Shown here in pieces: positions 1 to 57,587 of a DNA stretch of 57,587 nucleotides (position 1 is the first letter of the stretch; the number at the start of each line of letters is the position of its first letter). Position numbers and translations under genes: made by a program. The stretch is from a virus. Taxonomy: Duplodnaviria; Caudoviricetes. The notes beneath the pieces are model-generated. The model had not been told where the DNA came from. It saw only the letters and a list, made by a program, of their open reading frames with translations, and did not search any database. The stretch spans positions 1 to 57,587 of IMG/VR virus record IMGVR_UViG_3300048853_000105. One strand, 5' to 3'.

Positions 1-31
1 TCAGCATAAAAGTGTTTTTTTTCCTGAAATG

Positions 32-66
32 AAAAAACCCGCCCTAGATAAGTCTAGGACGGGTTC
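32..66 (-). terminator. Intrinsic terminator downstream of the tRNA 3' fragment
   Basis: Arms AACCCGCCCTAGA / TCTAGGACGGGTT (one mismatch) with a U-tract on the minus strand. Confidence 0.75.
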
Positions 67-84
67 TGCGGAGAGTGGGGGATT
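67..84 (-). mobile_element. att core: 3' end of a tRNA-Ser gene
   Basis: Minus strand AATCCCCCACTCTCCGCA = T-arm 3' half plus acceptor strand typical of tRNA-Ser; the rest of the tRNA is absent; integrase at the other window end. Confidence 0.75.
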
Positions 85-154
85 TTTAAATTCGTCCGTA
101 CCGTCCATTAAGCCTTTTATTTTAATGTAAATGATGTTAGTTTGATCGGGTTTT

Positions 155-182
155 GTCCCCGCAAAGTCCCCAAATTGTACCC
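155..182. repeat. Putative integrase arm-type sites
   Basis: GTCCCC (155), GTCCCC (166), GTACCC (177) at 11-bp period beside the att core. Confidence 0.45.
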
Positions 183-183
183 T

Positions 184-579
184 TTAAGCGTTCAATTTTT
201 GCTTTAATTCGTAGAATGCATTGTGTAGAAGCATAAAATCAAGCTTCAGACCAGCAACCTGATCAATGAGTAGATTCTGATTAAGCTCGATAGATTTCAC
301 GTCTGTTACCAGGTTGGTTTTCTCCGGCACAATCTTTCTCCCGCCTTTACCAGTGAAGAACCACTGAAAGTTTAAGAGCAGCTTCTCATGTAAAATTCTA
401 ACTACATCTACCGAGATCACGAATTCTCCAGACTCGTAACGCTGAACAGTCGCCTGGTCCTTACCAAGAACCACACCCATTTGCGCTTGAGTTAGACCTT
501 CGGCTTTCCTGAATTCACGCAGGCGTTTGGCCTCAGATGTTAAAAATCGTTCTTTCTTTGGTTTAGTAGAGGTTCTCAT
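184..579 (-). CDS. XRE-family HTH regulator
   Basis: LREFRKAEGLTQAQMGVVLGKDQATVQRYESG. Confidence 0.85.
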   Translation of the reverse strand: MRTSTKPKKERFLTSEAKRLREFRKAEGLTQAQMGVVLGKDQATVQRYESGEFVISVDVVRILHEKLLLNFQWFFTGKGGRKIVPEKTNLVTDVKSIELNQNLLIDQVAGLKLDFMLLHNAFYELKQKLNA

Positions 580-580
580 A

Positions 581-763
581 TCAATTGTTGTTGGGGTCTT
601 TAGGTGTCAAATCTGGATTGTCTTTCAGAAACTGATCAATCACATCTCCTTCGGTTATTTGTATGTTTATTTTAAAGCTGGTGCTGAACGAGCCTGTACG
701 TGCAAACTCTTCATTCTCCAGGCGCTCCAATCTTTCTTCTTCCGATTCTTCGTTATTTTTCAT
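581..763 (-). CDS. Small acidic hypothetical protein
   Basis: Stop 1 nt from next start; fits leftward operon. Confidence 0.5.
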   Translation of the reverse strand: MKNNEESEEERLERLENEEFARTGSFSTSFKINIQITEGDVIDQFLKDNPDLTPKDPNNN

Positions 764-803
764 CAGTGGGTAGAGTTAGTTTTGATCGATAGTTTCAATT
801 TTA

Positions 804-1217
804 TTACTTTTTATATCTGGTATATTCACCTAACTCGTATTTCAGAATGTCAATGTTTTCTGTTGTTGATCCCTTTAACACTTGCCCGTTGAAATAAGTT
901 ATTTCGAATCTGACTAGATCTTTATCACTAAAGTCCATCTTACACCCACATATGTTTCTACCAGGTATCTCACCAGTGCCATCAACATAGGCGTAATAAA
1001 TTTCGACCCTTGTAGGAGAAGCGAAATAAATATATTCATAAAGAAGCTTTCGGGAAGGGTCAGGCGAGAACTCCTTCCTCCAAGTTGTATTTACAAGATT
1101 TCTACGATCAGGAACTATCTGGGGATTATCTTTGAAAGGTTGCTTTTCACTCTTCTTGCAAGAAGATAAACCGGTAACCATCAATGTAAATATTAATAGT
1201 AGTAGATATCTTTTCAT
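804..1217 (-). CDS. Lipoprotein (immunity operon)
   Basis: Signal peptide ending LSSC-KK. Confidence 0.75.
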   Translation of the reverse strand: MKRYLLLLIFTLMVTGLSSCKKSEKQPFKDNPQIVPDRRNLVNTTWRKEFSPDPSRKLLYEYIYFASPTRVEIYYAYVDGTGEIPGRNICGCKMDFSDKDLVRFEITYFNGQVLKGSTTENIDILKYELGEYTRYKK

Positions 1218-1271
1218 CGGCGTCGATTTTTTAATAAGCAGTGTTCAATTATATTCTTCATTATTTTCATG

Positions 1272-1853
1272 TTAATGATTCCACTTAAAATTTGAGATAT
1301 CAAATTCCATTACATGATTGCCTGACTGGTAGAATTCAGCTTCAATCAAAAGCTTATTGTGTTTCTTCAGTTTATTAATGACACTAGCCTCATTGCTTAA
1401 AAATACGATGTCATTGTCTCCACTTGAGGATTCTAAAAATTCATACCGCTTAGCGGGTAGATTATCAAACCTTAAGGTGACATAGTTGTCCTCATACCTT
1501 GAATTAAATTGACCCTTACTCACAGTAAGGTATATATCAATTCCACTTTGTTTCTTTCGGATATTCAAATTTGCAATGGATCCACCATCATACGGAAAAT
1601 CGAAATGTAAACGATCTTTCGCCGCAACCTGAGCATAGTAGACCTTTTTGGAAGTCATCTTATCTTCATCTTCGCTGTAATTCCAATTGTAAGAATTGTC
1701 AACGACTGCGGCAGAACTCAGCGTATCGGCGATGATAGCCGAGGAGTCTGTAAGGGCTGTGTCCGAAGTACCAGATGAACCTTCTCCACCTTTAGGAAGG
1801 CACCCGATGATCAGGGTTGATGCAATTGAGAGTAATAATAGTTGCTTTTTCAT
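1272..1853 (-). CDS. Lipoprotein, possible superinfection exclusion
   Basis: Signal peptide with IIGC, Ser/Thr linker, globular domain; directly downstream of repressor. Confidence 0.7.
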   Translation of the reverse strand: MKKQLLLLSIASTLIIGCLPKGGEGSSGTSDTALTDSSAIIADTLSSAAVVDNSYNWNYSEDEDKMTSKKVYYAQVAAKDRLHFDFPYDGGSIANLNIRKKQSGIDIYLTVSKGQFNSRYEDNYVTLRFDNLPAKRYEFLESSSGDNDIVFLSNEASVINKLKKHNKLLIEAEFYQSGNHVMEFDISNFKWNH

Positions 1854-1878
1854 TGAACGTTAATTATGGAGCTTGATA

Positions 1879-2568
1879 TTATATTTGGTCTTTTCTTATT
1901 TTTCCCTTAACTAAGTACATATTAAGTATGGCTTCTTTACGCACCTTGGTGTCACCTCGGTATTCGGGATTAGCAGCACGGAGAATCAAACAATTTGGAT
2001 CATCATCACATGGGTGTACTGTTTTCACGGTTCGCATATTGTTCTCTGTGGCATCTGTAATTACAAGGTATGCTTCTCCCCACTGCAAAGTATTTCGATT
2101 CAAGACCTCTTTAACTGCGATGATTTCTCCGCTCGAGAACTTCGGGTACATGCTGTCCCCGTAAATTGGAAAGTAAGCAATACAGTCGTTGAATGGTTTA
2201 AAATCGACGTAGAAGGAGGGATTTTCTTTGATGTCATCAAAACTTCCAACTAAGGAGCCGGTGACATCGCTTTCATAGAAAGGTACGTGGTTTTCAGTTT
2301 TCATTTGAGAGGTTATTCCTTTTATTAAATAGTCTAGCGAAACATCAAACGCGTTTGATATTTCCGTTAGCATGTCAGTACTGGGGGTTGGGTATTTATG
2401 CTTTTTCTTGTCTTCATCTGTCATTCTTGGATCAATAGAAAATAATCGATTCAACTTTTGGGGTGAGTTGTAGCCCAGGTCCTTAGCGCACTGGGTAACG
2501 TTACCTTTATATTTCTCTTGAATCAGGTCTTTAATCCGCTGATTTATGCCAGGTAAAATGTTTTCCAT
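1879..2568 (-). CDS. cI: CI-like repressor (HTH + S24 peptidase)
   Basis: GDSMYP catalytic Ser motif, later TVK Lys, N-terminal HTH; start placed at MENILPG. Confidence 0.88.
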   Translation of the reverse strand: MENILPGINQRIKDLIQEKYKGNVTQCAKDLGYNSPQKLNRLFSIDPRMTDEDKKKHKYPTPSTDMLTEISNAFDVSLDYLIKGITSQMKTENHVPFYESDVTGSLVGSFDDIKENPSFYVDFKPFNDCIAYFPIYGDSMYPKFSSGEIIAVKEVLNRNTLQWGEAYLVITDATENNMRTVKTVHPCDDDPNCLILRAANPEYRGDTKVRKEAILNMYLVKGKIRKDQI

Positions 2569-2581
2569 ATTTATTTTATCA

Positions 2582-2642
2582 AACATGTTGTATATATCAT
2601 CAAACATGTTTAGATTTGTATTGTACAATTAAAACAAAGGTA
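2582..2642. promoter_or_regulatory. Genetic switch: two AACATGTT palindromes with rightward and leftward promoter elements
   Basis: AACATGTT at 2582 and 2603; TAGATTTG (+, 2611-2618); TACCTTTG (-, 2635-2642). Confidence 0.6.
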
Positions 2643-2682
2643 ATTAAAACCAACAGAACCAACTATCCCAAATAAGTACTAT

Positions 2683-2937
2683 ATGCTGCATCACTACACT
2701 TATCCTGCATTTTTGCCTCCTCCGTTTGGAATTGAAAAATTAACTCCAATGGAGCAGGAGATCATCAAGCGATCGCACCTTGATGACAAGATCATTGCTG
2801 ATTCATTATTCATCAGCTATCATACTGTTAAAACACATAATCAGAATATCCGAAAGAAGACCGGGCTTAAGAATAAGCATGAGTTCAACAGGTGGTATTC
2901 TCAAACTACATACAATGGAAGAGATAACATTAATTGA
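2683..2937 (+). CDS. LuxR/GerE-type HTH protein in Cro position
   Basis: LTPMEQEI...KIIADSLFISYHTVKTHNQNIRKK. Confidence 0.8.
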   Translation: MLHHYTYPAFLPPPFGIEKLTPMEQEIIKRSHLDDKIIADSLFISYHTVKTHNQNIRKKTGLKNKHEFNRWYSQTTYNGRDNIN

Positions 2938-3136
2938 GCCGCCTAAGGAAAGATTCTCCTGGTCAAAAGAGATACTTAAGCTCGATGAGGGTAGCAAGTT
3001 TAAAGCACGCAAGCAATACGCTGGTTCTATCGCTCCAGTCATAAGTAGAGACATCAGGCTCAAGGCGCCTGATCGTGAATACAGTATTGACACCACATCA
3101 GATCCGGAATTCATCATTATAGAGCGTGATAAGTAA
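2915..3136 (+). CDS. Hypothetical early protein
   Basis: ATG 2915 (MEEITLIE), operon-coupled. Confidence 0.6.
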   Translation: MEEITLIEPPKERFSWSKEILKLDEGSKFKARKQYAGSIAPVISRDIRLKAPDREYSIDTTSDPEFIIIERDK

Positions 3137-3138
3137 TT

Positions 3139-3345
3139 ATGGGAAAGCAATCGAAAAAGAAGAAAATCAAGGCTCTTGAAAATGAGGTATCGACATTAAG
3201 AGCATCGTTAGAGCGGTTGATGGAATACATTGGGTACGATGGCGAGGAACACGTTCCTGTGCAGTTGATCCAGATAGAACCTTACATCGAGTTCCAGAAG
3301 AAACTTAGAGAAACTGAAGCCAAATATGCTTCACAAGCCAGTTAA
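3139..3345 (+). CDS. Hypothetical protein
   Basis: Tight operon spacing. Confidence 0.6.
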   Translation: MGKQSKKKKIKALENEVSTLRASLERLMEYIGYDGEEHVPVQLIQIEPYIEFQKKLRETEAKYASQAS

Positions 3346-3347
3346 AG

Positions 3348-3551
3348 ATGCAAATAGCTTATTTAAACAAAGGAAAGATAAAGGCCAAATCAAGGAATCA
3401 AGAGATTCTGGAGGCGATTTATCTGAGGGATATCCGCAAGTCTTACAACAAGAATCGGAAGGAACTCAATTCAATTGGGATAAGCGAGACTGACTTTGTA
3501 GCTGACATGAAGAAGGAAATCGGCACCAGCCACGGCATCTTCGGATACTAA
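3348..3551 (+). CDS. Hypothetical protein
   Basis: Tight operon spacing. Confidence 0.6.
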   Translation: MQIAYLNKGKIKAKSRNQEILEAIYLRDIRKSYNKNRKELNSIGISETDFVADMKKEIGTSHGIFGY

Positions 3552-3615
3552 AAAAGGGCATCTACTACCAATAGACACCCTTCTGAAAATTAAGTAAATA
3601 CCTAATTCTGCTATA
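3550..3615 (-). ncRNA. Predicted cis-antisense RNA
   Basis: Minus-strand TACTTTTG (3622-3629); terminator AAGGGTGTCTA-TTGGTAG-TAGATGCCCTT-T4. Confidence 0.55.
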
Positions 3616-3617
3616 CA

Positions 3618-3782
3618 ATGACAAAAGTAGTCACTAATACCCAAACAACCAAGAACGTAGAGCTACCAATCTGCTGGACCTGTTCCAGGGTGGTCGTTCC
3701 ATCAGAAGAATCAAGAACCTGGTACCGCTTTTCATTCTGCAGCCTCTGCTGCTATGATGCATTCAAAGCCAAATTCAGTTAG
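3618..3782 (+). CDS. 54-aa Cys-rich (zinc-finger-like) protein, absent from ORF track
   Basis: MTKVV...CWTC...FCSLCCY; stop 2 nt before next ATG. Confidence 0.65.
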   Translation: MTKVVTNTQTTKNVELPICWTCSRVVVPSEESRTWYRFSFCSLCCYDAFKAKFS

Positions 3783-3784
3783 CC

Positions 3785-3982
3785 ATGGATAATCACACAG
3801 CTAAAATCAAAGAGATCCTTAGAGGCATCGACGATGAGATCGAGCAGTATGAGAAAGCCCAGGCTGAAGCTTATGAGCATGCAAAGTTTGTCTCCGGCAA
3901 CATCGCTGGGCTGAGAAGAGCCCGGACAACATTAGAAATATTCTTTCACAACGATTTAAAGGAGGAAACGCAACATGTATAA
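3785..3982 (+). CDS. Hypothetical coiled-coil protein
   Basis: Operon-coupled ORF. Confidence 0.6.
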   Translation: MDNHTAKIKEILRGIDDEIEQYEKAQAEAYEHAKFVSGNIAGLRRARTTLEIFFHNDLKEETQHV

Positions 3983-4202
3983 CGCAACAGATGATCTAAC
4001 AGATCGGGACAAGGTAGTATTCCAGTACCGGAGCCTCATGAAGAACAAGTTTAAAACTGAAGCGGAGATCGAACGATCAGTCGCTAAAGAAAAGGATTTC
4101 CGCAAAAGCTGGAAGTACGCGGTCATGGACATGGCAATCGGAATTCTGATCATGATCATTTATGGCCTTGTCATGTGCCTTCCGGTCCTCCTGAGTAAAT
4201 AA
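3975..4202 (+). CDS. Hypothetical membrane protein
   Basis: C-terminal hydrophobic helix. Confidence 0.6.
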   Translation: MYNATDDLTDRDKVVFQYRSLMKNKFKTEAEIERSVAKEKDFRKSWKYAVMDMAIGILIMIIYGLVMCLPVLLSK

Positions 4203-4229
4203 TTGAGTAACCTATTAAACCATAATACA

Positions 4230-5228
4230 ATGTCAAATCAAATCACAGTAACATCGAACTACATCAAAGGCTTAAAGCCTGCTGCAGTTGCCACCGATTC
4301 GGCCATCGGAGAGCACTTCGTTAATAAGTTTATGGCTATGTACCGAGTTCCAAAAGAACAGGCTACAGCCTTTTATGAGCGCGAAAAAGATAACTTTCTA
4401 AAACGCATAAGCGATAGTGAAGACCTCCAGGCTTGTACACCAATGTCAATCTTCCTTGCTTTTATGCAAGTAGGAGGCTGGCAGCTAAGCTTCGAGGCTG
4501 GTAACCAAAGCGAGGTTTACCTTATCCCCGGTAACAGAAACATTGCCGCTAAGAACCAGCCTGACCAGTGGATTAAAGAAGTTGTGGCCCAGCCAACACC
4601 ATGGGGAGAAAAGAAGATCCGTATCCAAAACGGCCAGATCAAAGATGCCGCAAAACCGATCATCGTTTGCAAAGGTGATACTTATGAAGAGTACACAGAC
4701 GAAAATGGAAACCTTAGGGTTAAATGGGCAAAAGGAGATCGCGGTGATAAGCCGGTGATCATTGGATCATTCATCCGGATAGAAAAGCCTGATGGATCCT
4801 ATGAGATAAAAACGTTTGACATGTCAGATGTTGCTAAATGGAAGGCTTCATCTGAGAATAAAAACGCCAAGTGGGATGCTGGACTTGGCAGAAAGGTACC
4901 TGGTAAAGCTAATGCTCTTTACACCTCCAACAATGGCCAAATTGATAAGCTATTCTTTGAAGGTAAAACCCTGAAGCACGCCTTCAAATCTTACCCGAAA
5001 GTGGTAAATGCTCCAAAGTTACCTGAAACATTTGTACCTGCTGGTAGCGATGCGATCCGACAAGGATTTGATGTCTCTGAATTTACGGATGCTGAAGAAA
5101 CCACTTACGAGCAAATGCCTGATGACCAAAAAGACGAGTTCAGCCAGGCGCTTGAAGAGGAATCTAGGCCTGAACAAGTTCAAACAAAGCAATTCGCAGG
5201 TCACGACGACGATGAACCAGAATTTTAA
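4230..5228 (+). CDS. RecT-like single-strand annealing protein
   Basis: LQACTPMSI, VYLIP, KTLKHAFK motifs; acidic tail ending EPEF. Confidence 0.7.
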   Translation: MSNQITVTSNYIKGLKPAAVATDSAIGEHFVNKFMAMYRVPKEQATAFYEREKDNFLKRISDSEDLQACTPMSIFLAFMQVGGWQLSFEAGNQSEVYLIPGNRNIAAKNQPDQWIKEVVAQPTPWGEKKIRIQNGQIKDAAKPIIVCKGDTYEEYTDENGNLRVKWAKGDRGDKPVIIGSFIRIEKPDGSYEIKTFDMSDVAKWKASSENKNAKWDAGLGRKVPGKANALYTSNNGQIDKLFFEGKTLKHAFKSYPKVVNAPKLPETFVPAGSDAIRQGFDVSEFTDAEETTYEQMPDDQKDEFSQALEEESRPEQVQTKQFAGHDDDEPEF

Positions 5229-5247
5229 TTAACCCGATTCATAAACC

Positions 5248-5307
5248 AGGCGGCCGCCAAAGTAAAAACCAAATCTTGTAAAAATGCAACGGCCGCCTTT
5301 ACTTTTT
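5248..5307 (+). terminator. Large-loop hairpin/terminator
   Basis: AGGCGGCCG / CGGCCGCCT, 33-nt loop, T-rich tail. Confidence 0.5.
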
Positions 5308-5322
5308 CCAATCCTTTAAACC

Positions 5323-6555
5323 ATGTCAAATACAACTACAACCGAAGTACAAAAAATTGATGTGACTGAGATCGCATCCACCATGCAAGGAGCGGGAGAG
5401 GTTCTTTCCAAAAATGAGAACCTAGCCCTTAAAGCCGTAACTGGTGCCGAGCAGCTGCTTGATACGATCGAAGCTGAAGGTATGAGTGATGAACTTGATG
5501 CAGCCTTAAACTCTTGGCAGGTAAAAGCTAAAGAAGCTGTTGGCATCATGAATAAGCGCCGTTCTCCAATTACGCAGATCATGACAAAAATGGCAAAATA
5601 CTTTACCGAACAGGAAGCAAAGCTTGATCCTGCTAAAGCTGATAGCGTTTATGCCAAAATCCAGCTTAAGCGTAATGCCTGGGCAAGACAGAAGGCTGAT
5701 GAGGCCAAAAAGAAAGAGCAGGAGATCCTTCGCCAGCAAAGTATTGCCAAGGAGCGCGTCTCGTTTAAAGCTGACGTTGAAAGCCATATCCGTAGGATCT
5801 ATGGTGAGAAGCTATTTGCTTTCAAACAGTTCGCTGTTAAAATCTACAACAGCCTTACCCTTGAAAATGCTGCTGAGGTAAAGAAAAGCATCGGTGCGGT
5901 GAAGATCAGTTACCCACTCGACAAGTTCAACGAGATTGAACCAGCTGGAGCCTTTGCCGTTCACCTTTCTGCTGAAGATCAAAAGCAGATCATTGTTGAG
6001 GTTCGCGATGCACTTTATGATGAGCTCGCAGCTAATTTCCGGGAGAATATGGAAGCTGAAAAGGAACGTTTGCTCGATCTTATCCCTTCCAGATTAAACG
6101 AGCTAAAGGAAATCGCCAAAGCAGGTGAGGAGCAAAAGAAAAGACTAGAGGAAGAAGCAGAGCGCCGCCGTGTAGCTGATGAAGCTCGTCAAAAACAGGA
6201 AGCTGCAGAACAGGCCAAACGTGATCAGGAGAATATTGCAGCTAAAACACAGCTTGAAACTGCTACCACCTTGTTTGACACAGCTGCTCAGATGGCTGAA
6301 ATCAAGAATGATTCACCGGCACGTGTGCGTGAAGGTTACAAGATCATCGTTCACAACGCTGCTGGTTGGGGTGCTGTGTTCATGATGTACTTCGAAAATG
6401 AAGGTCAGAAATTGGATGTGGAAACCATGGGTAAAAAGACAATGAACCAAATGAAGGCATTTGCTGAAAAGCATGCCCACAAGACCGGAACCTTTATAGT
6501 GAGCGATCACCTTTTTTACGAAGAGGAATTTAAAGCTGTAGCTACCAAATCTTAG
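5323..6555 (+). CDS. Coiled-coil recombination-module protein (possibly Gam/DUF1351-like)
   Basis: Long helical E/K/A-rich ORF between RecT-like and exonuclease genes. Confidence 0.5.
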   Translation: MSNTTTTEVQKIDVTEIASTMQGAGEVLSKNENLALKAVTGAEQLLDTIEAEGMSDELDAALNSWQVKAKEAVGIMNKRRSPITQIMTKMAKYFTEQEAKLDPAKADSVYAKIQLKRNAWARQKADEAKKKEQEILRQQSIAKERVSFKADVESHIRRIYGEKLFAFKQFAVKIYNSLTLENAAEVKKSIGAVKISYPLDKFNEIEPAGAFAVHLSAEDQKQIIVEVRDALYDELAANFRENMEAEKERLLDLIPSRLNELKEIAKAGEEQKKRLEEEAERRRVADEARQKQEAAEQAKRDQENIAAKTQLETATTLFDTAAQMAEIKNDSPARVREGYKIIVHNAAGWGAVFMMYFENEGQKLDVETMGKKTMNQMKAFAEKHAHKTGTFIVSDHLFYEEEFKAVATKS

Positions 6556-6556
6556 T

Positions 6557-7093
6557 ATGATGGAAAACTGGAAGGATGTTGTAGGATTTGAACGGTACCA
6601 GGTGAGCGATTTAGGACATGTTAGAGTTAAGGACATAATTGTGGGTGCCAGAGGAAATACCACCGCAAAGCGAAAAGCTAGAATACTTAGGCCTGGGCTA
6701 AACGGAGGTGGTTACCCGATGGTTAGGCTAACGCTTGTTCCATACGTAACCAAAATGAAGCTTGTTCATAGACTTGTTGCTCAAGCATTCATTCCGAATC
6801 CTGAAAACTTTGAGGCTGTAAACCACAAAGACTGCGACCGAGCGAATGCCGCGGCGGTAAATCTGGAATGGTGTACTGATAGCTATAATAACAAGTTTGC
6901 GTACGACGAAGGTTATAAGAATCCAAACTTCAAGAAAATTGAGCTACTAGATGATAGTGGATCACTTCGACATTGCTTCGAAAGCATAAAGGAAGCTTGT
7001 GAGTTTCTAGGTAAAACCCAGAGCGGATATGTGCAGCAAGCCATGCGTGATGGTTACAAATGCTACGGTTTCAAGTGGAGATACGCATTATGA
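6557..7093 (+). CDS. NUMOD4-HNH homing endonuclease
   Basis: ENWKDV..YQVSDLG; VHRLVAQAFIPN; VNHKD..N...NLEW. Confidence 0.9.
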   Translation: MMENWKDVVGFERYQVSDLGHVRVKDIIVGARGNTTAKRKARILRPGLNGGGYPMVRLTLVPYVTKMKLVHRLVAQAFIPNPENFEAVNHKDCDRANAAAVNLEWCTDSYNNKFAYDEGYKNPNFKKIELLDDSGSLRHCFESIKEACEFLGKTQSGYVQQAMRDGYKCYGFKWRYAL

Positions 7094-7761
7094 TACAGGA
7101 TCCATACTTTGGCAGGCCGGAGGTTTCCAATTCAGACCTTTCTGCTCTTCAGGAAATGCTTAATCCTAAGCCGCAATTAGGCAACAAGGAATATGCGTAT
7201 GCCTTTGGAACGCTACTGGATAATCTCATTACTGAGCCTGACAAAGTTGACATGTTCAACCTGAAGGTTCAGTATCAAACTTATCCTTACACGGCTGAGG
7301 ATTTCGAACTGGCCAAAGCTATGAAGAGAGCTTACCTGAAAGATCCATTCTGCAAAATGATTAACGATGCTGCAGACTTTCAGGCGATATCCATCAGGTA
7401 CAATTGGATTATGAATTACAACGGCTTTGACTTTACGTTAAGCGCCGGTACCCGATGTAAATGGGACCTACTTGTAAAAGCTTGGAAGATGGGAGGGGAT
7501 ATCAAATCAACTGCAGCTGAGACACAATCTCAATTTGAGGCTGCATGCGAGCACTTCGGCTATTTCAGAAGCCGCGCATGGTACATGGATATCGAAGGCA
7601 CCAACAAGGACATGCTTATCGGCATCAGTAAAAAGAACCAGAAGGTATTCAAGATAGCCATAAACCGGGGTGATAAGCTTTACCTGCATGGGAAGGCTCA
7701 ATATGAAGAGTTGGCATTCAAGTACTGGATGCTTTTTGATGGACTTAAAATTACAGCATAA
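7090..7761 (+). CDS. PD-(D/E)XK exonuclease (RecE/ExoVIII-like)
   Basis: FGTLLD, RCKWD, DIKST, YFRSRAWY; ATGA overlap with HNH stop. Confidence 0.75.
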   Translation: MIQDPYFGRPEVSNSDLSALQEMLNPKPQLGNKEYAYAFGTLLDNLITEPDKVDMFNLKVQYQTYPYTAEDFELAKAMKRAYLKDPFCKMINDAADFQAISIRYNWIMNYNGFDFTLSAGTRCKWDLLVKAWKMGGDIKSTAAETQSQFEAACEHFGYFRSRAWYMDIEGTNKDMLIGISKKNQKVFKIAINRGDKLYLHGKAQYEELAFKYWMLFDGLKITA

Positions 7762-8258
7762 TGGAAAATACAATCGAGAATAAAGCGAAGTTCTTCGCGC
7801 ACTACTGGCTTCAAGAAGTACTTATCGATAATATAGGCAAAAAAAGGTATGTAGCAATTCAAGTTGCAGCAGGTTGGTGCGGCATGAATAAGTCATACTT
7901 AGAACTCAAACACCTTTCATCAATAACAGATGAAGATGCTCTTGAGCTAGCCAAAATAGCATTGTACGATCCAAGCATTGAAGAATGGAATGCTGATGAA
8001 GTATGGACAGGCGAAGGCGATATGGACAGCTTAGGTAACCATTATCTCGAAATCGGTATGCGCTGTTGGACTGGAGTTCTGAATATAAATGATCGAACTG
8101 GTACGATAACCCTGCATGACGATGATGGTGCAGCAAAGGAAATATATAACCTCTCGGACATTTTTGATTGCCTTCGTCTTAAAGGCTATGCAGTTAGGTG
8201 GAACGGACTTTCCGTCGAAGAGCAAGTTGATCTTGGATGGATAAAACTTACCGAATAA
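7761..8258 (+). CDS. Hypothetical phage protein
   Basis: TAATG coupling. Confidence 0.7.
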   Translation: MENTIENKAKFFAHYWLQEVLIDNIGKKRYVAIQVAAGWCGMNKSYLELKHLSSITDEDALELAKIALYDPSIEEWNADEVWTGEGDMDSLGNHYLEIGMRCWTGVLNINDRTGTITLHDDDGAAKEIYNLSDIFDCLRLKGYAVRWNGLSVEEQVDLGWIKLTE

Positions 8259-8437
8259 TGGATCTTAAAGCCTACGCGGAACTGGTAGAGCGGATGCGTA
8301 AAGCACAAACCCAGTATTTCAGAACGAGGTCAAGCTATGATCTGAACCTTTCAAAGAAGCTCGAAAGAGAAGTGGACGAGGCCACAGAATCAATCCTCGG
8401 ACCTGACAGAATTAAAAATCAAACATCATTATTCTAA
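8258..8437 (+). CDS. Small hypothetical protein
   Basis: TAATG-coupled at both ends. Confidence 0.7.
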   Translation: MDLKAYAELVERMRKAQTQYFRTRSSYDLNLSKKLEREVDEATESILGPDRIKNQTSLF

Positions 8438-8847
8438 TGTATAAAGTAATCCTACCATCCGGCACCCATGCCATAGATGATGTCCTGCAAGGCTTTGACA
8501 TCATTGAAAAACCATCATCAAACGTAGCCTTTGTCGCCACTTGCATGATCACCCTTCAAATGTACGTCCAATTTAAGAATGGATTTGGCTACATGTATTC
8601 TGAAGTTGACCTGGACACGCTTTCTGCTGTCAGTGCAGTTGATAGCATCGGCAAATTCATCAGCTCCAAAGTGGTTAAGAAGTTCCCGAGTGAAAAGATG
8701 GAGAAGCCGCTAGTTAAGAAATATCTGGAGCCATTATACACCCAGGAAGATTACGAGAATAAAAAGAGAGATGATGAAATGATCAGTCAGTCGATGGCTG
8801 CACATGGAAAATCAATCTTCGACGATCTCGACGAACCTACATTTTAA
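8437..8847 (+). CDS. KTSC-like domain protein
   Basis: SSNV...YVQFKNG..YMYSEV...SIGKFI. Confidence 0.65.
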   Translation: MYKVILPSGTHAIDDVLQGFDIIEKPSSNVAFVATCMITLQMYVQFKNGFGYMYSEVDLDTLSAVSAVDSIGKFISSKVVKKFPSEKMEKPLVKKYLEPLYTQEDYENKKRDDEMISQSMAAHGKSIFDDLDEPTF

Positions 8848-8859
8848 TTTAATCACTAT

Positions 8860-9510
8860 ATGCGTACAAAATCAATTTCAAAAGACGAGCTGAACGATAA
8901 GATCGAAGCAGCTGAAGAGGCTCATGAGTTAAAGGCTGGTACCAAGATTAAGGTTACCGAAGCGGCCGTTGGTAAAAGTGGCGTAAACGTTAAGTACTGG
9001 AAGGTGGTCACCCGAGATTTTCCAAATGCAAATGGCCAGGTTGAACTAAGGGAGTTTGAAAACCCTGGGCAAGAGAAGTTACCATTCCTGCCTCACCCTG
9101 ATCTATACCTTGCATTTGATTTGCTTCGTAGCCACCTGATCATTGCCTGCCAACAAAAAGAAGCATATGATGCTTATGGTGATTTCATCAGTCCTGTGAC
9201 ATTCGAAAGCTTCCAGGGTGAAGATCAAGACAACCCGCTGAGTAAGTTTAAGGTAACCGGCTTTGCAATCAATGACAGTGAAACAGGAGTGACGCTTACC
9301 GGCCACAAGCGAACAAGGGGTAACGCAACGCTGCCATTATCTCAGTACGCCGATTTCTTTGGCGGCGAAGATGCTTACGAGTTTGGAGATGAGCTTTACC
9401 ACTGCATCAAGCATGCTCGTAACGAAGTGCTGCTGTACTACAACGGTAAAGTTGCACCAGATTCCCAGTACTCGCTTGACTTCGATGAAGCAGCAAGTGA
9501 CATGGAGTAG
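8860..9510 (+). CDS. Hypothetical phage protein
   Basis: 216-aa ORF in operon. Confidence 0.7.
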   Translation: MRTKSISKDELNDKIEAAEEAHELKAGTKIKVTEAAVGKSGVNVKYWKVVTRDFPNANGQVELREFENPGQEKLPFLPHPDLYLAFDLLRSHLIIACQQKEAYDAYGDFISPVTFESFQGEDQDNPLSKFKVTGFAINDSETGVTLTGHKRTRGNATLPLSQYADFFGGEDAYEFGDELYHCIKHARNEVLLYYNGKVAPDSQYSLDFDEAASDME

Positions 9511-9574
9511 TCTTTTTTATCAACCATGGATATGCGCGAACAACATACAGCGCATATCCTTAATTTAAAACCAA

Positions 9575-9904
9575 ATGACTGAAATTAAAATAACCTTACC
9601 AAATGAAGCTTTCGCATCTGCTATAGTTTGTGTGCTTGAGGAAATGAATAGGGCTCGGAAGAAGCATCCTGAATGGCCAGTATGCAATGTCAAACGAGCC
9701 GCAATCGTCTGCGAAGAAGCAGGAGAAGTGATCCGAGAAGCCAACTTGATTGATGAAGGTAAAGGTTCAATTGAAAGCCTAAGAACTGAACTTATCCAGT
9801 GCGCAGGTACTTGCATCAGAATGTTAAACGAAATAAGTAAAGATTCAGATAATGAGCCTAGTATCATTGAGTACTTCGAGGAAAGGAGCGTGCGAAATGG
9901 ATAA
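9575..9904 (+). CDS. MazG-like pyrophosphohydrolase
   Basis: CEEAGEV...TELIQCA. Confidence 0.6.
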   Translation: MTEIKITLPNEAFASAIVCVLEEMNRARKKHPEWPVCNVKRAAIVCEEAGEVIREANLIDEGKGSIESLRTELIQCAGTCIRMLNEISKDSDNEPSIIEYFEERSVRNG

Positions 9905-10145
9905 GGTAACTGTGAATGCTGAACTAATTATAATTCTTGATAGCAAGAATGAATGGATCAGGAAAATACCCAATATGCTACCACAAAAGAAGTACTACAA
10001 AGAAGATTTCCTTTGGGTAGATAAAAATGATAATCAGCTTGTAATGGGTGAAGACTTTTCCGCTGCTGAAGAAATGGATTCTTACCCTGTGAGGGTCTAT
10101 CGAATGCAACGGGTTATAGATGTAAGAAAGGAGAGGCATCCGTAA
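9897..10145 (+). CDS. Hypothetical protein
   Basis: Overlap-coupled ORF. Confidence 0.6.
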   Translation: MDKVTVNAELIIILDSKNEWIRKIPNMLPQKKYYKEDFLWVDKNDNQLVMGEDFSAAEEMDSYPVRVYRMQRVIDVRKERHP

Positions 10146-12877
10146 TGAGTTTAGGAACCATCATGCAAATAGGGAATGTCTATAAGATAGAGTTCTCTTT
10201 CCGGCCATCCATCAATGAAGCGGTAAAGCAGTTACCGGAGAGAAAGTTCATTTATGCAGAGAAGTACTGGACCGTGCCGGTGATGTATAAGACCGCCGTG
10301 AAAGCGTTTGCAGAAAAGCATAAACTTGACTTCAGCGAAGAGACAGGCATTGAACCTGAAACAGATTTCGTTATCCCTCCGCTTCCGGAATTGACGATTG
10401 ATATTCCAACCAACAGGCCCATGCTGCCATGGCAGCCCGGTGGCGTAGCTTATGCGATGGAGAAGCAGCGCCTGATCATGGGGGACGACATGGGTCTCGG
10501 GAAGGAACAGCCGTTGTCAGCTAAGATATTAACTGGTGACGGATGGTTAACGATGGGAGAAATGAAGAAGGGAATGCTAATCTCATCTACATCAGGATAC
10601 CTGACCGAAGTTAGCGGTGTGTTTCCTCAAGGTAATAAGCAAGTGTTTAAAGTCACTTTCAGTGATGGATCATCAACCAGGTGCGGGGAAGATCACCTTT
10701 GGAAGATTACGACACCTACAAGGAAAAAGCGCGGCTATGCTTACATGGTGAAATCACTTCGGGAGATCATGCAGTTAGGATTGAAAGAGAAAAGCGGAAA
10801 TAGTAAGTTCTATATTCCGATAACAAAACCGGTTCATTTCAAAGAAAGAAATCTCGAGATTCACCCTTACCTATTGGGTGTTCTTTTAGGTGATGGAGGT
10901 CTTACTAGTAGTTACGCTAGATTAACTAATCCTGAACAGTTTATTATTGATAAGGTTTCTTGCCTTTTACCGTATAATGTCAGGATAAAACCAAGTGGCA
11001 ATACGCAAATCACATATGATTTAACTAAAGATAAGGGTGCGCAAAGCGATCCAAATCCATTAACAGTTTTCCTAAGAAACTACGGTTTAATGGGTGGTAA
11101 ATCCGAAACCAAATTCATTCCTGAAGATTACCTATTTAACACTATTGAAAACCGTATTCAAATGTTACATGGTTTGATGGATACTGACGGTTATTGTAAT
11201 CAGGGCAAGGCTAAGAACGGAAACTGTGTGCAATATTGCACGACCTCCAATAAGCTGTGTGACGATATCATCTTTCTGGTTCAATCATTAGGCGGGGTGG
11301 CAAGAAAGTACCGGAAAGAAAATGATCACCTTGGTGCCTGGATTATCACGCTCAACCTCCCAAATGATATAAAGCCTTTTTCGTTACCTAGAAAAGCAGA
11401 ACTGGTAAACAAACGCACTAAGTACTTCCCGACGAGAGCAATTGTAGCTATAGAGCCGGATGGAGTTGAGGAATGCCAATGTATTGCCGTTGATGCAGAT
11501 GATCACTGTTATATTACTGATGACTGTGTTGTTACTCATAATACGAGCCAAGCCATCATTGCTATGGAAGGATTGCATATGACCGGAAGAGCTGCTTATC
11601 CATGTCTGATTATCTGCCCATCTGCTGTAAAGGAAAACTGGGTGCTGGAGATTAAAGCGAATGTGAAACGGACCGGCATTGTCCTGAAGGATAGCGTAAA
11701 GAACACTTACCCTGAGTTCTTTCGGGTTGGTATGAGCCAATATTTCATCTGCAACTTTGAAAGCCTTAAAAAGTACTTTGTTGATCGAATTGATACACCG
11801 GAACCAGGGAAGAAGCTACGCATTAACAACATCCACTTCAAACAAAAGTACCTTGACTTTTTTAAGGCAGTGATAGTTGACGAGAGCCACAAGGTTAAAG
11901 CCCTTACAAGCCAAAATACAAAGTTCACCAAAGGCATTTGCACTGGAAAAGAAACGATCTTCCTGCTTACTGGTACGCCGATCGTAAACAAACCAAAAGA
12001 TCTTGTTTCCCAGCTTGGCATCCTTAATCGCCTTGGAGACTTCGGCGGCTACAAATACTTTGAAAAGCGTTATTGTTCAGGGCCCAAGGAAGCTTCAAAC
12101 ATGAAAGAGCTCAACTACAAGCTTAACCTCATCTGCTTTTACCGCCGGAACAAAACGGATCCTGATATCAAGAAGTTCCTTCCAGATAAGGCACGCCAAG
12201 TGATCCAGTGCGAGCTCGATCCAGAACACCGCCGGGAGTACGGCCATGCACAAGCTGATCTTGAGTCCTACATGGTTAACATCAAGAAGCAGTCAGATGA
12301 GCAAGTCGCCAAGTCCATGAAAGGAGAGGTAATGGTGCGCATCGGCATACTGAAGAACATCAGCGCACGGGGGAAGCTCAAAGATGCATTCTCTTTCATC
12401 CAGGATATCATAGACAATGGTCAGAAGATCGTGGTATTTGCCAGCCTGAAAGATGTAATTGCCAAGGTTCAGGAGAAGTTCCCAAGATCAGTTCGCGTGA
12501 CTGGAGCTGAAGATGGTAAACAGAAACAAGCTGCAGTTGACGCCTTCCAGAATGATCCTAAGATCCAGGTCATTGTTCTGAACCTAAAAGCCGGTGGAGT
12601 AGGAATCAATGGTCTGCAGAATGTTGCCACTCAGATCTGCTTCATCGAATTCGGCTGGCATGCTGCAATCATGGACCAGGCAGAAGATAGATTGTACCGT
12701 ACAGGTCAGCATGCAAACGTCATGTGTACCTACTTCCTTGGAAAGAACACCATCGACGAATGGAATTACAAGCTGATCAACAGCAAACGTGAAATCGCAA
12801 ATACCGTAACCGGAAACATTGACACGACTGAAGAAACACTAATTGACAGCGTGATAACATTATTCTCTAAACAATAG
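10145..12877 (+). CDS. SNF2-family helicase containing an intein
   Basis: DDMGLGK|T split Walker A, VDESH, LLTGTP, QAEDRLYRTGQ. Confidence 0.92.
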   Translation: MSLGTIMQIGNVYKIEFSFRPSINEAVKQLPERKFIYAEKYWTVPVMYKTAVKAFAEKHKLDFSEETGIEPETDFVIPPLPELTIDIPTNRPMLPWQPGGVAYAMEKQRLIMGDDMGLGKEQPLSAKILTGDGWLTMGEMKKGMLISSTSGYLTEVSGVFPQGNKQVFKVTFSDGSSTRCGEDHLWKITTPTRKKRGYAYMVKSLREIMQLGLKEKSGNSKFYIPITKPVHFKERNLEIHPYLLGVLLGDGGLTSSYARLTNPEQFIIDKVSCLLPYNVRIKPSGNTQITYDLTKDKGAQSDPNPLTVFLRNYGLMGGKSETKFIPEDYLFNTIENRIQMLHGLMDTDGYCNQGKAKNGNCVQYCTTSNKLCDDIIFLVQSLGGVARKYRKENDHLGAWIITLNLPNDIKPFSLPRKAELVNKRTKYFPTRAIVAIEPDGVEECQCIAVDADDHCYITDDCVVTHNTSQAIIAMEGLHMTGRAAYPCLIICPSAVKENWVLEIKANVKRTGIVLKDSVKNTYPEFFRVGMSQYFICNFESLKKYFVDRIDTPEPGKKLRINNIHFKQKYLDFFKAVIVDESHKVKALTSQNTKFTKGICTGKETIFLLTGTPIVNKPKDLVSQLGILNRLGDFGGYKYFEKRYCSGPKEASNMKELNYKLNLICFYRRNKTDPDIKKFLPDKARQVIQCELDPEHRREYGHAQADLESYMVNIKKQSDEQVAKSMKGEVMVRIGILKNISARGKLKDAFSFIQDIIDNGQKIVVFASLKDVIAKVQEKFPRSVRVTGAEDGKQKQAAVDAFQNDPKIQVIVLNLKAGGVGINGLQNVATQICFIEFGWHAAIMDQAEDRLYRTGQHANVMCTYFLGKNTIDEWNYKLINSKREIANTVTGNIDTTEETLIDSVITLFSKQ
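10505..11542 (+). mobile_element. Class-3-type intein with LAGLIDADG endonuclease (346 aa)
   Basis: Begins EQPL, block B DHLW, block F CQCIAV, ends VTHN|T; LLGVLLGDG and LHGLMDTDG. Confidence 0.9.
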
Positions 12878-12880
12878 ATT

Positions 12881-13486
12881 ATGGAAAATTGGAAAGACAT
12901 TGATAGCTATGAAGGTTATTACATGGTCAGTGACTTAGGTCGGATTAAATCTTTAGATAGACGGGTAGTATGTAATTCTGGCACCAAGCCAGTAAAAGGA
13001 CAAATTCTAAAGTATGCTTATGATAAGGATGGGTATAGAAAAGTGACACTTCAGAAAGAACGGAAAGCGCATCGTTTTCTTGTTCATAGGTTAGTGGCAA
13101 TCGCCTTCATTCCAAACCCTGAGAATAAGCCTCAAGTCAATCACAAAAATGGAATTAAGACGGATGTCTCGTTAGTAAATCTGGAATGGGCCACAGAATC
13201 GGAAAACACAAAGCACGCATTCGATAACGGCCTATGTACACAGAAAAAGGGGATTGATAATCGGAGATCAAAGCCTGTCATAATGTGCAGCCTAGATGGC
13301 AAGCCTATTCGTACGTTCGGATCAATAAGGGAAGCCGCCAGACAAACGAATGCGAAACAGTCTGCAATAACAGCATGCGTGGGTAAGAAAGCTCTTACTG
13401 CTGCCGGTTATTTATGGGTTTTAGAATCGGAAGATCAGACAGAAGAGACGCTGATTGATAGCGTGATGACTCTTTTTAGCAAGTAA
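12881..13486 (+). CDS. NUMOD4-HNH homing endonuclease
   Basis: ENWKDI..YMVSDLG; VHRLVA; VNHKNG..NLEW; FGSIREAAR. Confidence 0.9.
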   Translation: MENWKDIDSYEGYYMVSDLGRIKSLDRRVVCNSGTKPVKGQILKYAYDKDGYRKVTLQKERKAHRFLVHRLVAIAFIPNPENKPQVNHKNGIKTDVSLVNLEWATESENTKHAFDNGLCTQKKGIDNRRSKPVIMCSLDGKPIRTFGSIREAARQTNAKQSAITACVGKKALTAAGYLWVLESEDQTEETLIDSVMTLFSK

Positions 13487-13487
13487 T

Positions 13488-13511
13488 ATGCTTAATTAAC
13501 ATAAAGAACAT
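13488..13511 (+). promoter_or_regulatory. 24-bp box copy 1
   Basis: ATGCTTAATTAACATAAAGAACAT. Confidence 0.55.
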
Positions 13512-13514
13512 ACG

Positions 13515-14369
13515 ATGAATCGAAGAATTTTAAAGGTCCAGCGACCAATATTACGATACCATGGTGGTAAGTTCTTACTTGCCGATTGGATCATTAGTCA
13601 TTTTCCTGAGCACGAAGTATATACTGAAACGTTTGGGGGTGCAGGAAGCGTCCTCTTGAAAAAGAATAGGACTTATGCTGAAGTCTACAACGACCTTGAT
13701 GGCGAGGTTGTAAACCTCTTCAGAATTGTGAGAGATAGAGGAGATGAGTTACGCGAAAAAATAAGCTTGACTCCGTTTTCTAGGGATGAATTCGTCAAGA
13801 GTTTCCGGCTAGTCAAAAATCCACTGGAACGAGCTCGACGCACCGTGATCCGCTCATTCATGGGGTTTGGAAGTGGCATTTCATTCAAAAGCACTGGTTT
13901 CAGAGCAAACTCAAACAGATCCGGAACAATCCCCGCACGTGACTGGTGCAATTTGCCAGATGCTTATACTGCGATAATAGAAAGGCTTAAAGGGGTTATC
14001 GTTGAGAATCGAGATTGGCACCAGGTTGCTCTGCAACATGATAGTGCAAAGACTCTTCACTTCTTTGATCCGCCATATGTCTTGGACACAAGGTTTATGG
14101 GACAAAAAACAAGTATTTACAAGTATGAGATGAGCGATGGCCAGCATGAAGATTTCTGCAGCAAATTGATATCACTTAAAGGAATGTCAATTATATCCGC
14201 GTATGATAATGATATCTACAACGATCTCCTTCCTGATTTCAGGAAAGTTCATTGTAAGGCTTATGCAGATGGAGCAAAGGAACGAGTTGAAACGCTCTTT
14301 ATAAGCCCAAATACACCCAAAAAGCAGAGTTCAATTTTTGATCTGATCAGAGAGGATATCGCATCATGA
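13515..14369 (+). CDS. DNA adenine methyltransferase (D12/Dam class)
   Basis: YHGGK, FGGAGSV, NDLD, DPPY. Confidence 0.92.
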   Translation: MNRRILKVQRPILRYHGGKFLLADWIISHFPEHEVYTETFGGAGSVLLKKNRTYAEVYNDLDGEVVNLFRIVRDRGDELREKISLTPFSRDEFVKSFRLVKNPLERARRTVIRSFMGFGSGISFKSTGFRANSNRSGTIPARDWCNLPDAYTAIIERLKGVIVENRDWHQVALQHDSAKTLHFFDPPYVLDTRFMGQKTSIYKYEMSDGQHEDFCSKLISLKGMSIISAYDNDIYNDLLPDFRKVHCKAYADGAKERVETLFISPNTPKKQSSIFDLIREDIAS

Positions 14370-15850
14370 GAATAAATTCAAATCAGTTTAACATCAACTT
14401 CCATCAGGAAGTCGTTGTTTCAGATGATCTTACCTGTGGGGAATTCTTCGCTGGTGGTGGGGGTTGGACATCTGGACTTGAAAAAGTTGAGGGAGTAAAA
14501 ACCTTGTGGATACTTAACCACGACAAAGTAGCGCTGCGAACCAATGCTTTTCATCATAAAGATGTGAAGGTCTACTGGGCAGACATTTATGCTCAAGATG
14601 AGCACGAGCTTGAATATGTGGACTATGTTCATGCTTCAATTGAATGCACACAGCATAGCAACGCGAATGCTGGTAAAGACAAGAAACTAGGATCCTACAC
14701 AATGGGATGGGAACTTTACCGCTACCTGAAATTCCTGAATCCACTGGTGATCAGCATTGAAAATGTACCTGAGTTTAAGAAGTGGGCACCGATTGATGAA
14801 AGAACCGGAAAGCCAGACAAAAAGCGTAAAGGTGAAGAATTTGAACGCTGGAAAAAAGCAATAATGGATTTAGGATATGAATATAAAGAGTCCATCCGAA
14901 ATGCTGCAGATGATGGTTTGCCTACCCGTCGGGTTCGTTACTTCGCATTCTTCCACAAGCCTGGTATAGATATTTCCTTTCCAGAGTTCACGCATGCGAA
15001 GTTTGCTAGTGACGGAAAAAAGAAGTGGAAGGCATGTAGAAAGCACATAGACACGGATGATGAGGGTGTAAGCATATTTGGCAGGCAGTTCAATCCGAAA
15101 ATCAGGAAACATCAAAGAAAGCCGCTTTCCCCAAACTCGCTACGACGCATAGCCGGTGGCATTAAGAAGTACTATCCAGAAGGCTTTCAGTTTTTAGCCC
15201 ATTACTATGGTGAAGATTTCAAGAGATATCAAAGCCTTGATGCTCCTATAAACACCATTACTACTGAAAACCGACATCAGCTGATTACCATGGAGAAAGT
15301 GAAGTTCATTATGGATCATTGCCACACAGATAACTTCAACACGTTAGATGATCCTTTGAATCCGCAATTAACCAGACAGACCAAGCAATTGGTGCATGTA
15401 GACAACTTTATTTGCCAGTATTACGGAGGTAGTGACCAAGTTCAAACGCTTGATGCTCCAATTAACACAGTTCCATGCCGGGACACCCATCAGTTGATCA
15501 GAGTTGAAAAGCTGCAGTTTATCGCGAAGTACTTTAACTGCAATGGCAACCCTGAATATAGTGTGCAGAGTCTGGAAGATCCTCTATCTACCATACTCGG
15601 AGATAATAAACATCAGCTAATTACCTTGCTTGATGATCTGGATATCAAAGCAAGGTTCCTGCGGCCAGATGAACTTGCGGGATGCAGCACCTTCGAGAAA
15701 GGTTATTTCGCTCATCCGGAACTGAAGCTTTCTCATAAGAATGCAGTGAAGCTGATTGGAAATGCTGTTCCGCCAAAATGGGCGACGGTATTAGTATCCC
15801 CAAATGTCAGTGCCATGAAGCAGTATAAGTTGAGAATGGAAGTAGCTTAA
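14366..15850 (+). CDS. C5 cytosine DNA methyltransferase
   Basis: FAGGGG, ASIEC, ENV, RRVR, IGNAVP. Confidence 0.88.
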   Translation: MRINSNQFNINFHQEVVVSDDLTCGEFFAGGGGWTSGLEKVEGVKTLWILNHDKVALRTNAFHHKDVKVYWADIYAQDEHELEYVDYVHASIECTQHSNANAGKDKKLGSYTMGWELYRYLKFLNPLVISIENVPEFKKWAPIDERTGKPDKKRKGEEFERWKKAIMDLGYEYKESIRNAADDGLPTRRVRYFAFFHKPGIDISFPEFTHAKFASDGKKKWKACRKHIDTDDEGVSIFGRQFNPKIRKHQRKPLSPNSLRRIAGGIKKYYPEGFQFLAHYYGEDFKRYQSLDAPINTITTENRHQLITMEKVKFIMDHCHTDNFNTLDDPLNPQLTRQTKQLVHVDNFICQYYGGSDQVQTLDAPINTVPCRDTHQLIRVEKLQFIAKYFNCNGNPEYSVQSLEDPLSTILGDNKHQLITLLDDLDIKARFLRPDELAGCSTFEKGYFAHPELKLSHKNAVKLIGNAVPPKWATVLVSPNVSAMKQYKLRMEVA

Positions 15851-16074
15851 TGGCTACCATCAAAGGAACTATAAACTAAAAACAAGCCGATTAATAACAA
15901 ACCAATTATACCAATCCACAATCTGAACATGGAGCCCTTAGGTTTAATTGCACGTCTATTAAAATACAGTGAAAATAATCCTAATGCGAAACAAATTGAT
16001 AATAATCCAAGCCCTAATAATTCAAAGTTGATCATGATTAAAGTTATAAAACAAACTAACATGTTTGCCGGCAC
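15847..16074 (-). CDS. Small two-TM membrane protein (moron); start uncertain
   Basis: Two hydrophobic helices, AT-rich, opposite strand. Confidence 0.5.
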   Translation of the reverse strand: MPANMLVCFITLIMINFELLGLGLLSICFALGLFSLYFNRRAIKPKGSMFRLWIGIIGLLLIGLFLVYSSFDGSH

Positions 16075-16124
16075 TAAGCGCTTGCAGATGAATGAAAGTA
16101 TTGATGGGTCTATTCAGCCGTCAA

Positions 16125-16427
16125 TCAGATTCGGGAATTGAAATAGATGTGATCGTAGTAAGCATCGATGATTTCGTCTTTAACCAGAAAAGGAATCTCA
16201 AAGGTACTTTGCAACAGAATTACTCGGTCGTCTTGTTCATCACGTACGAAAAAGTTAAACATGGCTCCAGTGATATCCATTGAAGATGCTTCTTTGATCT
16301 CAATGTCCAAACCATGATTCTTTACGATGGAATTCGCTATTTCCTCCAGCTTTCGAGTCTTAAGTTTGAACCCTGGATCATCAAAGTAACAAGGCGTTTT
16401 AAGCATGGTCAAATTTAACACTGGCAC
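16125..16427 (-). CDS. Hypothetical protein (moron)
   Basis: Fills gap on opposite strand. Confidence 0.5.
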   Translation of the reverse strand: MPVLNLTMLKTPCYFDDPGFKLKTRKLEEIANSIVKNHGLDIEIKEASSMDITGAMFNFFVRDEQDDRVILLQSTFEIPFLVKDEIIDAYYDHIYFNSRI

Positions 16428-16464
16428 GATAATCAGTACATTACTAAATCATTAATTTGCACAC

Positions 16465-16830
16465 ATGAGCAACAGTGAGAAAATAAACGTATACGTCTAC
16501 ACCGGTCTTCCTGACGAAAAAAGGAATGAGTTTACCTCGCGCACGAAAGAGCGTGATTCTGAAATCATTGTTTCTGAAGTATGCAGTGTATTATCGGTCA
16601 CTGTGGACCAGCTCAAAAGCAATACACGCAAGCGGGAAGTGGTAGAAGCCAGGTTCATTGCAATGGCGCTTATCATGATTGCAAATCCGGATTTAACATT
16701 GAAAGAAGTAGGAGCCATGTTCAATCGTGATCACTCGACTGTCGTTTATGCCCGGGATACCTACAAGAAGCTAATGGAAGGTGATAAAGCGTTTCAAGAT
16801 AAGGTAGCTTTGGTTAAGCAGAAGGTGTAG
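16465..16830 (+). CDS. DnaA C-terminal (domain IV)-like HTH protein
   Basis: RKREVVEARFIAM...LKEVGAMFNRDHSTVVYA. Confidence 0.85.
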   Translation: MSNSEKINVYVYTGLPDEKRNEFTSRTKERDSEIIVSEVCSVLSVTVDQLKSNTRKREVVEARFIAMALIMIANPDLTLKEVGAMFNRDHSTVVYARDTYKKLMEGDKAFQDKVALVKQKV

Positions 16831-16853
16831 GCCTAGCTTTTTTAATCAATAAT

Positions 16854-16877
16854 ATGCTTAATCAACGTATTGCGCAT
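16854..16877 (+). promoter_or_regulatory. 24-bp box copy 2
   Basis: ATGCTTAATCAACGTATTGCGCAT. Confidence 0.55.
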
Positions 16878-16900
16878 AAAGGAATAATTAACTAATTTAG

Positions 16901-17006
16901 CGGTTCGGTTGGTAGCCGTAAGACATTCTAACATTACCCTGTACACCATCTTATGCGTTCTGCATTCGATCCAAGCTACCAACCTTTGGTGTGCAGGGTA
17001 ATGTTA
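16901..17006 (+). promoter_or_regulatory. Structured leader RNA (a-b-a'-b' topology)
   Basis: GGTTGGTAGC (16907) / GCTACCAACC (16975); 20-bp stem 16929-16948 / 16987-17006. Confidence 0.7.
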
Positions 17007-17020
17007 TCAATCAACCTGGT

Positions 17021-17728
17021 ATGGATTATATAAAGCAGATAAATGCTTTCTGGGCTAAATGCGAGATGGATATGGATTTGAAGCCATCATCTTCAATCGT
17101 ATACCTGGCGTTGCTTCAGATCAATAACCGATGTGGTTGGAAGGATAGGTTTCGCGTTTCCTTTGGTCAGGTTCTAAGTATGACCGGAATAACCAAAAAC
17201 ACTTACTATTCAGCTTTAAAAGAATTGGTAGACGGTGGTTACCTGCTTTATGAAAAAGGTCCGAATCAGTATCAATCTGCCTTTTTTCAGATAAATATGC
17301 TATACCAAAATTTGGTACTGCATGAGGAAAGCACAGGGAACGCACTTGGTACTGCAAAGGGAATGCATCGGGAAAGCACAGGGAATATTCCTAAACCTTT
17401 AAAAACAACTAAACCAGAAACAGATAAAACTGTAGGTGGGAATAAAAGATTTATTCCACCATCACACACCGAGGTTCAGGAATTCTTTGAATCAAAAATC
17501 AATGAAACATTTTGGACTGCTGACCAATGCCAATTCCAGGCTCAAAGATTTGTGAACTTCTACGAATCAAAAAACTGGATGGTCGGAAAAACGAAAATGG
17601 CAAAATGGAAGTCTGCAGCATCTGGATGGGTAAACCGATCGATGGAAGATCAAAAGCAAAAGACCACAACTCAACCCCAAAAAGGTTTTCAAGCTGCCAT
17701 GGATATGTACAATAAACTAAAATTATAA
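17021..17728 (+). CDS. Phage replication initiator
   Basis: N-terminal wHTH; C-terminal FIPPS...FVNFYESKNW..KWKSAASGW; internal iterons. Confidence 0.8.
   Translation: MDYIKQINAFWAKCEMDMDLKPSSSIVYLALLQINNRCGWKDRFRVSFGQVLSMTGITKNTYYSALKELVDGGYLLYEKGPNQYQSAFFQINMLYQNLVLHEESTGNALGTAKGMHRESTGNIPKPLKTTKPETDKTVGGNKRFIPPSHTEVQEFFESKINETFWTADQCQFQAQRFVNFYESKNWMVGKTKMAKWKSAASGWVNRSMEDQKQKTTTQPQKGFQAAMDMYNKLKL
17303..17385. repeat. Iteron array, probable replication origin
   Basis: TTGGTACTGCA x2 (17312, 17346), GGAAAGCACAGGGAA x2 (17326, 17371), ~11-bp GG(A/T)A..GCA period. Confidence 0.7.
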
Positions 17729-17730
17729 TT

Positions 17731-18486
17731 ATGAATCAACTAGCCAATTCAAATTCAACTTTAGAGAAGTCGAAAGGTAAATATCAACATGTTCTATTGA
17801 ACCCTCCTGCATTCACATTTGATTACAGAACAGTTCACAACGAAGTTTTAACTCAAATCATGAAATCAGTAACGCATCTGAACTGGAGTGTGCCTGATCA
17901 AAATACGTTAGCGGTCCTGGTGACTGAGGTCAGCAAAGCCATAGTTGAGAAATACAAGACGCTCAGAAAAGAAGAAATATCAACCGCCTTCGCGAAAGGA
18001 ATCAGAGGAGAGTATGGCGAGTTTATGGGATTGAGTGTCATCACCTTTGAAAAATTTATTATCTCATACTTGGCAAGCGACTACCGGTCAGAACTAGGGA
18101 AGACTGTACCAAAAGCAGAGATTCCAGGACCATCCAAGGAGGTAACCCGGCAGGATAAGATCAACTGGGCTCAGAAGGCGTTCAAAGAATTTCAGCAATC
18201 CGGGTTCTATAATGACTTGGGAAACATAGTTTACATCTTTTTAGACTCAGAAAAGCTTATTCCATTCACAACTAAAGAGAAATTTGAAATTCTTGAAGAG
18301 GCTAGAAGGCAAGAATATGCCAGGCTGCAGAATCCAGCTACACCACACGAAGCCCGTAAGTTCAATAAACTCATAGAGGCTTTAATAGACAGCAACGATG
18401 CTATTCTGCCATTATCCAGACGTATTGCTCTGAACAAATATTTCAGAATCCTTGTCGATAGCGAGCAAGAACTAACATTTCATTAA
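17731..18486 (+). CDS. Replication-associated protein (helicase-loader position)
   Basis: Follows initiator; EEISTAFAKGIRGEYG. Confidence 0.55.
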   Translation: MNQLANSNSTLEKSKGKYQHVLLNPPAFTFDYRTVHNEVLTQIMKSVTHLNWSVPDQNTLAVLVTEVSKAIVEKYKTLRKEEISTAFAKGIRGEYGEFMGLSVITFEKFIISYLASDYRSELGKTVPKAEIPGPSKEVTRQDKINWAQKAFKEFQQSGFYNDLGNIVYIFLDSEKLIPFTTKEKFEILEEARRQEYARLQNPATPHEARKFNKLIEALIDSNDAILPLSRRIALNKYFRILVDSEQELTFH

Positions 18487-18513
18487 TTCCCAAACTGCAC
18501 AACTAAAAAGAAA

Positions 18514-18744
18514 ATGGACAATATATTAGTAAAGTCGGACCTTGATGTCTTCATCGAGAAGTATCAACCGTCAAAATTCAAGAAATTAAAAAACAGCGTC
18601 GAGGTGCGCAGCGTCGTAGATGTCGAATCAGCATCGAATAAAGCCACAGAATTGATTGATTCACTATCTCTGGGTTTGGTGGTCGTTCGAGACGCAAGCG
18701 CGGCTTGTAGAGGAGCTTTTGAGGTAAAGAAGGTTGAGGTATGA
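18514..18744 (+). CDS. Hypothetical protein
   Basis: Operon ORF. Confidence 0.6.
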   Translation: MDNILVKSDLDVFIEKYQPSKFKKLKNSVEVRSVVDVESASNKATELIDSLSLGLVVVRDASAACRGAFEVKKVEV

Positions 18745-19016
18745 GAGTCGGATCACTTGTCGAGTTGGTAGATGATAACTGGGATCTTACCAACGGATAC
18801 CCTGATGAGGTATATCCGGTTAAAAAAGTAATCTATACCGTGAGATCAATTGATGAATACGGAATAAGACTCGAGGAAATAATAAATCCTATTCATAGAT
18901 ACGCAGATATCGGTTATGATGAATGTGCTTTTAAAACATCCCGCTTCCGCGAACTCATGCCACCAACATCAATCAGCTTAGAATTGGTTTTGGAAAACGA
19001 ACTACAGGAGGCATAG
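18741..19016 (+). CDS. Hypothetical protein
   Basis: ATGA overlap. Confidence 0.65.
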   Translation: MRVGSLVELVDDNWDLTNGYPDEVYPVKKVIYTVRSIDEYGIRLEEIINPIHRYADIGYDECAFKTSRFRELMPPTSISLELVLENELQEA

Positions 19017-19018
19017 CC

Positions 19019-19162
19019 ATGACGGAACATGAAATCTTCCTGATGATGTACCGGGATTTTATGCATGCCTGCAGGATGATCGACATGCGAGCAAACCAGC
19101 ACCACATCATGTGCAGGAAAGTGATGATCTACAAAAGAATCCATGGAAAAGTACGAACTTGA
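19019..19162 (+). CDS. 47-aa hypothetical protein
   Basis: ATG 2 nt after previous stop (MTEHEIFLMMY). Confidence 0.45.
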   Translation: MTEHEIFLMMYRDFMHACRMIDMRANQHHIMCRKVMIYKRIHGKVRT

Positions 19163-19252
19163 TGAATTGGGTTTCCAAATAATATCCTATCAAAAATAAC
19201 ATTTGCATTTATCTCTTTTTTTATATACTTTTGAGTATCAAAAAGAAATAAC

Positions 19253-19744
19253 ATGAGTAAAGGAACTATCTTAACCTTTTCAGCTATCACAGAGAGGATT
19301 CAGCGACTTGTTTCCTTAACAAAGAAACTTAAAGAAGAAGAAAGTTATAGTATTTATAACCTGTGGGGCATTAAAGATGACTTTTTGGAAGATTATGAAA
19401 ATAACGGCTACTACCACGAGCGACTTGCAAATCGGGTTATCATGGGAGCTGTTAGAATTCGTGAGTCGACAAGTAAGAGATTGTCAGATGTAGAGTTAGC
19501 TCTTGAGCATCTGAGAAGGTTGTTGTCGAGCGTGATAAACCATTCGTTAAGTAGAATCACGATCGATTTTAAGTCAATGTATAGGTGCAAGGTTCCGATT
19601 CTATTTAAAAATCTTGATGATGCTCATATAACTAGCCAATTTTTAGAGAAAGTTAAAATTGAGTTTAGTTATATACATCATAGATACACACAGTGGACCA
19701 AGATAAATTGCAAACAGCAATTAGAATTGCTAACAGCTTATTAG
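19253..19744 (+). CDS. AT-rich moron protein
   Basis: Own TACTTTTG promoter element near 19226. Confidence 0.6.
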   Translation: MSKGTILTFSAITERIQRLVSLTKKLKEEESYSIYNLWGIKDDFLEDYENNGYYHERLANRVIMGAVRIRESTSKRLSDVELALEHLRRLLSSVINHSLSRITIDFKSMYRCKVPILFKNLDDAHITSQFLEKVKIEFSYIHHRYTQWTKINCKQQLELLTAY

Positions 19745-19938
19745 AAAATAAAGAATTATCATCAGAACACCGGATTCAGATAGAGCATCTTATAGCAGAG
19801 CTAGAATCCGGTATAAAAACAAAGAAGCTTGATTCTAAAAGGATCAAAGAAATTGTAAAAGAACTTTTTGATTGGCTTATGCTCTTGAAGCCCGTCCTTA
19901 AGGATATTATTGAATCATGGATACAGGGAAACTTTTAG
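19693..19938 (+). CDS. Small helical moron protein
   Basis: GTG start, overlaps both neighbours. Confidence 0.55.
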   Translation: MDQDKLQTAIRIANSLLENKELSSEHRIQIEHLIAELESGIKTKKLDSKRIKEIVKELFDWLMLLKPVLKDIIESWIQGNF

Positions 19939-20201
19939 CAGAATTAAGAAAGAAAAAAGGTTTAAGCCAAGCTGAGTTGGCTTCAGCTGCGGGTATTACC
20001 CAGGCCTCACTTTCACATATTGAAAATGGAAGTAAGAAGCCGCATAAAAGTACAATTGACAAGTTGTGTGAGGCATTAGACATGCCTCCACAAATGTTCT
20101 ACTTTCTAACAATTAGGGAAGAAGATCTTCCAGATAGCAGCCGTGAGAAGTTCACAAGCATAGAGAGCGATCTGAAGAAGTTGATATTGGATACTTTTTA
20201 A
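19917..20201 (+). CDS. XRE-family HTH protein
   Basis: LRKKKGLSQAELASAAGITQASLSHIENG. Confidence 0.9.
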   Translation: MDTGKLLAELRKKKGLSQAELASAAGITQASLSHIENGSKKPHKSTIDKLCEALDMPPQMFYFLTIREEDLPDSSREKFTSIESDLKKLILDTF

Positions 20202-20265
20202 ACTTGGTCCACATATATTGTCAACCCAATAGTTGTTTTTTACATTACTTATAAGATTTAGCAAA

Positions 20266-20613
20266 ATGAAGAGAGACCTTACGCTATCAAAGAAGATTCT
20301 TGCGTTTGTCGAAGTGGAGCCACCAGCACCTTACGTGATGAATGTTGTAATTGACGGATATACGAAACAGGAAATTAATTACCATTTGCAACTGCTTGAA
20401 GATGCAGGATATGTGCTTTGCCATCATACAAGTAATGGCCATAAACCAAAGCGGCTAACTAATAGCGGCCATGACTTTTTAGAAGCATCTAGGAACGAGG
20501 GAGTATGGAATAGAATGATCAAGACCGGAAAAGACAAGGGTGTTGACTTGTCATTGTCACTCGCGAAAGAACTTTTAATATCATATTCTAAGGAGTTATT
20601 AGGCCTGCAATAA
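20266..20613 (+). CDS. DUF2513-like winged-helix protein
   Basis: MKRDL..YHLQLLEDAGY..RLTNSGHDFLEA. Confidence 0.75.
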   Translation: MKRDLTLSKKILAFVEVEPPAPYVMNVVIDGYTKQEINYHLQLLEDAGYVLCHHTSNGHKPKRLTNSGHDFLEASRNEGVWNRMIKTGKDKGVDLSLSLAKELLISYSKELLGLQ

Positions 20614-20711
20614 GGAAGCTGTAAAGTACTTATTAGTCATAACGACTATCAAACTGACAAAATCAAGAGGTCAAAAGGATCATAGATCACCTACATTGAT
20701 ATGCTGAAATG

Positions 20712-20775
20712 AAAAACGGGGCCAATGTCTCTCAACATCCCCCGTTACCAAACATAACAGTTCCTTACGCTGCTA
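20712..20775 (-). ncRNA. Predicted sRNA U1
   Basis: Terminator hairpin 20715-20746; weak promoter TATATTTT; shares TTATGTTTGGT and CAGCGTA with U8. Confidence 0.45.
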
Positions 20776-20868
20776 CATAAAATATACAAACGCAATGGCT
20801 AGGTATAAAGATTTTGACTGAGGAAAAAAAGGAAGAGCCTATCAGGATGTCGGTGCGTTAAATTTGGT

Positions 20869-21030
20869 TTACTTTTTCAACCTATAATACAGCTTTCGGC
20901 ACTTCATGCACTTGTATTGTGCGATCGGTAACCAGAACAAGAAAGTTTTTATCCATCTGCTGCGTGGAACTCGGTCTACGCTGACGTTTCCGCACCCGGA
21001 GCACTTTTCGATTCTGGTTCCTGTCATCAT
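20869..21030 (-). CDS. 53-aa zinc-ribbon protein, absent from ORF track
   Basis: CSGC...YKCMKC. Confidence 0.7.
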   Translation of the reverse strand: MMTGTRIEKCSGCGNVSVDRVPRSRWIKTFLFWLPIAQYKCMKCRKLYYRLKK

Positions 21031-21120
21031 AGTTTATTTGATTATTAAAGTTCTCGTAAAGCCAACAAACCTATAAATAGTTTAACGGCGTATGGTTAAA
21101 GTATTGCATTGTTCAGTTTC

Positions 21121-21190
21121 AAAAAAATGCGGGGTGCCCGCCCAGGTCCCCGCACTTGAAACACTCAGATCCATGGTGGTGGAATATCAA
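21121..21190 (-). ncRNA. Predicted sRNA U2 (CCTGG-hairpin family)
   Basis: TACCTTGC (21197-21204); GCGGGGACCTGGGCGGGCACCCCGC-A-T7. Confidence 0.6.
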
Positions 21191-21336
21191 AGCATCGCAA
21201 GGTAGCTGAACGGCATTAAGAACAAGTTAAGTACGAATCAACGTTCGTGTACATGATCTAGTCGATGATAATGCAACAAAAAAGCCCCCCATTTCTGAAA
21301 GGCTTTGACTAAAGCTCTTGTATTCTCTACTAGTTG

Positions 21337-21558
21337 CTAGTTAATACTGATTTGTGGATAGCAGGTGCTGACGAAGCTTGCATGAGCATCAAATCCGGTA
21401 CATTGTAAATTGATATCGTTGGTGCGTGTGTCAATAACGCAGATTATAAACATGCCTTTTCTACTTATCGAATGCAGCTTGTTCTGTAGACATTTATCGG
21501 ATTGAACTTCGGCAGACTTGTATCCAGCTTCTGTGTCTAGGTAAATTATTCGTAGCAT
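21337..21558 (-). CDS. Hypothetical moron protein
   Basis: Own TATGTTGC element (21585-21592) and terminator near 21278-21306. Confidence 0.6.
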   Translation of the reverse strand: MLRIIYLDTEAGYKSAEVQSDKCLQNKLHSISRKGMFIICVIDTRTNDINLQCTGFDAHASFVSTCYPQISIN

Positions 21559-21714
21559 AACATTGACTTAACATTTGTGTGTATGCAACATACGGGATTT
21601 GTCTGCCAGAACTTGTCAACTACACTTATTATGAGTAGAGCTTTTACATTTTTGCTCGTGAATGAAAGATGATTGTGAAAATCGGTGTGGTGAGTTGATA
21701 ACTACCATGAAATA

Positions 21715-21761
21715 GAAAAGGGCAACCATGGCTGGCTGCCCAATTCAAATTAACGCTCTCA
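21715..21761 (-). ncRNA. Predicted sRNA U3 (~45 nt)
   Basis: TACTTTTG (21766-21773); GGGCAGCCA/TGGTTGCCC-T4. Confidence 0.55.
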
Positions 21762-21907
21762 AGGACAAAAGTAGCAATAGGAGGGATTTCATCAATAGCT
21801 TTCTAGAGAACGTGCATCAAAGTGTATAATCAACACTAACTGATTTCACACATGAAACTATTTCACTAAGAATTGATGCTGATGCATCAAATGAAATTTA
21901 AAGTATT

Positions 21908-21945
21908 ATGCTCTTTTGACATTAACAGCATAATTACTATATTTG
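21908..21945 (+). promoter_or_regulatory. 24-bp box copy 3 plus promoter
   Basis: ATGCTCTTTTGACATTAACAGCAT, 6 nt, TATATTTG. Confidence 0.7.
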
Positions 21946-22110
21946 ATTTATACGAACGACGCGGCCACGTCAAAAAAGATCTTGAATGTCTTTGGAGTGA
22001 CGCTGGCCGGCTGAAACTTCAAGGGCATTTCTCATTTAAGGACTACATACACACAAACAACCCAGCCTGCATAGAAATATGCGGGCTTTTCCAGCTAAAA
22101 ACCTTTCATT

Positions 22111-22218
22111 ATGGAACTACTGATCATTCTGATCGCGGTTATTGCTGCTGGCATAGTCGCATCAATCGAAGGCGTATGGCATGCCGGCGAACTGGACGCT
22201 AACGATGTAAACTTTTAA
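22111..22218 (+). CDS. 35-aa membrane peptide
   Basis: MELLIILIAVIAAGIVAS... Confidence 0.6.
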   Translation: MELLIILIAVIAAGIVASIEGVWHAGELDANDVNF

Positions 22219-22220
22219 TT

Positions 22221-22340
22221 ATGGCAAGCATCGGACAACATGGATCAGGGCACGATTGCCCGACATGGAAAATTGTAGCGATCATCATCATCGCGGTGCT
22301 GGTCTTTTCTCCAATCGTATTTAAAGCTTTAGGGGGGTAG
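22221..22340 (+). CDS. 39-aa membrane peptide
   Basis: ...WKIVAIIIIAVLVFSPIVFK; 2 nt after previous stop. Confidence 0.6.
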   Translation: MASIGQHGSGHDCPTWKIVAIIIIAVLVFSPIVFKALGG

Positions 22341-22344
22341 AGCC

Positions 22345-22488
22345 ATGAGAACCATTAAACTAATCATCCTGGTAGCAGCCGTTGCGCTGTCATCGTGTGC
22401 AAAAGAAGATCTCACTTCGGAAAGGTACAAACGTCCTGATGAGGTTAAAATGCCTGTGAAAGTAATTGAAGTGAAACCTAACTACTAA
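22345..22488 (+). CDS. 47-aa lipoprotein
   Basis: MRTIKLIILVAAVALSSC. Confidence 0.7.
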   Translation: MRTIKLIILVAAVALSSCAKEDLTSERYKRPDEVKMPVKVIEVKPNY

Positions 22489-22491
22489 GCT

Positions 22492-22749
22492 ATGATACAG
22501 AAAACAACCATCCAACAAATAGAAGAGGTGACGATCTTACAGATCCGAGCATTAGACACGCGGGTTCCCCTGGAAGCAGCGCAGGCATTGCACCAACTGA
22601 AGCTGCACCTAATCAACCAGTACTACAATGAGCAGCTGCTGAAGAGAGCAGAGCGTTTGATGCGCCCGAATGCGTGGCAGAGGCTGGTATATTCATTTAT
22701 GAGCCTAAAAAAGAAGCGGGTAACCTATCCAGGCACCCGCTTGCAGTAA
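22492..22749 (+). CDS. Hypothetical protein
   Basis: 3 nt after previous stop. Confidence 0.6.
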   Translation: MIQKTTIQQIEEVTILQIRALDTRVPLEAAQALHQLKLHLINQYYNEQLLKRAERLMRPNAWQRLVYSFMSLKKKRVTYPGTRLQ

Positions 22750-22778
22750 CACGTAACTAATTCACCATTAGTTCTAAC
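22707..22778 (-). ncRNA. Predicted sRNA U4 (CCTGG-hairpin family)
   Basis: TATATTGC (22785-22792); GCGGGTGCCTGGATAGGTTACCCGC-TTCT6. Confidence 0.6.
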
Positions 22779-22831
22779 CTGAAGGCAATATAACATTGCC
22801 ACATTAAAACGAGGTTAAATGTAGAAAAGCA

Positions 22832-23011
22832 ATGAAACCAATCTACAGATTCACATACCTGCTGCTGGTCCTGATAGGATGCATCCTGTTTGTCGCATTG
22901 ATTTTTGCAGATCCGTTCATTTGGGCTCTAACCGGCAAGTCACCTGCATGTCGGTTTCTCGATCGATATTCTGATTGGATGGAAAGCTGGAAGAAACGGA
23001 AGGGCATATGA
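22832..23011 (+). CDS. 59-aa membrane peptide with basic tail
   Basis: YLLLVLIGCILFVALIFA...WKKRKGI. Confidence 0.6.
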   Translation: MKPIYRFTYLLLVLIGCILFVALIFADPFIWALTGKSPACRFLDRYSDWMESWKKRKGI

Positions 23012-23020
23012 GTATTGATT

Positions 23021-23089
23021 AAAGCAAAGCGGGTAGCCCATCCAGGTACCCGCATACGCTAACACGCACTCAAAATTGAGTTAACTATT
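23021..23089 (-). ncRNA. Predicted sRNA U5 (CCTGG-hairpin family)
   Basis: TATATTGC (23096-23103); GCGGGTACCTGGATGGGCTACCCGC-TTTGCTTT. Confidence 0.6.
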
Positions 23090-23198
23090 TCGATTGCAAT
23101 ATAGCATCGACTTATTAGAGGGATATAAGAATAGAATTAGAATTTCAGATTTAGGAAGAGACGCTGGATAGCGCGAATAGTCGAGAGGGTAGATATTC

Positions 23199-23245
23199 AA
23201 AACAAGCGGGGGCTAAATTAACGCTCTCATATGGGTGCCCCCGCT
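23199..23245 (-). ncRNA. Hairpin U6 with 23-nt loop; possible sRNA 3' end
   Basis: AGCGGGGGC/GCCCCCGCT; loop shares 15 nt with U3; promoter unclear. Confidence 0.4.
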
Positions 23246-23366
23246 ATCAAACTCAAATTTAATTAACGACAATAGCTTGAGTTACCGGCCATCCAACCTT
23301 CGTGAAGACAATATGGCCCAAGGCCAAAGTAAAACCAAATAAATTTTAAAATAAATCTAACTAACC

Positions 23367-23711
23367 ATGTTACAATCCTACCAAACCCATCAGCAGCCGG
23401 CACGAACCAACGTTCGCAGCACGGTACAAGGTCAAACACCTGAAGCGATAATCCAGGCAGTCTGCGAAGCTTTAAAAGTGAATAAGGCTGATCTGCTTGG
23501 GCCAGAAAGATCTGGAAAACTCAAAGTAGCCAGGCGAATTGCGATCGGGTTAATCCTGATGGCGGATCCAATGATCACGCTAAAAGTGGTAGGGCAGATG
23601 TTCGGCCGGAATCATACCACCATCATCTACAACCGGGATCAGTTCTATGATCAGAACGGTACCAACCGGGAATTAACTAATAAAGTCAAGATGGTTACCT
23701 ACCTGTTATAA
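23367..23711 (+). CDS. Second DnaA C-terminal-like HTH protein
   Basis: VARRIAIGLI..TLKVVGQMFGRNHTTIIY. Confidence 0.82.
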   Translation: MLQSYQTHQQPARTNVRSTVQGQTPEAIIQAVCEALKVNKADLLGPERSGKLKVARRIAIGLILMADPMITLKVVGQMFGRNHTTIIYNRDQFYDQNGTNRELTNKVKMVTYLL

Positions 23712-23780
23712 AACAATAGCGGAACCCATCCAGGCGCCGCTAATGAAAAGTAAGATAATTGAAGTAAAGTGTATCATAAA
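23709..23780 (-). ncRNA. Predicted sRNA U7 (CCTGG-hairpin family)
   Basis: TATATTGC (23787-23794); AGCGGCGCCTGGATGGGTTCCGCT-ATTGTTTT. Confidence 0.55.
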
Positions 23781-23818
23781 TCGTCCGCAATATATACCCG
23801 CCACATAAAGTCAGTATC

Positions 23819-24277
23819 ATGAAAACATTAACAATTAAAAACCCTTGGGCACTGCTTATTGCTGCAGGGATTAAAGACATCGAGAACCGAACCTGGAGAA
23901 CTAAGTTCAGGGGTAGGATATACATTCATGCCGGTCAGTCCTTGGCTTGTAATAAGTTCGGCGACCTGGGTGGTCTGATGACCGCGGACCAAATACAAGC
24001 AATAGGACTGGATGCTCCTGAAGTACGCAAACTCATATTCAAATCTGCCTTTAACCAATCGATGATCATCGGAGAAGTTGATATCGTCGACTGCGTACTC
24101 AATCATCCAAGCGTGTGGGCCGAGCAAATGACGTATGATAAATGTCCGGAAACCGGGATTCATATACTGCGCAAAGGCCAGCCATACGTCTGGAACTGGG
24201 TGCTTGCAAATCCGGTGCTCTATGACAAGCCGATCGAGAATGTAAAAGGGAAACTTAGCTTTTGGGAGTACCATTAG
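23819..24277 (+). CDS. ASCH domain protein
   Basis: LTIKNPWALLIAAGIKDIENRTW..RGRIYIHA; KGKLSFW. Confidence 0.9.
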   Translation: MKTLTIKNPWALLIAAGIKDIENRTWRTKFRGRIYIHAGQSLACNKFGDLGGLMTADQIQAIGLDAPEVRKLIFKSAFNQSMIIGEVDIVDCVLNHPSVWAEQMTYDKCPETGIHILRKGQPYVWNWVLANPVLYDKPIENVKGKLSFWEYH

Positions 24278-24847
24278 TTATTTTAGCCAATCCGGACGGC
24301 TCCTGGATAGTACAATAATATCTTCAGAAGTAGGTTTTACCGGTAAATCAATTAGATCGTAAGTAATGAATGTTCTTGCTGTGTCGCTAATTGTGAAATT
24401 AAAACAAGGCTCACCATAGAATATGCCACCATGACTACTTACTTGCACTAGTATCCACTTATTAATAAGACCTGCCACAGTAGGATGAGTGAATGGTAGT
24501 GGAATTGTGTCATGACCGTTCATGAAGAATTCTCGTAACACAGCTTTCTCTGATGATGTTAATTTTGATATATGGTTTTTAATGTTTTTCTTATTCTTTG
24601 ATCTGGTAAATACTAAACGGATTGAATTATATATATAAACCGTGATGTCTATTAATATCAGAACTGAAGAGATTAAAAACGCAGGACCGATGTACTGCGC
24701 ATAAGTATCACTTAGATTGTCTATATGTAGCTTCTGCTTCCACAACTCCGGAAGAAATAGAAACGAAGCCGAAAGAAGCGCAATAGGGAGTAGAAAACGA
24801 ATAGATATTTTCCCATTTTCAACAAATGTAGTCCAACTCATGTCCAA
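24278..24847 (-). CDS. SieB-like superinfection exclusion protein
   Basis: Two N-terminal TMs, then LTSSEKAVLREF...PTVAGLINKWIL. Confidence 0.7.
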   Translation of the reverse strand: MDMSWTTFVENGKISIRFLLPIALLSASFLFLPELWKQKLHIDNLSDTYAQYIGPAFLISSVLILIDITVYIYNSIRLVFTRSKNKKNIKNHISKLTSSEKAVLREFFMNGHDTIPLPFTHPTVAGLINKWILVQVSSHGGIFYGEPCFNFTISDTARTFITYDLIDLPVKPTSEDIIVLSRSRPDWLK

Positions 24848-24856
24848 TATTACTAA

Positions 24857-25363
24857 ATGAAACCAGCATTAGCAAAAGCCATCGTTCACAATTGCCTTGA
24901 AAGGGGTTACATCATGGTAGGAGATAATTTGTATCCGCCAAATCATCCAAAGGCCATAGCTGCCGTCGAGATCAGAAACAAGCGGAAGCCGCGAACAACT
25001 CATATAAAGACAGGTGACATTCACGATATCAGGAACATTGCCAACAAGGAGAAGCAGAGAGACATGTTCACCATGCTTATGGAAAAGGAAGGGCTTGACT
25101 GTTGGCCAGAATTCTTTTTTAGCACAGAGAGACTGTTTCGCCTTGACTATAGCTTTCCTGAATACAAGATAGGTATTGAAGTTGATGGTGGCACATGGAG
25201 TAAGGAGCGTTCAGGTCATTCATCTGGTACTGGCCTTGCTCGTGATCGTGAAAAGAGTACGCTGCTGGCTACTTTAGGTTGGTCATTGATCAGAGTTACG
25301 CCTCAAGAACTATTAACAGCTAAAACCATTAAGACGATCAAGAAAATTATTTCAAATAAATAA
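24857..25363 (+). CDS. DUF559/Vsr-like endonuclease
   Basis: FRLDY..KIGIEVDGG...LGWSLIRVT. Confidence 0.75.
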   Translation: MKPALAKAIVHNCLERGYIMVGDNLYPPNHPKAIAAVEIRNKRKPRTTHIKTGDIHDIRNIANKEKQRDMFTMLMEKEGLDCWPEFFFSTERLFRLDYSFPEYKIGIEVDGGTWSKERSGHSSGTGLARDREKSTLLATLGWSLIRVTPQELLTAKTIKTIKKIISNK

Positions 25364-25402
25364 TGCTGCATCGACATAAATAGCATAATGTTTATATATT
25401 TG
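25363..25402 (+). promoter_or_regulatory. 24-bp box copy 4 plus promoter
   Basis: ATGCTGCATCGACATAAATAGCAT, 8 nt, TATATTTG. Confidence 0.7.
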
Positions 25403-25408
25403 TTTCAT

Positions 25409-25509
25409 GCTAATCGGGTTGCGCCACAGAGTTAGCCATCACAAGATATTTGAAGCCTTATTGGCCTAGTAGGAAAGCGCAACTTCTGAACGGTCGATAA
25501 GGCTTTTTT
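25409..25509 (+). promoter_or_regulatory. Structured leader/attenuator (a-b-a'-b')
   Basis: GTTGCGC (25418) / GCGCAAC (25477); AAGCCTTATTGGCC / GGTCGATAAGGCTT followed by T-tract. Confidence 0.65.
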
Positions 25510-25526
25510 AGTTTAAAATATCCATA

Positions 25527-26213
25527 ATGAACTTTTTAGAAACCACTCTTCGAGACATGGATCTTAGTGTTAGATTAGTCAATGCACTTGCAATAAAAGG
25601 TGTACTAACAATTAATGATTTACTTTATTCAGATCCAGTAAAACTGGAATCTACTCCGGGAATGGGGAAGAAGTATTATAAGGAAACTACTGATTTCGTT
25701 TTCCGTATTCAGCCGAGAATAATTGAAGCAATAAGGAAAGAAAGTCAAGTCGGCAAACCTACCGTACAACAAGATAGTAATATCCTTTCTTCATCTTTCA
25801 TTACTTCCGTACAGAAAGCTGCGTATAACGGGGCTAAGTCGGCGGTATTAGAATTACAAAGCAACCAAGTGGCTAGTGTACACTTAGAAGACGAGCGGCT
25901 TGATTATGCGGGAGCCGCCGAATATTTGGGAGTTTCAAAGCAGACTATTACCAAATATAAAAACAATGGCGTGCTCAAATTCTACCAAACTGGCCGAACC
26001 GTTTACTTTAAGAAGTCAGAAATTGATCAAGCCCTAGCATCTACAATTAATAACAAGAATAAACTTTATAAGAAGGTTTCTGATATCGAGGTTATACCTG
26101 AGTGGGCAAAAAAAATCGAGGATAATTACAACCATATTCAGACAAAGCTAATTGCTAAAATCAAAGAAAAAGACGCCATTATAGAGGATTTATGTAAGAA
26201 ACTAAATCAATGA
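25527..26213 (+). CDS. RNA polymerase alpha-CTD-like domain fused to excisionase-type HTH
   Basis: LSVRLVNAL...TINDLL...PGMGKK; LDYAGAAEYLGVSKQTI. Confidence 0.75.
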   Translation: MNFLETTLRDMDLSVRLVNALAIKGVLTINDLLYSDPVKLESTPGMGKKYYKETTDFVFRIQPRIIEAIRKESQVGKPTVQQDSNILSSSFITSVQKAAYNGAKSAVLELQSNQVASVHLEDERLDYAGAAEYLGVSKQTITKYKNNGVLKFYQTGRTVYFKKSEIDQALASTINNKNKLYKKVSDIEVIPEWAKKIEDNYNHIQTKLIAKIKEKDAIIEDLCKKLNQ

Positions 26214-26494
26214 TTGATATTTTAGTAACTACCTATACCAGAGATGACATCAAAGACATCATCAAAGAAGCATTGAAGGAACATCTTGAAGAGAAAATCA
26301 CAACCACTAAGATTTCCTTGTACGAAGATACTCTGGTTGATACTGCGGAGATTTGTTCATTCTTGAATATATCCGCTGCTACCTTAGTCAAGTATAGGAA
26401 TAAAAAAATGATCCCCTTCAAAAGGGTGGGTAGAAAATTTCTATACAATAAGAACGACGTAGCGAAAGCAATTGAAAAAACATTTAAATATTAA
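26210..26494 (+). CDS. Excisionase-type HTH protein
   Basis: EICSFLNISAATLVKYR..IPFKRVGRKFLY. Confidence 0.85.
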   Translation: MIDILVTTYTRDDIKDIIKEALKEHLEEKITTTKISLYEDTLVDTAEICSFLNISAATLVKYRNKKMIPFKRVGRKFLYNKNDVAKAIEKTFKY

Positions 26495-26499
26495 CAAAT

Positions 26500-26673
26500 A
26501 TGGGGAATCATTATGTTTATGGCCTTATAGGCCTACAAGGTATTCTTAATTGTAGCAAGAAAACCGCTATTAAGCACATCAAAAACAATTCTATACCACA
26601 CAGCCGCATTGGTCGAAAGCTCATTTTTGATCAGCAAGAGGTGCTTGAAAGCTTAAAAGTAAAAAACAAATAA
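26500..26673 (+). CDS. 57-aa excisionase-type HTH protein, absent from ORF track
   Basis: ILNCSKKTA..IPHSRIGRKLIFD. Confidence 0.7.
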   Translation: MGNHYVYGLIGLQGILNCSKKTAIKHIKNNSIPHSRIGRKLIFDQQEVLESLKVKNK

Positions 26674-26677
26674 CACC

Positions 26678-26932
26678 ATGAAAGAGAAAAAACGTTACAC
26701 AGTAGATGAAGTTATCGATGGCTTGGACAGAAGTAAGTATTCAATCAGTCGAAGTGTAAATCCAATAACATCCGAAACAACGGAGAACATGGCCGGTGTG
26801 TTAAATCACAAATTCCCACTTTTAAAGCCGGAACAAAAGAAAGGTTTCTTCGATAAATATTCCAGCATAATCATATCTTTCATTGCAGGTTTGATTGTGG
26901 GTGTAGTCGCCTGCTTACTTGATGGATTTTAG
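26678..26932 (+). CDS. Hypothetical membrane-anchored protein
   Basis: C-terminal TM. Confidence 0.6.
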   Translation: MKEKKRYTVDEVIDGLDRSKYSISRSVNPITSETTENMAGVLNHKFPLLKPEQKKGFFDKYSSIIISFIAGLIVGVVACLLDGF

Positions 26933-26935
26933 ATT

Positions 26936-27244
26936 ATGAAAACAGCAAATGAGATTCTTATAGAAAAAGACGTATATCAGGCACCAACCGAAACCCTTGA
27001 AGGGAGGGTAATCTCTTCTAATGTCGATTTGATAACCGAAGCTATGGAAGTCTACGCTGATCAGTTTAAACATAAATGGTATGACCTTTCCTTTATTCCA
27101 AAGAAGGAAACTCATCAAATATACTTCATAGATGATGATGGCGATTTCGGAACAATGTATGTTTACCAAAATACATGGATAGTGGACGCGAAAGAGGCTG
27201 GCCTTGTTAAGTGGTCATACCTACCCGAGCTTCCAGTAATGTAA
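26936..27244 (+). CDS. Hypothetical phage protein
   Basis: EAMEVYADQF; WSYLPELP tail. Confidence 0.65.
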   Translation: MKTANEILIEKDVYQAPTETLEGRVISSNVDLITEAMEVYADQFKHKWYDLSFIPKKETHQIYFIDDDGDFGTMYVYQNTWIVDAKEAGLVKWSYLPELPVM

Positions 27245-27265
27245 ATTCAGTAAAGTTATAAAACC

Positions 27266-27526
27266 ATGGCTTACCAAAAACAAACTAAATCAGACAACAG
27301 GCGTATCTGGAAAAAGACAGGTGTTGATCCTAAAGATGGGGAATCTTTATATAGAGCCGTAAACGTAAAGATCAAAAAGAAGTCTTTTGCAAGACCTATT
27401 ATTCTCACAGGCTGGACTGCTTCAAGATATATGATCGAATTATTCAACAAATCAAACCTAGTCAAAGTAACATCTAAAGAGATTGATGAAAATAGGTCCG
27501 TTGCTCATGAAAAGGTGATCCTATAA
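27266..27526 (+). CDS. Basic hypothetical protein
   Basis: Operon ORF. Confidence 0.6.
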   Translation: MAYQKQTKSDNRRIWKKTGVDPKDGESLYRAVNVKIKKKSFARPIILTGWTASRYMIELFNKSNLVKVTSKEIDENRSVAHEKVIL

Positions 27527-27540
27527 TTAAGATCTAGAAT

Positions 27541-27578
27541 ATGCTTATACAACATTAGGAGCATAATTACTACCTTTA
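27541..27578 (+). promoter_or_regulatory. 24-bp box copy 5 plus promoter-like element
   Basis: ATGCTTATACAACATTAGGAGCAT, 6 nt, TACCTTTA. Confidence 0.65.
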
Positions 27579-28045
27579 TGCTAATGAATGATCAACACTC
27601 TGCTTTAATGATCACCGTGCTGCAAAAGGATTACCCTGAAATTGCAAGTATGATCACTGAAAAGATCAGGATAAGCCTGCCTGAATGCTCGCTTGATGAC
27701 CTGCAGTATATTGATCCGATTGTTACCAGCTTCAAAAAGGAGAAAGGCATTACAGAGCAAAACTGGACCGAGGGAAAAAGCCGGGTGAAGATCACCGAAA
27801 GCCGAGAGCAGCTGACTGCGATCATTCTGCTATTCTATCATCCCGAAAAGCTTATGCAGTTGACATCAGGAAATACCAGGCTGGGCGTGCTCAAGACGTT
27901 ATCTGGAATTCTCGGAACATCAAGGGAGGTGCTAAGCCTCACTGTTGCAAATGCGATTGTGGCATTCAAAGCTTATGAGGACTTCCGGGTTGAAGTGTAC
28001 AGGCTCTATGAGCTGATCAAAATCGAAAATCAATTTTTCAAATAA
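27578..28045 (+). CDS. Hypothetical protein
   Basis: 155-aa ORF, TAATG-coupled to next. Confidence 0.65.
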   Translation: MLMNDQHSALMITVLQKDYPEIASMITEKIRISLPECSLDDLQYIDPIVTSFKKEKGITEQNWTEGKSRVKITESREQLTAIILLFYHPEKLMQLTSGNTRLGVLKTLSGILGTSREVLSLTVANAIVAFKAYEDFRVEVYRLYELIKIENQFFK

Positions 28046-28242
28046 TGGCAAAGCAAATTAAACCAAGGTACCCGGCTGATCGGGAGAAACAAAGCCAGGC
28101 GTTCGTGAACGGCCTTGTGAGCGTTAGTATTTACACCACAGATCCAGGTGTTCAAATTTTTATAAAAGGTGATCATTCAGATGAGGTGGTGAATGATCTG
28201 CAGAACGCGGTTGATGAAGTTCTGAATCATCACCAAAAGTAA
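28045..28242 (+). CDS. Hypothetical protein
   Basis: TAATG coupling. Confidence 0.6.
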   Translation: MAKQIKPRYPADREKQSQAFVNGLVSVSIYTTDPGVQIFIKGDHSDEVVNDLQNAVDEVLNHHQK

Positions 28243-28379
28243 ACCCCGGGTAGTGTTCCCGACGAGATTCGAATTCATATCACTTAAGCCCAGATCATAG
28301 TTCGGCTCCACAAAATCGGCTCCACAAAATTCAAGTCCTGAGGCTGCCGGGAATCCACAAGCACAGGCATAGCAATACA

Positions 28380-28733
28380 ATGGTTAAATTAAGAACAGCT
28401 TTAATGTTGATTGGCCTGGTGGTCATGTCAGCACTTTACCCGGTCCAGGTGAAGGCTCAGGAACAAACGGATAACAAGGAGTTAGTGTCCACGCAGGTTT
28501 TCTCTGGAGAAGAGAAGAATCTCACAGACAGCCTGCTTTCAGTTGGAAAGGCGTTGACTGATCCGGAACTGAAGGCTACAGTTGTCGATGCCGTGAACGT
28601 TATCAAATCAACTCCAAAGTCTGGCGGCATAGATGCATGGTATGCCTGGCTGGTCGCGGCCCTTGGTGCTGTCTTCGGAGTTTACCAATACGTCAAGCGG
28701 TCGCTGGCTAAACCTAAGCTCACGACATACTAA
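28380..28733 (+). CDS. Exported protein with C-terminal membrane anchor
   Basis: Signal peptide VKA-Q; C-terminal TM followed by KR. Confidence 0.65.
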   Translation: MVKLRTALMLIGLVVMSALYPVQVKAQEQTDNKELVSTQVFSGEEKNLTDSLLSVGKALTDPELKATVVDAVNVIKSTPKSGGIDAWYAWLVAALGAVFGVYQYVKRSLAKPKLTTY

Positions 28734-28752
28734 AACCTAACAGAAGAAATTT

Positions 28753-28780
28753 AAAAGCCTCGTTTATTCGAGGCTTTTTT
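28753..28780. terminator. Bidirectional terminator
   Basis: AAAAGCCTCG-TTTATT-CGAGGCTTTT between convergent genes. Confidence 0.8.
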
Positions 28781-28782
28781 CG

Positions 28783-29136
28783 TCAATGAGAATTTGCCAT
28801 AAGCTTTGATAACTCCCTGTTTTCATCAAGAAGGTTAATTACTTTCTTTTGAAGTACGATGATATGCTCCCTGGCAGCTGATAAGTCAACAATCAACTGA
28901 TTAACTTTTTCATTACTTTCTGTCATCGGGTGGTATTTCTCGATGCAAATGATATCCAGCACACTAACTTCAAATAAGTCCGCTAATTGATTTAACCTGG
29001 AAATGTTAATGTCCGTCATGCCTGTTTCTATCTTAGAGAGTGCCGGTATAGAGATATGTAATCTCTGAGCGACATGTTTCTGACTCCATCCATTTTTCTG
29101 ACGAAGCTTACGAATATTAATACCTATTATGTTCAT
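28783..29136 (-). CDS. XRE-family HTH regulator (moron)
   Basis: IRKLRQKNGWSQKHVAQRLHISIPALSKIETG. Confidence 0.9.
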   Translation of the reverse strand: MNIIGINIRKLRQKNGWSQKHVAQRLHISIPALSKIETGMTDINISRLNQLADLFEVSVLDIICIEKYHPMTESNEKVNQLIVDLSAAREHIIVLQKKVINLLDENRELSKLMANSH

Positions 29137-29226
29137 GTTTTAAAGTTTGAACCCAAAGCATATATCGCGATTACTCAAGGTTGATAATAAATTTAAAAAT
29201 AATTCTCATACTATTCGTCTGCCTAT

Positions 29227-29265
29227 ATGCTTATTTGACATATACAGCATTAATGCTTAATTTTA
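29227..29265 (+). promoter_or_regulatory. 24-bp box copy 6 plus promoter-like element
   Basis: ATGCTTATTTGACATATACAGCAT, 7 nt, TAATTTTA. Confidence 0.65.
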
Positions 29266-29270
29266 CGTTT

Positions 29271-30053
29271 ATGAAGCTGAACATGGCGAATCTTGATTTT
29301 GATGCTGATGTTAATCTGGATGACTTTTCCGGTGCTCTGGATATCAATCTGGAGTTTAAGACACGATACATCAAGCCGCCAAAATCAAAGGAAATCGCAG
29401 AAAGAAATTTGAAGTACAGCAATGCCGTGAAGCTTGCAACCGACATCAAACAGCTTAAAGATTACCGCTACTTTGTGTTAGTTAATGGCAGCTTTATCTT
29501 CGGTGACTTCATAGAGGCCTTTATTGTTCAGCATAATCTACACGTAAAGAAGATGACGATATCAACCTTGTCGCTGTCTGAAAACAATGTAGATAGCCTG
29601 GCAATCTTGCTGAACGGTGAGTATCTTGACAAGCTGAACCTGATTGTGTCGGACTACTTTTACTCACATGAACGAAGTAACCTGGTGCCATATCTGTACA
29701 AGGAACTGGATAAGGGCAATAAGTTCCAGTTAGCAGCAGCAAGCACCCATTGTAAGCTTTGCATATTCGAAACGTATTGCGGTCATCACGTTGTGATTCA
29801 TGGATCCGCTAATCTTAGGTCCAGCAGCAATATCGAACAGTTTGTAATTGAAGAATCTAAGCAGCTATACGACTTTAACGACAAATACCAGGAATTCATA
29901 ATCAAGAAATTTAAAACAATTAATAAAAGCGTAAGGGGGAAAGAACTATGGCATCAGGAAGTAGCGGTAAATCCAGTTCGGGAAGAGCTGGAGCTGGAAG
30001 AGCAAGCGCAGCAAGGCAAAGAGCTGCCAGGTATAGGTTTAACAGAAGGCTAG
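29271..30053 (+). CDS. Phospholipase D-superfamily-like protein
   Basis: HCK...HGSANL...NIE. Confidence 0.65.
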   Translation: MKLNMANLDFDADVNLDDFSGALDINLEFKTRYIKPPKSKEIAERNLKYSNAVKLATDIKQLKDYRYFVLVNGSFIFGDFIEAFIVQHNLHVKKMTISTLSLSENNVDSLAILLNGEYLDKLNLIVSDYFYSHERSNLVPYLYKELDKGNKFQLAAASTHCKLCIFETYCGHHVVIHGSANLRSSSNIEQFVIEESKQLYDFNDKYQEFIIKKFKTINKSVRGKELWHQEVAVNPVREELELEEQAQQGKELPGIGLTEG

Positions 30054-30079
30054 GAATCAGCAATTCTTCGCCGTTTTAA
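29948..30079 (+). CDS. 43-aa Ser/Gly/Arg-rich basic peptide overlapping the PLD-like gene
   Basis: MASGSSGKSSSGRAGAGRASAARQRAARYRFNRRLGISNSSPF; ends 9 nt before terS. Confidence 0.55.
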   Translation: MASGSSGKSSSGRAGAGRASAARQRAARYRFNRRLGISNSSPF

Positions 30080-30088
30080 TATTCAATC

Positions 30089-30481
30089 ATGGAACCTTAC
30101 AAAAAGCCCGATTTAGCAAAATTCATACGGGTTCTCAAAGCTAAAGCAGGGAACATATCGGAAACGGCAAAGGCACTAAAGGTAGGCCGCCGTACCATAT
30201 ACCTATGGAAGGAAACTGACCCGGAATTTAGAGAAGCAATTGAAGATCAGACAGAATCGCTGATCGACTTCGCAGAAAGTAAACTCCTCACATCTATCAA
30301 TAATGGTAGTGATACTGCCATCATTTTCTTTTTGAAAACAAGGGGTAAGGCTCGAGGCTACATCGAGAAATCAGAAGTTGATCATACAACTAAAGGTGAA
30401 AGTCTGAATAAGGCGCTTGAGAAACTGACCGACGAAGAGCTGGAACAAAAGATCCTTGAATTAAGGGATAAGATGCAATGA
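30089..30481 (+). CDS. terS: Terminase small subunit
   Basis: N-terminal HTH, AIIFFLKTRGK; ATGA overlap with terL. Confidence 0.8.
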   Translation: MEPYKKPDLAKFIRVLKAKAGNISETAKALKVGRRTIYLWKETDPEFREAIEDQTESLIDFAESKLLTSINNGSDTAIIFFLKTRGKARGYIEKSEVDHTTKGESLNKALEKLTDEELEQKILELRDKMQ

Positions 30482-31935
30482 CATTATTGGCTCCCTCAAG
30501 AAAGCTCTTGATCGAGCAGATGATCGCGGAGCAGGAAAAATTCAAGCGCTCCGCAAAAAAGACCGTTCTTAATTTTACGAAGTACACCTTTAATCATAAG
30601 TTTCAAGCAACCTGGTTTCATAATTCATATTACCAGAAGCTGGACGACTTTGCAGAAGGTAGGATCAAGAAGCTGATGGTATTTGTGCCGCCACAGCATG
30701 GTAAATCGGAAGGTTCTACACGTCGCTTACCGCCGTACATGCTCGGGAAGAATCCCGATAGGAAAATAGCTATTGCCTGTTACAATTCGTCAAAGGCTCG
30801 AAAGTTCAATAGGGAGATCCAGCGGATCATGGAAGATCCAAGCTACCAGGATATATTTCCGGAGTCAAAGCTTTCCAATGGTAGTGATGGCTACGCAAGA
30901 ACCAGCGACGAGTTTGAAATGCTTGATCATCGAGGCGGCTTAAAGTCGGTCGGTGTAGGTGGAGCCCTTACCGGCGAACCCGTAGATATCCTGATCATGG
31001 ATGACTTGTATAAGGATGCAATGTCTGCCTGGTCACCAAAGGTTAGGGAGAATGTTCAGGATTGGTACGATACCGTGGCTGACTCAAGGCTTCACAACGA
31101 TTCACAACAGCTGCTAGTTTTTACCCGTTGGCATCCGGATGATCTTGCAGGATACCTGTTAAAGCAAGAAGCGGATGATTGGGAGGTCATTGTTTATCCG
31201 GCGATCAAAGTTGGTGAACCGAATGACTATGATCCACGTGAAGAAGGTGAAGCGCTATATCCGGAAAAGCATAACATAGAAAAGCTGCTCAAGACAAAAA
31301 GCCGTAATAGCCATGTGTTTGAATGTCTTTACCAGCAGAACCCGACATCAAAGATTGGTTTGCTATACGAGCCATTCCGAACCTATACACCTGGCTTTTT
31401 ACCCTACACGTCAAAGGTCACCAGGAAGGCTCAAATTGATACAGCTGATAAGGGTACCGACTTTCTCTGTTCAATAACATACGACGAAATAGATACCGGT
31501 ATGTACATCACTGATGTGATTTACACTCAGGAACCAATGGTTAAGACTGAACCTAAGACTGCTTTGCAGATGATGAAACAGTCTGTACAGCATGCTAACG
31601 TGGAGAGTAACAACGGGGGTGAGGGATTTGCAAGAAACATCGAAAAAGGGACTAGAATGCTGGGTAACACAAAGACGCGCTTCTCTACCTATCACCAGTC
31701 CGAAAATAAAGAGGTGCGTATTTACACTAAATCTGCCGACGTGACCAACATGATATTTATGCCAGATGGCTGGGACAAACTGTTCCCAAAGTTCTACAAA
31801 GACGTAACTGAATATATGGCACAAGGTAATAACGAGCATGACGATGGACCGGATACATTGACTGCAATGGTCGAGAACTTCGGCAAAAACATAGTTGTAG
31901 CTGCTCAAAGCAAGGCAAAATTAGGATTCTATTAA
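30478..31935 (+). CDS. terL: Terminase large subunit
   Basis: PPQHGKS, IMDD, TRWH, YQQNP, HDDGPD. Confidence 0.95.
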   Translation: MTLLAPSRKLLIEQMIAEQEKFKRSAKKTVLNFTKYTFNHKFQATWFHNSYYQKLDDFAEGRIKKLMVFVPPQHGKSEGSTRRLPPYMLGKNPDRKIAIACYNSSKARKFNREIQRIMEDPSYQDIFPESKLSNGSDGYARTSDEFEMLDHRGGLKSVGVGGALTGEPVDILIMDDLYKDAMSAWSPKVRENVQDWYDTVADSRLHNDSQQLLVFTRWHPDDLAGYLLKQEADDWEVIVYPAIKVGEPNDYDPREEGEALYPEKHNIEKLLKTKSRNSHVFECLYQQNPTSKIGLLYEPFRTYTPGFLPYTSKVTRKAQIDTADKGTDFLCSITYDEIDTGMYITDVIYTQEPMVKTEPKTALQMMKQSVQHANVESNNGGEGFARNIEKGTRMLGNTKTRFSTYHQSENKEVRIYTKSADVTNMIFMPDGWDKLFPKFYKDVTEYMAQGNNEHDDGPDTLTAMVENFGKNIVVAAQSKAKLGFY

Positions 31936-31945
31936 AATTCACATA

Positions 31946-33316
31946 ATGGCTGAAGAAGAAGTAAAAAAAGAAATTGACAGCACTGACGTTCGCTCGTTGC
32001 TGCTGGGTGGTTTAGTTGATGAGGCAAAAGCTTTGTTTTCCACCAGGAAAGATAAGGTTGAGGCTGCTTTGAAGGAGTGGAACGTCGCAACCCATAAGAT
32101 TCACGACCGGCCAAAGAAGTACGTGGATAGCGAAGAGGTGCCTCAAGCAAAGATTCCGCTTCCATATCAAAGAAAGATCGTTCAGTCTGCTGTTGCTTTT
32201 TTGTTCGGTAAGCCGGTGAAGCTTATTCAGCAGAGCAAGGGCACCGATAAGGCTTTCAAGATGATAGATGAGCTTTGGACCAGTATGCGCATGGCCACCT
32301 TGAACCGAAAGAACGCCCGGACGTTGTTCTCTCAGACTGCTTCAGCTAAGCTTTTTGTTGAATATAGAGATCCTGAGGCGGAAGGAGCCGAAGCTTTCAA
32401 CAGCATCAAATGCATCCTGCTAAACAAAGAAAATGGCAATGATCTCTACTACAAAAAGGATCAATACGGCGTGATGCAGTCGATTGCTCGTGGATACACT
32501 TCTAAGAGTGGAGATAAGGTGATTGAACACTTTGACGCTGAGTTCTCAGACATCATTGTATCATGTTCAAAGATTGACGGCTTTTGGCAAGTCAAGCCAA
32601 CTACGAACCTGGCTAAGAAGATCCGTTACAGTTACTATGAGCAGGAAGAAACAGAATGGGACATTGTACAGGCCATTATTGAACGTCAGGAGATGCTTGT
32701 TTCTAAGCGCGCTGATAACAATGACTACACTGCAGATTCAATATTAGTACTTACAGGTGATGTGGAATCGCTGCCAGGTAAAGAAGAAACCGGCAAGGTT
32801 GTTAAGTTAACCGGCCAAGGCGCGAGTGCATCCTATCTTTCTCCATCAATGGCCATTGATATGGTTAAAGATGAGCGTACTACCTGGGATAATTACATCC
32901 TGTATTTCACAGACACTCCCGATCTTACCAGTGATCAGTTGAAAAGCCTTGGACAGGACAGCGGCAAAGCTCTTGAAATGAAGTTCTTTCCGGCAATCCT
33001 TAAAGCCATGGACAAGCTGGAGCTTTTCGAGGAAATGATCGATCGTGAAATCAACATTTTAAAGGCTATGATCAAGAACATCATAGATGTGAGCCAAAGC
33101 ATGGCAGAGGAACTGAAAAACCTGAAGATCAGTTACGAGTTTGGAAATCCACTACCAGATAACATCAAAGAGTTCATGGAAACCTTATCGACTGCAGTGG
33201 GAGGTAAGCCGATCATGAGCCGCAAGAAAGCTGTTGAGCTTAACCCGCTCGTCAAAGATGCTGATGCTGAAAATTTGCAGATGGATAGCGAGGAACTATC
33301 TACTATTGAAGATTAA
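31946..33316 (+). CDS. Portal protein (SPP1 type)
   Basis: Follows terL; AFLFGKPV, SGKALEMKF. Confidence 0.88.
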   Translation: MAEEEVKKEIDSTDVRSLLLGGLVDEAKALFSTRKDKVEAALKEWNVATHKIHDRPKKYVDSEEVPQAKIPLPYQRKIVQSAVAFLFGKPVKLIQQSKGTDKAFKMIDELWTSMRMATLNRKNARTLFSQTASAKLFVEYRDPEAEGAEAFNSIKCILLNKENGNDLYYKKDQYGVMQSIARGYTSKSGDKVIEHFDAEFSDIIVSCSKIDGFWQVKPTTNLAKKIRYSYYEQEETEWDIVQAIIERQEMLVSKRADNNDYTADSILVLTGDVESLPGKEETGKVVKLTGQGASASYLSPSMAIDMVKDERTTWDNYILYFTDTPDLTSDQLKSLGQDSGKALEMKFFPAILKAMDKLELFEEMIDREINILKAMIKNIIDVSQSMAEELKNLKISYEFGNPLPDNIKEFMETLSTAVGGKPIMSRKKAVELNPLVKDADAENLQMDSEELSTIED

Positions 33317-33317
33317 A

Positions 33318-33353
33318 ATGTTGAAAAAACGTAAAGAGCATAACATACCTTTG
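33318..33353 (+). promoter_or_regulatory. 24-bp box copy 7 plus promoter
   Basis: ATGTTGAAAAAACGTAAAGAGCAT, 4 nt, TACCTTTG. Confidence 0.6.
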
Positions 33354-33359
33354 AAATGC

Positions 33360-33446
33360 TGATGGACAGCGTACTTATTCATTTTGATTTATGTTTGGTT
33401 TTAAAGGTTAGTTTGACCGGGTGGAGTGGTTCCCATCCGGTTTTTT
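33360..33446 (+). ncRNA. Predicted sRNA U8 (~85 nt, U-rich)
   Basis: Promoter above; terminator ACCGGGTGG...CCATCCGG-T6. Confidence 0.55.
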
Positions 33447-33448
33447 AA

Positions 33449-33661
33449 TTATCTATTTGTTTCAATTGTAATCAACAATATTTCAATATGTCTTTTGTAA
33501 GCATCATGTAGCTGAACAAACCTGTTATTACCATAGTCATAAATGCATGCGACCGGAAGCATTAGATTCAAGTTCATTTTTTCAATCAAGGTGTTAAGGT
33601 TTTCGTTTTTTGTGTAGACGCTATCATTTGAGTAGACGTCATACTTAATTCCAATGAACAT
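33449..33661 (-). CDS. Small moron protein
   Basis: Opposite-strand AT-rich ORF. Confidence 0.5.
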   Translation of the reverse strand: MFIGIKYDVYSNDSVYTKNENLNTLIEKMNLNLMLPVACIYDYGNNRFVQLHDAYKRHIEILLITIETNR

Positions 33662-33699
33662 AATTGTGGGTTTTTCTCAATGTAGTCTTAATAGCTGAT

Positions 33700-34755
33700 A
33701 TGCCTGATAAAATTAATAAGAAATTCGAAGCCAGACACTTGGCTGGAATTCAAAGAGTCCAGAAAAAGCTTCGTTCAGAATACTTGAAGACCATTCAAAA
33801 GATCTACCGAAAATTGCCATTACTGGCGGTGAAGTCAGGCACATTCAGGATCTCAGATTATCCGGCATTAAATAAGAAAGTCACAGACGTGCTGATGGAC
33901 TTCACACAAGAAGTAAATATTACATTACTAAATGGCATCAATGAACAGTGGGAACTATCTACTGAAAAGAACGCGGAGGTAATCCATAAGCACTATGCCG
34001 GCAAGAAGCTGGCAAGCGAGGTTGAACGAATGATCTATGATCCGCAAAGTGCAGCCCTAGAGCAGTTCACTAAGCGAAAGATTGCAGGTCTTGATCTTTC
34101 TAAACGAGTACTAAAATACACTACGCAGCTTCAGGGCCAGATTGAGCAGAACCTTTTTGCCGGGCTTAGTGAAGGCAAGTCAGCTGCAGCTATGGCCCGT
34201 GACCAGGTTAAGTATATGGAGAATCCGGAGCCGCTTTTCAGAAGGGTACGCGATGCTGATGGGAAACTACAACTATCATCTGCTGCTAAGAAGTACTATG
34301 AAGATCTGGGTGCACCGGGTCAAGGCGTATACAGATCACCTTACAAGAACTTCATGCGGATTACCCGTACCACAATCAATGACAGCTACAGAGAAGCGGA
34401 TATGGTGCGATATCAAAATCTGCCATTTATCATTGGATACCAGGTGAATTTGTCAAACAATCACCCGCGCACAGACATCTGCGACGACCTAAAAGGAACC
34501 TATCCTAAAACATTCACCTGGAGAAGGTGGCACCCGCAATGTATGTGCAACTGCACGGCAAAACTTGCAAGTCCGGATGACTACGACAAATATGAACAGG
34601 CTTTACTTAATGGTACAGCAGATAATTTTCAGTTTAAGGGAAGGGTAAAGGAAACGCCTTCAAATTTCAAGACCTATGTTGAGAAGAAGCAAGGTTCCAT
34701 GGATAATTGGAAGCGTAAACCTGACTGGGTAACAGACAATGGAATTACAATATGA
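33700..34755 (+). CDS. Head morphogenesis/minor capsid protein (SPP1 gp7/Mu F-like)
   Basis: RITRT, DICD, WHPQCMC. Confidence 0.85.
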   Translation: MPDKINKKFEARHLAGIQRVQKKLRSEYLKTIQKIYRKLPLLAVKSGTFRISDYPALNKKVTDVLMDFTQEVNITLLNGINEQWELSTEKNAEVIHKHYAGKKLASEVERMIYDPQSAALEQFTKRKIAGLDLSKRVLKYTTQLQGQIEQNLFAGLSEGKSAAAMARDQVKYMENPEPLFRRVRDADGKLQLSSAAKKYYEDLGAPGQGVYRSPYKNFMRITRTTINDSYREADMVRYQNLPFIIGYQVNLSNNHPRTDICDDLKGTYPKTFTWRRWHPQCMCNCTAKLASPDDYDKYEQALLNGTADNFQFKGRVKETPSNFKTYVEKKQGSMDNWKRKPDWVTDNGITI

Positions 34756-35134
34756 GTCTATAGGTAATACTACCGGCCTTTTTAAACAATTTACCTGAAT
34801 TTGAGTTCATGCTGAACCTATCGACTGGAGCGACTAGGTATAATAAATCATCTACCTGCAGTTTTACGGTATTAAGGTTAAGATCTTTTAAGATGGTAAA
34901 GAGTTCTGTTTGGAGTAGTCTTAGTGCTCTTCTATTTTCCCCCAAATCAATGTTAAGTTCTTCTAGGGTCTTGGCTGGACGAAGTTCATGAGATAAATGA
35001 ATTACATCGCTACTATGTTCGTTGACTATTGATCTTTCAATTGCACTAGGAAGCGGATTGTTGATTTGATATTCAAGTGAGTAGATTACTTCAAGAGTTT
35101 TTATGTACCTCTCGAACTTTTCATGCAGTGTCAT
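34745..35134 (-). CDS. Moron hypothetical protein
   Basis: Opposite-strand ORF, start MTLHEKF. Confidence 0.55.
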   Translation of the reverse strand: MTLHEKFERYIKTLEVIYSLEYQINNPLPSAIERSIVNEHSSDVIHLSHELRPAKTLEELNIDLGENRRALRLLQTELFTILKDLNLNTVKLQVDDLLYLVAPVDRFSMNSNSGKLFKKAGSITYRLIL

Positions 35135-35257
35135 CGAGTTAATTTTTGGTAAAAATAGTAAATGCTTTACGTTTCCATATTCGTAAAGCATTAAAAAACT
35201 CACTCCAATTTATCCTCTTTAATTTTAGGCTTATTCTCAAAAGCTTAAAAAACAAAC

Positions 35258-35908
35258 ATGAAGGACAAAGTATTGGCACGACTGCGAGCGCTGTTTCCAG
35301 GAGTGAACCTATCTAAGACTCGTAAAGACAAAATCGCGGACTATGTGGTTTCTAAAATCACCAATGAGGACGAGATTGATGACAAGCTTAATGACTACAA
35401 CGATTTCATGTCGTATGCGGACATTGCTAAAATTGACGACCGTCAACGTGAGGCCGACAACAAAAAAGCAAAGGACGATGCAGATGCTAAAGCGAAAGCT
35501 GATGCTGAAGCGGCTGAAAAAGGTGCTGAGGACAATCAGGACGATATGCCAGCCTGGGCAAAACCATTGATGACCAAGATTACATCTCTGGAAACCCAAC
35601 TTGCTGGCGAAAAAGGCAAATCAACTATCAACGACTTTAAAGCTGCTGCAAAAGCTAAAGGTATCCCTGAAAAGTACCTGGAGAAATACGCTTCAGTTTA
35701 TACTTCGGTGGAAAACTATGATCAGGAAACTGCTCTTGCAGCCTTAGAGACTGACTGGACTGAAACAAAACAACTCGCAGTTAACGGAGAAGTGAAGGAT
35801 GGCAAAGTCATTATTGGCGATGCAGCTCCAAGCGGAACTCCTGCTGCAAAAGCGGCCATTAAATCCGGAATGGAAGAGGCTCTAAAAGGTTTAGTTGAAA
35901 CAGTTTAA
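35258..35908 (+). CDS. Capsid scaffolding protein
   Basis: Position; MPAWAK motif; helical. Confidence 0.75.
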   Translation: MKDKVLARLRALFPGVNLSKTRKDKIADYVVSKITNEDEIDDKLNDYNDFMSYADIAKIDDRQREADNKKAKDDADAKAKADAEAAEKGAEDNQDDMPAWAKPLMTKITSLETQLAGEKGKSTINDFKAAAKAKGIPEKYLEKYASVYTSVENYDQETALAALETDWTETKQLAVNGEVKDGKVIIGDAAPSGTPAAKAAIKSGMEEALKGLVETV

Positions 35909-35918
35909 ATACTAAAAA

Positions 35919-36503
35919 ATGGGTTTAGGATTAAAAAGAAAAGAAGCGACTGGCGACATCCCCGTTTATCAGTTAGTACATGAAGTCTCTCAAGGCGGAT
36001 ATACTCTTGATACCGACGGACTTGTTGAAGGCTCTGTCATCCCAGCGGGATCGGTAATCATTGCGGATGATGCAACCCGCAAAGCAAAGGTTTTAAAATC
36101 AGCAACAGTAATTGAAGCGGCTGCTGCAGATGCATTAGTTTACAGAGTTGCAAAAGGAAGCCAGATCGCTGTCGGAGACAACATCGGTTTGGGTCTGAAA
36201 GGCAAAGCTTATCCGGTTACTGCAATCGATAAAAGCAATGCTAATTACGATGGTTTAACTGTTGGTACCACCTTAGGTGCTGCTGCTGTTAGCGCTCCGT
36301 TATTCCAGTCGTCTACAACAGGCGCAACCAATTCTGCATTGTCAGGTACTCCAACTGGATTGCTTTACGAGGCACGCAAGGTAGAGCCAAACACGACTTT
36401 AACAGTTGTATTACGTGGCACAGTGTACGCGCGCAGAATTCCAGGTGTTCCGGCTGATGTGAAAGCATTATTGCCGCTCATCATTTTTTCACAAAGTAAA
36501 TAA
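35919..36503 (+). CDS. Head decoration protein
   Basis: Between scaffold and capsid genes. Confidence 0.7.
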   Translation: MGLGLKRKEATGDIPVYQLVHEVSQGGYTLDTDGLVEGSVIPAGSVIIADDATRKAKVLKSATVIEAAAADALVYRVAKGSQIAVGDNIGLGLKGKAYPVTAIDKSNANYDGLTVGTTLGAAAVSAPLFQSSTTGATNSALSGTPTGLLYEARKVEPNTTLTVVLRGTVYARRIPGVPADVKALLPLIIFSQSK

Positions 36504-36510
36504 TTAAGAA

Positions 36511-37605
36511 ATGGCAGAACAATTTAAGTCTGTGTTCGGTGACTATACCGAAAATATCAGCGTTGTTGCGAAGGCATTAGAAGCTGCAAAGGTTCAGCCT
36601 ATCTACACGCAATACCTGGACTGGGCTACGCCAACTGTTGGTCTTGATTTCTCTACCGTTGTAGGTAAAGAGCGTCAAGCGTCAATGGCATCCGTAGTGG
36701 ATATTGATGCTTTACACCCACACCGTTCACGTTCAGCTGCTGTTCGTGTTGATGGTGAGGTGCCATCAATCAAGGTTAAACGTTCTTTAACACAAAAGCA
36801 GTATCGTGATTACTTGATGCTTCAAAACATCAAGACGATGAAGGATGCTGATAAGTTGAAAGCTATTGTCAAGTTCATTCTTGATGACATGAAATATGTA
36901 ACTGACTCGGTGAAAGCCAGGATCAATTATATGTATCTGCAAGCTGTTTCCCGTGGTTACATTGAAATCACCGAAGACAATAATCCAGATGGTATCGTAA
37001 CCGATGTTATCCCAATGGGATTATTGGAAACCAACTTCAAGGAATCGTCTGATGATGTTCTAGGTGGAGGTTCTAAATTGATCACGGAGATCATGGACAT
37101 GGTTCAGCTTGCAAAATATCAAGGTGATGAAATTTCTGAGATTCAGTTATCAAGTGTTCTTTGGAACAAAATCAAGCTTAACAAGGAGTTGATGAGCGAG
37201 ATGAAGGCTTATTTTAACCCGGGATCGAACGCACGTGCGGTATTCACGTTAGAGAACTTTAACAACTATCTAACGGATAACAACGCGCCGAACTTCAAAA
37301 TTATTGATTCAATTTCAAGAGTTGAGATCGATGGCAAGCAAACCATTGTGCGTCCTTTCAGTGATACTAACCTGGTATTTGTTCCATCTGGTAAATTAGG
37401 TATCATCCACAATGCTTATTCAATTGAAGAATTGGAGCCGGTGCCTAATGTTGAGTACACCACTGTTGATAGGATCCTTTTATCAAAATGGTTTCAGCGT
37501 AACCCATGGGGCGAAATGACAGCCGCTGAGACGATCGCGATCCCCGGCATCGAGCAGATTGAAAGTATTTATCACTTAAAAGCTGACTTACTTACAGAAG
37601 ACTAA
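36511..37605 (+). CDS. Major capsid protein (lambda gpE-like)
   Basis: Size and position; GEVPSIKVKR, LVFVPSGKLG. Confidence 0.85.
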   Translation: MAEQFKSVFGDYTENISVVAKALEAAKVQPIYTQYLDWATPTVGLDFSTVVGKERQASMASVVDIDALHPHRSRSAAVRVDGEVPSIKVKRSLTQKQYRDYLMLQNIKTMKDADKLKAIVKFILDDMKYVTDSVKARINYMYLQAVSRGYIEITEDNNPDGIVTDVIPMGLLETNFKESSDDVLGGGSKLITEIMDMVQLAKYQGDEISEIQLSSVLWNKIKLNKELMSEMKAYFNPGSNARAVFTLENFNNYLTDNNAPNFKIIDSISRVEIDGKQTIVRPFSDTNLVFVPSGKLGIIHNAYSIEELEPVPNVEYTTVDRILLSKWFQRNPWGEMTAAETIAIPGIEQIESIYHLKADLLTED

Positions 37606-37934
37606 TGCCTACGCAGACAATCTTAAAATCACTTAAAAGCAAAATTAACTTTCCTCTTCCGGAGGAAAGTTATAATACCGTCTTGACCGAAAATGATTTA
37701 GATGGCGATGCTATCTATACAAAAGCGTTTAAAAAGGCGGTTGAGTTATGTGCTGCAGAGTTGATTTTAGTTGTTTGTACTAGCGGCAACGTCTCTGAAG
37801 GCGGTTACTCTCTGACCTTGAATGACAAGGCCTCACTTATGAAAACTCGCAAGCTGTATTTAGGCAGGTGGGGCGTTACTGATGAGGCAGAAACTGAAAA
37901 GCCAGTGGTAAGCGCTGTGAAAGGAATGTGGTAA
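37605..37934 (+). CDS. Head-tail adaptor
   Basis: NVSEGGYS motif; follows capsid gene. Confidence 0.7.
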   Translation: MPTQTILKSLKSKINFPLPEESYNTVLTENDLDGDAIYTKAFKKAVELCAAELILVVCTSGNVSEGGYSLTLNDKASLMKTRKLYLGRWGVTDEAETEKPVVSAVKGMW

Positions 37935-38263
37935 TGATCATTCAATACCCTCATATTTTGAAGTACGACACCGTAGCCGGAGGTTATGAGCAGGTTGACG
38001 AGAATGGCGACACTGTTATTGTTCCAGGCTCAATATCCACAGTTGAAATTAAATGCAGGTTTGAGCCGAATGCTGATGGTGAGCGTATTCTTTCCGCTGA
38101 TGGCGAGCAGCTTGATTTTGGCTGGATCGTTTACATGCCACTTGATCAGGTAGAGGTTCTACCAGGTACCGCAATTAAAGGATTCAATGATGATCTGTTG
38201 ATTGCTCAAGGCGAAGTGAAGCGATTCAACCGGGGCCAGCTAAATGCAAGGGCATGGGTATAA
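37934..38263 (+). CDS. Head closure protein
   Basis: Position, beta-rich. Confidence 0.65.
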   Translation: MIIQYPHILKYDTVAGGYEQVDENGDTVIVPGSISTVEIKCRFEPNADGERILSADGEQLDFGWIVYMPLDQVEVLPGTAIKGFNDDLLIAQGEVKRFNRGQLNARAWV

Positions 38264-38679
38264 GAGCAAAGTTTACGGAAGCAGACCTTAACAATATGTT
38301 TATGGTCCGCGTCCAAGCAATTGAAGGCGCGATCTTGAGTCGCCTAAAGTTCATAGGCGAAACTTGCGTAAACAATGCTAGGGCAAATGGAAGCTATAAC
38401 GATGTAACCGGAAACCTGAGATCTTCGATTTGCTATGTAGTTCTAAAAAATGGTGTAAAGAAATCAGGTGGAGCGATTCCATCTGACAGCAGCGAACGGA
38501 TGAGTGAACTTATCGCTGAACATCCAAGGGGGTACGTTTTAATAGTTTTGGCAGGTATGGATTACGCAGCAGCTGTAGAGAGTAAGGGTAAAGATGTATT
38601 GACAGCCAGTTCAAAAATTGCAGAAATTGAAATCAAAAAAGCGATTAGAACTTTTAGAAAGACACTTAAAAACTCATGA
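38254..38679 (+). CDS. Neck protein (HK97 gp10-like)
   Basis: TGNLRSSI; YAAAVE. Confidence 0.75.
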   Translation: MGIRAKFTEADLNNMFMVRVQAIEGAILSRLKFIGETCVNNARANGSYNDVTGNLRSSICYVVLKNGVKKSGGAIPSDSSERMSELIAEHPRGYVLIVLAGMDYAAAVESKGKDVLTASSKIAEIEIKKAIRTFRKTLKNS

Positions 38680-39107
38680 GCTATACCTCAATCACGGCTT
38701 TAAATATGCTTTATCAGCATATAGCGCGTTCGGTTCTAATGACTGATGTGAAGAAGCCTAATGGAAAGCTCTGCAAGTACCAACGGCCGTTAAATTCTGC
38801 TCTTGAAGATGTAGTGATTAACAGCCTTGGATTGAACAGAGAAGAGGTGCAGGAGGGTGTTTTGAACGTGAATGTTTTTGTTCCTAACCTCATCTTACCA
38901 TCAAATGCTGCCGACAGAAGCCAACCTGATACCGCCCGGCTTACTTACCTGCTGAACTTGGCAAACCTTGCTTTAGGTGAAGGAGAGGAGATATGGGAGG
39001 CTACTGGCCAGTACTGCTTTAATCTCCAACAAGAGAACATCTTTCAGGATGAGAACAATCAGCACTTCATAAACCTGAGAGTAGAATTTTATTCATTAAA
39101 CAACTAA
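38676..39107 (+). CDS. Tail terminator
   Basis: Precedes tail tube gene. Confidence 0.65.
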   Translation: MSYTSITALNMLYQHIARSVLMTDVKKPNGKLCKYQRPLNSALEDVVINSLGLNREEVQEGVLNVNVFVPNLILPSNAADRSQPDTARLTYLLNLANLALGEGEEIWEATGQYCFNLQQENIFQDENNQHFINLRVEFYSLNN

Positions 39108-39118
39108 ATACCAATAAT

Positions 39119-39640
39119 ATGGCAAAGAAGAAAATATACGGCCTTTCATCGGTACTCATGGGAGCCATTGCAGGTGATGGTGGTATGGGTACCACGCTTG
39201 TAGAGGTATTGGGTGCAACTGTAAAAGGTACTGCATCACTTATCTACACACCTCCAACGATCACCGATGTTGAGACCGAAGAGGAAGATACTCCTTATGA
39301 CCAACTGATCACTGCAGGTGGTAAGTGGGAGCTGAAATTGGACTCTCACAACGTGAGCGCTAAAACCCTGGGTGACACTTTCGGTGGTGACTACGTTGCT
39401 GGTACCGGCAGTACTCCTGATTCCTGGTCCGGTGATGATGTGGTACTGAAAGAAGGATCATTCCGCGTAACCACTAGAAATGGGGTTGTGATTGATCTTC
39501 CACGTGTGAAATACATGGCTATTCCAACTTTCAACTTCGACAAGACGCAGCTTGGAAGAATCGCTCTTACTGGAACACCACTGAAACCTACAAAGGCGGG
39601 TACCAGAGCGATCAAGTACACCGATGCACCAACTGCTTAA
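39119..39640 (+). CDS. Major tail tube protein
   Basis: Position and size; downstream hairpin 39649-39671. Confidence 0.78.
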   Translation: MAKKKIYGLSSVLMGAIAGDGGMGTTLVEVLGATVKGTASLIYTPPTITDVETEEEDTPYDQLITAGGKWELKLDSHNVSAKTLGDTFGGDYVAGTGSTPDSWSGDDVVLKEGSFRVTTRNGVVIDLPRVKYMAIPTFNFDKTQLGRIALTGTPLKPTKAGTRAIKYTDAPTA

Positions 39641-39683
39641 CATTTTACGAGGGCATCTTGACGGTGCCCTCTTATAATCTTCC

Positions 39684-40193
39684 ATGGAACAAACTGAATT
39701 AAATAAAATACTTGCCGAGGTCGGAAGAACAGTTGTTCAGCAGCCGAAGACGGTAGAGGTAGATATCAGACCTAAAAACTGGTTGCAGAAACTCCTTATA
39801 AAAAAGGGCTTTTTGAAACCGAACAAGGTTTTCACCATCTATCCGATTTTAGTCGGTAACAGATTCCGGATTTCAACTGTTGCACTGAATATTCCAGATG
39901 CGATCTTCTCACCAAACGTTGAAGAGGGAGAAATATGGAAGGCGATTAAAGATCATACTAATGACTTGATCTATGTAGTGGCAGTGTGTATCCAGAATAA
40001 CAAGAAGGAGCCTTCAAAGGCACTGCTTGATTACCTACGCTGGATTGATGATGCAAAGTTCTACGAGCTGCTTGACGCCTCACTCTCCATGATCGGGGTG
40101 CCAAATTTTACAAAATCTATCATCTTGATAAGAGGACAAAATGTAATCAGTGGGAAGGATGCGGATGTGACGCCTGCGATTACACCGGAATAG
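39684..40193 (+). CDS. Tail assembly chaperone (G-like)
   Basis: Between tube and tape measure genes. Confidence 0.75.
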   Translation: MEQTELNKILAEVGRTVVQQPKTVEVDIRPKNWLQKLLIKKGFLKPNKVFTIYPILVGNRFRISTVALNIPDAIFSPNVEEGEIWKAIKDHTNDLIYVVAVCIQNNKKEPSKALLDYLRWIDDAKFYELLDASLSMIGVPNFTKSIILIRGQNVISGKDADVTPAITPE

Positions 40194-40426
40194 TCAAAGA
40201 TGAGTCTCAGGAAACCAAGGGAGGTGATAGCCCTTGGAGTATAGTCGGATCATACCGGAAATACTTTAAATGTAGCAGGGACCATGTGCTCTGGAAAATC
40301 AGTTGGATAAACTTCAACATGGATTTGGCAACCATACCGAGCTACGACTCTAAGAAGGAAAATGATGCGGTGATGATCTCACCGGAAGATGAAGAAGCGG
40401 AACTATTTAAAGACTTAGGATATTAA
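40109..40426 (+). CDS. -1 frameshift extension of the chaperone (GT-like)
   Basis: A AAT TTT at 40103-40109; -1 frame open to TAA 40424-40426, 2 nt before TMP. Confidence 0.65.
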   Translation, partial: YKIYHLDKRTKCNQWEGCGCDACDYTGIVKDESQETKGGDSPWSIVGSYRKYFKCSRDHVLWKISWINFNMDLATIPSYDSKKENDAVMISPEDEEAELFKDLGY

Positions 40427-40428
40427 GC

Positions 40429-43400
40429 ATGAACGTAAACGGTGGACCATTAGATTTTGTATCTGCTTTAGATAACTCGCAGTTTGGTGCCGCAATGCGA
40501 GAGATGCGTAATGATGTTGCCAGACTTACAGGAGATCTTCAGACGCATGGTGCACAGATTGAAAGCTTCGCAAGTAAAGCTACAGCCGCGGCTGCTGGGT
40601 TCTTCTCTACGCAAGCTGCTGCTGGGTTCGTGAAACAAATGGTTCAGGTTAGAGGGGAATTTCAGCAAATTGAAATTGCCTTTACCACCATGTTAGGCAG
40701 TAAAGAAAAATCTGATCAGCTAATGGCTGAAGCTGTAAAACTTGCTGCCATCACTCCATTTGGACTTCAGGACGTTGCAAAAGGAGCAAAGCAGTTACTT
40801 GCTTATGGATTTGCTGCTGAAGATATAACCGGCAACCTGACGATGCTCGGAAACGTCGCCGCTGGTGTGGGTTCGCAATTAGGCGACCTTACTTACCTAT
40901 ATGGAACGTTAAGGGCATCTGGACGCGTTACGCAAATGGACATAAACCAGCTTGCAGGTCGTGGTATTCCGGTCTATGAGGAACTAGCCAAAGTAATGAA
41001 TATTACAACTGCTGAGGTTCGTAACTATGTTTCAGCCGGCAAGATCGGTTTCCCTGAAGTCGAAAAAGCCTTTTCGAACATGACTGGCCAAGGCGGTAGG
41101 TTCTTCAACTTAATGCAGGAACAATCTAAATCACTCACTGGCCAAATAGCCAACCTTGGCGATGCATGGGACGTGATGCTAAACTCTATGGGTAGAAGTC
41201 AGGAGGGTATCATCGGCGATGGCATCCAGGCCGCAATCGAGCTGGTAGAAAACTACCAACGAGTAATTGAGATCATTGAGCTACTGGTTATCACCTACGG
41301 ATCATACAGGGCTGCTTTATTAATTACCTCGACTGTGACCGGCGGCATGTCTGCAGTCGAGCTTATCCATTACAATATCCTTGTCATGAAAGACAGGCTT
41401 ATGGGTATTCTTACCAGTAAGCAGACGGCACTTGCTGTAAGTACAGCTGCTTATACTGCTGTATTAGCCGCGCTTGTTTCTGTTGGATATTCGCTTCTCC
41501 AGTACCAGGATGCTGCTGAAATATCAGAGAACTCGTTAAGTGAAGCTAAAGAGAAAGGGGCTCGGGCGGTTGAGACTGAAACTGAAAAGATTGATGATCT
41601 CATCAAAACCATACGTGATCATAGTTCAACCAAACGTCAACAGAAAGATGCATACGATGCTCTTCTTCAAACCACTAAAGGAGCTTTAGATCAATATTCA
41701 CAAGAAGAGATTGCAGCAGGTAAAGGATCCGACGCGATCGATAAGTACAAGGCTTCCGTTATGGCGGCTGCCGTCGCACAACAACAGTTTGCTGACTATA
41801 AGGGTCTTGAAGAGCAGTTAAAGAAGATTGACGAGCAAGGGATTAAAGCCATAAGCACTTGGGACCGCTTACGAGATAGTTTTCTCGGTTTTATGCTTGC
41901 TGTACGCGAGGCTGCAAAAGGCAACTTTACAGCTGCTGGTGATCTGCTTGAAACTACCTACAATAAGGGTGTCGTTAATACTGAAAGAACAAAAATTAAA
42001 GATGCTCAAAAGGCTATTATTTCTTCTAATCCTGAAGTACAGCAGTTAATTGATGCGCGGAATTTGGCAAGGCAGAAAGATGATACGGCTAAAAAGGATG
42101 AAGCTCGAGCCACTAAAACCGCCGAACAACTCGCCAAAGAAGCCGCTGCTGTTAAAAAATACAACGCCCTGCTTGAAAAGCGTAAAGACCTGGAGCGTGA
42201 AATCTCACAGGATCTTGCAGGTGCACGTGCATCTGCCTTGTCTGAGGAAGATAAACAGATTGCCGCCATCAATGCAAAGTATGATGATCGACTTGCGCAG
42301 ATCGAAAAGCTTAACAAGAATCTTAGACTAGGGGACCAGATCAGCACTAAGCCTGTTGAAGCTGCTCGGAACATTGAACTCGGTGTAAATGGAGTAGAAA
42401 CCATTGTAAGTCAGTACAAGGAAGAACTTGATCGTAAAAAGCAGCTGTTTGAAGATTACGAGAACGCCAAGGCGGACTTCGGGCAGACTAAAGCTGACCA
42501 GATGTACAGAGAAGAGCTTGGAGAATACACCAGCTTTGTTGACTTCGTTCAAAAGGACATCGACAAGCGCAAAGGTGATAGATCACTTTTAGCTACCAAA
42601 AAGAACCAAGTTGCAGCGCCGATACTTATCGATGAAACCCGTGAGCAGCAGCTAATTTTCCAGAAGCTGTTAAAGGATACTGAGACCTTTGAAACATCCC
42701 GGAACCTAATTATAGAGAAAGCTCTTCAGCAAGCTGCTGAACTTAGATCAAAAGGCTACGATGAACAAGCGAACCAAGCTATCGCAAACGGTGCAGCTGA
42801 TCTCGAGCAGTTCGACTCTAATATGATCCAGCAGATTGCCGGATACAAAATGCTCTTCGAAGGGTTCACCCGTATGTCTACCGATGCTATTGATCAATAT
42901 ATTAGGAAAGCAAAGGAGAAAGCCGATGCAGATCTTGCAGCTGGTCTGATTTCGCAGAAAGCATATGATATCGTAATCAAAGCTATCAACAATGCCAAAG
43001 GTGCCCTAAATGCTGCTATACCAAACCAGCTTCGAGGGTTTGCTCAAATCTTCAGGGATCTTGCATCAACCACAGACGGCCTGTCATCCGGACTTACCAA
43101 TGTTCTGAATATTCTTGGTGACATGGTTAGTGCTGCAGCCGATGTTAAACAAGGAATTGCTGATACTAAAGATGCGATTGCCAATTATGATCAAGCTAAA
43201 GCCGATGCTGGTGGTGGGTTACTAGGTACGCTTTCGGCAGGTCTTGCAATTGCAGGCCCAGCATCAAAAGCTATAGGTGCTGTTACCAGTGTTGTAAAGG
43301 GAATCACAGGTTTCTTCACGGCAGCTAAAGAAAGTGCTAAGCAAGCTGCATCTGAGATGCAAGCCTACCAAGATAATTCTATCAAAGGTGAGATTGCCTA

Positions 43401-44400
43401 CAATCAACTGTTACGGGAACGAGCCAGGACGATGAAGAGCATAGGTGATCTGTCATTAGCAGAGCTCCAGACGCAACAAGCTATTCTTGCTGCACAGAAG
43501 AGCCAGGCACAGTCTGATGAAGCGATGCTACTTGCAAGAATACGCGCTTCAGGTCAGCAGGTCACAAATATTCGCACCGAAAAGTACGGCGGCTTTTTGG
43601 GTATTGGTAAGAAGACACGTACTGTTCAGGACACCGCAGGTCTGCAAGGCGCTACTTATGAGGAGTTAGAGGAACTTTATACTAAAGGAAAGTTGACCGA
43701 TTCAACAAAGGCCTGGTTTGAGGAGCTTAAGCGGGTAAAAGATGAAACTCAGGACATTTCTGATGCTGCTAAAGACGCGCAAGATGCCATCAATCAGGCA
43801 TTAACTGGCACAACTGCCAACAATATTGCGGATGCTATCATCAATGGCTTTAAAGAAGGTAAAAGAACGGCTGCTGACTTTGCAGACGACTTCAAGGACA
43901 TGATGTCGGACGCTATGTACCGCGCATTAAGTGATGATTTCCTAAATGATGCTATCGCGGACTTCTATGTACGTTTTGCTGAAATGTCAAGAGACGGACT
44001 GACTGATCAGGAGATAAAAGATTTGCAAAAACAATACGCAGGCATCATCGAAGAGGGGATTAAAAGGGCGGAAAACATTGATAAGATCATAGGAAAGCCG
44101 GGTGATCAAACTTCTCCAAACGGCGGCCTAAAGTCATCTGGCATCACTGCTTCTCAGGAATCTGTAGATGTAAATAATGCGATAGCCAGAAGCAACTATG
44201 AACAGCTTAAACAGCTCGGCTTAACGGCTATGGATCATTTAGGAGTAGCAAGACAGGGAATCGATTACTTGAATGCAATCGAACAACACACCTTCAGGGC
44301 TGCAAACAACACGGATAGCTTGAGCGGCAAGCTGGATCAGATAATTACGAACACCAAGCCTGCACCGAAAGGGCAGAGCTGGGAATCAATAAGCGGGTAA
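40429..44400 (+). CDS. Tape measure protein
   Basis: 1323 aa helical; TPFGL..AKQLLAYG tape-measure domain. Confidence 0.93.
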   Translation: MNVNGGPLDFVSALDNSQFGAAMREMRNDVARLTGDLQTHGAQIESFASKATAAAAGFFSTQAAAGFVKQMVQVRGEFQQIEIAFTTMLGSKEKSDQLMAEAVKLAAITPFGLQDVAKGAKQLLAYGFAAEDITGNLTMLGNVAAGVGSQLGDLTYLYGTLRASGRVTQMDINQLAGRGIPVYEELAKVMNITTAEVRNYVSAGKIGFPEVEKAFSNMTGQGGRFFNLMQEQSKSLTGQIANLGDAWDVMLNSMGRSQEGIIGDGIQAAIELVENYQRVIEIIELLVITYGSYRAALLITSTVTGGMSAVELIHYNILVMKDRLMGILTSKQTALAVSTAAYTAVLAALVSVGYSLLQYQDAAEISENSLSEAKEKGARAVETETEKIDDLIKTIRDHSSTKRQQKDAYDALLQTTKGALDQYSQEEIAAGKGSDAIDKYKASVMAAAVAQQQFADYKGLEEQLKKIDEQGIKAISTWDRLRDSFLGFMLAVREAAKGNFTAAGDLLETTYNKGVVNTERTKIKDAQKAIISSNPEVQQLIDARNLARQKDDTAKKDEARATKTAEQLAKEAAAVKKYNALLEKRKDLEREISQDLAGARASALSEEDKQIAAINAKYDDRLAQIEKLNKNLRLGDQISTKPVEAARNIELGVNGVETIVSQYKEELDRKKQLFEDYENAKADFGQTKADQMYREELGEYTSFVDFVQKDIDKRKGDRSLLATKKNQVAAPILIDETREQQLIFQKLLKDTETFETSRNLIIEKALQQAAELRSKGYDEQANQAIANGAADLEQFDSNMIQQIAGYKMLFEGFTRMSTDAIDQYIRKAKEKADADLAAGLISQKAYDIVIKAINNAKGALNAAIPNQLRGFAQIFRDLASTTDGLSSGLTNVLNILGDMVSAAADVKQGIADTKDAIANYDQAKADAGGGLLGTLSAGLAIAGPASKAIGAVTSVVKGITGFFTAAKESAKQAASEMQAYQDNSIKGEIAYNQLLRERARTMKSIGDLSLAELQTQQAILAAQKSQAQSDEAMLLARIRASGQQVTNIRTEKYGGFLGIGKKTRTVQDTAGLQGATYEELEELYTKGKLTDSTKAWFEELKRVKDETQDISDAAKDAQDAINQALTGTTANNIADAIINGFKEGKRTAADFADDFKDMMSDAMYRALSDDFLNDAIADFYVRFAEMSRDGLTDQEIKDLQKQYAGIIEEGIKRAENIDKIIGKPGDQTSPNGGLKSSGITASQESVDVNNAIARSNYEQLKQLGLTAMDHLGVARQGIDYLNAIEQHTFRAANNTDSLSGKLDQIITNTKPAPKGQSWESISG

Positions 44401-45326
44401 TGGAGAATGTGTATTTTCTAAATGGACAGAACATGAAAGATAAGTTCGGTATTATTCCAGGCCGGGCTCCAAGCAGTAATATCGCGCTTGCTGGTGCATG
44501 GGATATGCCTTCGCGTGTAGGTAAAACACACCACATCTGGCCCGACGATAACAGTCTTGAGCCTTACCTGCGTGCAGACGAGATCTTCTTCGGCGGTCGG
44601 GATGTGTCATTCCACTTCTTCATAAAAGCAAGTGACAGGCATACGGCCGTGCTAAAGTGCTATAAGATGTATGACTTCATCAATTCCTTTACAGGACCCG
44701 TGCCTTTTAGTTCACTTATCTACGGCTCCTTCAATGTGCTTGTTAATAACGAGATCAAGATTGACTACGTCAGCTCCGGGATGTGTAAGGGAGTACTGAC
44801 AATGCGAGAGCCGGTCGTAAATATGACCGGGTACATTCCACCAGCTGATACAAGCAGTCAATCTTCGATTGACAAGATCAGTCTTGCAAGCTTAGGATGG
44901 GAGGTAGTGTCAATGACAGATCAATATAGTAGACCAGCGGCAAAGTTGACAGGGGTGACTGCTTACGGTTATGAGAGTGCAAAGGTTGCGAAGGTCGGCT
45001 TCCGCACCATCAACCTGGAACTGGTTACCCAGGAGAATGGATATCAGTTCAATTTTCTTCCTAAGATCAAAACCTTGATGGCTTTGCTTGCGGCTCCAGA
45101 CGCACGCACACTTATTCACAATGGAATAACCCGAGAGGTATTTGCCAAGGATGGATTTAAAGTAACGATGCTTTATAAGAATGGTGAAAAGTTCACAGCA
45201 AAAGTGATGATCCCGCTAACTGAAATCAGGGTGTTGGAAACATGGAATTTACTTACTGATGGTAGCGGATTAATCCTTACTGATGGTACCGGAATACCGA
45301 TTACTGAGATTCTAAAACTAAACTAA
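44400..45326 (+). CDS. Distal tail protein
   Basis: Follows TMP. Confidence 0.7.
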   Translation: MENVYFLNGQNMKDKFGIIPGRAPSSNIALAGAWDMPSRVGKTHHIWPDDNSLEPYLRADEIFFGGRDVSFHFFIKASDRHTAVLKCYKMYDFINSFTGPVPFSSLIYGSFNVLVNNEIKIDYVSSGMCKGVLTMREPVVNMTGYIPPADTSSQSSIDKISLASLGWEVVSMTDQYSRPAAKLTGVTAYGYESAKVAKVGFRTINLELVTQENGYQFNFLPKIKTLMALLAAPDARTLIHNGITREVFAKDGFKVTMLYKNGEKFTAKVMIPLTEIRVLETWNLLTDGSGLILTDGTGIPITEILKLN

Positions 45327-47722
45327 TGGCAGACGAGATAGAAAATAAAGGAACGCAGGATGCATCAACTGACTTACAAAAAGTTGCTGGTGTTAGATCT
45401 GATCATAGGGTTATGATGATCGACCCTGTTACAAGAAGGTTTGTTTACGCAGAGCCCGATCAGCTACCTGTTGGTGAAGGAGGTGCTCCAGTTCAGGTCG
45501 CGCAAGCTTACACAAATGCGTTACTGACAAATTATAGAGTGTCTGAAGGTTATAGAATCGATGTATTAAATAAATATACAGGCAGGGGACAATATATTTA
45601 CGAGGCAATTAATAAGTTTGATGGTACACGGATAACTGAAGCTGATGTTGATAACCTTGATGTATTCCAGTTTGACGATGGGAAGTTTGGCTTGCTATTT
45701 TTGCCAAAAAACGCAGTTGATACTAGGGATTATGGAGCTAAGATAGATGGAAACACCGATGATTCTTTCGCAGTGCAAAGGGCTATTGATGCCACGTTAA
45801 AGAGAAAAGGTGGCGAGGTGTACTTTGCATCATCAACGAAGGGGTGTCTTATAGACAATCCGATATACGTAAATACAAATGAACAGGTTCCGATTAGCTT
45901 AGTTGGCGCCACCAATAATCAAAGAGATAGCGAGGACGGTTCAACAAATTATGGATCGACAATAGTAGTGAAAAGGCCCTTAACGGTATTTAACGTTAAC
46001 TTAAAGGCTGATGGAAGCTCTTTTATTGCCATAAATGATCAATATGTAGGTTTCTCAGCTAAAAACATCTCGTTCAGCGGAAAAAATTCAGTTAGAAATA
46101 TTATTGGATTTAAAATGTTTAGAACTCGCTCTAAAATGGAGAATATCACCGGCAATAGAGTAGATTATGTTATTGATCAACCTCCAACAGATGTTAATGG
46201 TGCATCTAATTATTGTGATATGTCTATTTATATCGCTCTTAGGTGTGTACAATCCCGTTATTCAGGATTTAGGTTTAGCTACAATGATTCAAGTGTTGTA
46301 GATGGAATCTATATGGAAAATCCAAATAGCACATGCAAATTCGCTATAGAAAGATTTGCATGTTCAGGAATGGTAATAAATGGATTATTACTAGGTATAA
46401 GCTTGAATCATGCAACTGTGCCTGGAGGAGCATTTGTTAGAGATCAGTCTTGTAATAGTTGCGTAACAAATGGCATTCACATTGAAAGCTCGAAGTTTGA
46501 GACGATGTTCGATTTGTTTTATTGTATTGCTCCCTCCATTAAAGGGCTACATACAAGATTCTTCCATAACAATGCTTTCAAATTTACTAATTGTAGAAAC
46601 CCGAAAATAGAACTTTGGGATGGATTTGCCAACCTCAATCCAGGGTACTTTGATATCCAAATCCTAGGAACTGAGACTGAGAATGCGAATATAATATTTG
46701 AGGGATGTGAGTTGACTAACTATCCAAGTAGAGCCGTTAGACAGCCCGTGGTTGGCACAAATGTAATGGGTGGACTCATAGCCAATCCATTTAAAACGCA
46801 ATTCATTGGTCCGATTGCAGCAGCCGGAGGTGAAGGATTTTACGAAAAAGCAGCACCTAAATTAACTGCGTCAGGGAATAACGACTGGTTGGCTTCGTAT
46901 ATATCTCTGCCTTATTTCAATGATGGTCTTTATTCTAACATCATTCATGCGGCCTTTTTAGCTAGGTTGTCACCTTTTGTTTACCGAGGTGCCTCAATGC
47001 CTTCAGGCAATGCATTTGAAATACGTAACGATGCTGGGGCACTTCTAGGGAGAATCTCAGGGGGCGCAAATGCTGTTCTGAATCGATATTTTGGAGCTAC
47101 CGGAAATACATGTTGGGACATGTCTACCGACGAAACGAAATATCTTCTTTCGGGTGTTTCTCGTATGAGGTTGTTAGCTAATGGCAGAATTGTACTTGGT
47201 TCAGCTACTGATGATACTGGATCGGCAATACAGCTTGGAGGATCTGTTTCCTTCATACCAGCTATTAAGGCGGTGAACCATGTTTTAGCGTCTTTGGATT
47301 ATGCGGTTTATTTTGATGCATATTTATCACCCTTAGTTGCTGATCTGCCATTTGCTTCTACTTGTAAAGGCAGGGTTTACGCGGTTAAGAAAGTTGATCC
47401 TAGTTCAAACCCGGTAACAATCCAATGCTTTGGCTCTGAGACAATCGACGGCGCGAATAAAATCCTCTTAAAGTCTGTAAATGCTTCGGTGTATATTCAA
47501 TCTGATGGAATCAGTTTCAAGGTTATTGGATCGCACAAGTTCAATGTATCCACTAAAGACGTGACTACAGTTGCGTACACCAGAACTACAATCAATGCCG
47601 CTTATCCAAATGCTAAGGAAGATGATGTTATAATTCAAGATGGCGCTGGTATGACTTATATCAAAAAAGATGACAGCCCAACCGGAAACTGGTCAGTTCG
47701 CACTTCAAACCAACTCTCTTAG
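45326..47722 (+). CDS. Tailspike with pectin-lyase-like beta-helix (putative depolymerase)
   Basis: RDYGAKIDGNTDDSFAVQRAID..GGEVYF. Confidence 0.8.
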   Translation: MADEIENKGTQDASTDLQKVAGVRSDHRVMMIDPVTRRFVYAEPDQLPVGEGGAPVQVAQAYTNALLTNYRVSEGYRIDVLNKYTGRGQYIYEAINKFDGTRITEADVDNLDVFQFDDGKFGLLFLPKNAVDTRDYGAKIDGNTDDSFAVQRAIDATLKRKGGEVYFASSTKGCLIDNPIYVNTNEQVPISLVGATNNQRDSEDGSTNYGSTIVVKRPLTVFNVNLKADGSSFIAINDQYVGFSAKNISFSGKNSVRNIIGFKMFRTRSKMENITGNRVDYVIDQPPTDVNGASNYCDMSIYIALRCVQSRYSGFRFSYNDSSVVDGIYMENPNSTCKFAIERFACSGMVINGLLLGISLNHATVPGGAFVRDQSCNSCVTNGIHIESSKFETMFDLFYCIAPSIKGLHTRFFHNNAFKFTNCRNPKIELWDGFANLNPGYFDIQILGTETENANIIFEGCELTNYPSRAVRQPVVGTNVMGGLIANPFKTQFIGPIAAAGGEGFYEKAAPKLTASGNNDWLASYISLPYFNDGLYSNIIHAAFLARLSPFVYRGASMPSGNAFEIRNDAGALLGRISGGANAVLNRYFGATGNTCWDMSTDETKYLLSGVSRMRLLANGRIVLGSATDDTGSAIQLGGSVSFIPAIKAVNHVLASLDYAVYFDAYLSPLVADLPFASTCKGRVYAVKKVDPSSNPVTIQCFGSETIDGANKILLKSVNASVYIQSDGISFKVIGSHKFNVSTKDVTTVAYTRTTINAAYPNAKEDDVIIQDGAGMTYIKKDDSPTGNWSVRTSNQLS

Positions 47723-50700
47723 ATGTACGCCACACTTCAAATCTATCGCAATGATCTGCCGCACCTGGCTGTCAACATAGACGAAAACACCTTCTTCTCA
47801 CAGGTAGTCATGGGTGAGCATATCATATCCAGCAGCTTCATTTCTTCAGAGCCGCTGGATATTGACGAAGGTGACTATGTGCTTTTTGGAGGTGAACGTT
47901 TTAACGTCAACAAAACACTTCCGCCACTTCGTAAATCAGCTAAGAATGGACTTGAATATACACTCAACTTACAAGGCTACATCTATGATCTTCACTACAC
48001 AGCTTACAGGCATTTAGGGTCTGCAGAGTTTGAATTATTCGCTACCGCCTACGTGTTCATTGGAACCATAGTAGAGTGTTTAAATAGGATATCCTCTGGC
48101 TGGTCCATTGGAGTTATTGATGCAACAGAACCTAAGCTGATTCAATTCTTCGAAAGTGGAAAAGGTTTCTCATGTAAAGGTGCTCTTATTAAAATAGCAG
48201 AAGCGTTCGGTCTAGAGTTTTGGCTTACTGGTAAGACACTCAATCTAACTGCGCAAGCCGGAGTTGATACGAACATCACATTTGAACAAGGTAGAGGACG
48301 CGGCCTTTATGAAATCTTTAGAGGTGAGATCAGTAATGAGCTATATTTTAATCGCCTGTATATCGAGGGGTCAACTCGAAATATCCCAGTGGGATATCGA
48401 GGGGGAATGAAACGGCTGCAGATTGACGTGCCACATTTGCAACTTGAAATACCTGCCGGTAAGAGGATTCGAGAATCGCCTACGGTTTTTGTTGATGATA
48501 TCTTTCCAAAGCGCGTAGGCACCATTACCGCAGTAAGCGTTGATCAGATAACCATTACCGATACAACCATTGACTTCGATCTTAATGGCCAGAGAATAGA
48601 AGGGCAGAAGTCAACAGTTGAAATGCTTACCGGTGAAAACTCGGGACGATCATTCGAGATTGATAAGTATGATCACGCTACTAAAAGCATAAAACTTGTA
48701 AAAATTACTGAAACAAACGGCGAAGTAAGACCAAATACAGTTTTCAAGATTAAAGCAGGTGACCAGTATTTCTTTGCCGGCATTAAATTGCCAGATACTT
48801 ATGTAGCAGCAGCCGAATCTGAACTTAAAGTACGAGGCATGGAGTTGCTACAAAAAGCAGCCCGGTACGTACCGCCATACACTGTACGTGTATCAGATAA
48901 GTTCATGCGCGACAATGGTCTTAAGATCAACGCTGGTGACCGCGTAAGGTTGAAAGATGCTGCGCTTGGGATTGATGTAAAAATCCGGGTGTCATCTGTT
49001 AAGTTTCCGCTTGTTGATCCGTACAGTGTCGAACTGTTGATTAGTGATGTGATTCCTTATTCTCCTGAAGAAAAAACCATCATTGAGATTGACAAAGTTA
49101 AAAAGGAGACCGTAGTTGTAAGAAAGCGGAGCACCGAGATGTCAAGGTTAAACTGGAAGGCTACAGCTGAACTTGCAACGTTGCTTGATACGCTCCGCGC
49201 TGAGATGCTGCTTATCATGGTCGAGGGTGGCCAATACAATACAGGAATAATAGCAGAGGTTGACAAGGATGGCTTTGCCACAACAGCTGGTGAGATAATC
49301 CATGATGAATATCTGGATAATGGCGGTAAATGGAACGCATCACCTTTCTCTGGGTTGATTCCTACGTCATCAGCGCACTACGTTTACTTTAAAGCCGATA
49401 GAAATACAATGGCTGCTGAGGTCGTGTTATCAGCTACTAAAATTGCAGTTAACGAGACTGCAGGCTTTTACTACTTTCCTTTTGGAGTTATATCCTCAAT
49501 AATAAACAACACTCGTGTTTTTACTTCAACTAAGGGCTACACGAGAATAACAGGCGGTAATATTACAACCGGACGTTTGATGTCTAATGATGGGCTTACT
49601 TGGCTGGACTTAGATACAGGGGAGATCAGAGGTAAGTTCACGTTTACAAGTGGAGCAGATGTAGAGGAAACGATCGAGAATGTCGCTGCTGAAAAAGTAA
49701 ATGAATTAGCAGATGGTTTGGGAGCTTTGGCATACAAGAATGCTGTTGAAAAAGCTCAATTAGGGTCTACTATTATCCAAGGGGGGTATATCCGGTCCGA
49801 GTTGATCGAAGTGATAAACCTTGTTGCACGTAACCTGATCACAGGTAAGTGGAGAATTACAGCCGCTGCAAATAACATCAGAATGGTTGACGAGGAGACG
49901 AACAAAATAATAATGCTCCTAGATGATGATAGCGCCTACGAAGGGTTTTACTTTTCATTGAGTCCTCCAATGAATAACCCGGATGGGTCACCTGACCCTA
50001 ATTACTTAGGTAATACTATACGAGTAGTAAATGGCGCTGATGTAATGTACTACAAGTACGCAAAAAGGGGGCCGGGTATGACTATTGGCACTCCTGGTAC
50101 TGCCACCACGTCTATTGGCCGGGCAGGTGTAACCTCCACAGACAACAGTGGTGTAATTCAGATGGAAACTAAGATTGATTTTGAGACTGGCCGGGGATCA
50201 GTTAATCATAATGTGTCTGATGGCCTGTTTTATACCGGCATTGAAAATAAAACATCGGGTCTAAGAGAAAGCGTACAATTTAAAATTGAGGTAATCAATG
50301 GCAAAAGATGCGTTGTAGCTGATGAAGTGCAAGTCAATCCGGAACGAATGTATAATCCGAATGTGGTTGCTGATGCAGGTGATAATGGTACCGACAATGG
50401 TGGTGTACTAAACCCTGTTGATCCGCCTGACGAAAATCCTCCAACCACTTCTAGTACCTTAAACGGCAATGGCTTTCCCTTCGGTGTAATGGTCAAAGGT
50501 GGTTTTCAAACTTATATCGCTGGATTTGAAGTTGCTAAGTTTCACGCCAGGTCACTGACCGAGGAAAATAACTGGAAAACAAAGAACAGATTATCTACCG
50601 ACGACAACGGGGATATGTACAATTCAATCGTATCGAATGCACTCTGGGCGAAAGCAAATGGCAAGAAAATAACCATACATACCGGTTGGTGGCCGGGGGA

Positions 50701-51490
50701 TGCTAACGAGCCATCTCGAATCAAAGCCTTTTATGCAGACCCGACAATACCCCTTGCCACTAAGGAGGCGGAATTCAAGTGGATGATACAAGCGCCTTTG
50801 CTGTTCATAAAGAATCGGCCTGATCTGGATGGCATTGTTGAAAATTACGATGTTTTTAATGAAGCTTTCAACGAGGGTCCGGTAATGAATTCGACTGGTC
50901 AGATTTGGAAACCAAGTGTAGTCACTGATGCGCTTGGGGTTGGATGCTATAAACGAGCAATCCAATACGCCAAAGAGGCTGATCCGCGTGTGAACATTCT
51001 GATAAACGATTATGGAATTGAGCATCGTTGGGTGAAACTTGATGCTTGGATAAATTTCGCTAATGAATGTAAATCTGAAGGCATTCCTTTAGACGGATTC
51101 GGATTTCAACTGCATGCGCAGGCAAGCGTAGGAATGTCGGGTATTGTAGAGAGCCTGCAAAGAATGGTTGCCATAGGAATGAAGATCAGATTTTCAGAGG
51201 TTGCATTGTCGATGCTGTACATGGAAGGTTCAGAAGAGAATTTTACGCCTGAAATGGAAGAAATTCAAGCCAACAAGTATGTGCAGCTTATTGACGTAAT
51301 AATGGATAATGTGCCTAAAACCCTATTCATAGAACTTGCTACGTGGGGAATTGTCGAAGACGATTACATGGGAAACCACATCAATGAACACGCTATGCTA
51401 TTTAACAATGATGGCACGCCTAAGCTGGCTTACCTACGAATGGTAGCCAGAATGAAGGAGCGTAACTCCTATAGTCAATTACCACTTTAA
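47723..51490 (+). CDS. Tail hub/tip protein with C-terminal GH10-like domain
   Basis: GRGLY..GSTRNIP..DDIFPKRVG; C-terminal DVFNE, INDY, DGFGFQLH, FSE, TWG. Confidence 0.8.
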   Translation: MYATLQIYRNDLPHLAVNIDENTFFSQVVMGEHIISSSFISSEPLDIDEGDYVLFGGERFNVNKTLPPLRKSAKNGLEYTLNLQGYIYDLHYTAYRHLGSAEFELFATAYVFIGTIVECLNRISSGWSIGVIDATEPKLIQFFESGKGFSCKGALIKIAEAFGLEFWLTGKTLNLTAQAGVDTNITFEQGRGRGLYEIFRGEISNELYFNRLYIEGSTRNIPVGYRGGMKRLQIDVPHLQLEIPAGKRIRESPTVFVDDIFPKRVGTITAVSVDQITITDTTIDFDLNGQRIEGQKSTVEMLTGENSGRSFEIDKYDHATKSIKLVKITETNGEVRPNTVFKIKAGDQYFFAGIKLPDTYVAAAESELKVRGMELLQKAARYVPPYTVRVSDKFMRDNGLKINAGDRVRLKDAALGIDVKIRVSSVKFPLVDPYSVELLISDVIPYSPEEKTIIEIDKVKKETVVVRKRSTEMSRLNWKATAELATLLDTLRAEMLLIMVEGGQYNTGIIAEVDKDGFATTAGEIIHDEYLDNGGKWNASPFSGLIPTSSAHYVYFKADRNTMAAEVVLSATKIAVNETAGFYYFPFGVISSIINNTRVFTSTKGYTRITGGNITTGRLMSNDGLTWLDLDTGEIRGKFTFTSGADVEETIENVAAEKVNELADGLGALAYKNAVEKAQLGSTIIQGGYIRSELIEVINLVARNLITGKWRITAAANNIRMVDEETNKIIMLLDDDSAYEGFYFSLSPPMNNPDGSPDPNYLGNTIRVVNGADVMYYKYAKRGPGMTIGTPGTATTSIGRAGVTSTDNSGVIQMETKIDFETGRGSVNHNVSDGLFYTGIENKTSGLRESVQFKIEVINGKRCVVADEVQVNPERMYNPNVVADAGDNGTDNGGVLNPVDPPDENPPTTSSTLNGNGFPFGVMVKGGFQTYIAGFEVAKFHARSLTEENNWKTKNRLSTDDNGDMYNSIVSNALWAKANGKKITIHTGWWPGDANEPSRIKAFYADPTIPLATKEAEFKWMIQAPLLFIKNRPDLDGIVENYDVFNEAFNEGPVMNSTGQIWKPSVVTDALGVGCYKRAIQYAKEADPRVNILINDYGIEHRWVKLDAWINFANECKSEGIPLDGFGFQLHAQASVGMSGIVESLQRMVAIGMKIRFSEVALSMLYMEGSEENFTPEMEEIQANKYVQLIDVIMDNVPKTLFIELATWGIVEDDYMGNHINEHAMLFNNDGTPKLAYLRMVARMKERNSYSQLPL

Positions 51491-51501
51491 ATAATACAAT
51501 T

Positions 51502-52863
51502 ATGAAAAATTTATGTAAATCCTTCCTGGCATTGATGCTGGTCTTAACCTTCAACCAGTGTACGCCTCCCGGAAATAGTTCCAGCAACCCGCCGACTGAT
51601 ACAATCGCACAGGTCAAACCTCCAGTTATTTTGCCCCCGGTCATCGTCGATCCTGCGCCAGATCAAAAACCTGAGCCTCCGATCGTGCTTCCGCCTGTAG
51701 TTGTGCCCGATCCACCAAAAGCAGAGCCTATGCCGGACCCGGAAGTTCAACAGCCCGACAAACCTGTCGAGGTCAAACCTGAACCTTCAAAGCCAGTAGA
51801 GGTAAAGCCGGATCCGGTAATTGAAGTTAAACCACAGCCTACACCTGTAGAGACTCCAAAACCAAATCCGGTAGTTGTTCCAACACCCAAGCCGGACCCC
51901 AAGCCAGAGCCACTACCTCCTGCAGCTAGAACATTAAGGGATTCTCCTATCACTTGGGGCGTAGCGTTTAAAGAATCAGACTTAACCAGGCAAAAGGTTA
52001 TTGATGAGACATACAAGCACTTTAGGTCTGTCACGGCTGAGAATGGGATGAAAGCAGGTAAGGTGCAGAAAAAAGAAGGGGTGTTTGACTTTACCCAAGG
52101 CAAAGCGCTGGTTAAGATCGCGAAAGCTAAAGGTTTACGGGTGCATGCTCATGCCTGCTTTGTATGGCCGTCACAAGAAAAGAACCTTCCTGCATTCTGG
52201 CATGAGGCTGCAAAGGATAAAAACAAATACATCGCCTTACTTAAGAACACCGTCCAGACATACGTCCGCACGTTTAAGGGTGATATTTCCGGTATTGACA
52301 TCATCAATGAGGCTCATGAAAATGATGGCAAGCTTCGACCATGTTATGCACTCACCCACATGGGGGAGACATATCCAGAGCAGATCGCAAAGTGGGTGAA
52401 GGAAGTTGATAAGGAGGTTAATATCTTCATTAGCGACTTTGATTATGAAAACCTGAGCCATAAAACTACTGTAGTCATTAAGTATGCCGGGGATCTTAAA
52501 AAGAAAGGCCTGGTAGATGGCCTTAGTTCTCAGATGCACACCGGCATCAAGATGGACTACAAGAACTACAAAAAGCGTCTTGATGAGATGGCTAAGCAGA
52601 ATTTACTTGTACATATTTCTGAGCTGGACTTAAGGGTTAAGTTTGATATACCAGAGGCTGACAGGGCCGAGAAGTTCAGGGAGATTGCAACCGGATTTCG
52701 CACGCTGCCAACAGGATTGCAATATGGCATTACGGTATGGTCACACATACATGAGGGCAATTTCCTCAACTACAAGCTTAGCCCAGCGCAATACGCTCCT
52801 GTAATCTTTAATAAGAATTATGAAGGAGGACTTGTTCTTGATGCTATCTTAAGTGTTAAGTAG
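51502..52863 (+). CDS. Exported (probable lipo)protein with Pro-rich stalk and GH10-like domain
   Basis: Signal peptide to Cys20; TAENGMK, VHAH, DIINE, DGLSSQMH, HISELD, ITVW. Confidence 0.85.
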   Translation: MKNLCKSFLALMLVLTFNQCTPPGNSSSNPPTDTIAQVKPPVILPPVIVDPAPDQKPEPPIVLPPVVVPDPPKAEPMPDPEVQQPDKPVEVKPEPSKPVEVKPDPVIEVKPQPTPVETPKPNPVVVPTPKPDPKPEPLPPAARTLRDSPITWGVAFKESDLTRQKVIDETYKHFRSVTAENGMKAGKVQKKEGVFDFTQGKALVKIAKAKGLRVHAHACFVWPSQEKNLPAFWHEAAKDKNKYIALLKNTVQTYVRTFKGDISGIDIINEAHENDGKLRPCYALTHMGETYPEQIAKWVKEVDKEVNIFISDFDYENLSHKTTVVIKYAGDLKKKGLVDGLSSQMHTGIKMDYKNYKKRLDEMAKQNLLVHISELDLRVKFDIPEADRAEKFREIATGFRTLPTGLQYGITVWSHIHEGNFLNYKLSPAQYAPVIFNKNYEGGLVLDAILSVK

Positions 52864-52876
52864 GTCTTTTAAGTTG

Positions 52877-52909
52877 AAAAAAGAGACAATTAGCATCTGT
52901 CTCTTTTTT
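52877..52909 (+). terminator. Terminator after tail operon
   Basis: AAAAAGAGACA / TGTCTCTTTTT. Confidence 0.75.
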
Positions 52910-52994
52910 AATGCCTTATGATTTCCAACTCGTAAGGTTTTAGAAATCAGTGGCCTTCAGGTAGGCGGTAAATTTGTACATCAACAAGAGGTGT

Positions 52995-53621
52995 ATGAAT
53001 TTAACTAAACAACAGATAACTGATATTGCGAAATCCATTAAGGTCGGGTATGCTGCTTTTATGGCTTTTATCGAGGTTGAAAGTAACGGGGAAGGCTTTA
53101 AGAAAGACACCGGAAGAATCGTAATCCAGTTTGAACCTTCATACTTCAAAAAAACCTATACCCAGTGGAGAAAGGCGACAGCAAACACGGTATGGTTAAA
53201 CAACGGCGTAGGAAATCAAACAGTCGAATGGAAGGCATTTAACGATGCTTACAAGATAAGCCCGGATGCTGCGATGCAATCTTGCTCAATTGGCCTTGGT
53301 CAAATCATGGGATATCATTACAAGATGCTTGGCTTTAAAACGGTGGGTGATATGTGGGACTTTGCCAAGGGTTACGACTGCATCACTAAGACTTATGATA
53401 GTAACCGTGGAGAGTACAACCAGGTGATCTTAATTGCCCGGTTTATTGCTGCGAATGCAACACTCCTTAGAACGCTACAAAAGCCAAAGCTAACCATCGC
53501 TGATTTCGACATTATCGCAAAGAACTACAACGGAGCGTACTACAAGGAATTAGCACTTAAGATCGGACGTGAGCCGTACGATAAGACTATGTTAAGGGCC
53601 TACAATAAATACGCTGCATAA
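52995..53621 (+). CDS. Endolysin, N-acetylmuramidase (DUF3380-like)
   Basis: EVES, FEP, SIGLGQIMG, NYNG; TAAATTTG promoter element at 52969. Confidence 0.88.
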   Translation: MNLTKQQITDIAKSIKVGYAAFMAFIEVESNGEGFKKDTGRIVIQFEPSYFKKTYTQWRKATANTVWLNNGVGNQTVEWKAFNDAYKISPDAAMQSCSIGLGQIMGYHYKMLGFKTVGDMWDFAKGYDCITKTYDSNRGEYNQVILIARFIAANATLLRTLQKPKLTIADFDIIAKNYNGAYYKELALKIGREPYDKTMLRAYNKYAA

Positions 53622-53623
53622 GA

Positions 53624-53950
53624 ATGGAAGGTCTAAATCCAAAGGTGACTTTCGAGCAAATCCTTAAGTCACCACCAGTTTACATGCTCATGGTCGCCGT
53701 TGCACTGCTTTCCTTCTTTGTATATAAGTATGGTATGAGCACTGATCAGGTTAATGCAAACTGTGAGGCGGAAAAAACGGAGCTAAGGAAGGAGCTCAAG
53801 CAGGTGAGGGCAGACAATGCTGCTTTCGTCACCGCCATCATGGTTAAAAACGGAATTATTTTACAACAAGCACAAGATAAAAAGGAGCTAGATAGTGCTA
53901 TAGATAACAAGCTTAGGCCTAAAGCACGAGAAATTTTAAAAGAACAGTAA
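53624..53950 (+). CDS. Holin-like membrane protein
   Basis: Single TM plus coiled coil in lysis cassette. Confidence 0.5.
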   Translation: MEGLNPKVTFEQILKSPPVYMLMVAVALLSFFVYKYGMSTDQVNANCEAEKTELRKELKQVRADNAAFVTAIMVKNGIILQQAQDKKELDSAIDNKLRPKAREILKEQ

Positions 53951-53951
53951 T

Positions 53952-54752
53952 ATGAAAATCATCATCAAGGTTATACTTTCGCTCATCGTCCTGGCTATTG
54001 TCGGATACTTCTGCTACGACTATTATTTGAAAACAACAGAGCTTAACCGGGTCAACCAGGCGAACAGCAATGTAACCAAGAAAATTAAGGCTGAGGCTAA
54101 GGAAATCAAGCGAAAAGTTGATGAGAACGGCATTGAAACTGTCCTATTCAATGTGACTAACAACAAAGGCACTGTCTCTGAACTATTGGCGACCAAGGAC
54201 ACCAAAGATGTGATAGACACTACTGCTATGGCTTTAGATATCCGAACTAAGCAGTTAAAGCAGATACTGATTGTAAAGGCCACCTTGGAAACTGAGAACC
54301 TGAAACTTAAAAAGCAACTGGATGCGGCAAAACGTCCATTCTACACCTTTTCTGGTAACGGACTTGATCTTAAGTTTACCCCTCCAAACGATTTAGATAC
54401 TGCAGCTCGTGCTACCTTCAAGGCAAACGTCGGCATAATTGCCTCTCAGTACTGGAGACGTGACTGGTTCCTTGGTTCAAAAAAAAGCATCCTGGCTGTG
54501 AGATCACAGAATCCGGAAATATTCAAGGTGAACGGAGCGGACTTCATCGAGATAGAGCAAAAGCAACCTGCCTTTGGATTAAGAATACAGGCAAATGCTT
54601 CCTATAACATGGAAACCGGACAGTTAGGTTATGGCCCGGCAGCGAGATTCGATGTAGGTAGATTCAGCTTCCAAGGTAGGTATAGTAAGTTTCCTAATGA
54701 TCCGAAGTGGAAGCCCATGGTTAATGCAAGTTATGATTTATTGAGATTTTAG
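53952..54752 (+). CDS. Spanin-like lysis protein
   Basis: N-terminal TM, coiled coil, C-terminal beta strands ending in Phe. Confidence 0.5.
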   Translation: MKIIIKVILSLIVLAIVGYFCYDYYLKTTELNRVNQANSNVTKKIKAEAKEIKRKVDENGIETVLFNVTNNKGTVSELLATKDTKDVIDTTAMALDIRTKQLKQILIVKATLETENLKLKKQLDAAKRPFYTFSGNGLDLKFTPPNDLDTAARATFKANVGIIASQYWRRDWFLGSKKSILAVRSQNPEIFKVNGADFIEIEQKQPAFGLRIQANASYNMETGQLGYGPAARFDVGRFSFQGRYSKFPNDPKWKPMVNASYDLLRF

Positions 54753-54922
54753 TAAAATGAAACTACAAAAGATTAAACCAATAGTAAAACCAATTGCAAT
54801 AACTATAATGCTTGTTTTAGTTACGATTGCCAGACTCAAGCAATATGTAACATTTGGAGAGTTCAGTTTATGGATTATGTTATACTTAATTTATAGTCAA
54901 ATAAACAGAATTTACGTAAAAA

Positions 54923-55495
54923 TTACTTCCTAGACTTTCTTAATTTTTCTACCATTATTTTGTGCTTTAAATCTTGTTTTTGCTGAATCTCAAAAAGGCT
55001 CTTTTCTCGGCCTTCCCTTTCCTTCTTTTGTGAAAAGCTTTCTGGAGTTTGTCCATTTTGATAATAATTATTATTCACTATAACTTGCGGTTCGGATGGA
55101 GTAAGTATTTGCAATAAAGTTAATAGAAGGCTAATGAAAGCCATCAATCCGCCATATTGATCAAGTTTATTAGAGAAAATTTTAAAAAACTCCGACAACT
55201 TTGGATTTATATCAGTAGCAGCTGATGAAATCGAAGATATGGGTGTATTTACATTAACAGATTGCAAAACCGACTTTAAATCGCCTATTTCTGAAGCAGT
55301 AAGTTTAATATTTTCAAGATATTCTTTAATAACATTTCCTTTAGAATCAAAATCAAAAATACCATTTCTCATGTAATTCATTGTTCCGCAGTTTGGACAT
55401 TCGGAGCCGACGTTAGAAATAGTGTTTTTGGTACCCTGGGAAAACCGGAAGCCATTTTCGAAAGAATTCCCACACTTTTTGCATCTTAATTTCAT
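54923..55495 (-). CDS. Zn-ribbon plus TM moron protein
   Basis: CKKC...CPNC; hydrophobic helix. Confidence 0.6.
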   Translation of the reverse strand: MKLRCKKCGNSFENGFRFSQGTKNTISNVGSECPNCGTMNYMRNGIFDFDSKGNVIKEYLENIKLTASEIGDLKSVLQSVNVNTPISSISSAATDINPKLSEFFKIFSNKLDQYGGLMAFISLLLTLLQILTPSEPQVIVNNNYYQNGQTPESFSQKKEREGREKSLFEIQQKQDLKHKIMVEKLRKSRK

Positions 55496-55503
55496 AATAG
55501 GAT

Positions 55504-56316
55504 TTAATTTAATTCAATGTTGTTTGCCCATTCGAAATTAATATCGATATAAGGTTTGTAATCTCCCGCATGTTTGTCAGGAGTTGAACAATTAGCAAAT
55601 TTAAGATGCAAGCGGTTCCTTTCATCAAGCTCAAATGTCAAAAACAACTTATAAGTCCCATCTCGCCAATTACATACAATTTCGAACATTTCCGAATGGC
55701 CTCCCTCCCACATTGTAGTTAGATGCAAAAAATGATTAGATTTTGGTGTGAGTAAGATAAACTTATCCGATCTTTTACCTACAGAACTCGTAGAAAATTG
55801 AGTGATTTGGTAGTCAAAAGTATGTATAGGATATTTTTCACTTGGATTTATAATGTAGAATTGAAACACAGCACTTCGGGTGTTAGATTCTCTAATTTGC
55901 AAAATTACTTTAGGGACCAATCCTGCTCCGGTCACATGATTTAGAGTTTCGGCCTGCGTCGCCACCAACTTTGTATAACCCTCCAATAGTTTCCCTTGTG
56001 ATTCAATGACAATTCTTTGCTGTTCAAGCATGTTTTGAGAATTTGTTAAGTTCTCATCCGCTTTGCTTAAGCTTTTATCAGCCTTTGTTAGTAAAAGAGA
56101 CATACTCTCTAGAGAACTCCTAGTATTACATAGGGTTTGATTAGTTTTCTCAAGTAATTTCGCAGATTCGTCAGCTCTTCTTGCTTCATTCTCTGCTGCC
56201 TCCTTCGCATCATTTACTGCCTGCCTTGCAGAAGAAATTGCGCTAATAATTCCAAGAGCTGAAATTACTATTGTAATTATAGCTGTAACCCATATGGTAT
56301 TCATTTTCTTAGTCAT
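55504..56316 (-). CDS. TM plus coiled-coil moron protein
   Basis: N-terminal TM, heptads, beta-rich C-terminus. Confidence 0.6.
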   Translation of the reverse strand: MTKKMNTIWVTAIITIVISALGIISAISSARQAVNDAKEAAENEARRADESAKLLEKTNQTLCNTRSSLESMSLLLTKADKSLSKADENLTNSQNMLEQQRIVIESQGKLLEGYTKLVATQAETLNHVTGAGLVPKVILQIRESNTRSAVFQFYIINPSEKYPIHTFDYQITQFSTSSVGKRSDKFILLTPKSNHFLHLTTMWEGGHSEMFEIVCNWRDGTYKLFLTFELDERNRLHLKFANCSTPDKHAGDYKPYIDINFEWANNIELN

Positions 56317-56369
56317 TATCGGTTACGGAATACACTTAATGATAAATATATCGTTATAATAACCATTTG

Positions 56370-57587
56370 TTATATTTTTTTATTTACCCAGCCGATTGTT
56401 TTACCTCTAAGCCTTGTATCCATATGGTTCACAAGATCCCTTTTGTACTTGTCATAACTCGCAGTATCTCGGTGCCCTGTTAGGTTCATGATTTCAGCAT
56501 CAGTATATCCAGCATTTAATAGATCAACTACACGGCTATGCTTGAATCCGTACAGGGTGAAGTTATCAGACAAGCCTAAAGGTGTCCTTACATCTACCCT
56601 AAATACCCGGGTGAAATAATTCTCGCTATGCATGTTCTTACTTACGTTTCCTTGGTATCCAATCACGTAATAATTTGAAGGATATTTATCGAGCTCAAGG
56701 CTGGTTAGCATTTCTGCGAGCTCATCACAAATCGGTACTGTTCGGCTTTTCGTTTTCCCGATGATTTTAATGTAACGGCCGGTGATGTCAACGTTCTCAA
56801 TCTTCAAGTTACGGATTTCGTCGGGCCGCATACAGCTGAAGTAAATGAATTTTGAAAAGAAAAGCAGCTTCGGGAACTTTTCCATTTTCTCTTTAACCTT
56901 TTCAGCGACCGAATCGCCGAAGTACTGGTTCTTCATTGGCTTGGTAACCTTTTGTTCCAGCTGCTCATCATTGCCGATGTAGAAACTATCGCGGGTTACC
57001 CACTTCCTTGGATTCTTAGCAAACCAGTTGAGCAGCGTCACCCAGAAGTTCAAGTGATTGTTGTAGGTGGTACCGTTCCACTTATGGAGCTCCTGCAACC
57101 AGATGAGCATGTCCTTGATGAATTTGGTGTCCAGGTTGTCAAGCCTGATATCTGCCAGCTTACATTCAAAAAGGTAATTTTCAAACTTGCCAATGTAAGA
57201 CCGGTAAGCGTTCAGCGTATCACCTGCTAGATCCTTTTCAGATTTATTGGTCAGAAACTCCTTAAACGCATCCAGCAGGGTAGGAGATTTCGGATTCTCT
57301 TCAAGCAGGATTTGAGTTTTGACTTCATGGATCTTCTTTTCAGTGACCACATCAGTCTCGAAGGGATTGTAACCAGCCTTAAGCCAGGTGTTGATTTCCT
57401 TTACAAGTTCATTTGCATAGGCGTTCTTTTCCTCAGCATCCTTCAGGTAGTTGATGTCCTCATACACTTTGATCCGCTCGAATTTCGCTGTGTTCGGATT
57501 CAAATACGAATAGTAAACGAACCACTTATCCGCAGGATCTTCGTTTTTTCCTTTATAAATCTTTGCCCATTTATAATTCTTAAGCAT
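56370..57587 (-). CDS. int: Tyrosine integrase
   Basis: MRPDEI (R), YGFKHS, LTGH, YDKY. Confidence 0.93.
   Translation of the reverse strand: MLKNYKWAKIYKGKNEDPADKWFVYYSYLNPNTAKFERIKVYEDINYLKDAEEKNAYANELVKEINTWLKAGYNPFETDVVTEKKIHEVKTQILLEENPKSPTLLDAFKEFLTNKSEKDLAGDTLNAYRSYIGKFENYLFECKLADIRLDNLDTKFIKDMLIWLQELHKWNGTTYNNHLNFWVTLLNWFAKNPRKWVTRDSFYIGNDEQLEQKVTKPMKNQYFGDSVAEKVKEKMEKFPKLLFFSKFIYFSCMRPDEIRNLKIENVDITGRYIKIIGKTKSRTVPICDELAEMLTSLELDKYPSNYYVIGYQGNVSKNMHSENYFTRVFRVDVRTPLGLSDNFTLYGFKHSRVVDLLNAGYTDAEIMNLTGHRDTASYDKYKRDLVNHMDTRLRGKTIGWVNKKI

Follow-up and report, generated by a model that had tools for sequence, protein, structure and literature searches.

In bacteriophage T4, early phage proteins switch on dozens of middle promoters together: in the MotA box/AsiA system, an element centred near -30 takes the place of the upstream promoter contact, and the -10-type element of the host is retained (PMC2988021). 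The MotA box, an asymmetric site of 9 bp to which a monomer binds, is separated from the -10 element by 12±1 bp. In the Cluster A mycobacteriophages (L5, Bxb1), stoperators occur in many copies oriented with transcription, both in promoters and in transcribed regions, and the motif proper to each lineage covaries with the protein that binds it (PMC6550527, PMC9283540). They amount to 20–30 sites of 13–14 bp, mostly outside promoters and all bound by the immunity repressor. Activator sites can also overlap the core promoter: the λ CII repeats flank the -35 element, the P1 Lpa palindrome lies near -22 and the Mu Mor/C dyads near -43, and we know of no report, for any of these three, of an intragenic copy that tracks a lineage variant. 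DnaA also serves as a transcription factor, and from boxes inside genes it can obstruct elongation.

The 57,587-nucleotide stretch analysed here (the window) is a complete provirus, that of a siphovirus-type phage of Pedobacter. The pattern ATGCT-N5-RACRT-N4-AGCAT, with at most one mismatch, matches it exactly seven times, four of them perfectly and three with one mismatch, and only on the + strand (Table 1), which bears out the same-orientation repeats claimed by the first-pass annotation. In 100 dinucleotide shuffles of the whole window the mean count was 0.06 and the largest 1, none reaching seven, and the pattern read backwards, used as a control, gave no match. The motif also stays significant against the AT-rich intergenic background that had been proposed as a possible refutation: five copies are counted in 66 segments comprising 11,543 bases at 37% GC, where 1000 dinucleotide shuffles average 0.001 and never exceed 1 (analytic expectation 0.003); the two missing copies lie under spurious long ORFs of the crude mask. 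Further copies are degenerate or doubtful (Table 1). The 24-bp box is tripartite: ATGyk forms its left arm, rACAT its centre and rGCAT its right arm, and the arms, unlike anything in the MotA box, are inverted.

Table 1. Box copies, candidate binding proteins and associated features of the window.
Feature	Position	Strand	Remarks
LuxR/GerE-type HTH protein, 84 aa	2683–2937	+	Pfam GerE, E 8.7e-8; candidate binder
Weak, doubtful box copy	3182–3205		
Box copy 0, degenerate (ATGCGC…GCGCAT), ATGCGCGAACAACATACAGCGCAT	9532–9555	+	2 mismatches; PWM score 29
Box copy 1	13488–13511	+	1 mismatch; ends 3 nt before Dam methyltransferase ATG
Small DnaA-C (domain IV only), paralogue 1	16465–16830	+	Pfam Bac_DnaA_C, E 1.5e-17; not universal
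Box copy 2	16854–16877	+	1 mismatch; upstream of replication-initiator operon; TAATTTAG at 16893–16900
Box copy 3	21908–21931	+	Perfect; heads small-ORF region; TATATTTG at 21938–21945
Small DnaA-C (domain IV only), paralogue 2	23367–23711	+	Pfam Bac_DnaA_C, E 1.1e-13; not universal
Box copy 4	25363–25386	+	Perfect; heads αCTD/HTH_17 operon; TATATTTG at 25395–25402
Box copy 5	27541–27564	+	Perfect; putative promoter of ORF 27584–28045; TACCTTTA at 27571–27578
ORF 27578, 153 aa from ATG 27584	27584–28045	+	Candidate binder; predicted cryptic DnaA-domain-IV-like fold
Box copy 6	29227–29250	+	Perfect; TAATTTTA at 29258–29265; packaging operon ATG at 29271
Box copy 7	33318–33341	+	1 mismatch; directly past portal gene stop; TACCTTTG at 33346–33353
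Non-coding stretch, ~90 nt	33358–33448	+	Putatively driven by box copy 7
Degenerate box copy, tail gene	38706–38729	+	PWM score 22; no -7 element after

The boxes are linked to a promoter element. As previously described, five of the seven lie 4–8 nt before TAnnTTT(G/A), which starts 6, 8, 6, 7 and 4 nt past the boxes at 21908, 25363, 27541, 29227 and 33318, respectively, and the box at 16854 lies 15 nt before TAATTTAG; the genes that follow also agree with the earlier list (Dam and C5 methyltransferases, replication initiator, small-ORF region, αCTD/HTH_17 operon, ORF 27578 and packaging operon). In seven phages, with the sites of the relatives taken from curated lists (drawn up with a PWM based on the sites of the window itself, or by visual inspection of homologous positions), a -7 element of the Bacteroidota type (TAnnTTTG, matched at 5/6 or better and lying between +3 and +9) follows 28 of 38 boxes, against 4.5% of random and 7.9% of AT-rich random positions, and a perfect TAnnTTTG follows 14 of them, against 0.2% and 0.7%; the commonest gap is 6–7 nt. 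With the numbering described for this element (T-12, A-11, T-8 to T-6, G-5, start 4–5 nt past the element; PMC6847099), the box would span about -43 to -19 of rightward promoters, its centre at about -30.5 resembling the placement of the MotA box. The TTTG tetramer occupies the -33 position in 10 of the 38 boxes, and the orthologous promoters of ORF 27578 and of the packaging operon keep A (or T) at -5; G at -5 is nearly invariant in the host consensus, and the -33 element of ordinary Flavobacterium promoters is weak (PMC6847099).

Boxes come after leftward gene cassettes or stand at the ends of operons, places at which transcription to the right has to resume, and they head all rightward operons past the first early one. 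Since these include helicase, methyltransferase and replication operons, the “middle/late” regulator of the first-pass annotation was too narrow a description. Its placement of the boxes at operon starts holds for most copies and fails for those at 13488 and in the tail gene, which are not promoter sites. No -7 element lies downstream of box 13488, which is therefore not the promoter of the Dam methyltransferase gene, and the same junction carries a copy, again without a -7 element, in G008 (5384) and G017 (5287); the tail-gene copy begins 30 nt within the first tail gene (38676–39107). Box 16854 has orthologues in five relatives (G002, G006, G008, G016 and G017), with gaps of 15–18 nt.

The box is restricted to phages and changes in concert within each of them. 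In the P. metabolipauper genome (5.3 Mb), all five matches to a loosened pattern fall within 25 kb of the prophage and on the same strand, two matches occur in another four genomes that total about 27 Mb, and a scan of IMG/VR with the strict pattern returned only 21 single matches. Within a lineage, one variant is common to all 4–9 copies, and variants differ between lineages: ATGCT..ACAT..GCAT in G000, G002 and L064, ATGTT..ACATATT.AGTAT in G006, ..GCGAAT in G016, ATGCTCT..ATAT..GGAAT in G007, ATGCATAAAgGTAAa..TGCAT in G017 and GTGCT..AACTAT..AGCAC in the L069 clade. The tail-gene codons of G006, G007, G008, G016, G017 and the L069 clade carry their own lineage's box, with changed amino acids. 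Such concerted, lineage-specific change implies a co-evolving trans-acting factor, and the site of a phage-wide regulator, as first proposed, would be the best reading of a motif that is phage-specific, promoter-linked and concerted within each genome. The claim that the box is distinct from the AACATGTT switch repeats holds as well: G000 and G008 have the same box class, their switch repeats differ and their CI proteins are only 28% identical. Box class is, as judged from these sequences, independent of the CI-type immunity repressor.

We favour, at an evenly balanced probability, the reading that the box is a promoter-embedded control element that docks one or two co-evolved phage-encoded DNA-binding proteins, activating the operons. 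The box would then form the upstream half of promoters that use the host primary sigma factor through TAnnTTTG at -7, and these promoters would restart rightward transcription at operon junctions in a family of temperate siphovirus-type phages of Pedobacter. The bound factor would most likely stand in for a -33 contact that is weak or missing and turn on the operons of the delayed-early, middle and late phases together. The likeliest binders would be the early LuxR/GerE-type protein, made after induction from the first rightward gene, and/or ORF 27578, which has a box in its own putative promoter. Activation is favoured by the share of boxes with TTTG at -33 (10 of 38), by the non-G bases at -5 and by the place of the LuxR-type gene at the head of the early lytic operon.

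Such a control would resemble that by λ CII, P1 Lpa and Mu Mor/C, where repeats or dyads straddle or replace the -35 element of a weak promoter and the activator is a small phage protein, but the motifs and their spacing are different, and so are the protein families and the host phylum. Taken together with its flank, the left arm reads wwATGCTTA and looks like the MotA consensus (a/t)(a/t)(a/t)TGCTTtA, a likeness that we regard as coincidence. This MotA-like arm is about 26 bp away from the -7 element, none of the 48 ORFs scanned matched the MotA or AsiA family and, unlike in T4, the host sigma factor is of the Bacteroidota type and the phage is temperate.

Among the binders proposed by the first-pass annotation, the LuxR-type protein survives and gains support from its apparent covariation with the right arm of the box. 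The classes of its recognition helix match box base 22 in five of five phages, a correlation over three classes and one base that random partitions of equal shape would match one time in 15. Of the 28 ortholog families, this one alone groups in the way the box classes do, by the narrow margin of 64% versus 60%, and its clustering does not track immunity type. In G006 the gene contains an in-frame TGA, and 12-kb tail-only elements encode no GerE protein and yet contain boxes in their own variant. The two other proposals are not universal among box-bearing phages: the αCTD/HTH_17 fusion occurs in the window only (PF03118 in none of five relatives, and none found by tblastn), and the Pfam-level DnaA-C proteins are missing from the box-carrying G007, G008 and G016.

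ORF 27578 had not been named before as a candidate. It has no Pfam or PHROG match, and its AF2 model (pLDDT 71) predicts two N-terminal helices followed by a cryptic fold similar to DnaA domain IV. The top four VIA-align matches of this model are all DnaA domain IV (Z 8.6–9.8; next row 4.9), and residues ~40–152 superpose on the whole domain (PDB 3pvp, 1j1v; Z 8.7–9.8, rmsd 2.6 Å, 91–94 residues). Aligned by hhalign with the phage's own DnaA-C proteins, it reaches a probability of 2%, and the modelled likeness is at the fold level only. Unlike DnaA, it comes without an AAA+ domain; DnaA domain IV binds a 9-mer as a monomer, whereas the box has 24 bp and differs from the DnaA box TTATCCACA beyond its AT-rich start. 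ORF 27578 is present in every box-bearing element, the only protein with a DNA-binding fold so found, and a box or palindrome lies at its promoter in 12 of 16 elements examined, none being recognised in L071, L072, L080 and L081. Its ATG stands 4–5 nt past the -7 element in seven of seven phages, consistent with genuine initiation of transcription at that point and with a leaderless mRNA, from which it is probably translated. In the identity tree of its sequences, the lineages with an ACAT centre (50–71% identical to one another) separate from G007 and G017, which have other centres and are 52% identical to each other and 41–45% to the rest; the sequences do not cluster by right-arm class.

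Alternatively, although we consider this unlikely, the box may be a repressor operator or a stoperator-like roadblock that holds lytic operons silent or times them, bound for example by ORF 27578, which would be self-limited in the lysogen and sit on the core of every restart promoter as well as on promoterless sites. The span from -43 to -19 is the usual binding place of repressors. Many of the promoters look self-sufficient, the 14 boxes with a perfect -7 element possibly needing no activator, and those at 21908 and 29227 also include a correctly spaced TTTG (19 nt before TATATTTG and 20 nt before TAATTTTA, respectively). An activator site would be useless at the promoterless copies (13488 with its orthologues, and the tail gene), which are all oriented with transcription; a box in the promoter of the candidate regulator itself is typical of self-repression, and tail-only elements have no box at the tail promoter and carry one ~150 nt downstream, in the first tail gene. 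Single orientation, lineage motifs and binder covariation are all features of the Cluster A stoperators (PMC6550527). However, the window and its relatives have 7–9 sites of 24 bp, mostly in promoters (28 of 38), and the immunity repressor does not predict their class. The covarying LuxR-type gene stands first in the lytic operon, an odd place for a lysogeny repressor, the relatives share no conserved leftward (lysogeny-side) regulator, and a second, SOS-insensitive repressor would require an anti-repressor.

It is improbable that the box acts instead in RNA or single-stranded DNA, as an arm-arm hairpin serving as terminator, processing site or antitermination loading site on read-through transcripts. 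Arm pairing (74.2% versus 67.6%) and covariation score (0.277 versus 0.184) were each exceeded in none of 500 shuffles, slid controls pairing at 33–52%; many of the combinations are T·G or G·T, for which pairing is possible in + strand RNA only, and there is no doubt that transcripts include the intragenic and pre-ATG copies. However, six of nine window copies fold no better than shuffles, in four the best fold is not arm-arm, and the arms of G016 and G007 (ATGnT…GCGAAT or GGAAT) are unable to pair in phages that still keep 4–7 copies. The “loop” of 12–14 nt contains the conserved, lineage-specific centre, the arms have no trailing U-run, whereas the real terminator of the phage is canonical, and a hairpin leaves the fixed spacing to the -7 element unexplained. 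Copy 0 (9532), intergenic between genes 8860–9510 and 9575–9904, may combine hairpin and box: with its flanks it is a perfect 10-bp palindrome that folds at -17.3 kcal/mol (z -6.4), and its orthologues in G002, G006, G007, G008, G016 and G017 differ in sequence and keep complementary arms of 10–12 bp, through compensatory changes across seven lineages.

A long shared consensus is known from T4 early promoters. A comparable extended consensus that host RNA polymerase would read by itself, multiplied through duplication or gene conversion, is a shade more improbable still, since host genomes lack the motif outside the prophage, arms and centres that differ between lineages would not be selected by hosts of a single genus, the promoterless tail-gene copy still tracks its lineage variant and the boxes at 13488, 5384 and 5287 precede no -7 element, even though CATAtt (centre) and CATAAT (right arm) fall near -28 and -18, where ordinary promoters have AT-rich motifs (PMC6847099), and TTGACA-like centres 16–18 nt from TAnnTT score as σ70-like promoters, box 21908 being the best such match of its region.

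Finally, the non-coding stretch past box 33318 matches no Rfam family and ends in a canonical terminator (stem 33415–33442, then T6). In G008, a tRNA-like sequence, noticed by eye, stands in its place.

Pattern matching with at most one mismatch confirmed seven copies of the 24-bp box ATGCT-N5-RACRT-N4-AGCAT in the window, at the coordinates and in the single orientation that the first-pass annotation had given, all on the plus strand, against 0.06 in shuffled sequences; the pattern read backwards, used as a control, had no match in the window. That annotation had named as a refutation a lack of significance against an AT-rich intergenic background, and this refutation fails, since the intergenic sequence (37% GC) holds five copies against a shuffle mean of 0.001, a count from which two of the seven are missing because they are covered by spurious long ORFs of a gene mask that, like the gene calls in the window, is crude. 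A PWM scan of the window added three further sites (see the table). Other identities for the boxes were set aside: homing-endonuclease target sites, since the boxes have no tie to HNH genes; origin iterons or a pac site, because operon starts scattered across 29 kb hold the copies; and mini-ORFs opening at the box ATG, whose lengths vary without pattern (3–14 codons) and which would precede the putative start of transcription.

Box copies in the window and box variants of the related elements
Feature	Record	Position	Strand	Description
Box copy	window	13488	+	pattern match
Box copy	window	16854	+	pattern match
Box copy	window	21908	+	pattern match
Box copy	window	25363	+	pattern match
Box copy	window	27541	+	pattern match
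Box copy	window	29227	+	pattern match
Box copy	window	33318	+	pattern match
Eighth box copy	window	9532	+	ATGCGCGAACAACATACAGCGCAT; gap between genes 8860-9510 and 9575-9904; PWM scan
Degenerate box copy	window	38706	+	PWM scan; 30 nt into first tail gene
Doubtful box copy	window	3182		PWM scan
Box variant	window (G000), G002, L064			ATGCT..rACAT..mGCAT
Box variant	G008			ATGtt..ACAT..CGCAT
Box variant	G006			ATGTT..ACATATT.AGTAT
Box variant	G016			ATGnT..ACATA..GCGAAT
Box variant	G007			ATGCTCTtT..atAt..GGAAT
Box variant	G017			ATGCATAAAgGTAAa..TGCAT
Box variant	L067, L069, L070, L078 (tail, no head genes)			TTTGTGCT-N14-AGCACAAA; promoter of ORF 27578 homologue

Relatives were retrieved through TerL, ORF 27578 and the 8860 protein, as whole records for the phages or proviruses G002, G006, G007, G008, G016 and G017 and as a partial record for L064. 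They are mosaic, with 65–88% nucleotide identity across alignable parts, and their named hosts are Pedobacter species, G008 being a prophage in P. metabolipauper DSM 19035. A megablast of positions 13000–34000 against 50,697 phage records gave no match to named phages. Across IMG/VR, the strict box pattern occurs in 21 contigs with one match apiece, about chance level, and only G002 and the record of L064 are true relatives among them; another contig, G001, has two box matches, yet no similarity to the window, and was discarded. L067, L069, L070 and L078 form a distant clade of 12-kb elements in Pedobacter genomes (e.g., L069:5193–17379). They carry a pair of HTH_3 repressor-like genes and a replication initiator, then homologues of the window genes 17731, 18514 and 27578, and after these nothing but tail genes. 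Genes for heads or packaging did not turn up in the 10-kb flanks, and the elements may be remnants of a tailocin-like or satellite-like kind. A loosened pattern matches the 5.3-Mb P. metabolipauper genome five times, always on the same strand and no further than 25 kb from the prophage, and four other genomes (about 27 Mb) hold two such matches. Judged by this distribution, the box is phage-specific.

The boxes of the relatives always keep the same orientation and occupy homologous junctions: downstream of the 8860 homologue, the helicase and the portal, and ahead of the replication genes, the ORF 27578 homologue and the packaging genes. Typically a leftward cassette or the end of an operon precedes them, at which point transcription to the right has to begin anew. 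In Bacteroidota promoters, a TTTG at −33 is separated by 19–21 nt from the −7 element. The latter, TAnnTTTG, has been described for the primary sigma factor with T-12, A-11, T-8 to T-6 and G-5, and with transcription starting 4–5 nt past it (PMC6847099, PMC2483708), the −33 element being described as weak even in ordinary promoters (PMC6847099). We curated the site lists of the relatives with a PWM from the window's own sites together with homologous positions. A −7 element matching at no fewer than five of six bases (at least 5/6) stands 3–9 nt past 28 of the 38 curated boxes of seven phages, against 4.5% of random and 7.9% of AT-rich random positions; a perfect TAnnTTTG stands past 14 of these 38, against 0.2% and 0.7%, respectively. 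The claim that TAnnTTT(G/A) follows five window boxes at 4–8 nt, and that TAATTTAG follows box 16854 at 15 nt, is borne out: five of eight window boxes have a −7 element at +3 to +9, one more has it at +15 and two have none, such as box 13488, which a methyltransferase ATG follows 3 nt on. The modal gap between box and −7 element is 6–7 nt (8–9 nt in G017); in published numbering from an inferred start, the box spans about −43 to −19, with its ACAT centre near −30. TTTG occurs at −33 (box positions 8–11) in 10 of 38 boxes and in two of eight in the window. A σ70-type promoter scan was as a whole uninformative (50 matches vs 48.2 in shuffles). We infer from sequence that the box-linked sites are active promoters. 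Among sequencing runs, one of DNA contains the stretch and may be its source, and none of RNA was listed. At ORF 27578, which starts at 27584, where its homologues begin, and ends at 28045, the ATG lies 4–5 nt past the −7 element in the orthologues of 7/7 phages, which suggests that the mRNA is probably leaderless.

Every lineage has its own box variant, common to all its copies. The copy 30 nt into the first tail gene matches the lineage variant in G006, G007, G008, G016, G017 and the distant clade; this intragenic copy lacks a downstream −7 element and alters the encoded amino acids from MLYQHI to MLFEYT, MLKDHI or VLNQTI. Because this concerted change reaches a promoter-less site, while the host polymerase is constant across one genus, it points to a phage-encoded trans-acting factor.

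The candidate binders named in the first-pass annotation fared differently. The αCTD/HTH_17 fusion is, with its neighbours, unique to the window among the relatives and drops out as a phage-wide binder, as do the Pfam-level DnaA-C proteins, present in the window's phage, G002 and G006 and absent from G007, G008 and G016. The fusion gene itself (25527–26213, downstream of box 25363) joins an RNA polymerase alpha C-terminal-domain-like segment (PF03118, E 1.4e-8) to HTH_17, and possibly encodes an unusual polymerase-mimicking factor. The case for the LuxR-type protein stands in part, through covariation with box base 22 in five phages, and is weakened by the absence of any GerE protein from the tail-only elements. 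This protein (2683–2937) matches Pfam PF00196 (GerE; E 8.7e-8, 32.1 bits vs cut-off 23.5) and has homologues at the same position in G006, G007, G008 and G016. Its three recognition-helix classes match base 22 (GCAT in the window's phage and G008, GTAT in G006, GAAT in G007 and G016) in a comparison of five phages at one base and with a narrow margin, the records of G002, L064 and G017 being without the left end. None of the 27 ortholog families common to the five phages clusters like the box classes, whereas the LuxR family does (within-class identity 74% and 64% vs a between-class maximum of 60%), and its classes do not follow immunity type. The G006 gene (oriented 1411–1668) has an in-frame TGA past codon 29, reflecting either a decaying prophage or a sequencing error. 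The LuxR-like contigs L085, L087, L089 and L090 were rejected as relatives, being unrelated and without boxes.

A homologue of ORF 27578 was found in every box-bearing element, and a box or palindrome marks its own promoter in 12 of the 16 elements examined, none being recognised in L071, L072, L080 and L081. The protein has only 14 homologues and no Pfam or PHROG match, with no PF08299 hit even at E ≤ 5; a six-frame PF08299 search of the window retrieved only the two other DnaA-C genes. Its structural model (pLDDT 71; one of five models confident) nevertheless has DnaA domain IV as its top four among 48,161 chains in VIA-align (Z 8.6–9.8, next row 4.9; rmsd 2.6–3.1 Å over 91–95 aligned residues), so that the predicted fold is that of DnaA domain IV. 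Foldseek gave TM 0.69–0.76 relative to the target at E 1.7–2.8, which is not significant; hhalign against the phage's DnaA-C proteins gave a probability of 2% and E 0.022 in the register expected, no support for homology; and the rank-22 Atlas cluster, with PF08299 on 23% of its members (score 0.78), is only a lead. Identities of ORF 27578 are 50–71% among the lineages with an ACAT centre, and those of G007 and G017 are 41–45% identical to the others and 52% to each other. Its recognition-helix region shows no simple match with arm class, differing between the window's phage and G002, which have the same arms. A homodimer prediction scored 0.30 vs a mark of 0.42, which speaks neither for nor against a dimer.

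We favour a mechanism in which a phage factor, or a pair of them, would dock at −43 to −19 and activate weak restart promoters. Three observations speak for it: 28 of 38 boxes lack TTTG at −33, the orthologous promoters of ORF 27578 and of the packaging genes keep A or T at −5, and the lytic genes start with the LuxR-type gene that covaries with the box. The closest working analogue in the literature consulted is the T4 middle promoter (PMC2988021), where a MotA box centred near −30 stands in for the upstream element; the centre of the present box would lie at about −30.5 (6–7 nt gap, numbering of PMC6847099, putative start). None of the 48 ORFs compared with PHROGs and Pfam matched the MotA/AsiA families, and a small or remote homologue may still be encoded. 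A more specific version, which we offer with little confidence, is a composite operator where ORF 27578 would read the arms and centre and the LuxR/GerE-type protein the right arm by the −7 element, both replacing the −33 contact and redirecting the host polymerase to all non-immediate-early operons. ORF 27578 would then represent a novel family of small transcription factors whose DnaA-domain-IV fold is cryptic, in a sigma-appropriation-like switch of a temperate Bacteroidota phage. Where copies lack a promoter, ahead of the methyltransferase and within the first tail gene, the same complex would form a roadblock or pause site, under selection strong enough to alter the tail protein in each lineage.

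A strong rival, to which we give a real though minor chance, is that the box is a repressor operator or roadblock, similar to the stoperators of Cluster A mycobacteriophages. It is favoured by where the sites lie, by the promoter-less copies and by the presence of a box at the promoter of the candidate itself, as well as by the arrangement of asymmetric sites along transcription, with 8/8 window copies and all curated copies of relatives on the rightward strand. Two differences set the boxes apart: their class appears independent of the immunity repressor, the window's phage and G008 sharing GCAT yet having different switch repeats and CI-type proteins of 28% identity, and 28 of 38 have a −7 element at a fixed gap, whereas stoperators are described as lying mostly outside promoters (PMC6550527).

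That the box acts as an RNA or single-stranded DNA hairpin is very unlikely. In 30 aligned boxes, ATG at positions 1–3 and AT at 23–24 are invariant, CAT at 13–15 and G at 21 are kept in 90% or more, and the arms are complementary, with pairing and covariation above every shuffle and every slid control. Folds nevertheless beat shuffles only at 9532 (−17.3 kcal/mol, z −6.4), 21908 (z −3.5) and 27541 (z −2.1), six of the nine window copies being no more stable than shuffles, and the arms of G016 and G007 are unable to pair; a hairpin is not a common property of the boxes. An intrinsic-terminator scan of the region with six of the eight window boxes flagged none of them: their loops measure 12–14 nt, whereas an intrinsic terminator combines a GC-rich stem, a short loop and an adjoining U-run, and the real terminator of the phage (33415–33448) is canonical and quite unlike them. 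The first box of each genome, of 9532 type, keeps complementary arms of 10–12 bp through compensatory changes in seven lineages, with a CGCAT/AGCAT arm type independent of the lineage variant, and this site may combine hairpin and box. A factor-free extended promoter is about as unlikely as the hairpin, given the concerted change at the promoter-less tail copy.

The promoters of Bacteroidota hosts depart from the E. coli model and, to our knowledge, hardly anything is known about the timing of genes in temperate Bacteroidota phages. Regulon boxes in phage promoters are of a known kind; new here are the motif with its tripartite form, the Bacteroidota-type promoter setting, the concerted change lineage by lineage, including a coding copy, and a candidate regulator family with a predicted hidden DnaA-domain-IV fold. 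In the literature outside subscription journals we found neither this element nor any activator or operator of temperate Bacteroidota phages. The analysis provides a defined 24-bp element, 7–9 mapped promoters per phage in at least seven lineages, and two candidate proteins, together with natural specificity variants (GCAT, GTAT and GAAT arms; ACAT, ATAT and GGTAAA centres), and one of the prophages resides in a publicly available type strain, P. metabolipauper DSM 19035. If ORF 27578 does bind, it would found a new phage regulator family built on the DnaA DNA-binding fold, and box promoters could be used as inducible genetic parts in Sphingobacteriia.

Two further stretches lie beside the boxes. 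Past TAATTTAG, positions 16901–16930 (cggttcggttggtagccgtaagacattc) are conserved at the DNA level in G002, G006, G008, G016 and G017, even with a different replication-initiator gene downstream, and may serve as an origin or leader or encode a small RNA. The ~90 non-coding nt of 33358–33448, between box 33318 with its −7 element and the canonical terminator, are conserved in all relatives in their terminator-proximal part, and G008 has a tRNA-like sequence at the equivalent position. Rfam and tRNA scans of the window found nothing, including for this stretch in Rfam.

The window, a whole provirus record of IMG/VR, opens with a leftward CI-like S24 repressor, followed by the LuxR/GerE-type gene as the first rightward one, RecT and exonuclease, a SNF2 helicase, two DNA methyltransferases, the replication initiator, several small regulators, terminase, portal, head and siphovirus-type tail genes, and integrase. 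The SNF2-type helicase (10145–12877) has 910 aa vs 563 aa in G002, G006, G007 and G008; its extra ~1 kb (about 10512–11539), absent from the alignments of relatives and holding a LAGLIDADG domain match, looks like an intein or homing-endonuclease insertion. Two NUMOD4/HNH homing-endonuclease genes (6557–7093 and 12881–13486), without full-length counterparts there in relatives, look like free-standing mobile insertions beside recombination and helicase genes. The 8860–9510 protein, the most conserved early protein (81–97% identity among relatives), has no family match, and its C-terminal acidic tail DFDEAASDME recalls single-strand DNA-binding proteins. Finally, in the switch region (2580–2660) a rightward −7 element, TAGATTTG (2612–2619), faces a leftward one, TACCTTTG (minus strand, 2635–2642); the leader between them, TTGTACAATTAAAACAAAGGTA, is conserved in G006, G007, G008 and G016 despite different CI genes, and two AACATGTT palindromes, 21 bp apart, lie immediately upstream of the rightward element.

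Follow-up and report, generated by a model that had tools for sequence, protein, structure and literature searches.

The window, by which we mean the whole 57,587-bp stretch of phage DNA that was analyzed, contains a rightward early operon of tightly packed plus-strand ORFs: small ORFs (22111-23011), a DnaA_C-HTH gene that ends at 23711, and an ASCH gene (23819-24277; Pfam ASCH, E = 2.8e-5; phrog_3193, E = 1e-35). A 24-bp palindromic box (ATGCT..AGCAT), which has 7 copies, is followed by TATATTTG at 21908..21945 on the plus strand, and this segment is likely the promoter of the operon. A sieB-like gene lies on the minus strand (24278..24847; Pfam SieB, E = 8.5e-28), and leftward accessory genes form a "moron" island. 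No tRNA or tmRNA was found in the searched sequence. An ASCH-guided search of genome contigs identified Pedobacter as the host genus.

At this locus lie four minus-strand units, U2, U4, U5, and U7, in which a TAnnTTGC box is followed by a hairpin and a T-rich tail, as an earlier note on this DNA had described. The hairpin pattern GCGG N1-4 CCTGGRYRGG N1-4 CCGC matched the window four times, on the minus strand and at these units in every case, and had no match in 100 dinucleotide shuffles of the window; the 10-mer core alone was observed 4 times against 0.28 expected. The T-rich tails are likewise found on the minus strand only. The first base of the box lies 57-60 nt ahead of the core, and the gap from box end to core is 49-52 nt, in agreement with the 50-53 nt of the note. 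As the four units are paralogs, this fixed spacing within the window is partly a matter of shared descent and does not amount to four independent events. The window contains 26 occurrences of TAnnTTGC on its two strands and three of TATATTGC, the latter at U4, U5, and U7 and nowhere else. A terminator scan recovered all four units; 10 of the 12 terminators it predicted in the window are on the minus strand, and 7 of those fall within 20.7-23.8 kb.

With the +1 placed at the fifth base past the box, the predicted RNAs of U2, U4, U5, and U7 measure 72, 73, 71, and 73 nt, each bounded by a box and a terminator. The note is borne out in that the units behave as a single family of minus-strand RNA genes, equal in length and each with a predicted promoter of its own. 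The U2 cassette (21120..21233) lies in the accessory-gene island, ahead of a 53-aa zinc-ribbon-like ORF, and has an upstream TTAAT element, a TACCTTGC box (21197-21204), a predicted RNA from about 21192 (+1) to 21121, and a terminator hairpin at 21129-21153 plus U tail. In its upstream promoter part, U2 shows homology to a unit in a Pedobacter genome (G201:C2). The U4 cassette (22707..22821) has a TTTTAAT element, a TATATTGC box (22785-22792), a predicted RNA from about 22780 (+1) to 22708, and a terminator hairpin at 22716-22740 plus U tail; it is antisense to the 3' end of a plus-strand 85-aa ORF and to the spacer ahead of a 59-aa ORF, and has a homolog in provirus G237 (L129 2565-2646). The U5 cassette (23020..23132), with a TATATTGC box at 23096-23103, a predicted RNA from about 23091 (+1) to 23021, and a pattern-matched terminator hairpin at 23029-23053, is convergent with and directly 3' of the 59-aa ORF, which encodes a membrane peptide on the plus strand and ends at 23011. 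The U7 cassette (23708..23823) has a TATATTGC box at 23787-23794 and a terminator hairpin at 23719-23740; its predicted +1 is at 23782, so that its RNA would have the 5' end GAUUUAUGAUACAC. U7 is antisense to the spacer between the DnaA_C-HTH and ASCH genes, the latter starting 25 nt from the U7 box, and has homologs in provirus G236 (L126 3878-3965) and at G201:C2 (L288 7763-7848). U4, U5, and U7 all occupy spacers of the rightward operon but are oriented against it, and the operon transcript would run antisense through them; U2 and the chromosomal family members described below are not opposite such spacers.

The predicted RNAs would fall into two subtypes. In subtype A, a short stem-loop (stem-loop 1) would be followed by GUGUUAC. 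The internal stem-loops claimed in the note for U2, U4, and U5 are present, with arms TCCA/TGGA followed by GUGUU in U2, ACUAAU/AUUAGU followed by GUGUUAC in U4, and ACUCA/UGAGU (ACTCA/TGAGT in DNA) followed by GUGUUAG in U5. No such stem-loop occurs in U7, which represents subtype B and has a G-poor, unstructured body. A 23-codon hydrophobic frame in U7 was considered as a coding sequence and rejected: the spacers of U7-type units are 13, 14, and 12 nt long and shift the frame, which is therefore not kept in G236 or G201:C2.

The box resembles a promoter element mapped in another genus of the phylum. The transcription start site-associated motif SM5 of Flavobacterium psychrophilum reads TAnnTTGY at -12..-5, and its conserved bases were confirmed by reporter mutagenesis (PMC9723704). 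The family box fits TAnnTTG(C): compared with TAnnTTTG, it has TA and TTG closer together by one base, and its G is followed by a pyrimidine. By this analogy, the note's reading of the box as a Bacteroidota promoter element holds up, and we predict that the TAnnTTGY box is each unit's own promoter, its type being assigned from Flavobacterium rather than from Pedobacter itself. The predicted cassette promoter would consist of a TTTAAT element about 10 nt ahead of the box and a +1 five bases past it, although the cited part of the account of SM5 promoters does not describe such an upstream element (PMC9723704). The transcript would begin 5'-GAUUUAU in most family members. In this way a set of phage and mobile-element genes would be tied to a promoter class for which Flavobacterium has been the only mapped source to date. 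A TATGTTGC box also lies 27 nt ahead of the ATG of a leftward 73-aa ORF in the window.

Searches outside the window raised the number of distinct family units to 15. The 11 further units come from two related proviruses (one each in G237 and G236), four Pedobacter genomes (two in G201, one in G110, two in G111, and one in G090), and three metagenome contigs (L355, L359, and L360). Copy number is 1-4 per replicon, and among the Pedobacter genomes sampled the family was found in these 4 only. None of the three loci found by the ASCH-guided search of genome contigs contained a unit. In scans of viral contigs, with the hairpin alone or with TTGC plus hairpin, the full units among the matches listed were already known copies, the rest being single chance matches. 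When 235 Pedobacter genomes were searched by BLAST with the 3.2-kb region, and 2 candidates per genome were scored, two other elements dominated the result, a common terminator and the GAGAGCG unit. From these searches the family appears to be restricted to Pedobacter and to travel between its phages and chromosomes as a self-contained cassette.

We defined the boundaries of the cassette by pairwise BLAST of units with ±400 nt of flanking DNA, counting positions from the first base of the box. For units in unrelated contexts, similarity extends from -26..-29 to +76..+89, where the T tail ends (G201C5-M360, -27..82; G110-M359, -28..76; G090-G201C5, -26..81; M360-U4, -29..82). As similarity is bounded 26-29 nt ahead of the box and at the T tail, what is conserved is a cassette that spans promoter to terminator. 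All 15 units have a TAnnTT[GA]C box 52-61 nt ahead of the hairpin core, the predicted +1 is G in 12/15, and GAUUUAU stands at the predicted RNA 5' end in 9/15. The parts conserved across the family are this 5' end, stem-loop 1, and GUGUUAC. ACUCA-type units of different genomes have unrelated flanks but show 80-93% conservation of the body between +1 and the hairpin, and the U7-type bodies of the window and of G201:C2, which stand in different contexts, share 85% identity. In L355, a family unit follows the homolog of the 53-aa zinc-ribbon-like ORF; the window has a different terminator-ended unit at that place and has U2 ahead of the ORF instead. This arrangement points to cassette swapping.

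These measurements bear on a simpler account, in which the hairpins do no more than terminate leftward transcription: they would halt read-through coming from sieB and the accessory genes and so protect the rightward operon from antisense transcription. The TAnnTTGC boxes would then be chance matches or relics without activity, and no discrete small RNA would matter. The hairpin type does end ordinary genes: 20 of the 30 best matches of the hairpin model (R2) in Pedobacter genomes stand after an ORF of 100 aa or more on the same strand, 8 of these 20 carry the TGGAT loop, and in L309 the terminator GCGGCAACCTGGATGGGTGCCGC follows a 498-aa ORF. Furthermore, the U7 hairpin is the first predicted minus-strand terminator 3' of the sieB-like gene and could simply be the sieB terminator. 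Ordinary Pedobacter Rho-independent terminators share with the units a GC-rich stem, a CUGGAURG-type apical part, and a U tail, but they lack the box, the GAUUUAU at +1, and the 45-nt body, and stand directly after long ORFs. Against this account, similarity at unrelated loci reaches beyond the hairpin to cover the box and about 28 nt upstream of it, the distance from box to hairpin is kept in all 15 units, the ACUCA-type body is conserved between unrelated flanks, and TATATTGC is confined to the units in the window. We therefore regard plain termination as an improbable explanation of the cassettes. As the hairpin type also ends ordinary genes, a "shared scaffold" carries little information, and the note's picture of a constant scaffold with a variable seed is not supported: the hairpin belongs to a terminator type that is common in Pedobacter, and family members share a conserved 5' part in place of a free seed.

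The fold of the hairpin gave information on the strand. On the given strand, 98.4% of hairpin cells pair when U-G and G-U wobbles are included, which on the other strand would be C-A mismatches, and 8 of 11 units have a hairpin that is more stable on that strand than on the other. The G-U pairs thus support the minus strand as the predicted RNA strand. Covariation in the terminator was statistically weak, with 1 of 10 pairs doubly changed and the observed score reached in 119 of 500 shuffles; RNAalifold found double changes in 6 of 13 pairs, in the terminator only, and did not recover stem-loop 1. Across the units, the position of stem-loop 1 is taken by arms of five different sequences. MAFFT leaves this element out of register, so no column-wise pair count applies to it, and its stability was not above that of shuffles (z from +1.4 to -1.3). 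In the predicted intrinsic terminator, the upper stem and loop would read CCUGGAURGG, with CCU in the stem and GGAU in the tetraloop, a predicted fold that does not back the note's reading of CUGG as a YUNR U-turn.

This conserved upper stem and loop, common to all units, could also let the RNAs bind a protein or titrate it; the partner would be either the product of the neighboring ASCH gene or a host RRM-type RNA-binding protein. A precedent exists in the FopS sRNAs, which bind RbpB in gut Bacteroides according to the cited text (PMC11697453). The same loop is found on terminators of ordinary genes, however, and the linkage to ASCH is not conserved. The note had placed the ASCH gene next to U7, which is correct for the window, but its association with the units breaks down elsewhere: L129 has ASCH without U7, and the 16-kb G201:C2 locus has a U7-type unit without ASCH. 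We consider protein binding through the hairpin very unlikely.

The position of the cassettes suggests another account, in which they act mainly at the level of DNA or transcription, by interference, by polymerase collision with rightward early transcription, or as recombination joints of accessory modules, and the RNA has no role. U4, U5, and U7 directly face the rightward operon in its spacers, the chromosomal copies G201:C5, G110, and G090 are also convergent with the next gene, and cassettes are found at mosaic joints. If the cassettes acted only at the DNA level, the transcribed body would be free to drift; it is conserved instead, in GAUUUAU, stem-loop 1, and GUGUUAC as well as in the U7-type body shared with G201:C2, and this counts against such a mode of action. 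DNA-level action without a role for the RNA is in our judgment an unlikely reading.

The note had further suggested that the RNAs are antitoxins for the interleaved peptide genes. Small, membrane-like hydrophobic peptides (35, 39, 47, and 59 aa) are indeed encoded on the plus strand beside the units. The 59-aa ORF has U4 on its 5' side, and U5 overlaps the sequence immediately 3' of it, a geometry like that used by some type I toxin-antitoxin pairs. The association is not maintained: L126 has homologs of the 35-, 39-, and 59-aa ORFs and neither U4 nor U5, so its 59-aa gene is kept although both flanking units are missing, and in L129 the 59-aa gene is accompanied by U4 alone. No peptide gene of this kind faces the units of G201:C5, G110, G111, and G090, nor are U2 and U7 opposite a peptide gene. 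A type I antitoxin role is therefore highly improbable. CRISPR-repeat mimic, retron, and type III antitoxin readings were dropped, as tandem repeats, a reverse transcriptase gene, and cas context were absent.

The units match no known RNA family. Scanning of the whole window against Rfam 15 with cmscan gave 0 matches at gathering score, and at E up to 10 the region 20800-24000 gave only eukaryotic snoRNA or lncRNA noise, so that the units are not covered by an Rfam family. A literature search on small RNAs of Pedobacter prophages found no publication on the topic among the sources it covered. To our knowledge, small-RNA biology in the Bacteroidota is described almost only from gut Bacteroides and one Flavobacterium, and we know of no Hfq or ProQ in this phylum.

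Two known systems offer the closest comparisons. The FopS and GibS sRNAs of Bacteroides thetaiotaomicron are described in the cited text as multicopy paralogs with their own promoters, a 5' stretch that is single-stranded and conserved, and Rho-independent termination; the same text reports that the FopS sequence was also seen in a phage, suggests spread by phages, and places a FopS covariance model in Rfam 15 (PMC11697453). The predicted Pedobacter units resemble them as a multicopy paralogous Bacteroidota sRNA family with a promoter and a terminator for each copy. They differ in having no sequence or model match in the Rfam 15 scan and, relative to the cited description, in using a TAnnTTGY box rather than a canonical sigma-A box, in carrying the additional stem-loop 1 and GUGUUAC motif, and in having 1-4 copies per replicon instead of 12-15 (PMC11697453). 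The host is also different, Pedobacter as opposed to Bacteroides. Phage lambda OOP RNA (77 nt) and P22 sar RNA (68/69 nt) are, as summarized in the cited part of a review, transcribed from their own promoter to a terminator against an early or regulatory operon and pair with the opposite mRNA (PMC12197685). The Pedobacter units share with these RNAs their phage origin, a length of about 70 nt, promoter and terminator, and a position opposite an early operon, and may act in a comparable way. Unlike OOP and sar as reviewed there, four paralogs are present in one phage and no sequence relation exists (PMC12197685). The Pedobacter family also occupies chromosomal sites that have no gene opposite. 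As a purely cis-antisense RNA would not need such sites, the family differs from OOP and sar in this respect. On sequence evidence, the units are probably an undescribed sRNA gene family, but of a kind of system already known.

From this analysis, we propose with moderate confidence that U2, U4, U5, and U7 are four paralogous non-coding RNA genes of about 72 nt, belonging to a Pedobacter-restricted family of self-contained cassettes that would be transcribed between the predicted ends and have a regulatory role. Base-pairing regulation is the most likely mode of action. It could proceed in cis, with the units perfectly antisense to spacers of the operon mRNA as lambda OOP is to cII, or in trans, by pairing through the conserved single-stranded 5' end. 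When the leading 48 nt of the U2, U4, U5, and U7 RNAs were paired by RNAduplex with 265 start regions of window ORFs, the best energies did not surpass the baseline, which was the median best energy of 30 shuffled RNAs. The family offers a concrete set of units on temperate phages, with two subtypes and a defined predicted promoter, +1, and terminator. If the RNAs are expressed, the locus could serve for studying how RNA allows a prophage to hold back its own early operon or to alter the host. A more speculative extension, which we hold as a tentative and rather doubtful idea, is that Pedobacter prophages carry banks of interchangeable sRNA cassettes ("RNA morons") that are swapped between phage and chromosome at fixed slots, would be transcribed from TAnnTTGY promoters in the lysogen, and would reprogram host genes in trans, a form of lysogenic conversion by a mobile sRNA family. 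The inventory of this prophage comprises the four GAUUUAU-family cassettes and at least three other promoter-to-terminator units.

The hairpin pattern described in the earlier note occurs four times in the window, each time on the minus strand, and was matched in none of 100 shuffles; its 10-mer core was observed four times against 0.28 expected. In each of the corresponding units (U2, U4, U5 and U7), a TAnnTTGC box lies 57-60 nt ahead of the core, counted from the first box base, so the observation of hairpin units with a box at near-constant distance was borne out. The sequence TATATTGC is found three times in the whole window, in U4, U5 and U7 only, and alignment of the units places a TTAAT-like element ~10 nt ahead of the box. 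U2, U4 and U5 contain a short stem-loop followed by GUGUU, which U7 lacks.

Several features bear on the strand of these units. Their T tails lie on the minus strand, 98.4% of cells pair in a structure-fitted alignment of seven units, and the variable hairpin pairs (U-G/U-A, G-U/A-U and C-G/U-G) would become mismatches if the opposite strand were read. For 8 of 11 units, folding the hairpin in isolation gave higher stability on the given strand. A terminator scan of the window predicted 10 minus-strand and 2 plus-strand intrinsic terminators, with 7 of the 10 minus-strand ones within 20.7-23.8 kb, and all eight predictions of a separate scan of 19-26 kb were on the minus strand. Leftward terminators cluster in a 3.1-kb stretch (20700-23800) despite the mostly rightward genes.

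The window, which is a complete provirus record in IMG/VR (57.6 kb), carries nearly all of its long ORFs on the plus strand, and the units sit in its early or regulatory region. This region contains an HTH_3 gene (19917-20201), a DUF2513 gene (20233-20613), a series of small, closely spaced plus-strand ORFs (22111-23011), a DnaA_C-type HTH gene (23367-23711), an ASCH gene (23819-24277) and a leftward sieB-like gene (24278-24847). As relatives of the ASCH protein are found in Pedobacter antarcticus, P. metabolipauper and Pedobacter sp. KBW06, we assign the host to the genus Pedobacter.

To follow the units beyond the window, we used successive search models. The first (R1), run on ten related provirus records searched whole, found one U4-type unit in provirus G237, one U7-type unit in provirus G236 and none in the other eight records. 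In G236, the DnaA_C-HTH gene (contig L126, about 3790-3870) has been shortened to a ~24-codon remnant by an internal deletion that kept the first and last codons, and the U7-type unit beside it is intact. The second model (R2), comprising the hairpin and body without the promoter, had matches in 61 of 151 sampled Pedobacter genomes. Among the best 30 of these, 20 are terminators that immediately follow an ORF of 100 aa or more on the same strand (the loop is TGGAT in 8 of them), two (G201:C2 and G110) are true units, 3 represent another conserved sRNA-like unit and 5 are other short-context hairpins, one adjoining a tRNA gene. Because 20 of the best 30 R2 matches end ordinary ORFs, the hairpin represents a terminator type that is common in Pedobacter, and not the special constant scaffold proposed previously.

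When the promoter region was included (model R3), 14 matches were obtained in 11 of the 151 Pedobacter genomes, five of them full units in three genomes (two each in G201 and G111, one in G110). On 151 sampled Sphingobacteriaceae genomes, R3 gave five matches, only one of which is a unit, in G090, a genome of the Pedobacter set. An exact pattern scan (TTGC N4 GATTTAT N28-50 CCTGGATRGG) matched no viral contig other than that of G237, and it matched 16 loci among metagenome contigs. Units are present at five of the latter: one is the same as the G237 unit, two match each other exactly and two are further distinct units; the remaining 11 lack the hairpin and were discarded as chance matches. Together, the window, proviruses, Pedobacter genomes and metagenome contigs hold 15 distinct units. 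The possibility raised in the earlier note that homologous hairpins lack the promoter holds for the look-alike hairpins at gene ends and fails for the units, as all 15 keep it.

To determine the limits of the conserved object, the units and their flanks (400 nt per side) were compared pairwise by BLAST. At loci with unrelated flanks, similarity extends from 26-29 nt before the box to 76-89 nt after the first box base, where the T tail lies. As these limits coincide with the promoter, transcribed body and terminator, exactly these three elements constitute the conserved object. Its contexts vary widely: the G201:C2 and G090 units follow leftward lipoprotein accessory genes and the terminator of those genes, the G110 unit adjoins imuA-imuB-dnaE2-like genes, the G201:C5 unit lies beside short-chain dehydrogenase-like and DJ-1/PfpI-like genes (named from reading the ORFs), and the window units are inside the early operon. 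The proposed linkage to peptide genes and ASCH is absent in relatives.

One pair of loci is read as cassette exchange. In the window, U2 precedes a minus-strand 53-aa zinc-ribbon-like ORF (20869-21030) whose hydrophobic stretch is flanked by two CxxC pairs, and that ORF is followed by a different terminator-ended unit; in metagenome contig L355, a homolog with 77% identity to it (1971-2126) is followed by a family unit. An 86-aa ORF of similar build lies just before the G201:C5 unit, and tblastn found no link between it and the 53-aa ORF.

Bacteroidota promoters canonically carry the -7 box TAnnTTTG. A transcriptome study of Flavobacterium psychrophilum describes a separate TSS-associated motif, SM5 (TAnnTTGY, positions -12 to -5), in which the spacing between TA and TTG is one base shorter than in TAnnTTTG; its authors ascribe the motif to an alternative sigma factor, and state that reporter mutagenesis at one operon confirmed the conserved bases (PMC9723704). 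The box TAnnTT[GA]C fits all 15 units, the predicted +1, five bases after it, is G in 12 of them, and the conserved GAUUUAU starts exactly at this position in 9. The agreement between the F. psychrophilum motif and the conserved block is the best evidence obtained for the predicted transcription, which it supports indirectly and by analogy. The predicted window RNAs are 71-73 nt long.

The 5' part of these RNAs, described as variable in the earlier note, is instead conserved across the family (conserved 5' end, GAUUUAUGACUCA). Subtype A (U2, U4, U5, G237, G201:C5, G110, both G111 units, G090 and three metagenome units) has a 4-6-bp stem-loop from 6-11 nt after +1, then G(U/C)GUUAC and the terminator. 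Its stem arms are ACUAAU/AUUAGU, ACUCA(A)/(U)UGAGU, UCCA/UGGA, AUAAC/GUUAT-type and UAACU/AGUUA, the first two of which differ by two compensatory changes. These stems are weak, with stability no better than that of shuffles, and RNAalifold recovered the terminator only, without this stem-loop. In subtype B (U7, G236 and G201:C2), the body is poor in G, unstructured and 81-85% identical in three contexts. A 23-codon hydrophobic frame in U7 was considered as coding and rejected, as it is lost in both homologs, with spacers of 13, 14 and 12 nt shifting the frame; since it is not kept, we regard the units as non-coding.

Seven 24-bp palindromic boxes (ATGCT N14 AGCAT) mark rightward operon starts on the plus strand at 13488, 16854, 21908, 25363, 27541, 29227 and 33318, the last with ATGTT; a phage regulator probably uses them as its operator. 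In six of the seven, a TAnnTTT(G/A)-type box lies 2-15 nt beyond the palindrome; none was seen within the 47 nt inspected at 13488. From the copy followed by TATATTTG (21908-21945), a rightward transcript would extend across the small ORFs and both the DnaA_C-HTH and ASCH genes. As U4, U5 and U7 lie on the opposite strand in spacers of this operon, their predicted RNAs would be perfectly complementary to its mRNA immediately downstream of the 85-aa, 59-aa and DnaA_C-HTH coding regions. This geometry is like that of lambda OOP against cII and loosely like that of P22 sar (PMC12197685). No gene lies opposite U2 or the chromosomal members. The conserved, predicted single-stranded 5' end resembles a trans-acting seed, such as that of the Bacteroides FopS family (PMC11697453). 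From the antisense geometry and this 5' end, we infer a mechanism for units of which the anatomy is shown: they would be base-pairing sRNA genes, which in this phage would act in cis on the early operon and possibly also in trans.

No Rfam family covers the units, either across the whole window at gathering score or in 20800-24000 at E up to 10, and a literature search on Pedobacter sRNAs returned nothing relevant. Phage-borne and multicopy sRNA families are already known kinds; new here are a candidate sRNA family in an unstudied genus, its cassette behaviour and its non-canonical promoter class.

Other elements were also noted. A second sRNA-like unit (window 21710-21790 and 23200-23243, both minus strand; L126 1919-1987 and 6193-6268; G201:C2 locus L288 9741-9810) has a perfect TAnnTTTG box (TACTTTTG), then UUGAGAGCGUUAAUUUGAAUU and a terminator GGGCAGCC..GGUUGCCC; the long hairpin at 23200-23243 has the same GAGAGCGTTAATTT in its loop. 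The 5' part of this unit (window 21744-21779) has 88-95% matches in dozens of Pedobacter genomes, and in relatives the unit lies upstream of leftward lipoprotein accessory genes. Upstream of a leftward 73-aa ORF (21337-21558, minus strand), a TATGTTGC box lies 27 nt from the ATG; compared by eye only, this ORF shares motifs RIIY..GY.. and I.C.ID with a 119-aa ORF beside the G111:C49 unit (L342 1779-2138). The terminator after the 73-aa ORF, AAAGCC..GGGGGCTTTTTT (21281-21306, minus strand), is 88-95% identical to terminators in dozens of Pedobacter genomes, and this host-type sequence is very common. A third sRNA-like unit is conserved on the chromosomes of Pedobacter genomes G082, G132, G037, G071, G143, G231 and G228 (loci L299, L305, L318, L332 and L334-L338); it consists of a palindrome CTACTAAATTAGTAG, TATATTTG, ~40 nt (CAATGTTCATACA..TTTATATTTGGTT) and a terminator whose loop is of the CTTGGATGAG type or is CCTGGATGGG.

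Follow-up and report, generated by a model that had tools for sequence, protein, structure and literature searches.

The window, that is, the whole stretch of 57,587 nt that was analysed, is a temperate siphovirus-like prophage from soil that carries two GH10 domains, one on a tail-tip protein (the hub) and the other on a Pro-rich stalk in the adjoining gene (Table 1). The host is probably a soil member of the Sphingobacteriaceae, Pedobacter-like. The integrase relatives bearing names, at 58-70% identity, were all from Pedobacter, and the hub family is held by Bacteroidota phages, which supports this host group. A six-frame search of the record with PF00331 (Glyco_hydro_10) detected two places only, the two domains listed in Table 1, which share 24% identity over 261 aa. 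A previous sequence-only reading had proposed paired GH10-like domains on a tail protein and the next gene, and this was borne out by Pfam, the motifs and the predicted fold.

Table 1. Features of the tail-tip and GH10 region (positions in the window)
Feature	Position	Strand	Basis or remark
Pre-hub spike protein, 798 aa	45326..47722	+	N-terminal adaptor of ~50 aa, then pectate-lyase-like beta-helix body
Tal-like tail-tip (hub) protein, 1255 aa, GH10 at C-terminus	47723..51490	+	ORF, Pfam, PHROGs
Conserved Tal-like N-terminal body, aa 1-480	47723..49162	+	55-89% identity, six loci
Pro/Asp/Asn/Gly-rich linker, aa 878-911	50354..50455	+	Precedes GH10; model pLDDT <50
Tail-borne GH10 (beta/alpha)8 domain (predicted fold)	50465..51445	+	Pfam, six-frame match, predicted model
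Stalked GH10 protein, 453 aa	51502..52863	+	ORF, Pfam
Signal-like N-terminus, aa 1-20	51502..51561	+	Hydrophobic core SFLALMLVLTF, then Gln19-Cys20
Pro-rich stalk, aa 21-148	51562..51945	+	Glu/Lys/Val-Pro repeats; pLDDT mostly <55
Second GH10 domain	51949..52848	+	Pfam, PDB phmmer, predicted model
Terminator-like hairpin and T run directly 3' of the stalked GH10 gene	52878..52909	+	-12.5 kcal/mol, z -3.49
TAAATTTG, match to TAnnTTTG	52969..52976	+	18 nt before endolysin ATG 52995
Endolysin (N-acetylmuramidase), opens lysis module	52974..53621	+	PF11860 3.2e-29; phrog_1224 9.2e-39

The tail-tip protein and its GH10 domain

The hub gene follows, in order, a tape measure gene (phrog_9959, 7.4e-162), a gene for a 308-aa protein and the beta-helix spike gene. 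The spike protein matched PF12708 above the cut-off (5.4e-7, 30.1 bits; cut-off 27), in agreement with the beta-helix protein first noticed at this position. The hub itself matched phrog_19846 (1.1e-120). Its match to PF06605 (Prophage_tail) reached 9.6e-5 and 22.6 bits, and that of the hub of a related locus, L003, 31.0 bits, both below the cut-off of 31.3. No PDB sequence matched the hub N-terminal profile, and no solved structure backs the term tail hub. Homologues of the hub N-terminus were found in 66 deposited phage records, annotated as tail, tail fiber or receptor binding, 53 of which were named for Bacteroidota hosts (Bacteroides, 26; Riemerella, 14; Porphyromonas, 12; Elizabethkingia, 1). 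Moreover, the atlas neighbours of the hub were Prophage_tail/Tal clusters carrying PF06605, with scores of 0.93-0.98. We infer the tail hub role from the gene order, the sub-threshold PF06605 match and the tail-annotated homologues; the earlier label stands on gene order and homologues, and neither a PF06605 match above cut-off nor a structural match was found for it.

Behind the linker, PF00331 matched aa 915-1241 of the hub (E = 1.3e-35, 123.5 bits, cut-off 22.1, profile positions 8-309 of 311). The tail protein ends, as had been described, in a domain with DVFNE (aa 1043-1047) and FSE (aa 1157-1159) motifs after a Pro/Asp/Asn linker. In the alignment Asn1046-Glu1047 and Glu1159 line up with the NE and E of solved xylanases, with the acid/base Glu1047 encoded at nt 50861-50863 and the nucleophile Glu1159 at nt 51197-51199. 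Searched by phmmer against the PDB, the domain matched 129 distinct GH10-type sequences at E <=1e-3, the best being 4w8l (1.7e-21). Its AF2 model had a pLDDT of 84.8 and a pTM of 0.82, and the top Foldseek matches in the PDB were all GH10 (1w32, 1.3e-21, TM 0.79).

The stalked GH10 protein and its gene

The stalked protein begins MKNLCKSFLALMLVLTFNQC, and its model has a helix at aa 2-17. The stalk contains 42 Pro in 128 residues (33%) and leads to the second GH10 domain (PF00331, aa 150-449, E = 1.3e-44, 153.2 bits, profile positions 11-308 of 311), whose DIINE (aa 266-270) and HISELD (aa 371-376) motifs align to the acid/base NE and the nucleophile E of solved xylanases. The acid/base Glu270 is encoded at nt 52309-52311 and the nucleophile Glu374 at nt 52621-52623. 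The sequence-only reading had given this gene a signal-like N-terminus, a Pro-rich stalk and a DIINE/HISELD domain, all of which were recovered. In the PDB 138 distinct GH10 sequences were matched by phmmer, including 6fhe (2.6e-26) and 3niy (6.4e-26), and the AF2 model of the domain, with pLDDT mostly >90, matched 3niy in Foldseek (9.5e-22, TM 0.84). Structure prediction, proposed as a check, modelled both domains as GH10 TIM barrels whose top Foldseek matches were GH10 xylanases (target-normalised TM 0.79-0.88); the predicted fold of both is (beta/alpha)8.

The N-termini of the stalk family are mixed. Seven of the 17 members, and two of the six loci, have a signal-like N-terminus; eight members, and four of the six loci, have a charged amphipathic helix instead of a Sec signal. 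In the window protein and the six other signal-type members, an uncharged hydrophobic core of 11-12 residues is followed by Gln-Cys. The lipobox consensus at the end of a signal peptide is [LVI]-[ASTVI]-[GAS]-Cys, and the Gln at position -1 in all seven is not canonical. Passages of PMC5837995 give Leu-Ser-Ala-Cys as a canonical lipobox and describe a Bacteroidetes rule by which signal peptidase I cleavage exposes Gln (PMC5837995). Gln19-Cys20 would fit signal peptidase I cleavage before Gln and lipoprotein processing equally well. Because only two of the six loci have a signal-like N-terminus, the earlier description of the second GH10 as cell-displayed fails as a family-wide trait and could hold at most for the window's subgroup; with N-termini so mixed, no single localisation applies to the whole family.

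The gap between the hub and stalk genes is 11 nt in the window, 10 nt in L003 and 22 nt in L004, against 242 nt in L006 and 341 nt in L005. In L005 a hairpin also precedes the stalk gene, which, with the long gap, makes it look like an independent unit there. The hairpin 3' of the window's gene was equalled by 1 of 200 shuffles. Terminator-like hairpins were found 3' of the stalk gene in four of the five loci checked, L003 and L005 sharing the window's hairpin behind their orthologues of the gene and L004 having another. TAnnTTTG is the Bacteroidota -7 promoter motif. The + strand of the window has 18 matches to it in all, one of them lying before the endolysin gene, and a short-motif scan detected none within 200 nt upstream of the stalk gene in any of the six loci. 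The 11-nt gap, the lack of an upstream TAnnTTTG and the hairpin after the gene suggest late expression rather than lysogenic conversion, an operon assignment that depends on short-motif scans. The earlier idea that the stalked GH10 is lysogenic-conversion cargo is disfavoured on the same grounds.

Conservation of the pair, the tail module and the active site

The tail-borne and stalked GH10 domains occurred together in all five other related loci, as the suggested co-occurrence survey was meant to find out; the count of six of six, the window included, was ascertained through the stalk gene and by narrow pattern scans. The pairing is therefore not accidental. P0004 and P0010 lie on contigs of 22,410 bp each. 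Searched at the protein level, 50,697 deposited phage records yielded no genuine GH10 and no match in any named phage. The tail GH10 domains had a median pairwise identity of 24% (22-38), compared with 62% and 57%, respectively, in the hub N-terminus and the 308-aa gene. The stalk GH10, with a median of 60%, diverges at the pace of the core tail genes. Each stalked GH10 was 24-28% identical to its tail partner across the loci, and the GH10 tree, from a quick search, has long branches. Compared in steps of 60 aa, the hubs of L003 and L008 were mostly 92-100% identical (range 73-100%) as far as about aa 660 and 20-52% in the GH10 domain, whereas the hubs of the window and P0002 showed the opposite pattern, with 50-72% identity between their GH10 domains but 12-45% between their N-termini. 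Moreover, the ~50-aa adaptor of the spike protein is common to the window and the pre-hub genes of L003-L006, and in L004 and L005 the tail GH10 lies in the pre-hub gene, behind the adaptor that bears the beta-helix in the window, L003 and L006. These patterns support the tail GH10 as a shuffled cassette, carried on the tail-tip protein or the adjoining spike gene, that would behave like receptor-binding modules.

Active-site residues were compared in an hmmalign alignment of 168 domains, with 19 tail and 22 stalk rows, some of which duplicate one another. All 19 tail and all 22 stalk rows have the acid/base Asn-Glu, the nucleophile Glu and both the Gln and the His of GxQxH, and Asn269-Glu270, Gln344, His346, Glu374 and Asp376 are invariant in all 17 stalk-family members. 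Both copies in the window keep the catalytic pair and align to solved xylanases, as expected from the acid/base and nucleophile motifs first recognised. The glycone-side residues are also kept (ENxxK, third-strand His and Trp, NE, QxH, E and the first Trp), the first active-site Trp being present in 19/19 tail and 21/22 stalk rows, with a gap in the remaining one. The Trp eight residues further on, found in 115 of 127 other GH10 domains, is present in 0/21 stalk and 3/19 tail rows; in place of this second active-site Trp the window has Tyr-Met in its tail copy and Phe in its stalk copy, and 21/21 stalk rows have Phe or Tyr. Because the phage copies have lost a Trp kept in 115/127 domains, the substrate may be something other than plain xylan. 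In 22/22 stalk rows the NDY motif has Ser in place of its Asn. In the tail GH10, Ala1161 stands where 124/127 other GH10 domains have Asp, and this position, two residues past the nucleophile, is Ala or Gly in all 12 rows of the window's tail clade; the missing Asp could mean slow or altered catalysis. The PROSITE-type GH10 nucleophile signature contains [ST]-E-[LIY]-[DN], from which the F-S-E-V-A of the tail GH10 departs, its Pfam-level membership of GH10 being unchanged.

Function of the GH10 pair

The explanation we favour, at a rough probability of 0.55, is that the prophage encodes two late-made retaining GH10 endo-beta-1,4-glycanases, the tail copy for surface access and the free stalked copy for progeny release. 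An infection function is pointed to because one GH10 is fused to the tail and the other closes the tail operon; most likely the pair would cut a polysaccharide that surrounds the host, both when the phage infects and when it is released. The tail GH10 would be tethered by its flexible linker at the C-terminal end of the Tal-like hub, presumably in three copies per virion if the hub is trimeric like other Tal proteins, and would act as an exchangeable receptor-binding and glycan-cutting module that gives the tail access to the cell surface. The last gene of the tail transcription unit would supply the stalked GH10, a free enzyme carried by its long Pro-rich region. In the window it may be exported through its N-terminal signal, and in most relatives, which have the amphipathic helix instead, it would be released at lysis. 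The enzyme would then strip the same glycan class from the infected cell, debris or neighbours, which would keep progeny from being trapped and let them spread. The substrate backbone would be beta-1,4-xylan-like, and a host-made surface or matrix glycan is somewhat more likely than plant xylan. We know of no bacterial surface glycan that serves as a GH10 substrate.

On the other hand, both proteins might be true plant-xylan xylanases, the tail copy binding and cutting xylan in plant litter or xylan bound to the cell by xylan-utilisation proteins of the host and the stalked copy being a surface-shown auxiliary metabolic or lysogenic-conversion gene. Passages of PMC6408826 describe characterised GH10 enzymes as overwhelmingly plant-xylan hydrolases and the family as almost entirely xylanase, which favours this alternative and counts against a host-glycan substrate (PMC6408826). 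GH10 xylanase is also counted as a viral auxiliary gene in soil viromes, according to passages of PMC6460857; the glycone-side residues are kept, and the window's stalked protein is laid out like a Bacteroidota surface glycanase (signal, Cys, flexible linker, catalytic domain). Moreover, the pair stays GH10 while core genes are only 55-62% identical and the spike changes fold, and a constant pair beside a fold-changing spike therefore fits an invariant substrate class. However, the tail GH10s diverge and recombine like host-range modules, for which a uniform plant polymer gives no reason, and the Trp eight residues past the first is largely gone from the phage copies. The stalk gene has no promoter motif and starts 11 nt after the tail gene, four of the six loci have no export signal, and a Pfam search recognised no carbohydrate-binding module in either protein. 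We therefore consider the plant-xylan alternative unlikely.

A role of the stalked GH10 as a virion side fibre, with its N-terminal helix docked on the tail tip and the stalk holding the enzyme outward, appears more doubtful still. Its gene adjoins the tail-tip gene inside the tail transcription unit and diverges at the rate of core tail genes, and the charged amphipathic non-Sec helix of four of the six loci (8/17 members) would suit docking. But the hydrophobic core and Gln-Cys of the window protein and six others mean that the protein would leave the cytoplasm, where virions are assembled; no oligomerisation or docking domain was recognised in it, and a PHROGs search gave no family match. 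The Asp-His-Glu network acts in deglycosylation in Cex, and the fold search lists 2his, the Cex E127A/H205N mutant with covalent cellobiose. It is quite improbable that the tail GH10 or both domains serve mainly to bind glycan, as lectin-like receptor-binding domains on an enzyme scaffold that turns over little substrate or none. In 12/12 rows of the window's tail clade the nucleophile-His pair lacks its Asp partner, and the second active-site Trp has been lost from the phage copies, which would suit such a role. But both Glu, the Asn that precedes the acid/base, and the GxQxH Gln and His are invariant in all tail and stalk rows despite 22-38% overall identity, which speaks for selection on chemistry and not on binding alone.

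Read as a glycanase pair of the infection cycle, the two proteins were compared with known systems. With solved GH10 xylanases (Cellvibrio japonicus Xyn10A, 1w32/1clx; Thermotoga Xyn10B, 3niy/1vbr; Cellulomonas fimi Cex, 2exo; Paenibacillus Xyn10C, 4w8l) the phage domains share 20-25% sequence identity, the Pfam family, the fold, the catalytic Glu pair, Asn, Gln, His and the first Trp. Unlike them, the phage domains have the second Trp replaced, the NDY Asn changed to Ser in the stalk clade and the Asp to Ala or Gly in the window's tail clade, and are fused to a tail-tip protein or a Pro-rich stalk in a prophage. Among viral structures in BFVD, the tail model was matched best by GH5 TIM barrels, members of the same clan (GH-A), in long tail proteins of Pseudomonas phage POR1, Erwinia phage phiEaP8 and Klebsiella phage SopranoGao (E 5.2e-9 to 2e-4), which differ in family and are 10-16% identical to the tail GH10; no GH10 was among the 26 BFVD matches at E <=0.001. 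Siphovirus Tal proteins with C-terminal enzymatic extensions occur in lactococcal TP901-1 and Tuc2009, and the hub resembles them in its conserved N-terminal tail-tip body, PF06605-type (sub-threshold here), and variable C-terminal enzyme. To our knowledge Tal extensions are peptidoglycan hydrolases, whereas the hub of this prophage, whose host would be a Gram-negative member of the Bacteroidota, ends in a GH10 glycanase. The Llp lipoprotein of phage T5 is a non-enzymatic blocker of a protein receptor; by inference, an exported stalked GH10 would resemble it in sparing progeny or superinfecting phage loss on the infected cell and debris.

Soil-virome work on auxiliary xylanases likewise concerns GH10 genes on soil viral contigs, which passages of PMC6460857 treat as host metabolism, whereas here one copy is tail-fused and the other closes the tail operon. 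An infection function for viral CAZymes in general is argued in the title and abstract of bioRxiv 10.1101/2024.12.20.629349; passages of this preprint concern GH19 rather than GH10. Phage xylanases appear in passages of PMC5380687 only as a predicted class, for Caulobacter phage Cr30. The same passages describe depolymerases that exist both bound to the virion and as soluble enzyme set free by lysis, the tail enzyme cutting a surface glycan and the free form diffusing off (PMC5380687), as proposed for the GH10 pair. In both cases modules exchange behind conserved N-terminal adaptors. The usual catalytic body of depolymerases is a trimeric beta-helix, whereas the GH10 body would be a TIM barrel of monomer type, attached by a flexible linker. 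The free enzyme here comes from a second gene, a paralogue that diverged long ago, rather than from the same gene. With these differences, the GH10 pair would be a variation on the theme of virion-bound and free depolymerases.

The GH10 domains, their carrier and their host

The sequence-only reading had placed a GH10-like glycosidase domain at the end of the tail hub protein and a second one in the next gene, and both were recovered as full-length Pfam GH10 matches (hub aa 915-1241, E = 1.3e-35; stalked protein aa 150-449, E = 1.3e-44). A six-frame search of the whole record found GH10 in just these two places. By sequence, 129 distinct solved GH10-type chains were matched by the tail domain and 138 by the stalk domain. 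The proposed motifs, DVFNE/FSE and DIINE/HISELD, fall on the acid/base Asn-Glu and the nucleophile Glu of solved xylanases. Structure prediction, suggested as a check, gave confident barrels for both (AlphaFold, small alignments): the tail domain model had a pLDDT of 84.8 and a pTM of 0.82, and in the stalked protein the GH10 part was mostly above 90 pLDDT and the stalk disordered. The best Foldseek PDB matches of both models were GH10 xylanases throughout (target-normalised TM 0.79-0.88). The described divergence of the second domain agrees with an identity of only 24% between the two. A linker was located at aa 878-911 ahead of the tail domain, and the stalked protein showed the expected layout, with a signal-like first 20 residues followed by 128 residues containing 42 Pro. 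PADLOC and NCBIfam returned nothing beyond GH10.

The active sites were compared in an HMM alignment of 168 GH10 domains that includes some duplicate rows. Every tail and stalk row had both catalytic Glu, the Asn preceding the acid/base, and the Gln and His of GxQxH; the first active-site Trp was present in 19/19 tail rows and in 21/22 stalk rows, the other stalk row having a gap there. At three second-shell positions the phage rows deviated systematically. The Trp eight residues past the first one, found in 115/127 other GH10 domains, was present in 3/19 tail rows and 0/21 stalk rows (Phe in 18, Tyr in 3). The Asn of the NDY motif (125/127 other domains) was retained in 19/19 tail rows and was Ser in 22/22 stalk rows. 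The Asp two past the nucleophile (124/127 other domains) was kept in 22/22 stalk rows; among the tail rows it was Ala/Gly in all 12 of the window clade and Asp in the other 7. As in Cex and Cellvibrio Xyn10A, we take the second Trp region to line the -1 subsite and to help exclude C6-bearing sugars, and the Asp presumably supports the His contacting the nucleophile. The second-shell changes are a hint, not proof, that specificity or kinetics may be altered. A literature search for the GH10 subsite Trp and cellulase activity found no paper.

The N-terminal 480-660 residues of the hub matched large PHROG families without an assigned function (phrog_19846, 1.1e-120), and PF06605 Prophage_tail matched below the family cut-off. 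In deposited phages, 66 records held a protein matching the hub N-terminus. Sorted by the first word of their organism names, they were Bacteroides (26), Riemerella (14), Porphyromonas (12), 'Bacteriophage' (10), Elizabethkingia (1) and three others, and the matching features bore the annotation tail protein, tail spike, tail fiber or receptor binding. Its protein-atlas neighbours were viral clusters with PF06605/Tal. PDB sequence searches gave no credible match for the hub N-terminus or the 308-aa gene product. Because the context agrees and a solved-structure match is absent, the label of Tal-like tail-tip protein is well supported but not proven.

The IMG/VR provirus record (57,587 bp, ~95% complete by estimate) has the gene order of an ordinary temperate siphovirus. 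The sequencing-run listing gives two DNA entries for it, labelled soil metagenome, and no RNA entry, and in the protein index its contig is recorded at 191 kb. The four named relatives of its integrase at 58-70% identity were Pedobacter without exception (P. metabolipauper 70%, P. zeae 68%, P. agri 65%, Pedobacter sp. SYP-B3415 58%), and remoter named matches (34-39%) were Sphingobacteriaceae. No confirmed relative came from scans of species-genome contigs that used the hub N-terminus or the stalk-family alignment. Since the integrase relatives are Pedobacter and the genome-contig scans were empty, the host is placed at family or genus level only, as probably Sphingobacteriaceae, Pedobacter-like.

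Two paralogous HNH endonuclease genes flank the primase/helicase region, which is followed by two DNA methyltransferase genes. Between the lysis module and the integrase, two genes run opposite to the late genes. One product combines a hydrophobic segment with Cys-rich motifs of the zinc-ribbon type; the other has a membrane segment at its N-terminus as well as a coiled coil. No credible family match was obtained for either (weak LeoBC, 6.8e-4). By position they are candidate prophage-expressed genes.

Features of the window and of the related loci L003-L006 and L008
Locus	Feature	Coordinates	Remarks
Window	Repressor-type regulators		left end
Window	Replication and methylase genes		after the left-end regulators
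Window	HNH endonuclease gene	6557-7093	
Window	HNH endonuclease gene	12881-13486	
Window	DNA methyltransferase genes	13515-15850	two genes
Window	Terminase, portal, major head protein		head module
Window	Tape measure gene		1323 aa; upstream of four tail-end genes
Window	First gene after tape measure		308 aa; no family
Window	Second gene after tape measure (pre-hub)	45326-47722	798 aa; beta-helix protein; PF12708, 5.4e-7
Window	Third gene after tape measure (hub)	47723-51490 (+)	1255 aa; carries tail GH10
Window	Fourth gene after tape measure (stalk gene)	51502-52863 (+)	453 aa; stalk GH10; starts 11 nt after the hub gene
Window	Hairpin with T run	52878-52909	3' of stalk gene; -12.5 kcal/mol, z -3.49
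Window	TAnnTTTG match, TAAATTTG	52969-52976	promoter-like; 18 nt before in-frame endolysin ATG 52995
Window	Endolysin gene	52974-53621	N-acetylmuramidase, PF11860, 3.2e-29
Window	Membrane/coiled-coil gene	53624-53950	108 aa
Window	Membrane/coiled-coil gene	53952-54752	266 aa
Window	Minus-strand gene	54923-55495 (-)	
Window	Minus-strand gene	55504-56316 (-)	
Window	Integrase gene		right end, after tail-end genes and lysis module
L003	Split pre-hub gene	4257-6241	63-aa adaptor ORF; 596-aa beta-helix-like ORF from 3 nt later
L004	GH10-bearing pre-hub gene	3731-6223	
L005	GH10-bearing pre-hub gene	1959-4424	
L003	Endolysin slot	11452-12084	GH108
L004	Endolysin slot	11323-11892	GH19
L005	Endolysin slot	11238-11870	GH108
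L006	Endolysin slot	12999-13610	GH19
L008	Endolysin slot		muramidase PF11860

Conservation of the pair and evolution of its members

The stalked protein had 16 close relatives at 52-77% identity. Searching with it also led to five further loci, four from IMG/VR and a new one from a metagenome (L007 duplicates the DNA of L003). The proposed co-occurrence survey showed a second GH10 on a tail gene in 5/5 of these other loci, all of them found via the stalk gene with narrow scan patterns. In L003, L006 and L008 the same Tal-like protein carries the tail GH10 at its C-terminus; in L004 and L005 the carrier is the pre-hub gene, which lies after the 308-aa gene and before the Tal-like one. The pre-hub gene of every locus begins with a common adaptor of ~50 residues, followed by a beta-helix body in the window, L003 and L006 and by ~230 aa, GH10 and ~190 aa in L004 and L005. 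The occurrence of either fold behind the same adaptor indicates that GH10 fills a slot that elsewhere holds a classical depolymerase fold. GH10 was also C-terminal in four further long proteins from length-matched searches (P0002-P0005), one of which, P0003, has a different N-terminal body. Scanning viral contigs with the hub N-terminal alignment recovered only the same four contigs, and scanning them with the tail GH10 domain alone, using narrow patterns, gave no match.

The ~190-aa domain behind the barrel in L004 and L005 had no Pfam match and a mutual identity of 40-odd percent; it could be a carbohydrate-binding or trimerisation module. The split of the L003 pre-hub gene may reflect a genuine two-gene arrangement, a frameshift or a faulty assembly.

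Across the six loci, the median pairwise identity was 62% for the hub N-terminus (range 55-89), 57% for the 308-aa gene (52-83), 60% for the stalk GH10 domain (51-79) and 24% for the tail GH10 domain (22-38), the last being not above that of tail domains to their own stalk copies (24-28%). In sliding comparisons, the hubs of L003 and L008 were 92-100% identical in most 60-aa windows up to about residue 660 (range 73-100%) and 20-52% identical in the GH10 domain; for the window and P0002 the values were 12-45% at the N-terminus and 50-72% in the GH10 domain. These breakpoints and the low tail-domain identity indicate that the tail GH10 behaves as an exchangeable cassette, like receptor-binding modules, and the stalked GH10 is a vertically inherited core gene.

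A quick maximum-likelihood tree was built from 90 rows (18 tail, 22 stalk and 50 others). The domain set started from 192 hits; the 24 that spanned under 250 profile positions were removed, and the 50 taken from 128 other domains were the coverage-passing P0023-P0033 plus every third of the rest. The stalk rows formed one group (support 100). Another split (96) separated all stalk rows, 17 tail rows and three others from the remaining 47 others and P0095; one of the three, P0180 (1119 aa), was sister to the L008 hub. This unrooted tree, with its short search and long branches, fits a single old acquisition followed by duplication inside the phage lineage.

Localisation and transcription of the stalk gene

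In the window and L003, the stalked protein begins with an uncharged core of 11-12 residues followed by Gln-Cys at 19-20, a form shared by 7/17 aligned members. A charged amphipathic helix without Cys was found in L004, L005, L006 and L008 (8/17 members), and the remaining two N-termini were truncated or ambiguous. Gln at -1 of the Cys is not a canonical lipobox. Passages of PMC5837995 describe a 'Q-rule' for Bacteroidetes, by which Gln is usually exposed by signal peptidase I cleavage, and place a Cys after the cleavage site of their lipoproteins. Because the uncharged core and Gln-Cys fit the Q-rule as well as an imperfect lipobox, export of the window protein is likely. The protein had been called cell-displayed; that description may stand for the window phage and does not extend to the family as a whole, 4/6 loci having the amphipathic form without Cys.

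The gap between the tail and stalk genes is 10 nt in L003, 22 nt in L004, 242 nt in L006 and 341 nt in L005, where it holds a small ORF and a hairpin. The hairpin 3' of the window stalk gene, which a terminator scan missed because its loop is 9 nt, is the same in L003 and L005, and L004 has another one. TAnnTTTG is the -7 promoter motif of Bacteroidota; no match to it was found within 200 nt upstream of the stalk gene in any of the six loci. A sigma-70 promoter scan gave 35 sites against 30.9 +/- 5.3 in shuffles, showing no enrichment, and its consensus is inapplicable to Bacteroidota. The stalk gene is best read as closing the tail transcription unit, outside the lysis module. The suggestion of lysogenic-conversion cargo is disfavoured: with its 11-nt gap and the motif missing from the 200 nt upstream at every locus, it is probably not a self-standing moron here. 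A role in lysis, considered since the stalk gene adjoins the endolysin gene, was rejected, as the terminator and the promoter motif part it from the lysis genes and the endolysin type swaps among muramidase, GH108 and GH19 while GH10 stays.

The endolysin ORF was called from a TTG at 52974, a codon that TAAATTTG overlaps, and the in-frame ATG is the more likely start. Three unrelated endolysin families occupy this slot among close relatives, with constant neighbours on either side. The two genes after it are kept in L003-L005 behind the differing endolysins (61-94% and 64-77%), and none of Pfam, PHROGs, NCBIfam and PADLOC assigned them a family. In the shorter product, a single hydrophobic segment is accompanied by a coiled-coil-like tail. 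The longer combines a membrane segment at the N-terminus with a coiled coil and a beta-rich C-terminus whose last residues, YDLLRF, resemble an outer-membrane insertion signal. Both are candidate holin/spanin equivalents of Bacteroidota phages.

Substrate, proposed function and novelty

Late in infection, the phage would produce a tail tip bearing GH10 domains on flexible linkers beside a beta-helix spike, together with a free, long-stalked GH10. The tail enzyme would reach the surface by binding and cutting a beta-1,4-xylan-like glycan, and would set which hosts are reachable. The free enzyme, presumably exported in the window phage and released at lysis in most relatives, would strip the same glycan class off the producing cell, debris or neighbours. 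The same arrangement, virion-bound and soluble, appears in the passages of PMC5380687 on phage depolymerases; unlike those, the present case involves a new catalytic family and two old paralogues rather than one gene.

A host-made, strain-variable glycan is favoured as the substrate because the tail cassette is shuffled, which points away from plant xylan. Plant xylan nevertheless stays a live rival, kept so by the constancy of the GH10 family and of the stalk enzyme across loci and by the known GH10 substrates in the portion of PMC6408826 that treats them. A specific form of this rival, which we regard as improbable, makes the food polymer the first receptor: the tail-tip GH10 would bind and cut plant xylan on or around xylan-degrading Sphingobacteriaceae, and the stalked GH10 would free progeny from the same matrix. 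Since the window clade lost the Asp backing the nucleophile-His pair, its tail GH10 could then dwell on the chain as a long-lived glycosyl-enzyme intermediate. If so, adsorption would be keyed to host diet, not host products. A literature search on Pedobacter exopolysaccharide composition found nothing usable.

GH10 is a textbook plant-xylan family. Among 50,697 deposited phage records, four had weak GH10 matches. Three of these, all except MT838685, were set aside as bacterial xylan-utilisation DNA by their look; they are 'UNVERIFIED: Bacteriophage sp.' entries from human faecal samples (MT839786.1, MT837910.1 and MT835631.1), with GH43, GH67, an MFS sugar transporter, pullulanase pieces, a tRNA synthetase, a sigma factor and a histidine kinase as GH10 neighbours. 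BFVD contained no GH10-like viral model among 26 matches (E up to 0.001), its closest models being GH5 barrels of phage proteins. Among 1.84 billion representatives, the tail domain retrieved 8 proteins at E<=1e-30 and 2323 at E<=1e-3. Full-text literature searches that combined GH10 or xylanase with phage tail or tailspike turned up no description of GH10 fused to a tail protein, and those for phage depolymerases with TIM barrel and GH5 found no paper. A predicted xylanase is listed for Caulobacter phage Cr30 (PMC5380687) and GH10 is listed as an auxiliary gene in a mangrove virome (PMC6460857). The kind of arrangement is known; what is new is the catalytic family, the conservation of the pairing and the existence of two evolutionary regimes.

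These results suggest that GH10 is a fixed paired feature of a soil Bacteroidota prophage lineage, the pair consisting of a shuffled tail-tip cassette and a conserved late gene. It also offers enzymology a natural GH10 series whose second-shell residues in the active site are altered. A host glycan as substrate would imply xylan-like surface polymers in Sphingobacteriaceae and a new GH10 specificity; plant xylan as substrate would tie phage adsorption to the food of the host. In either case, 'xylanase' auxiliary genes of soil viromes may be infection enzymes.
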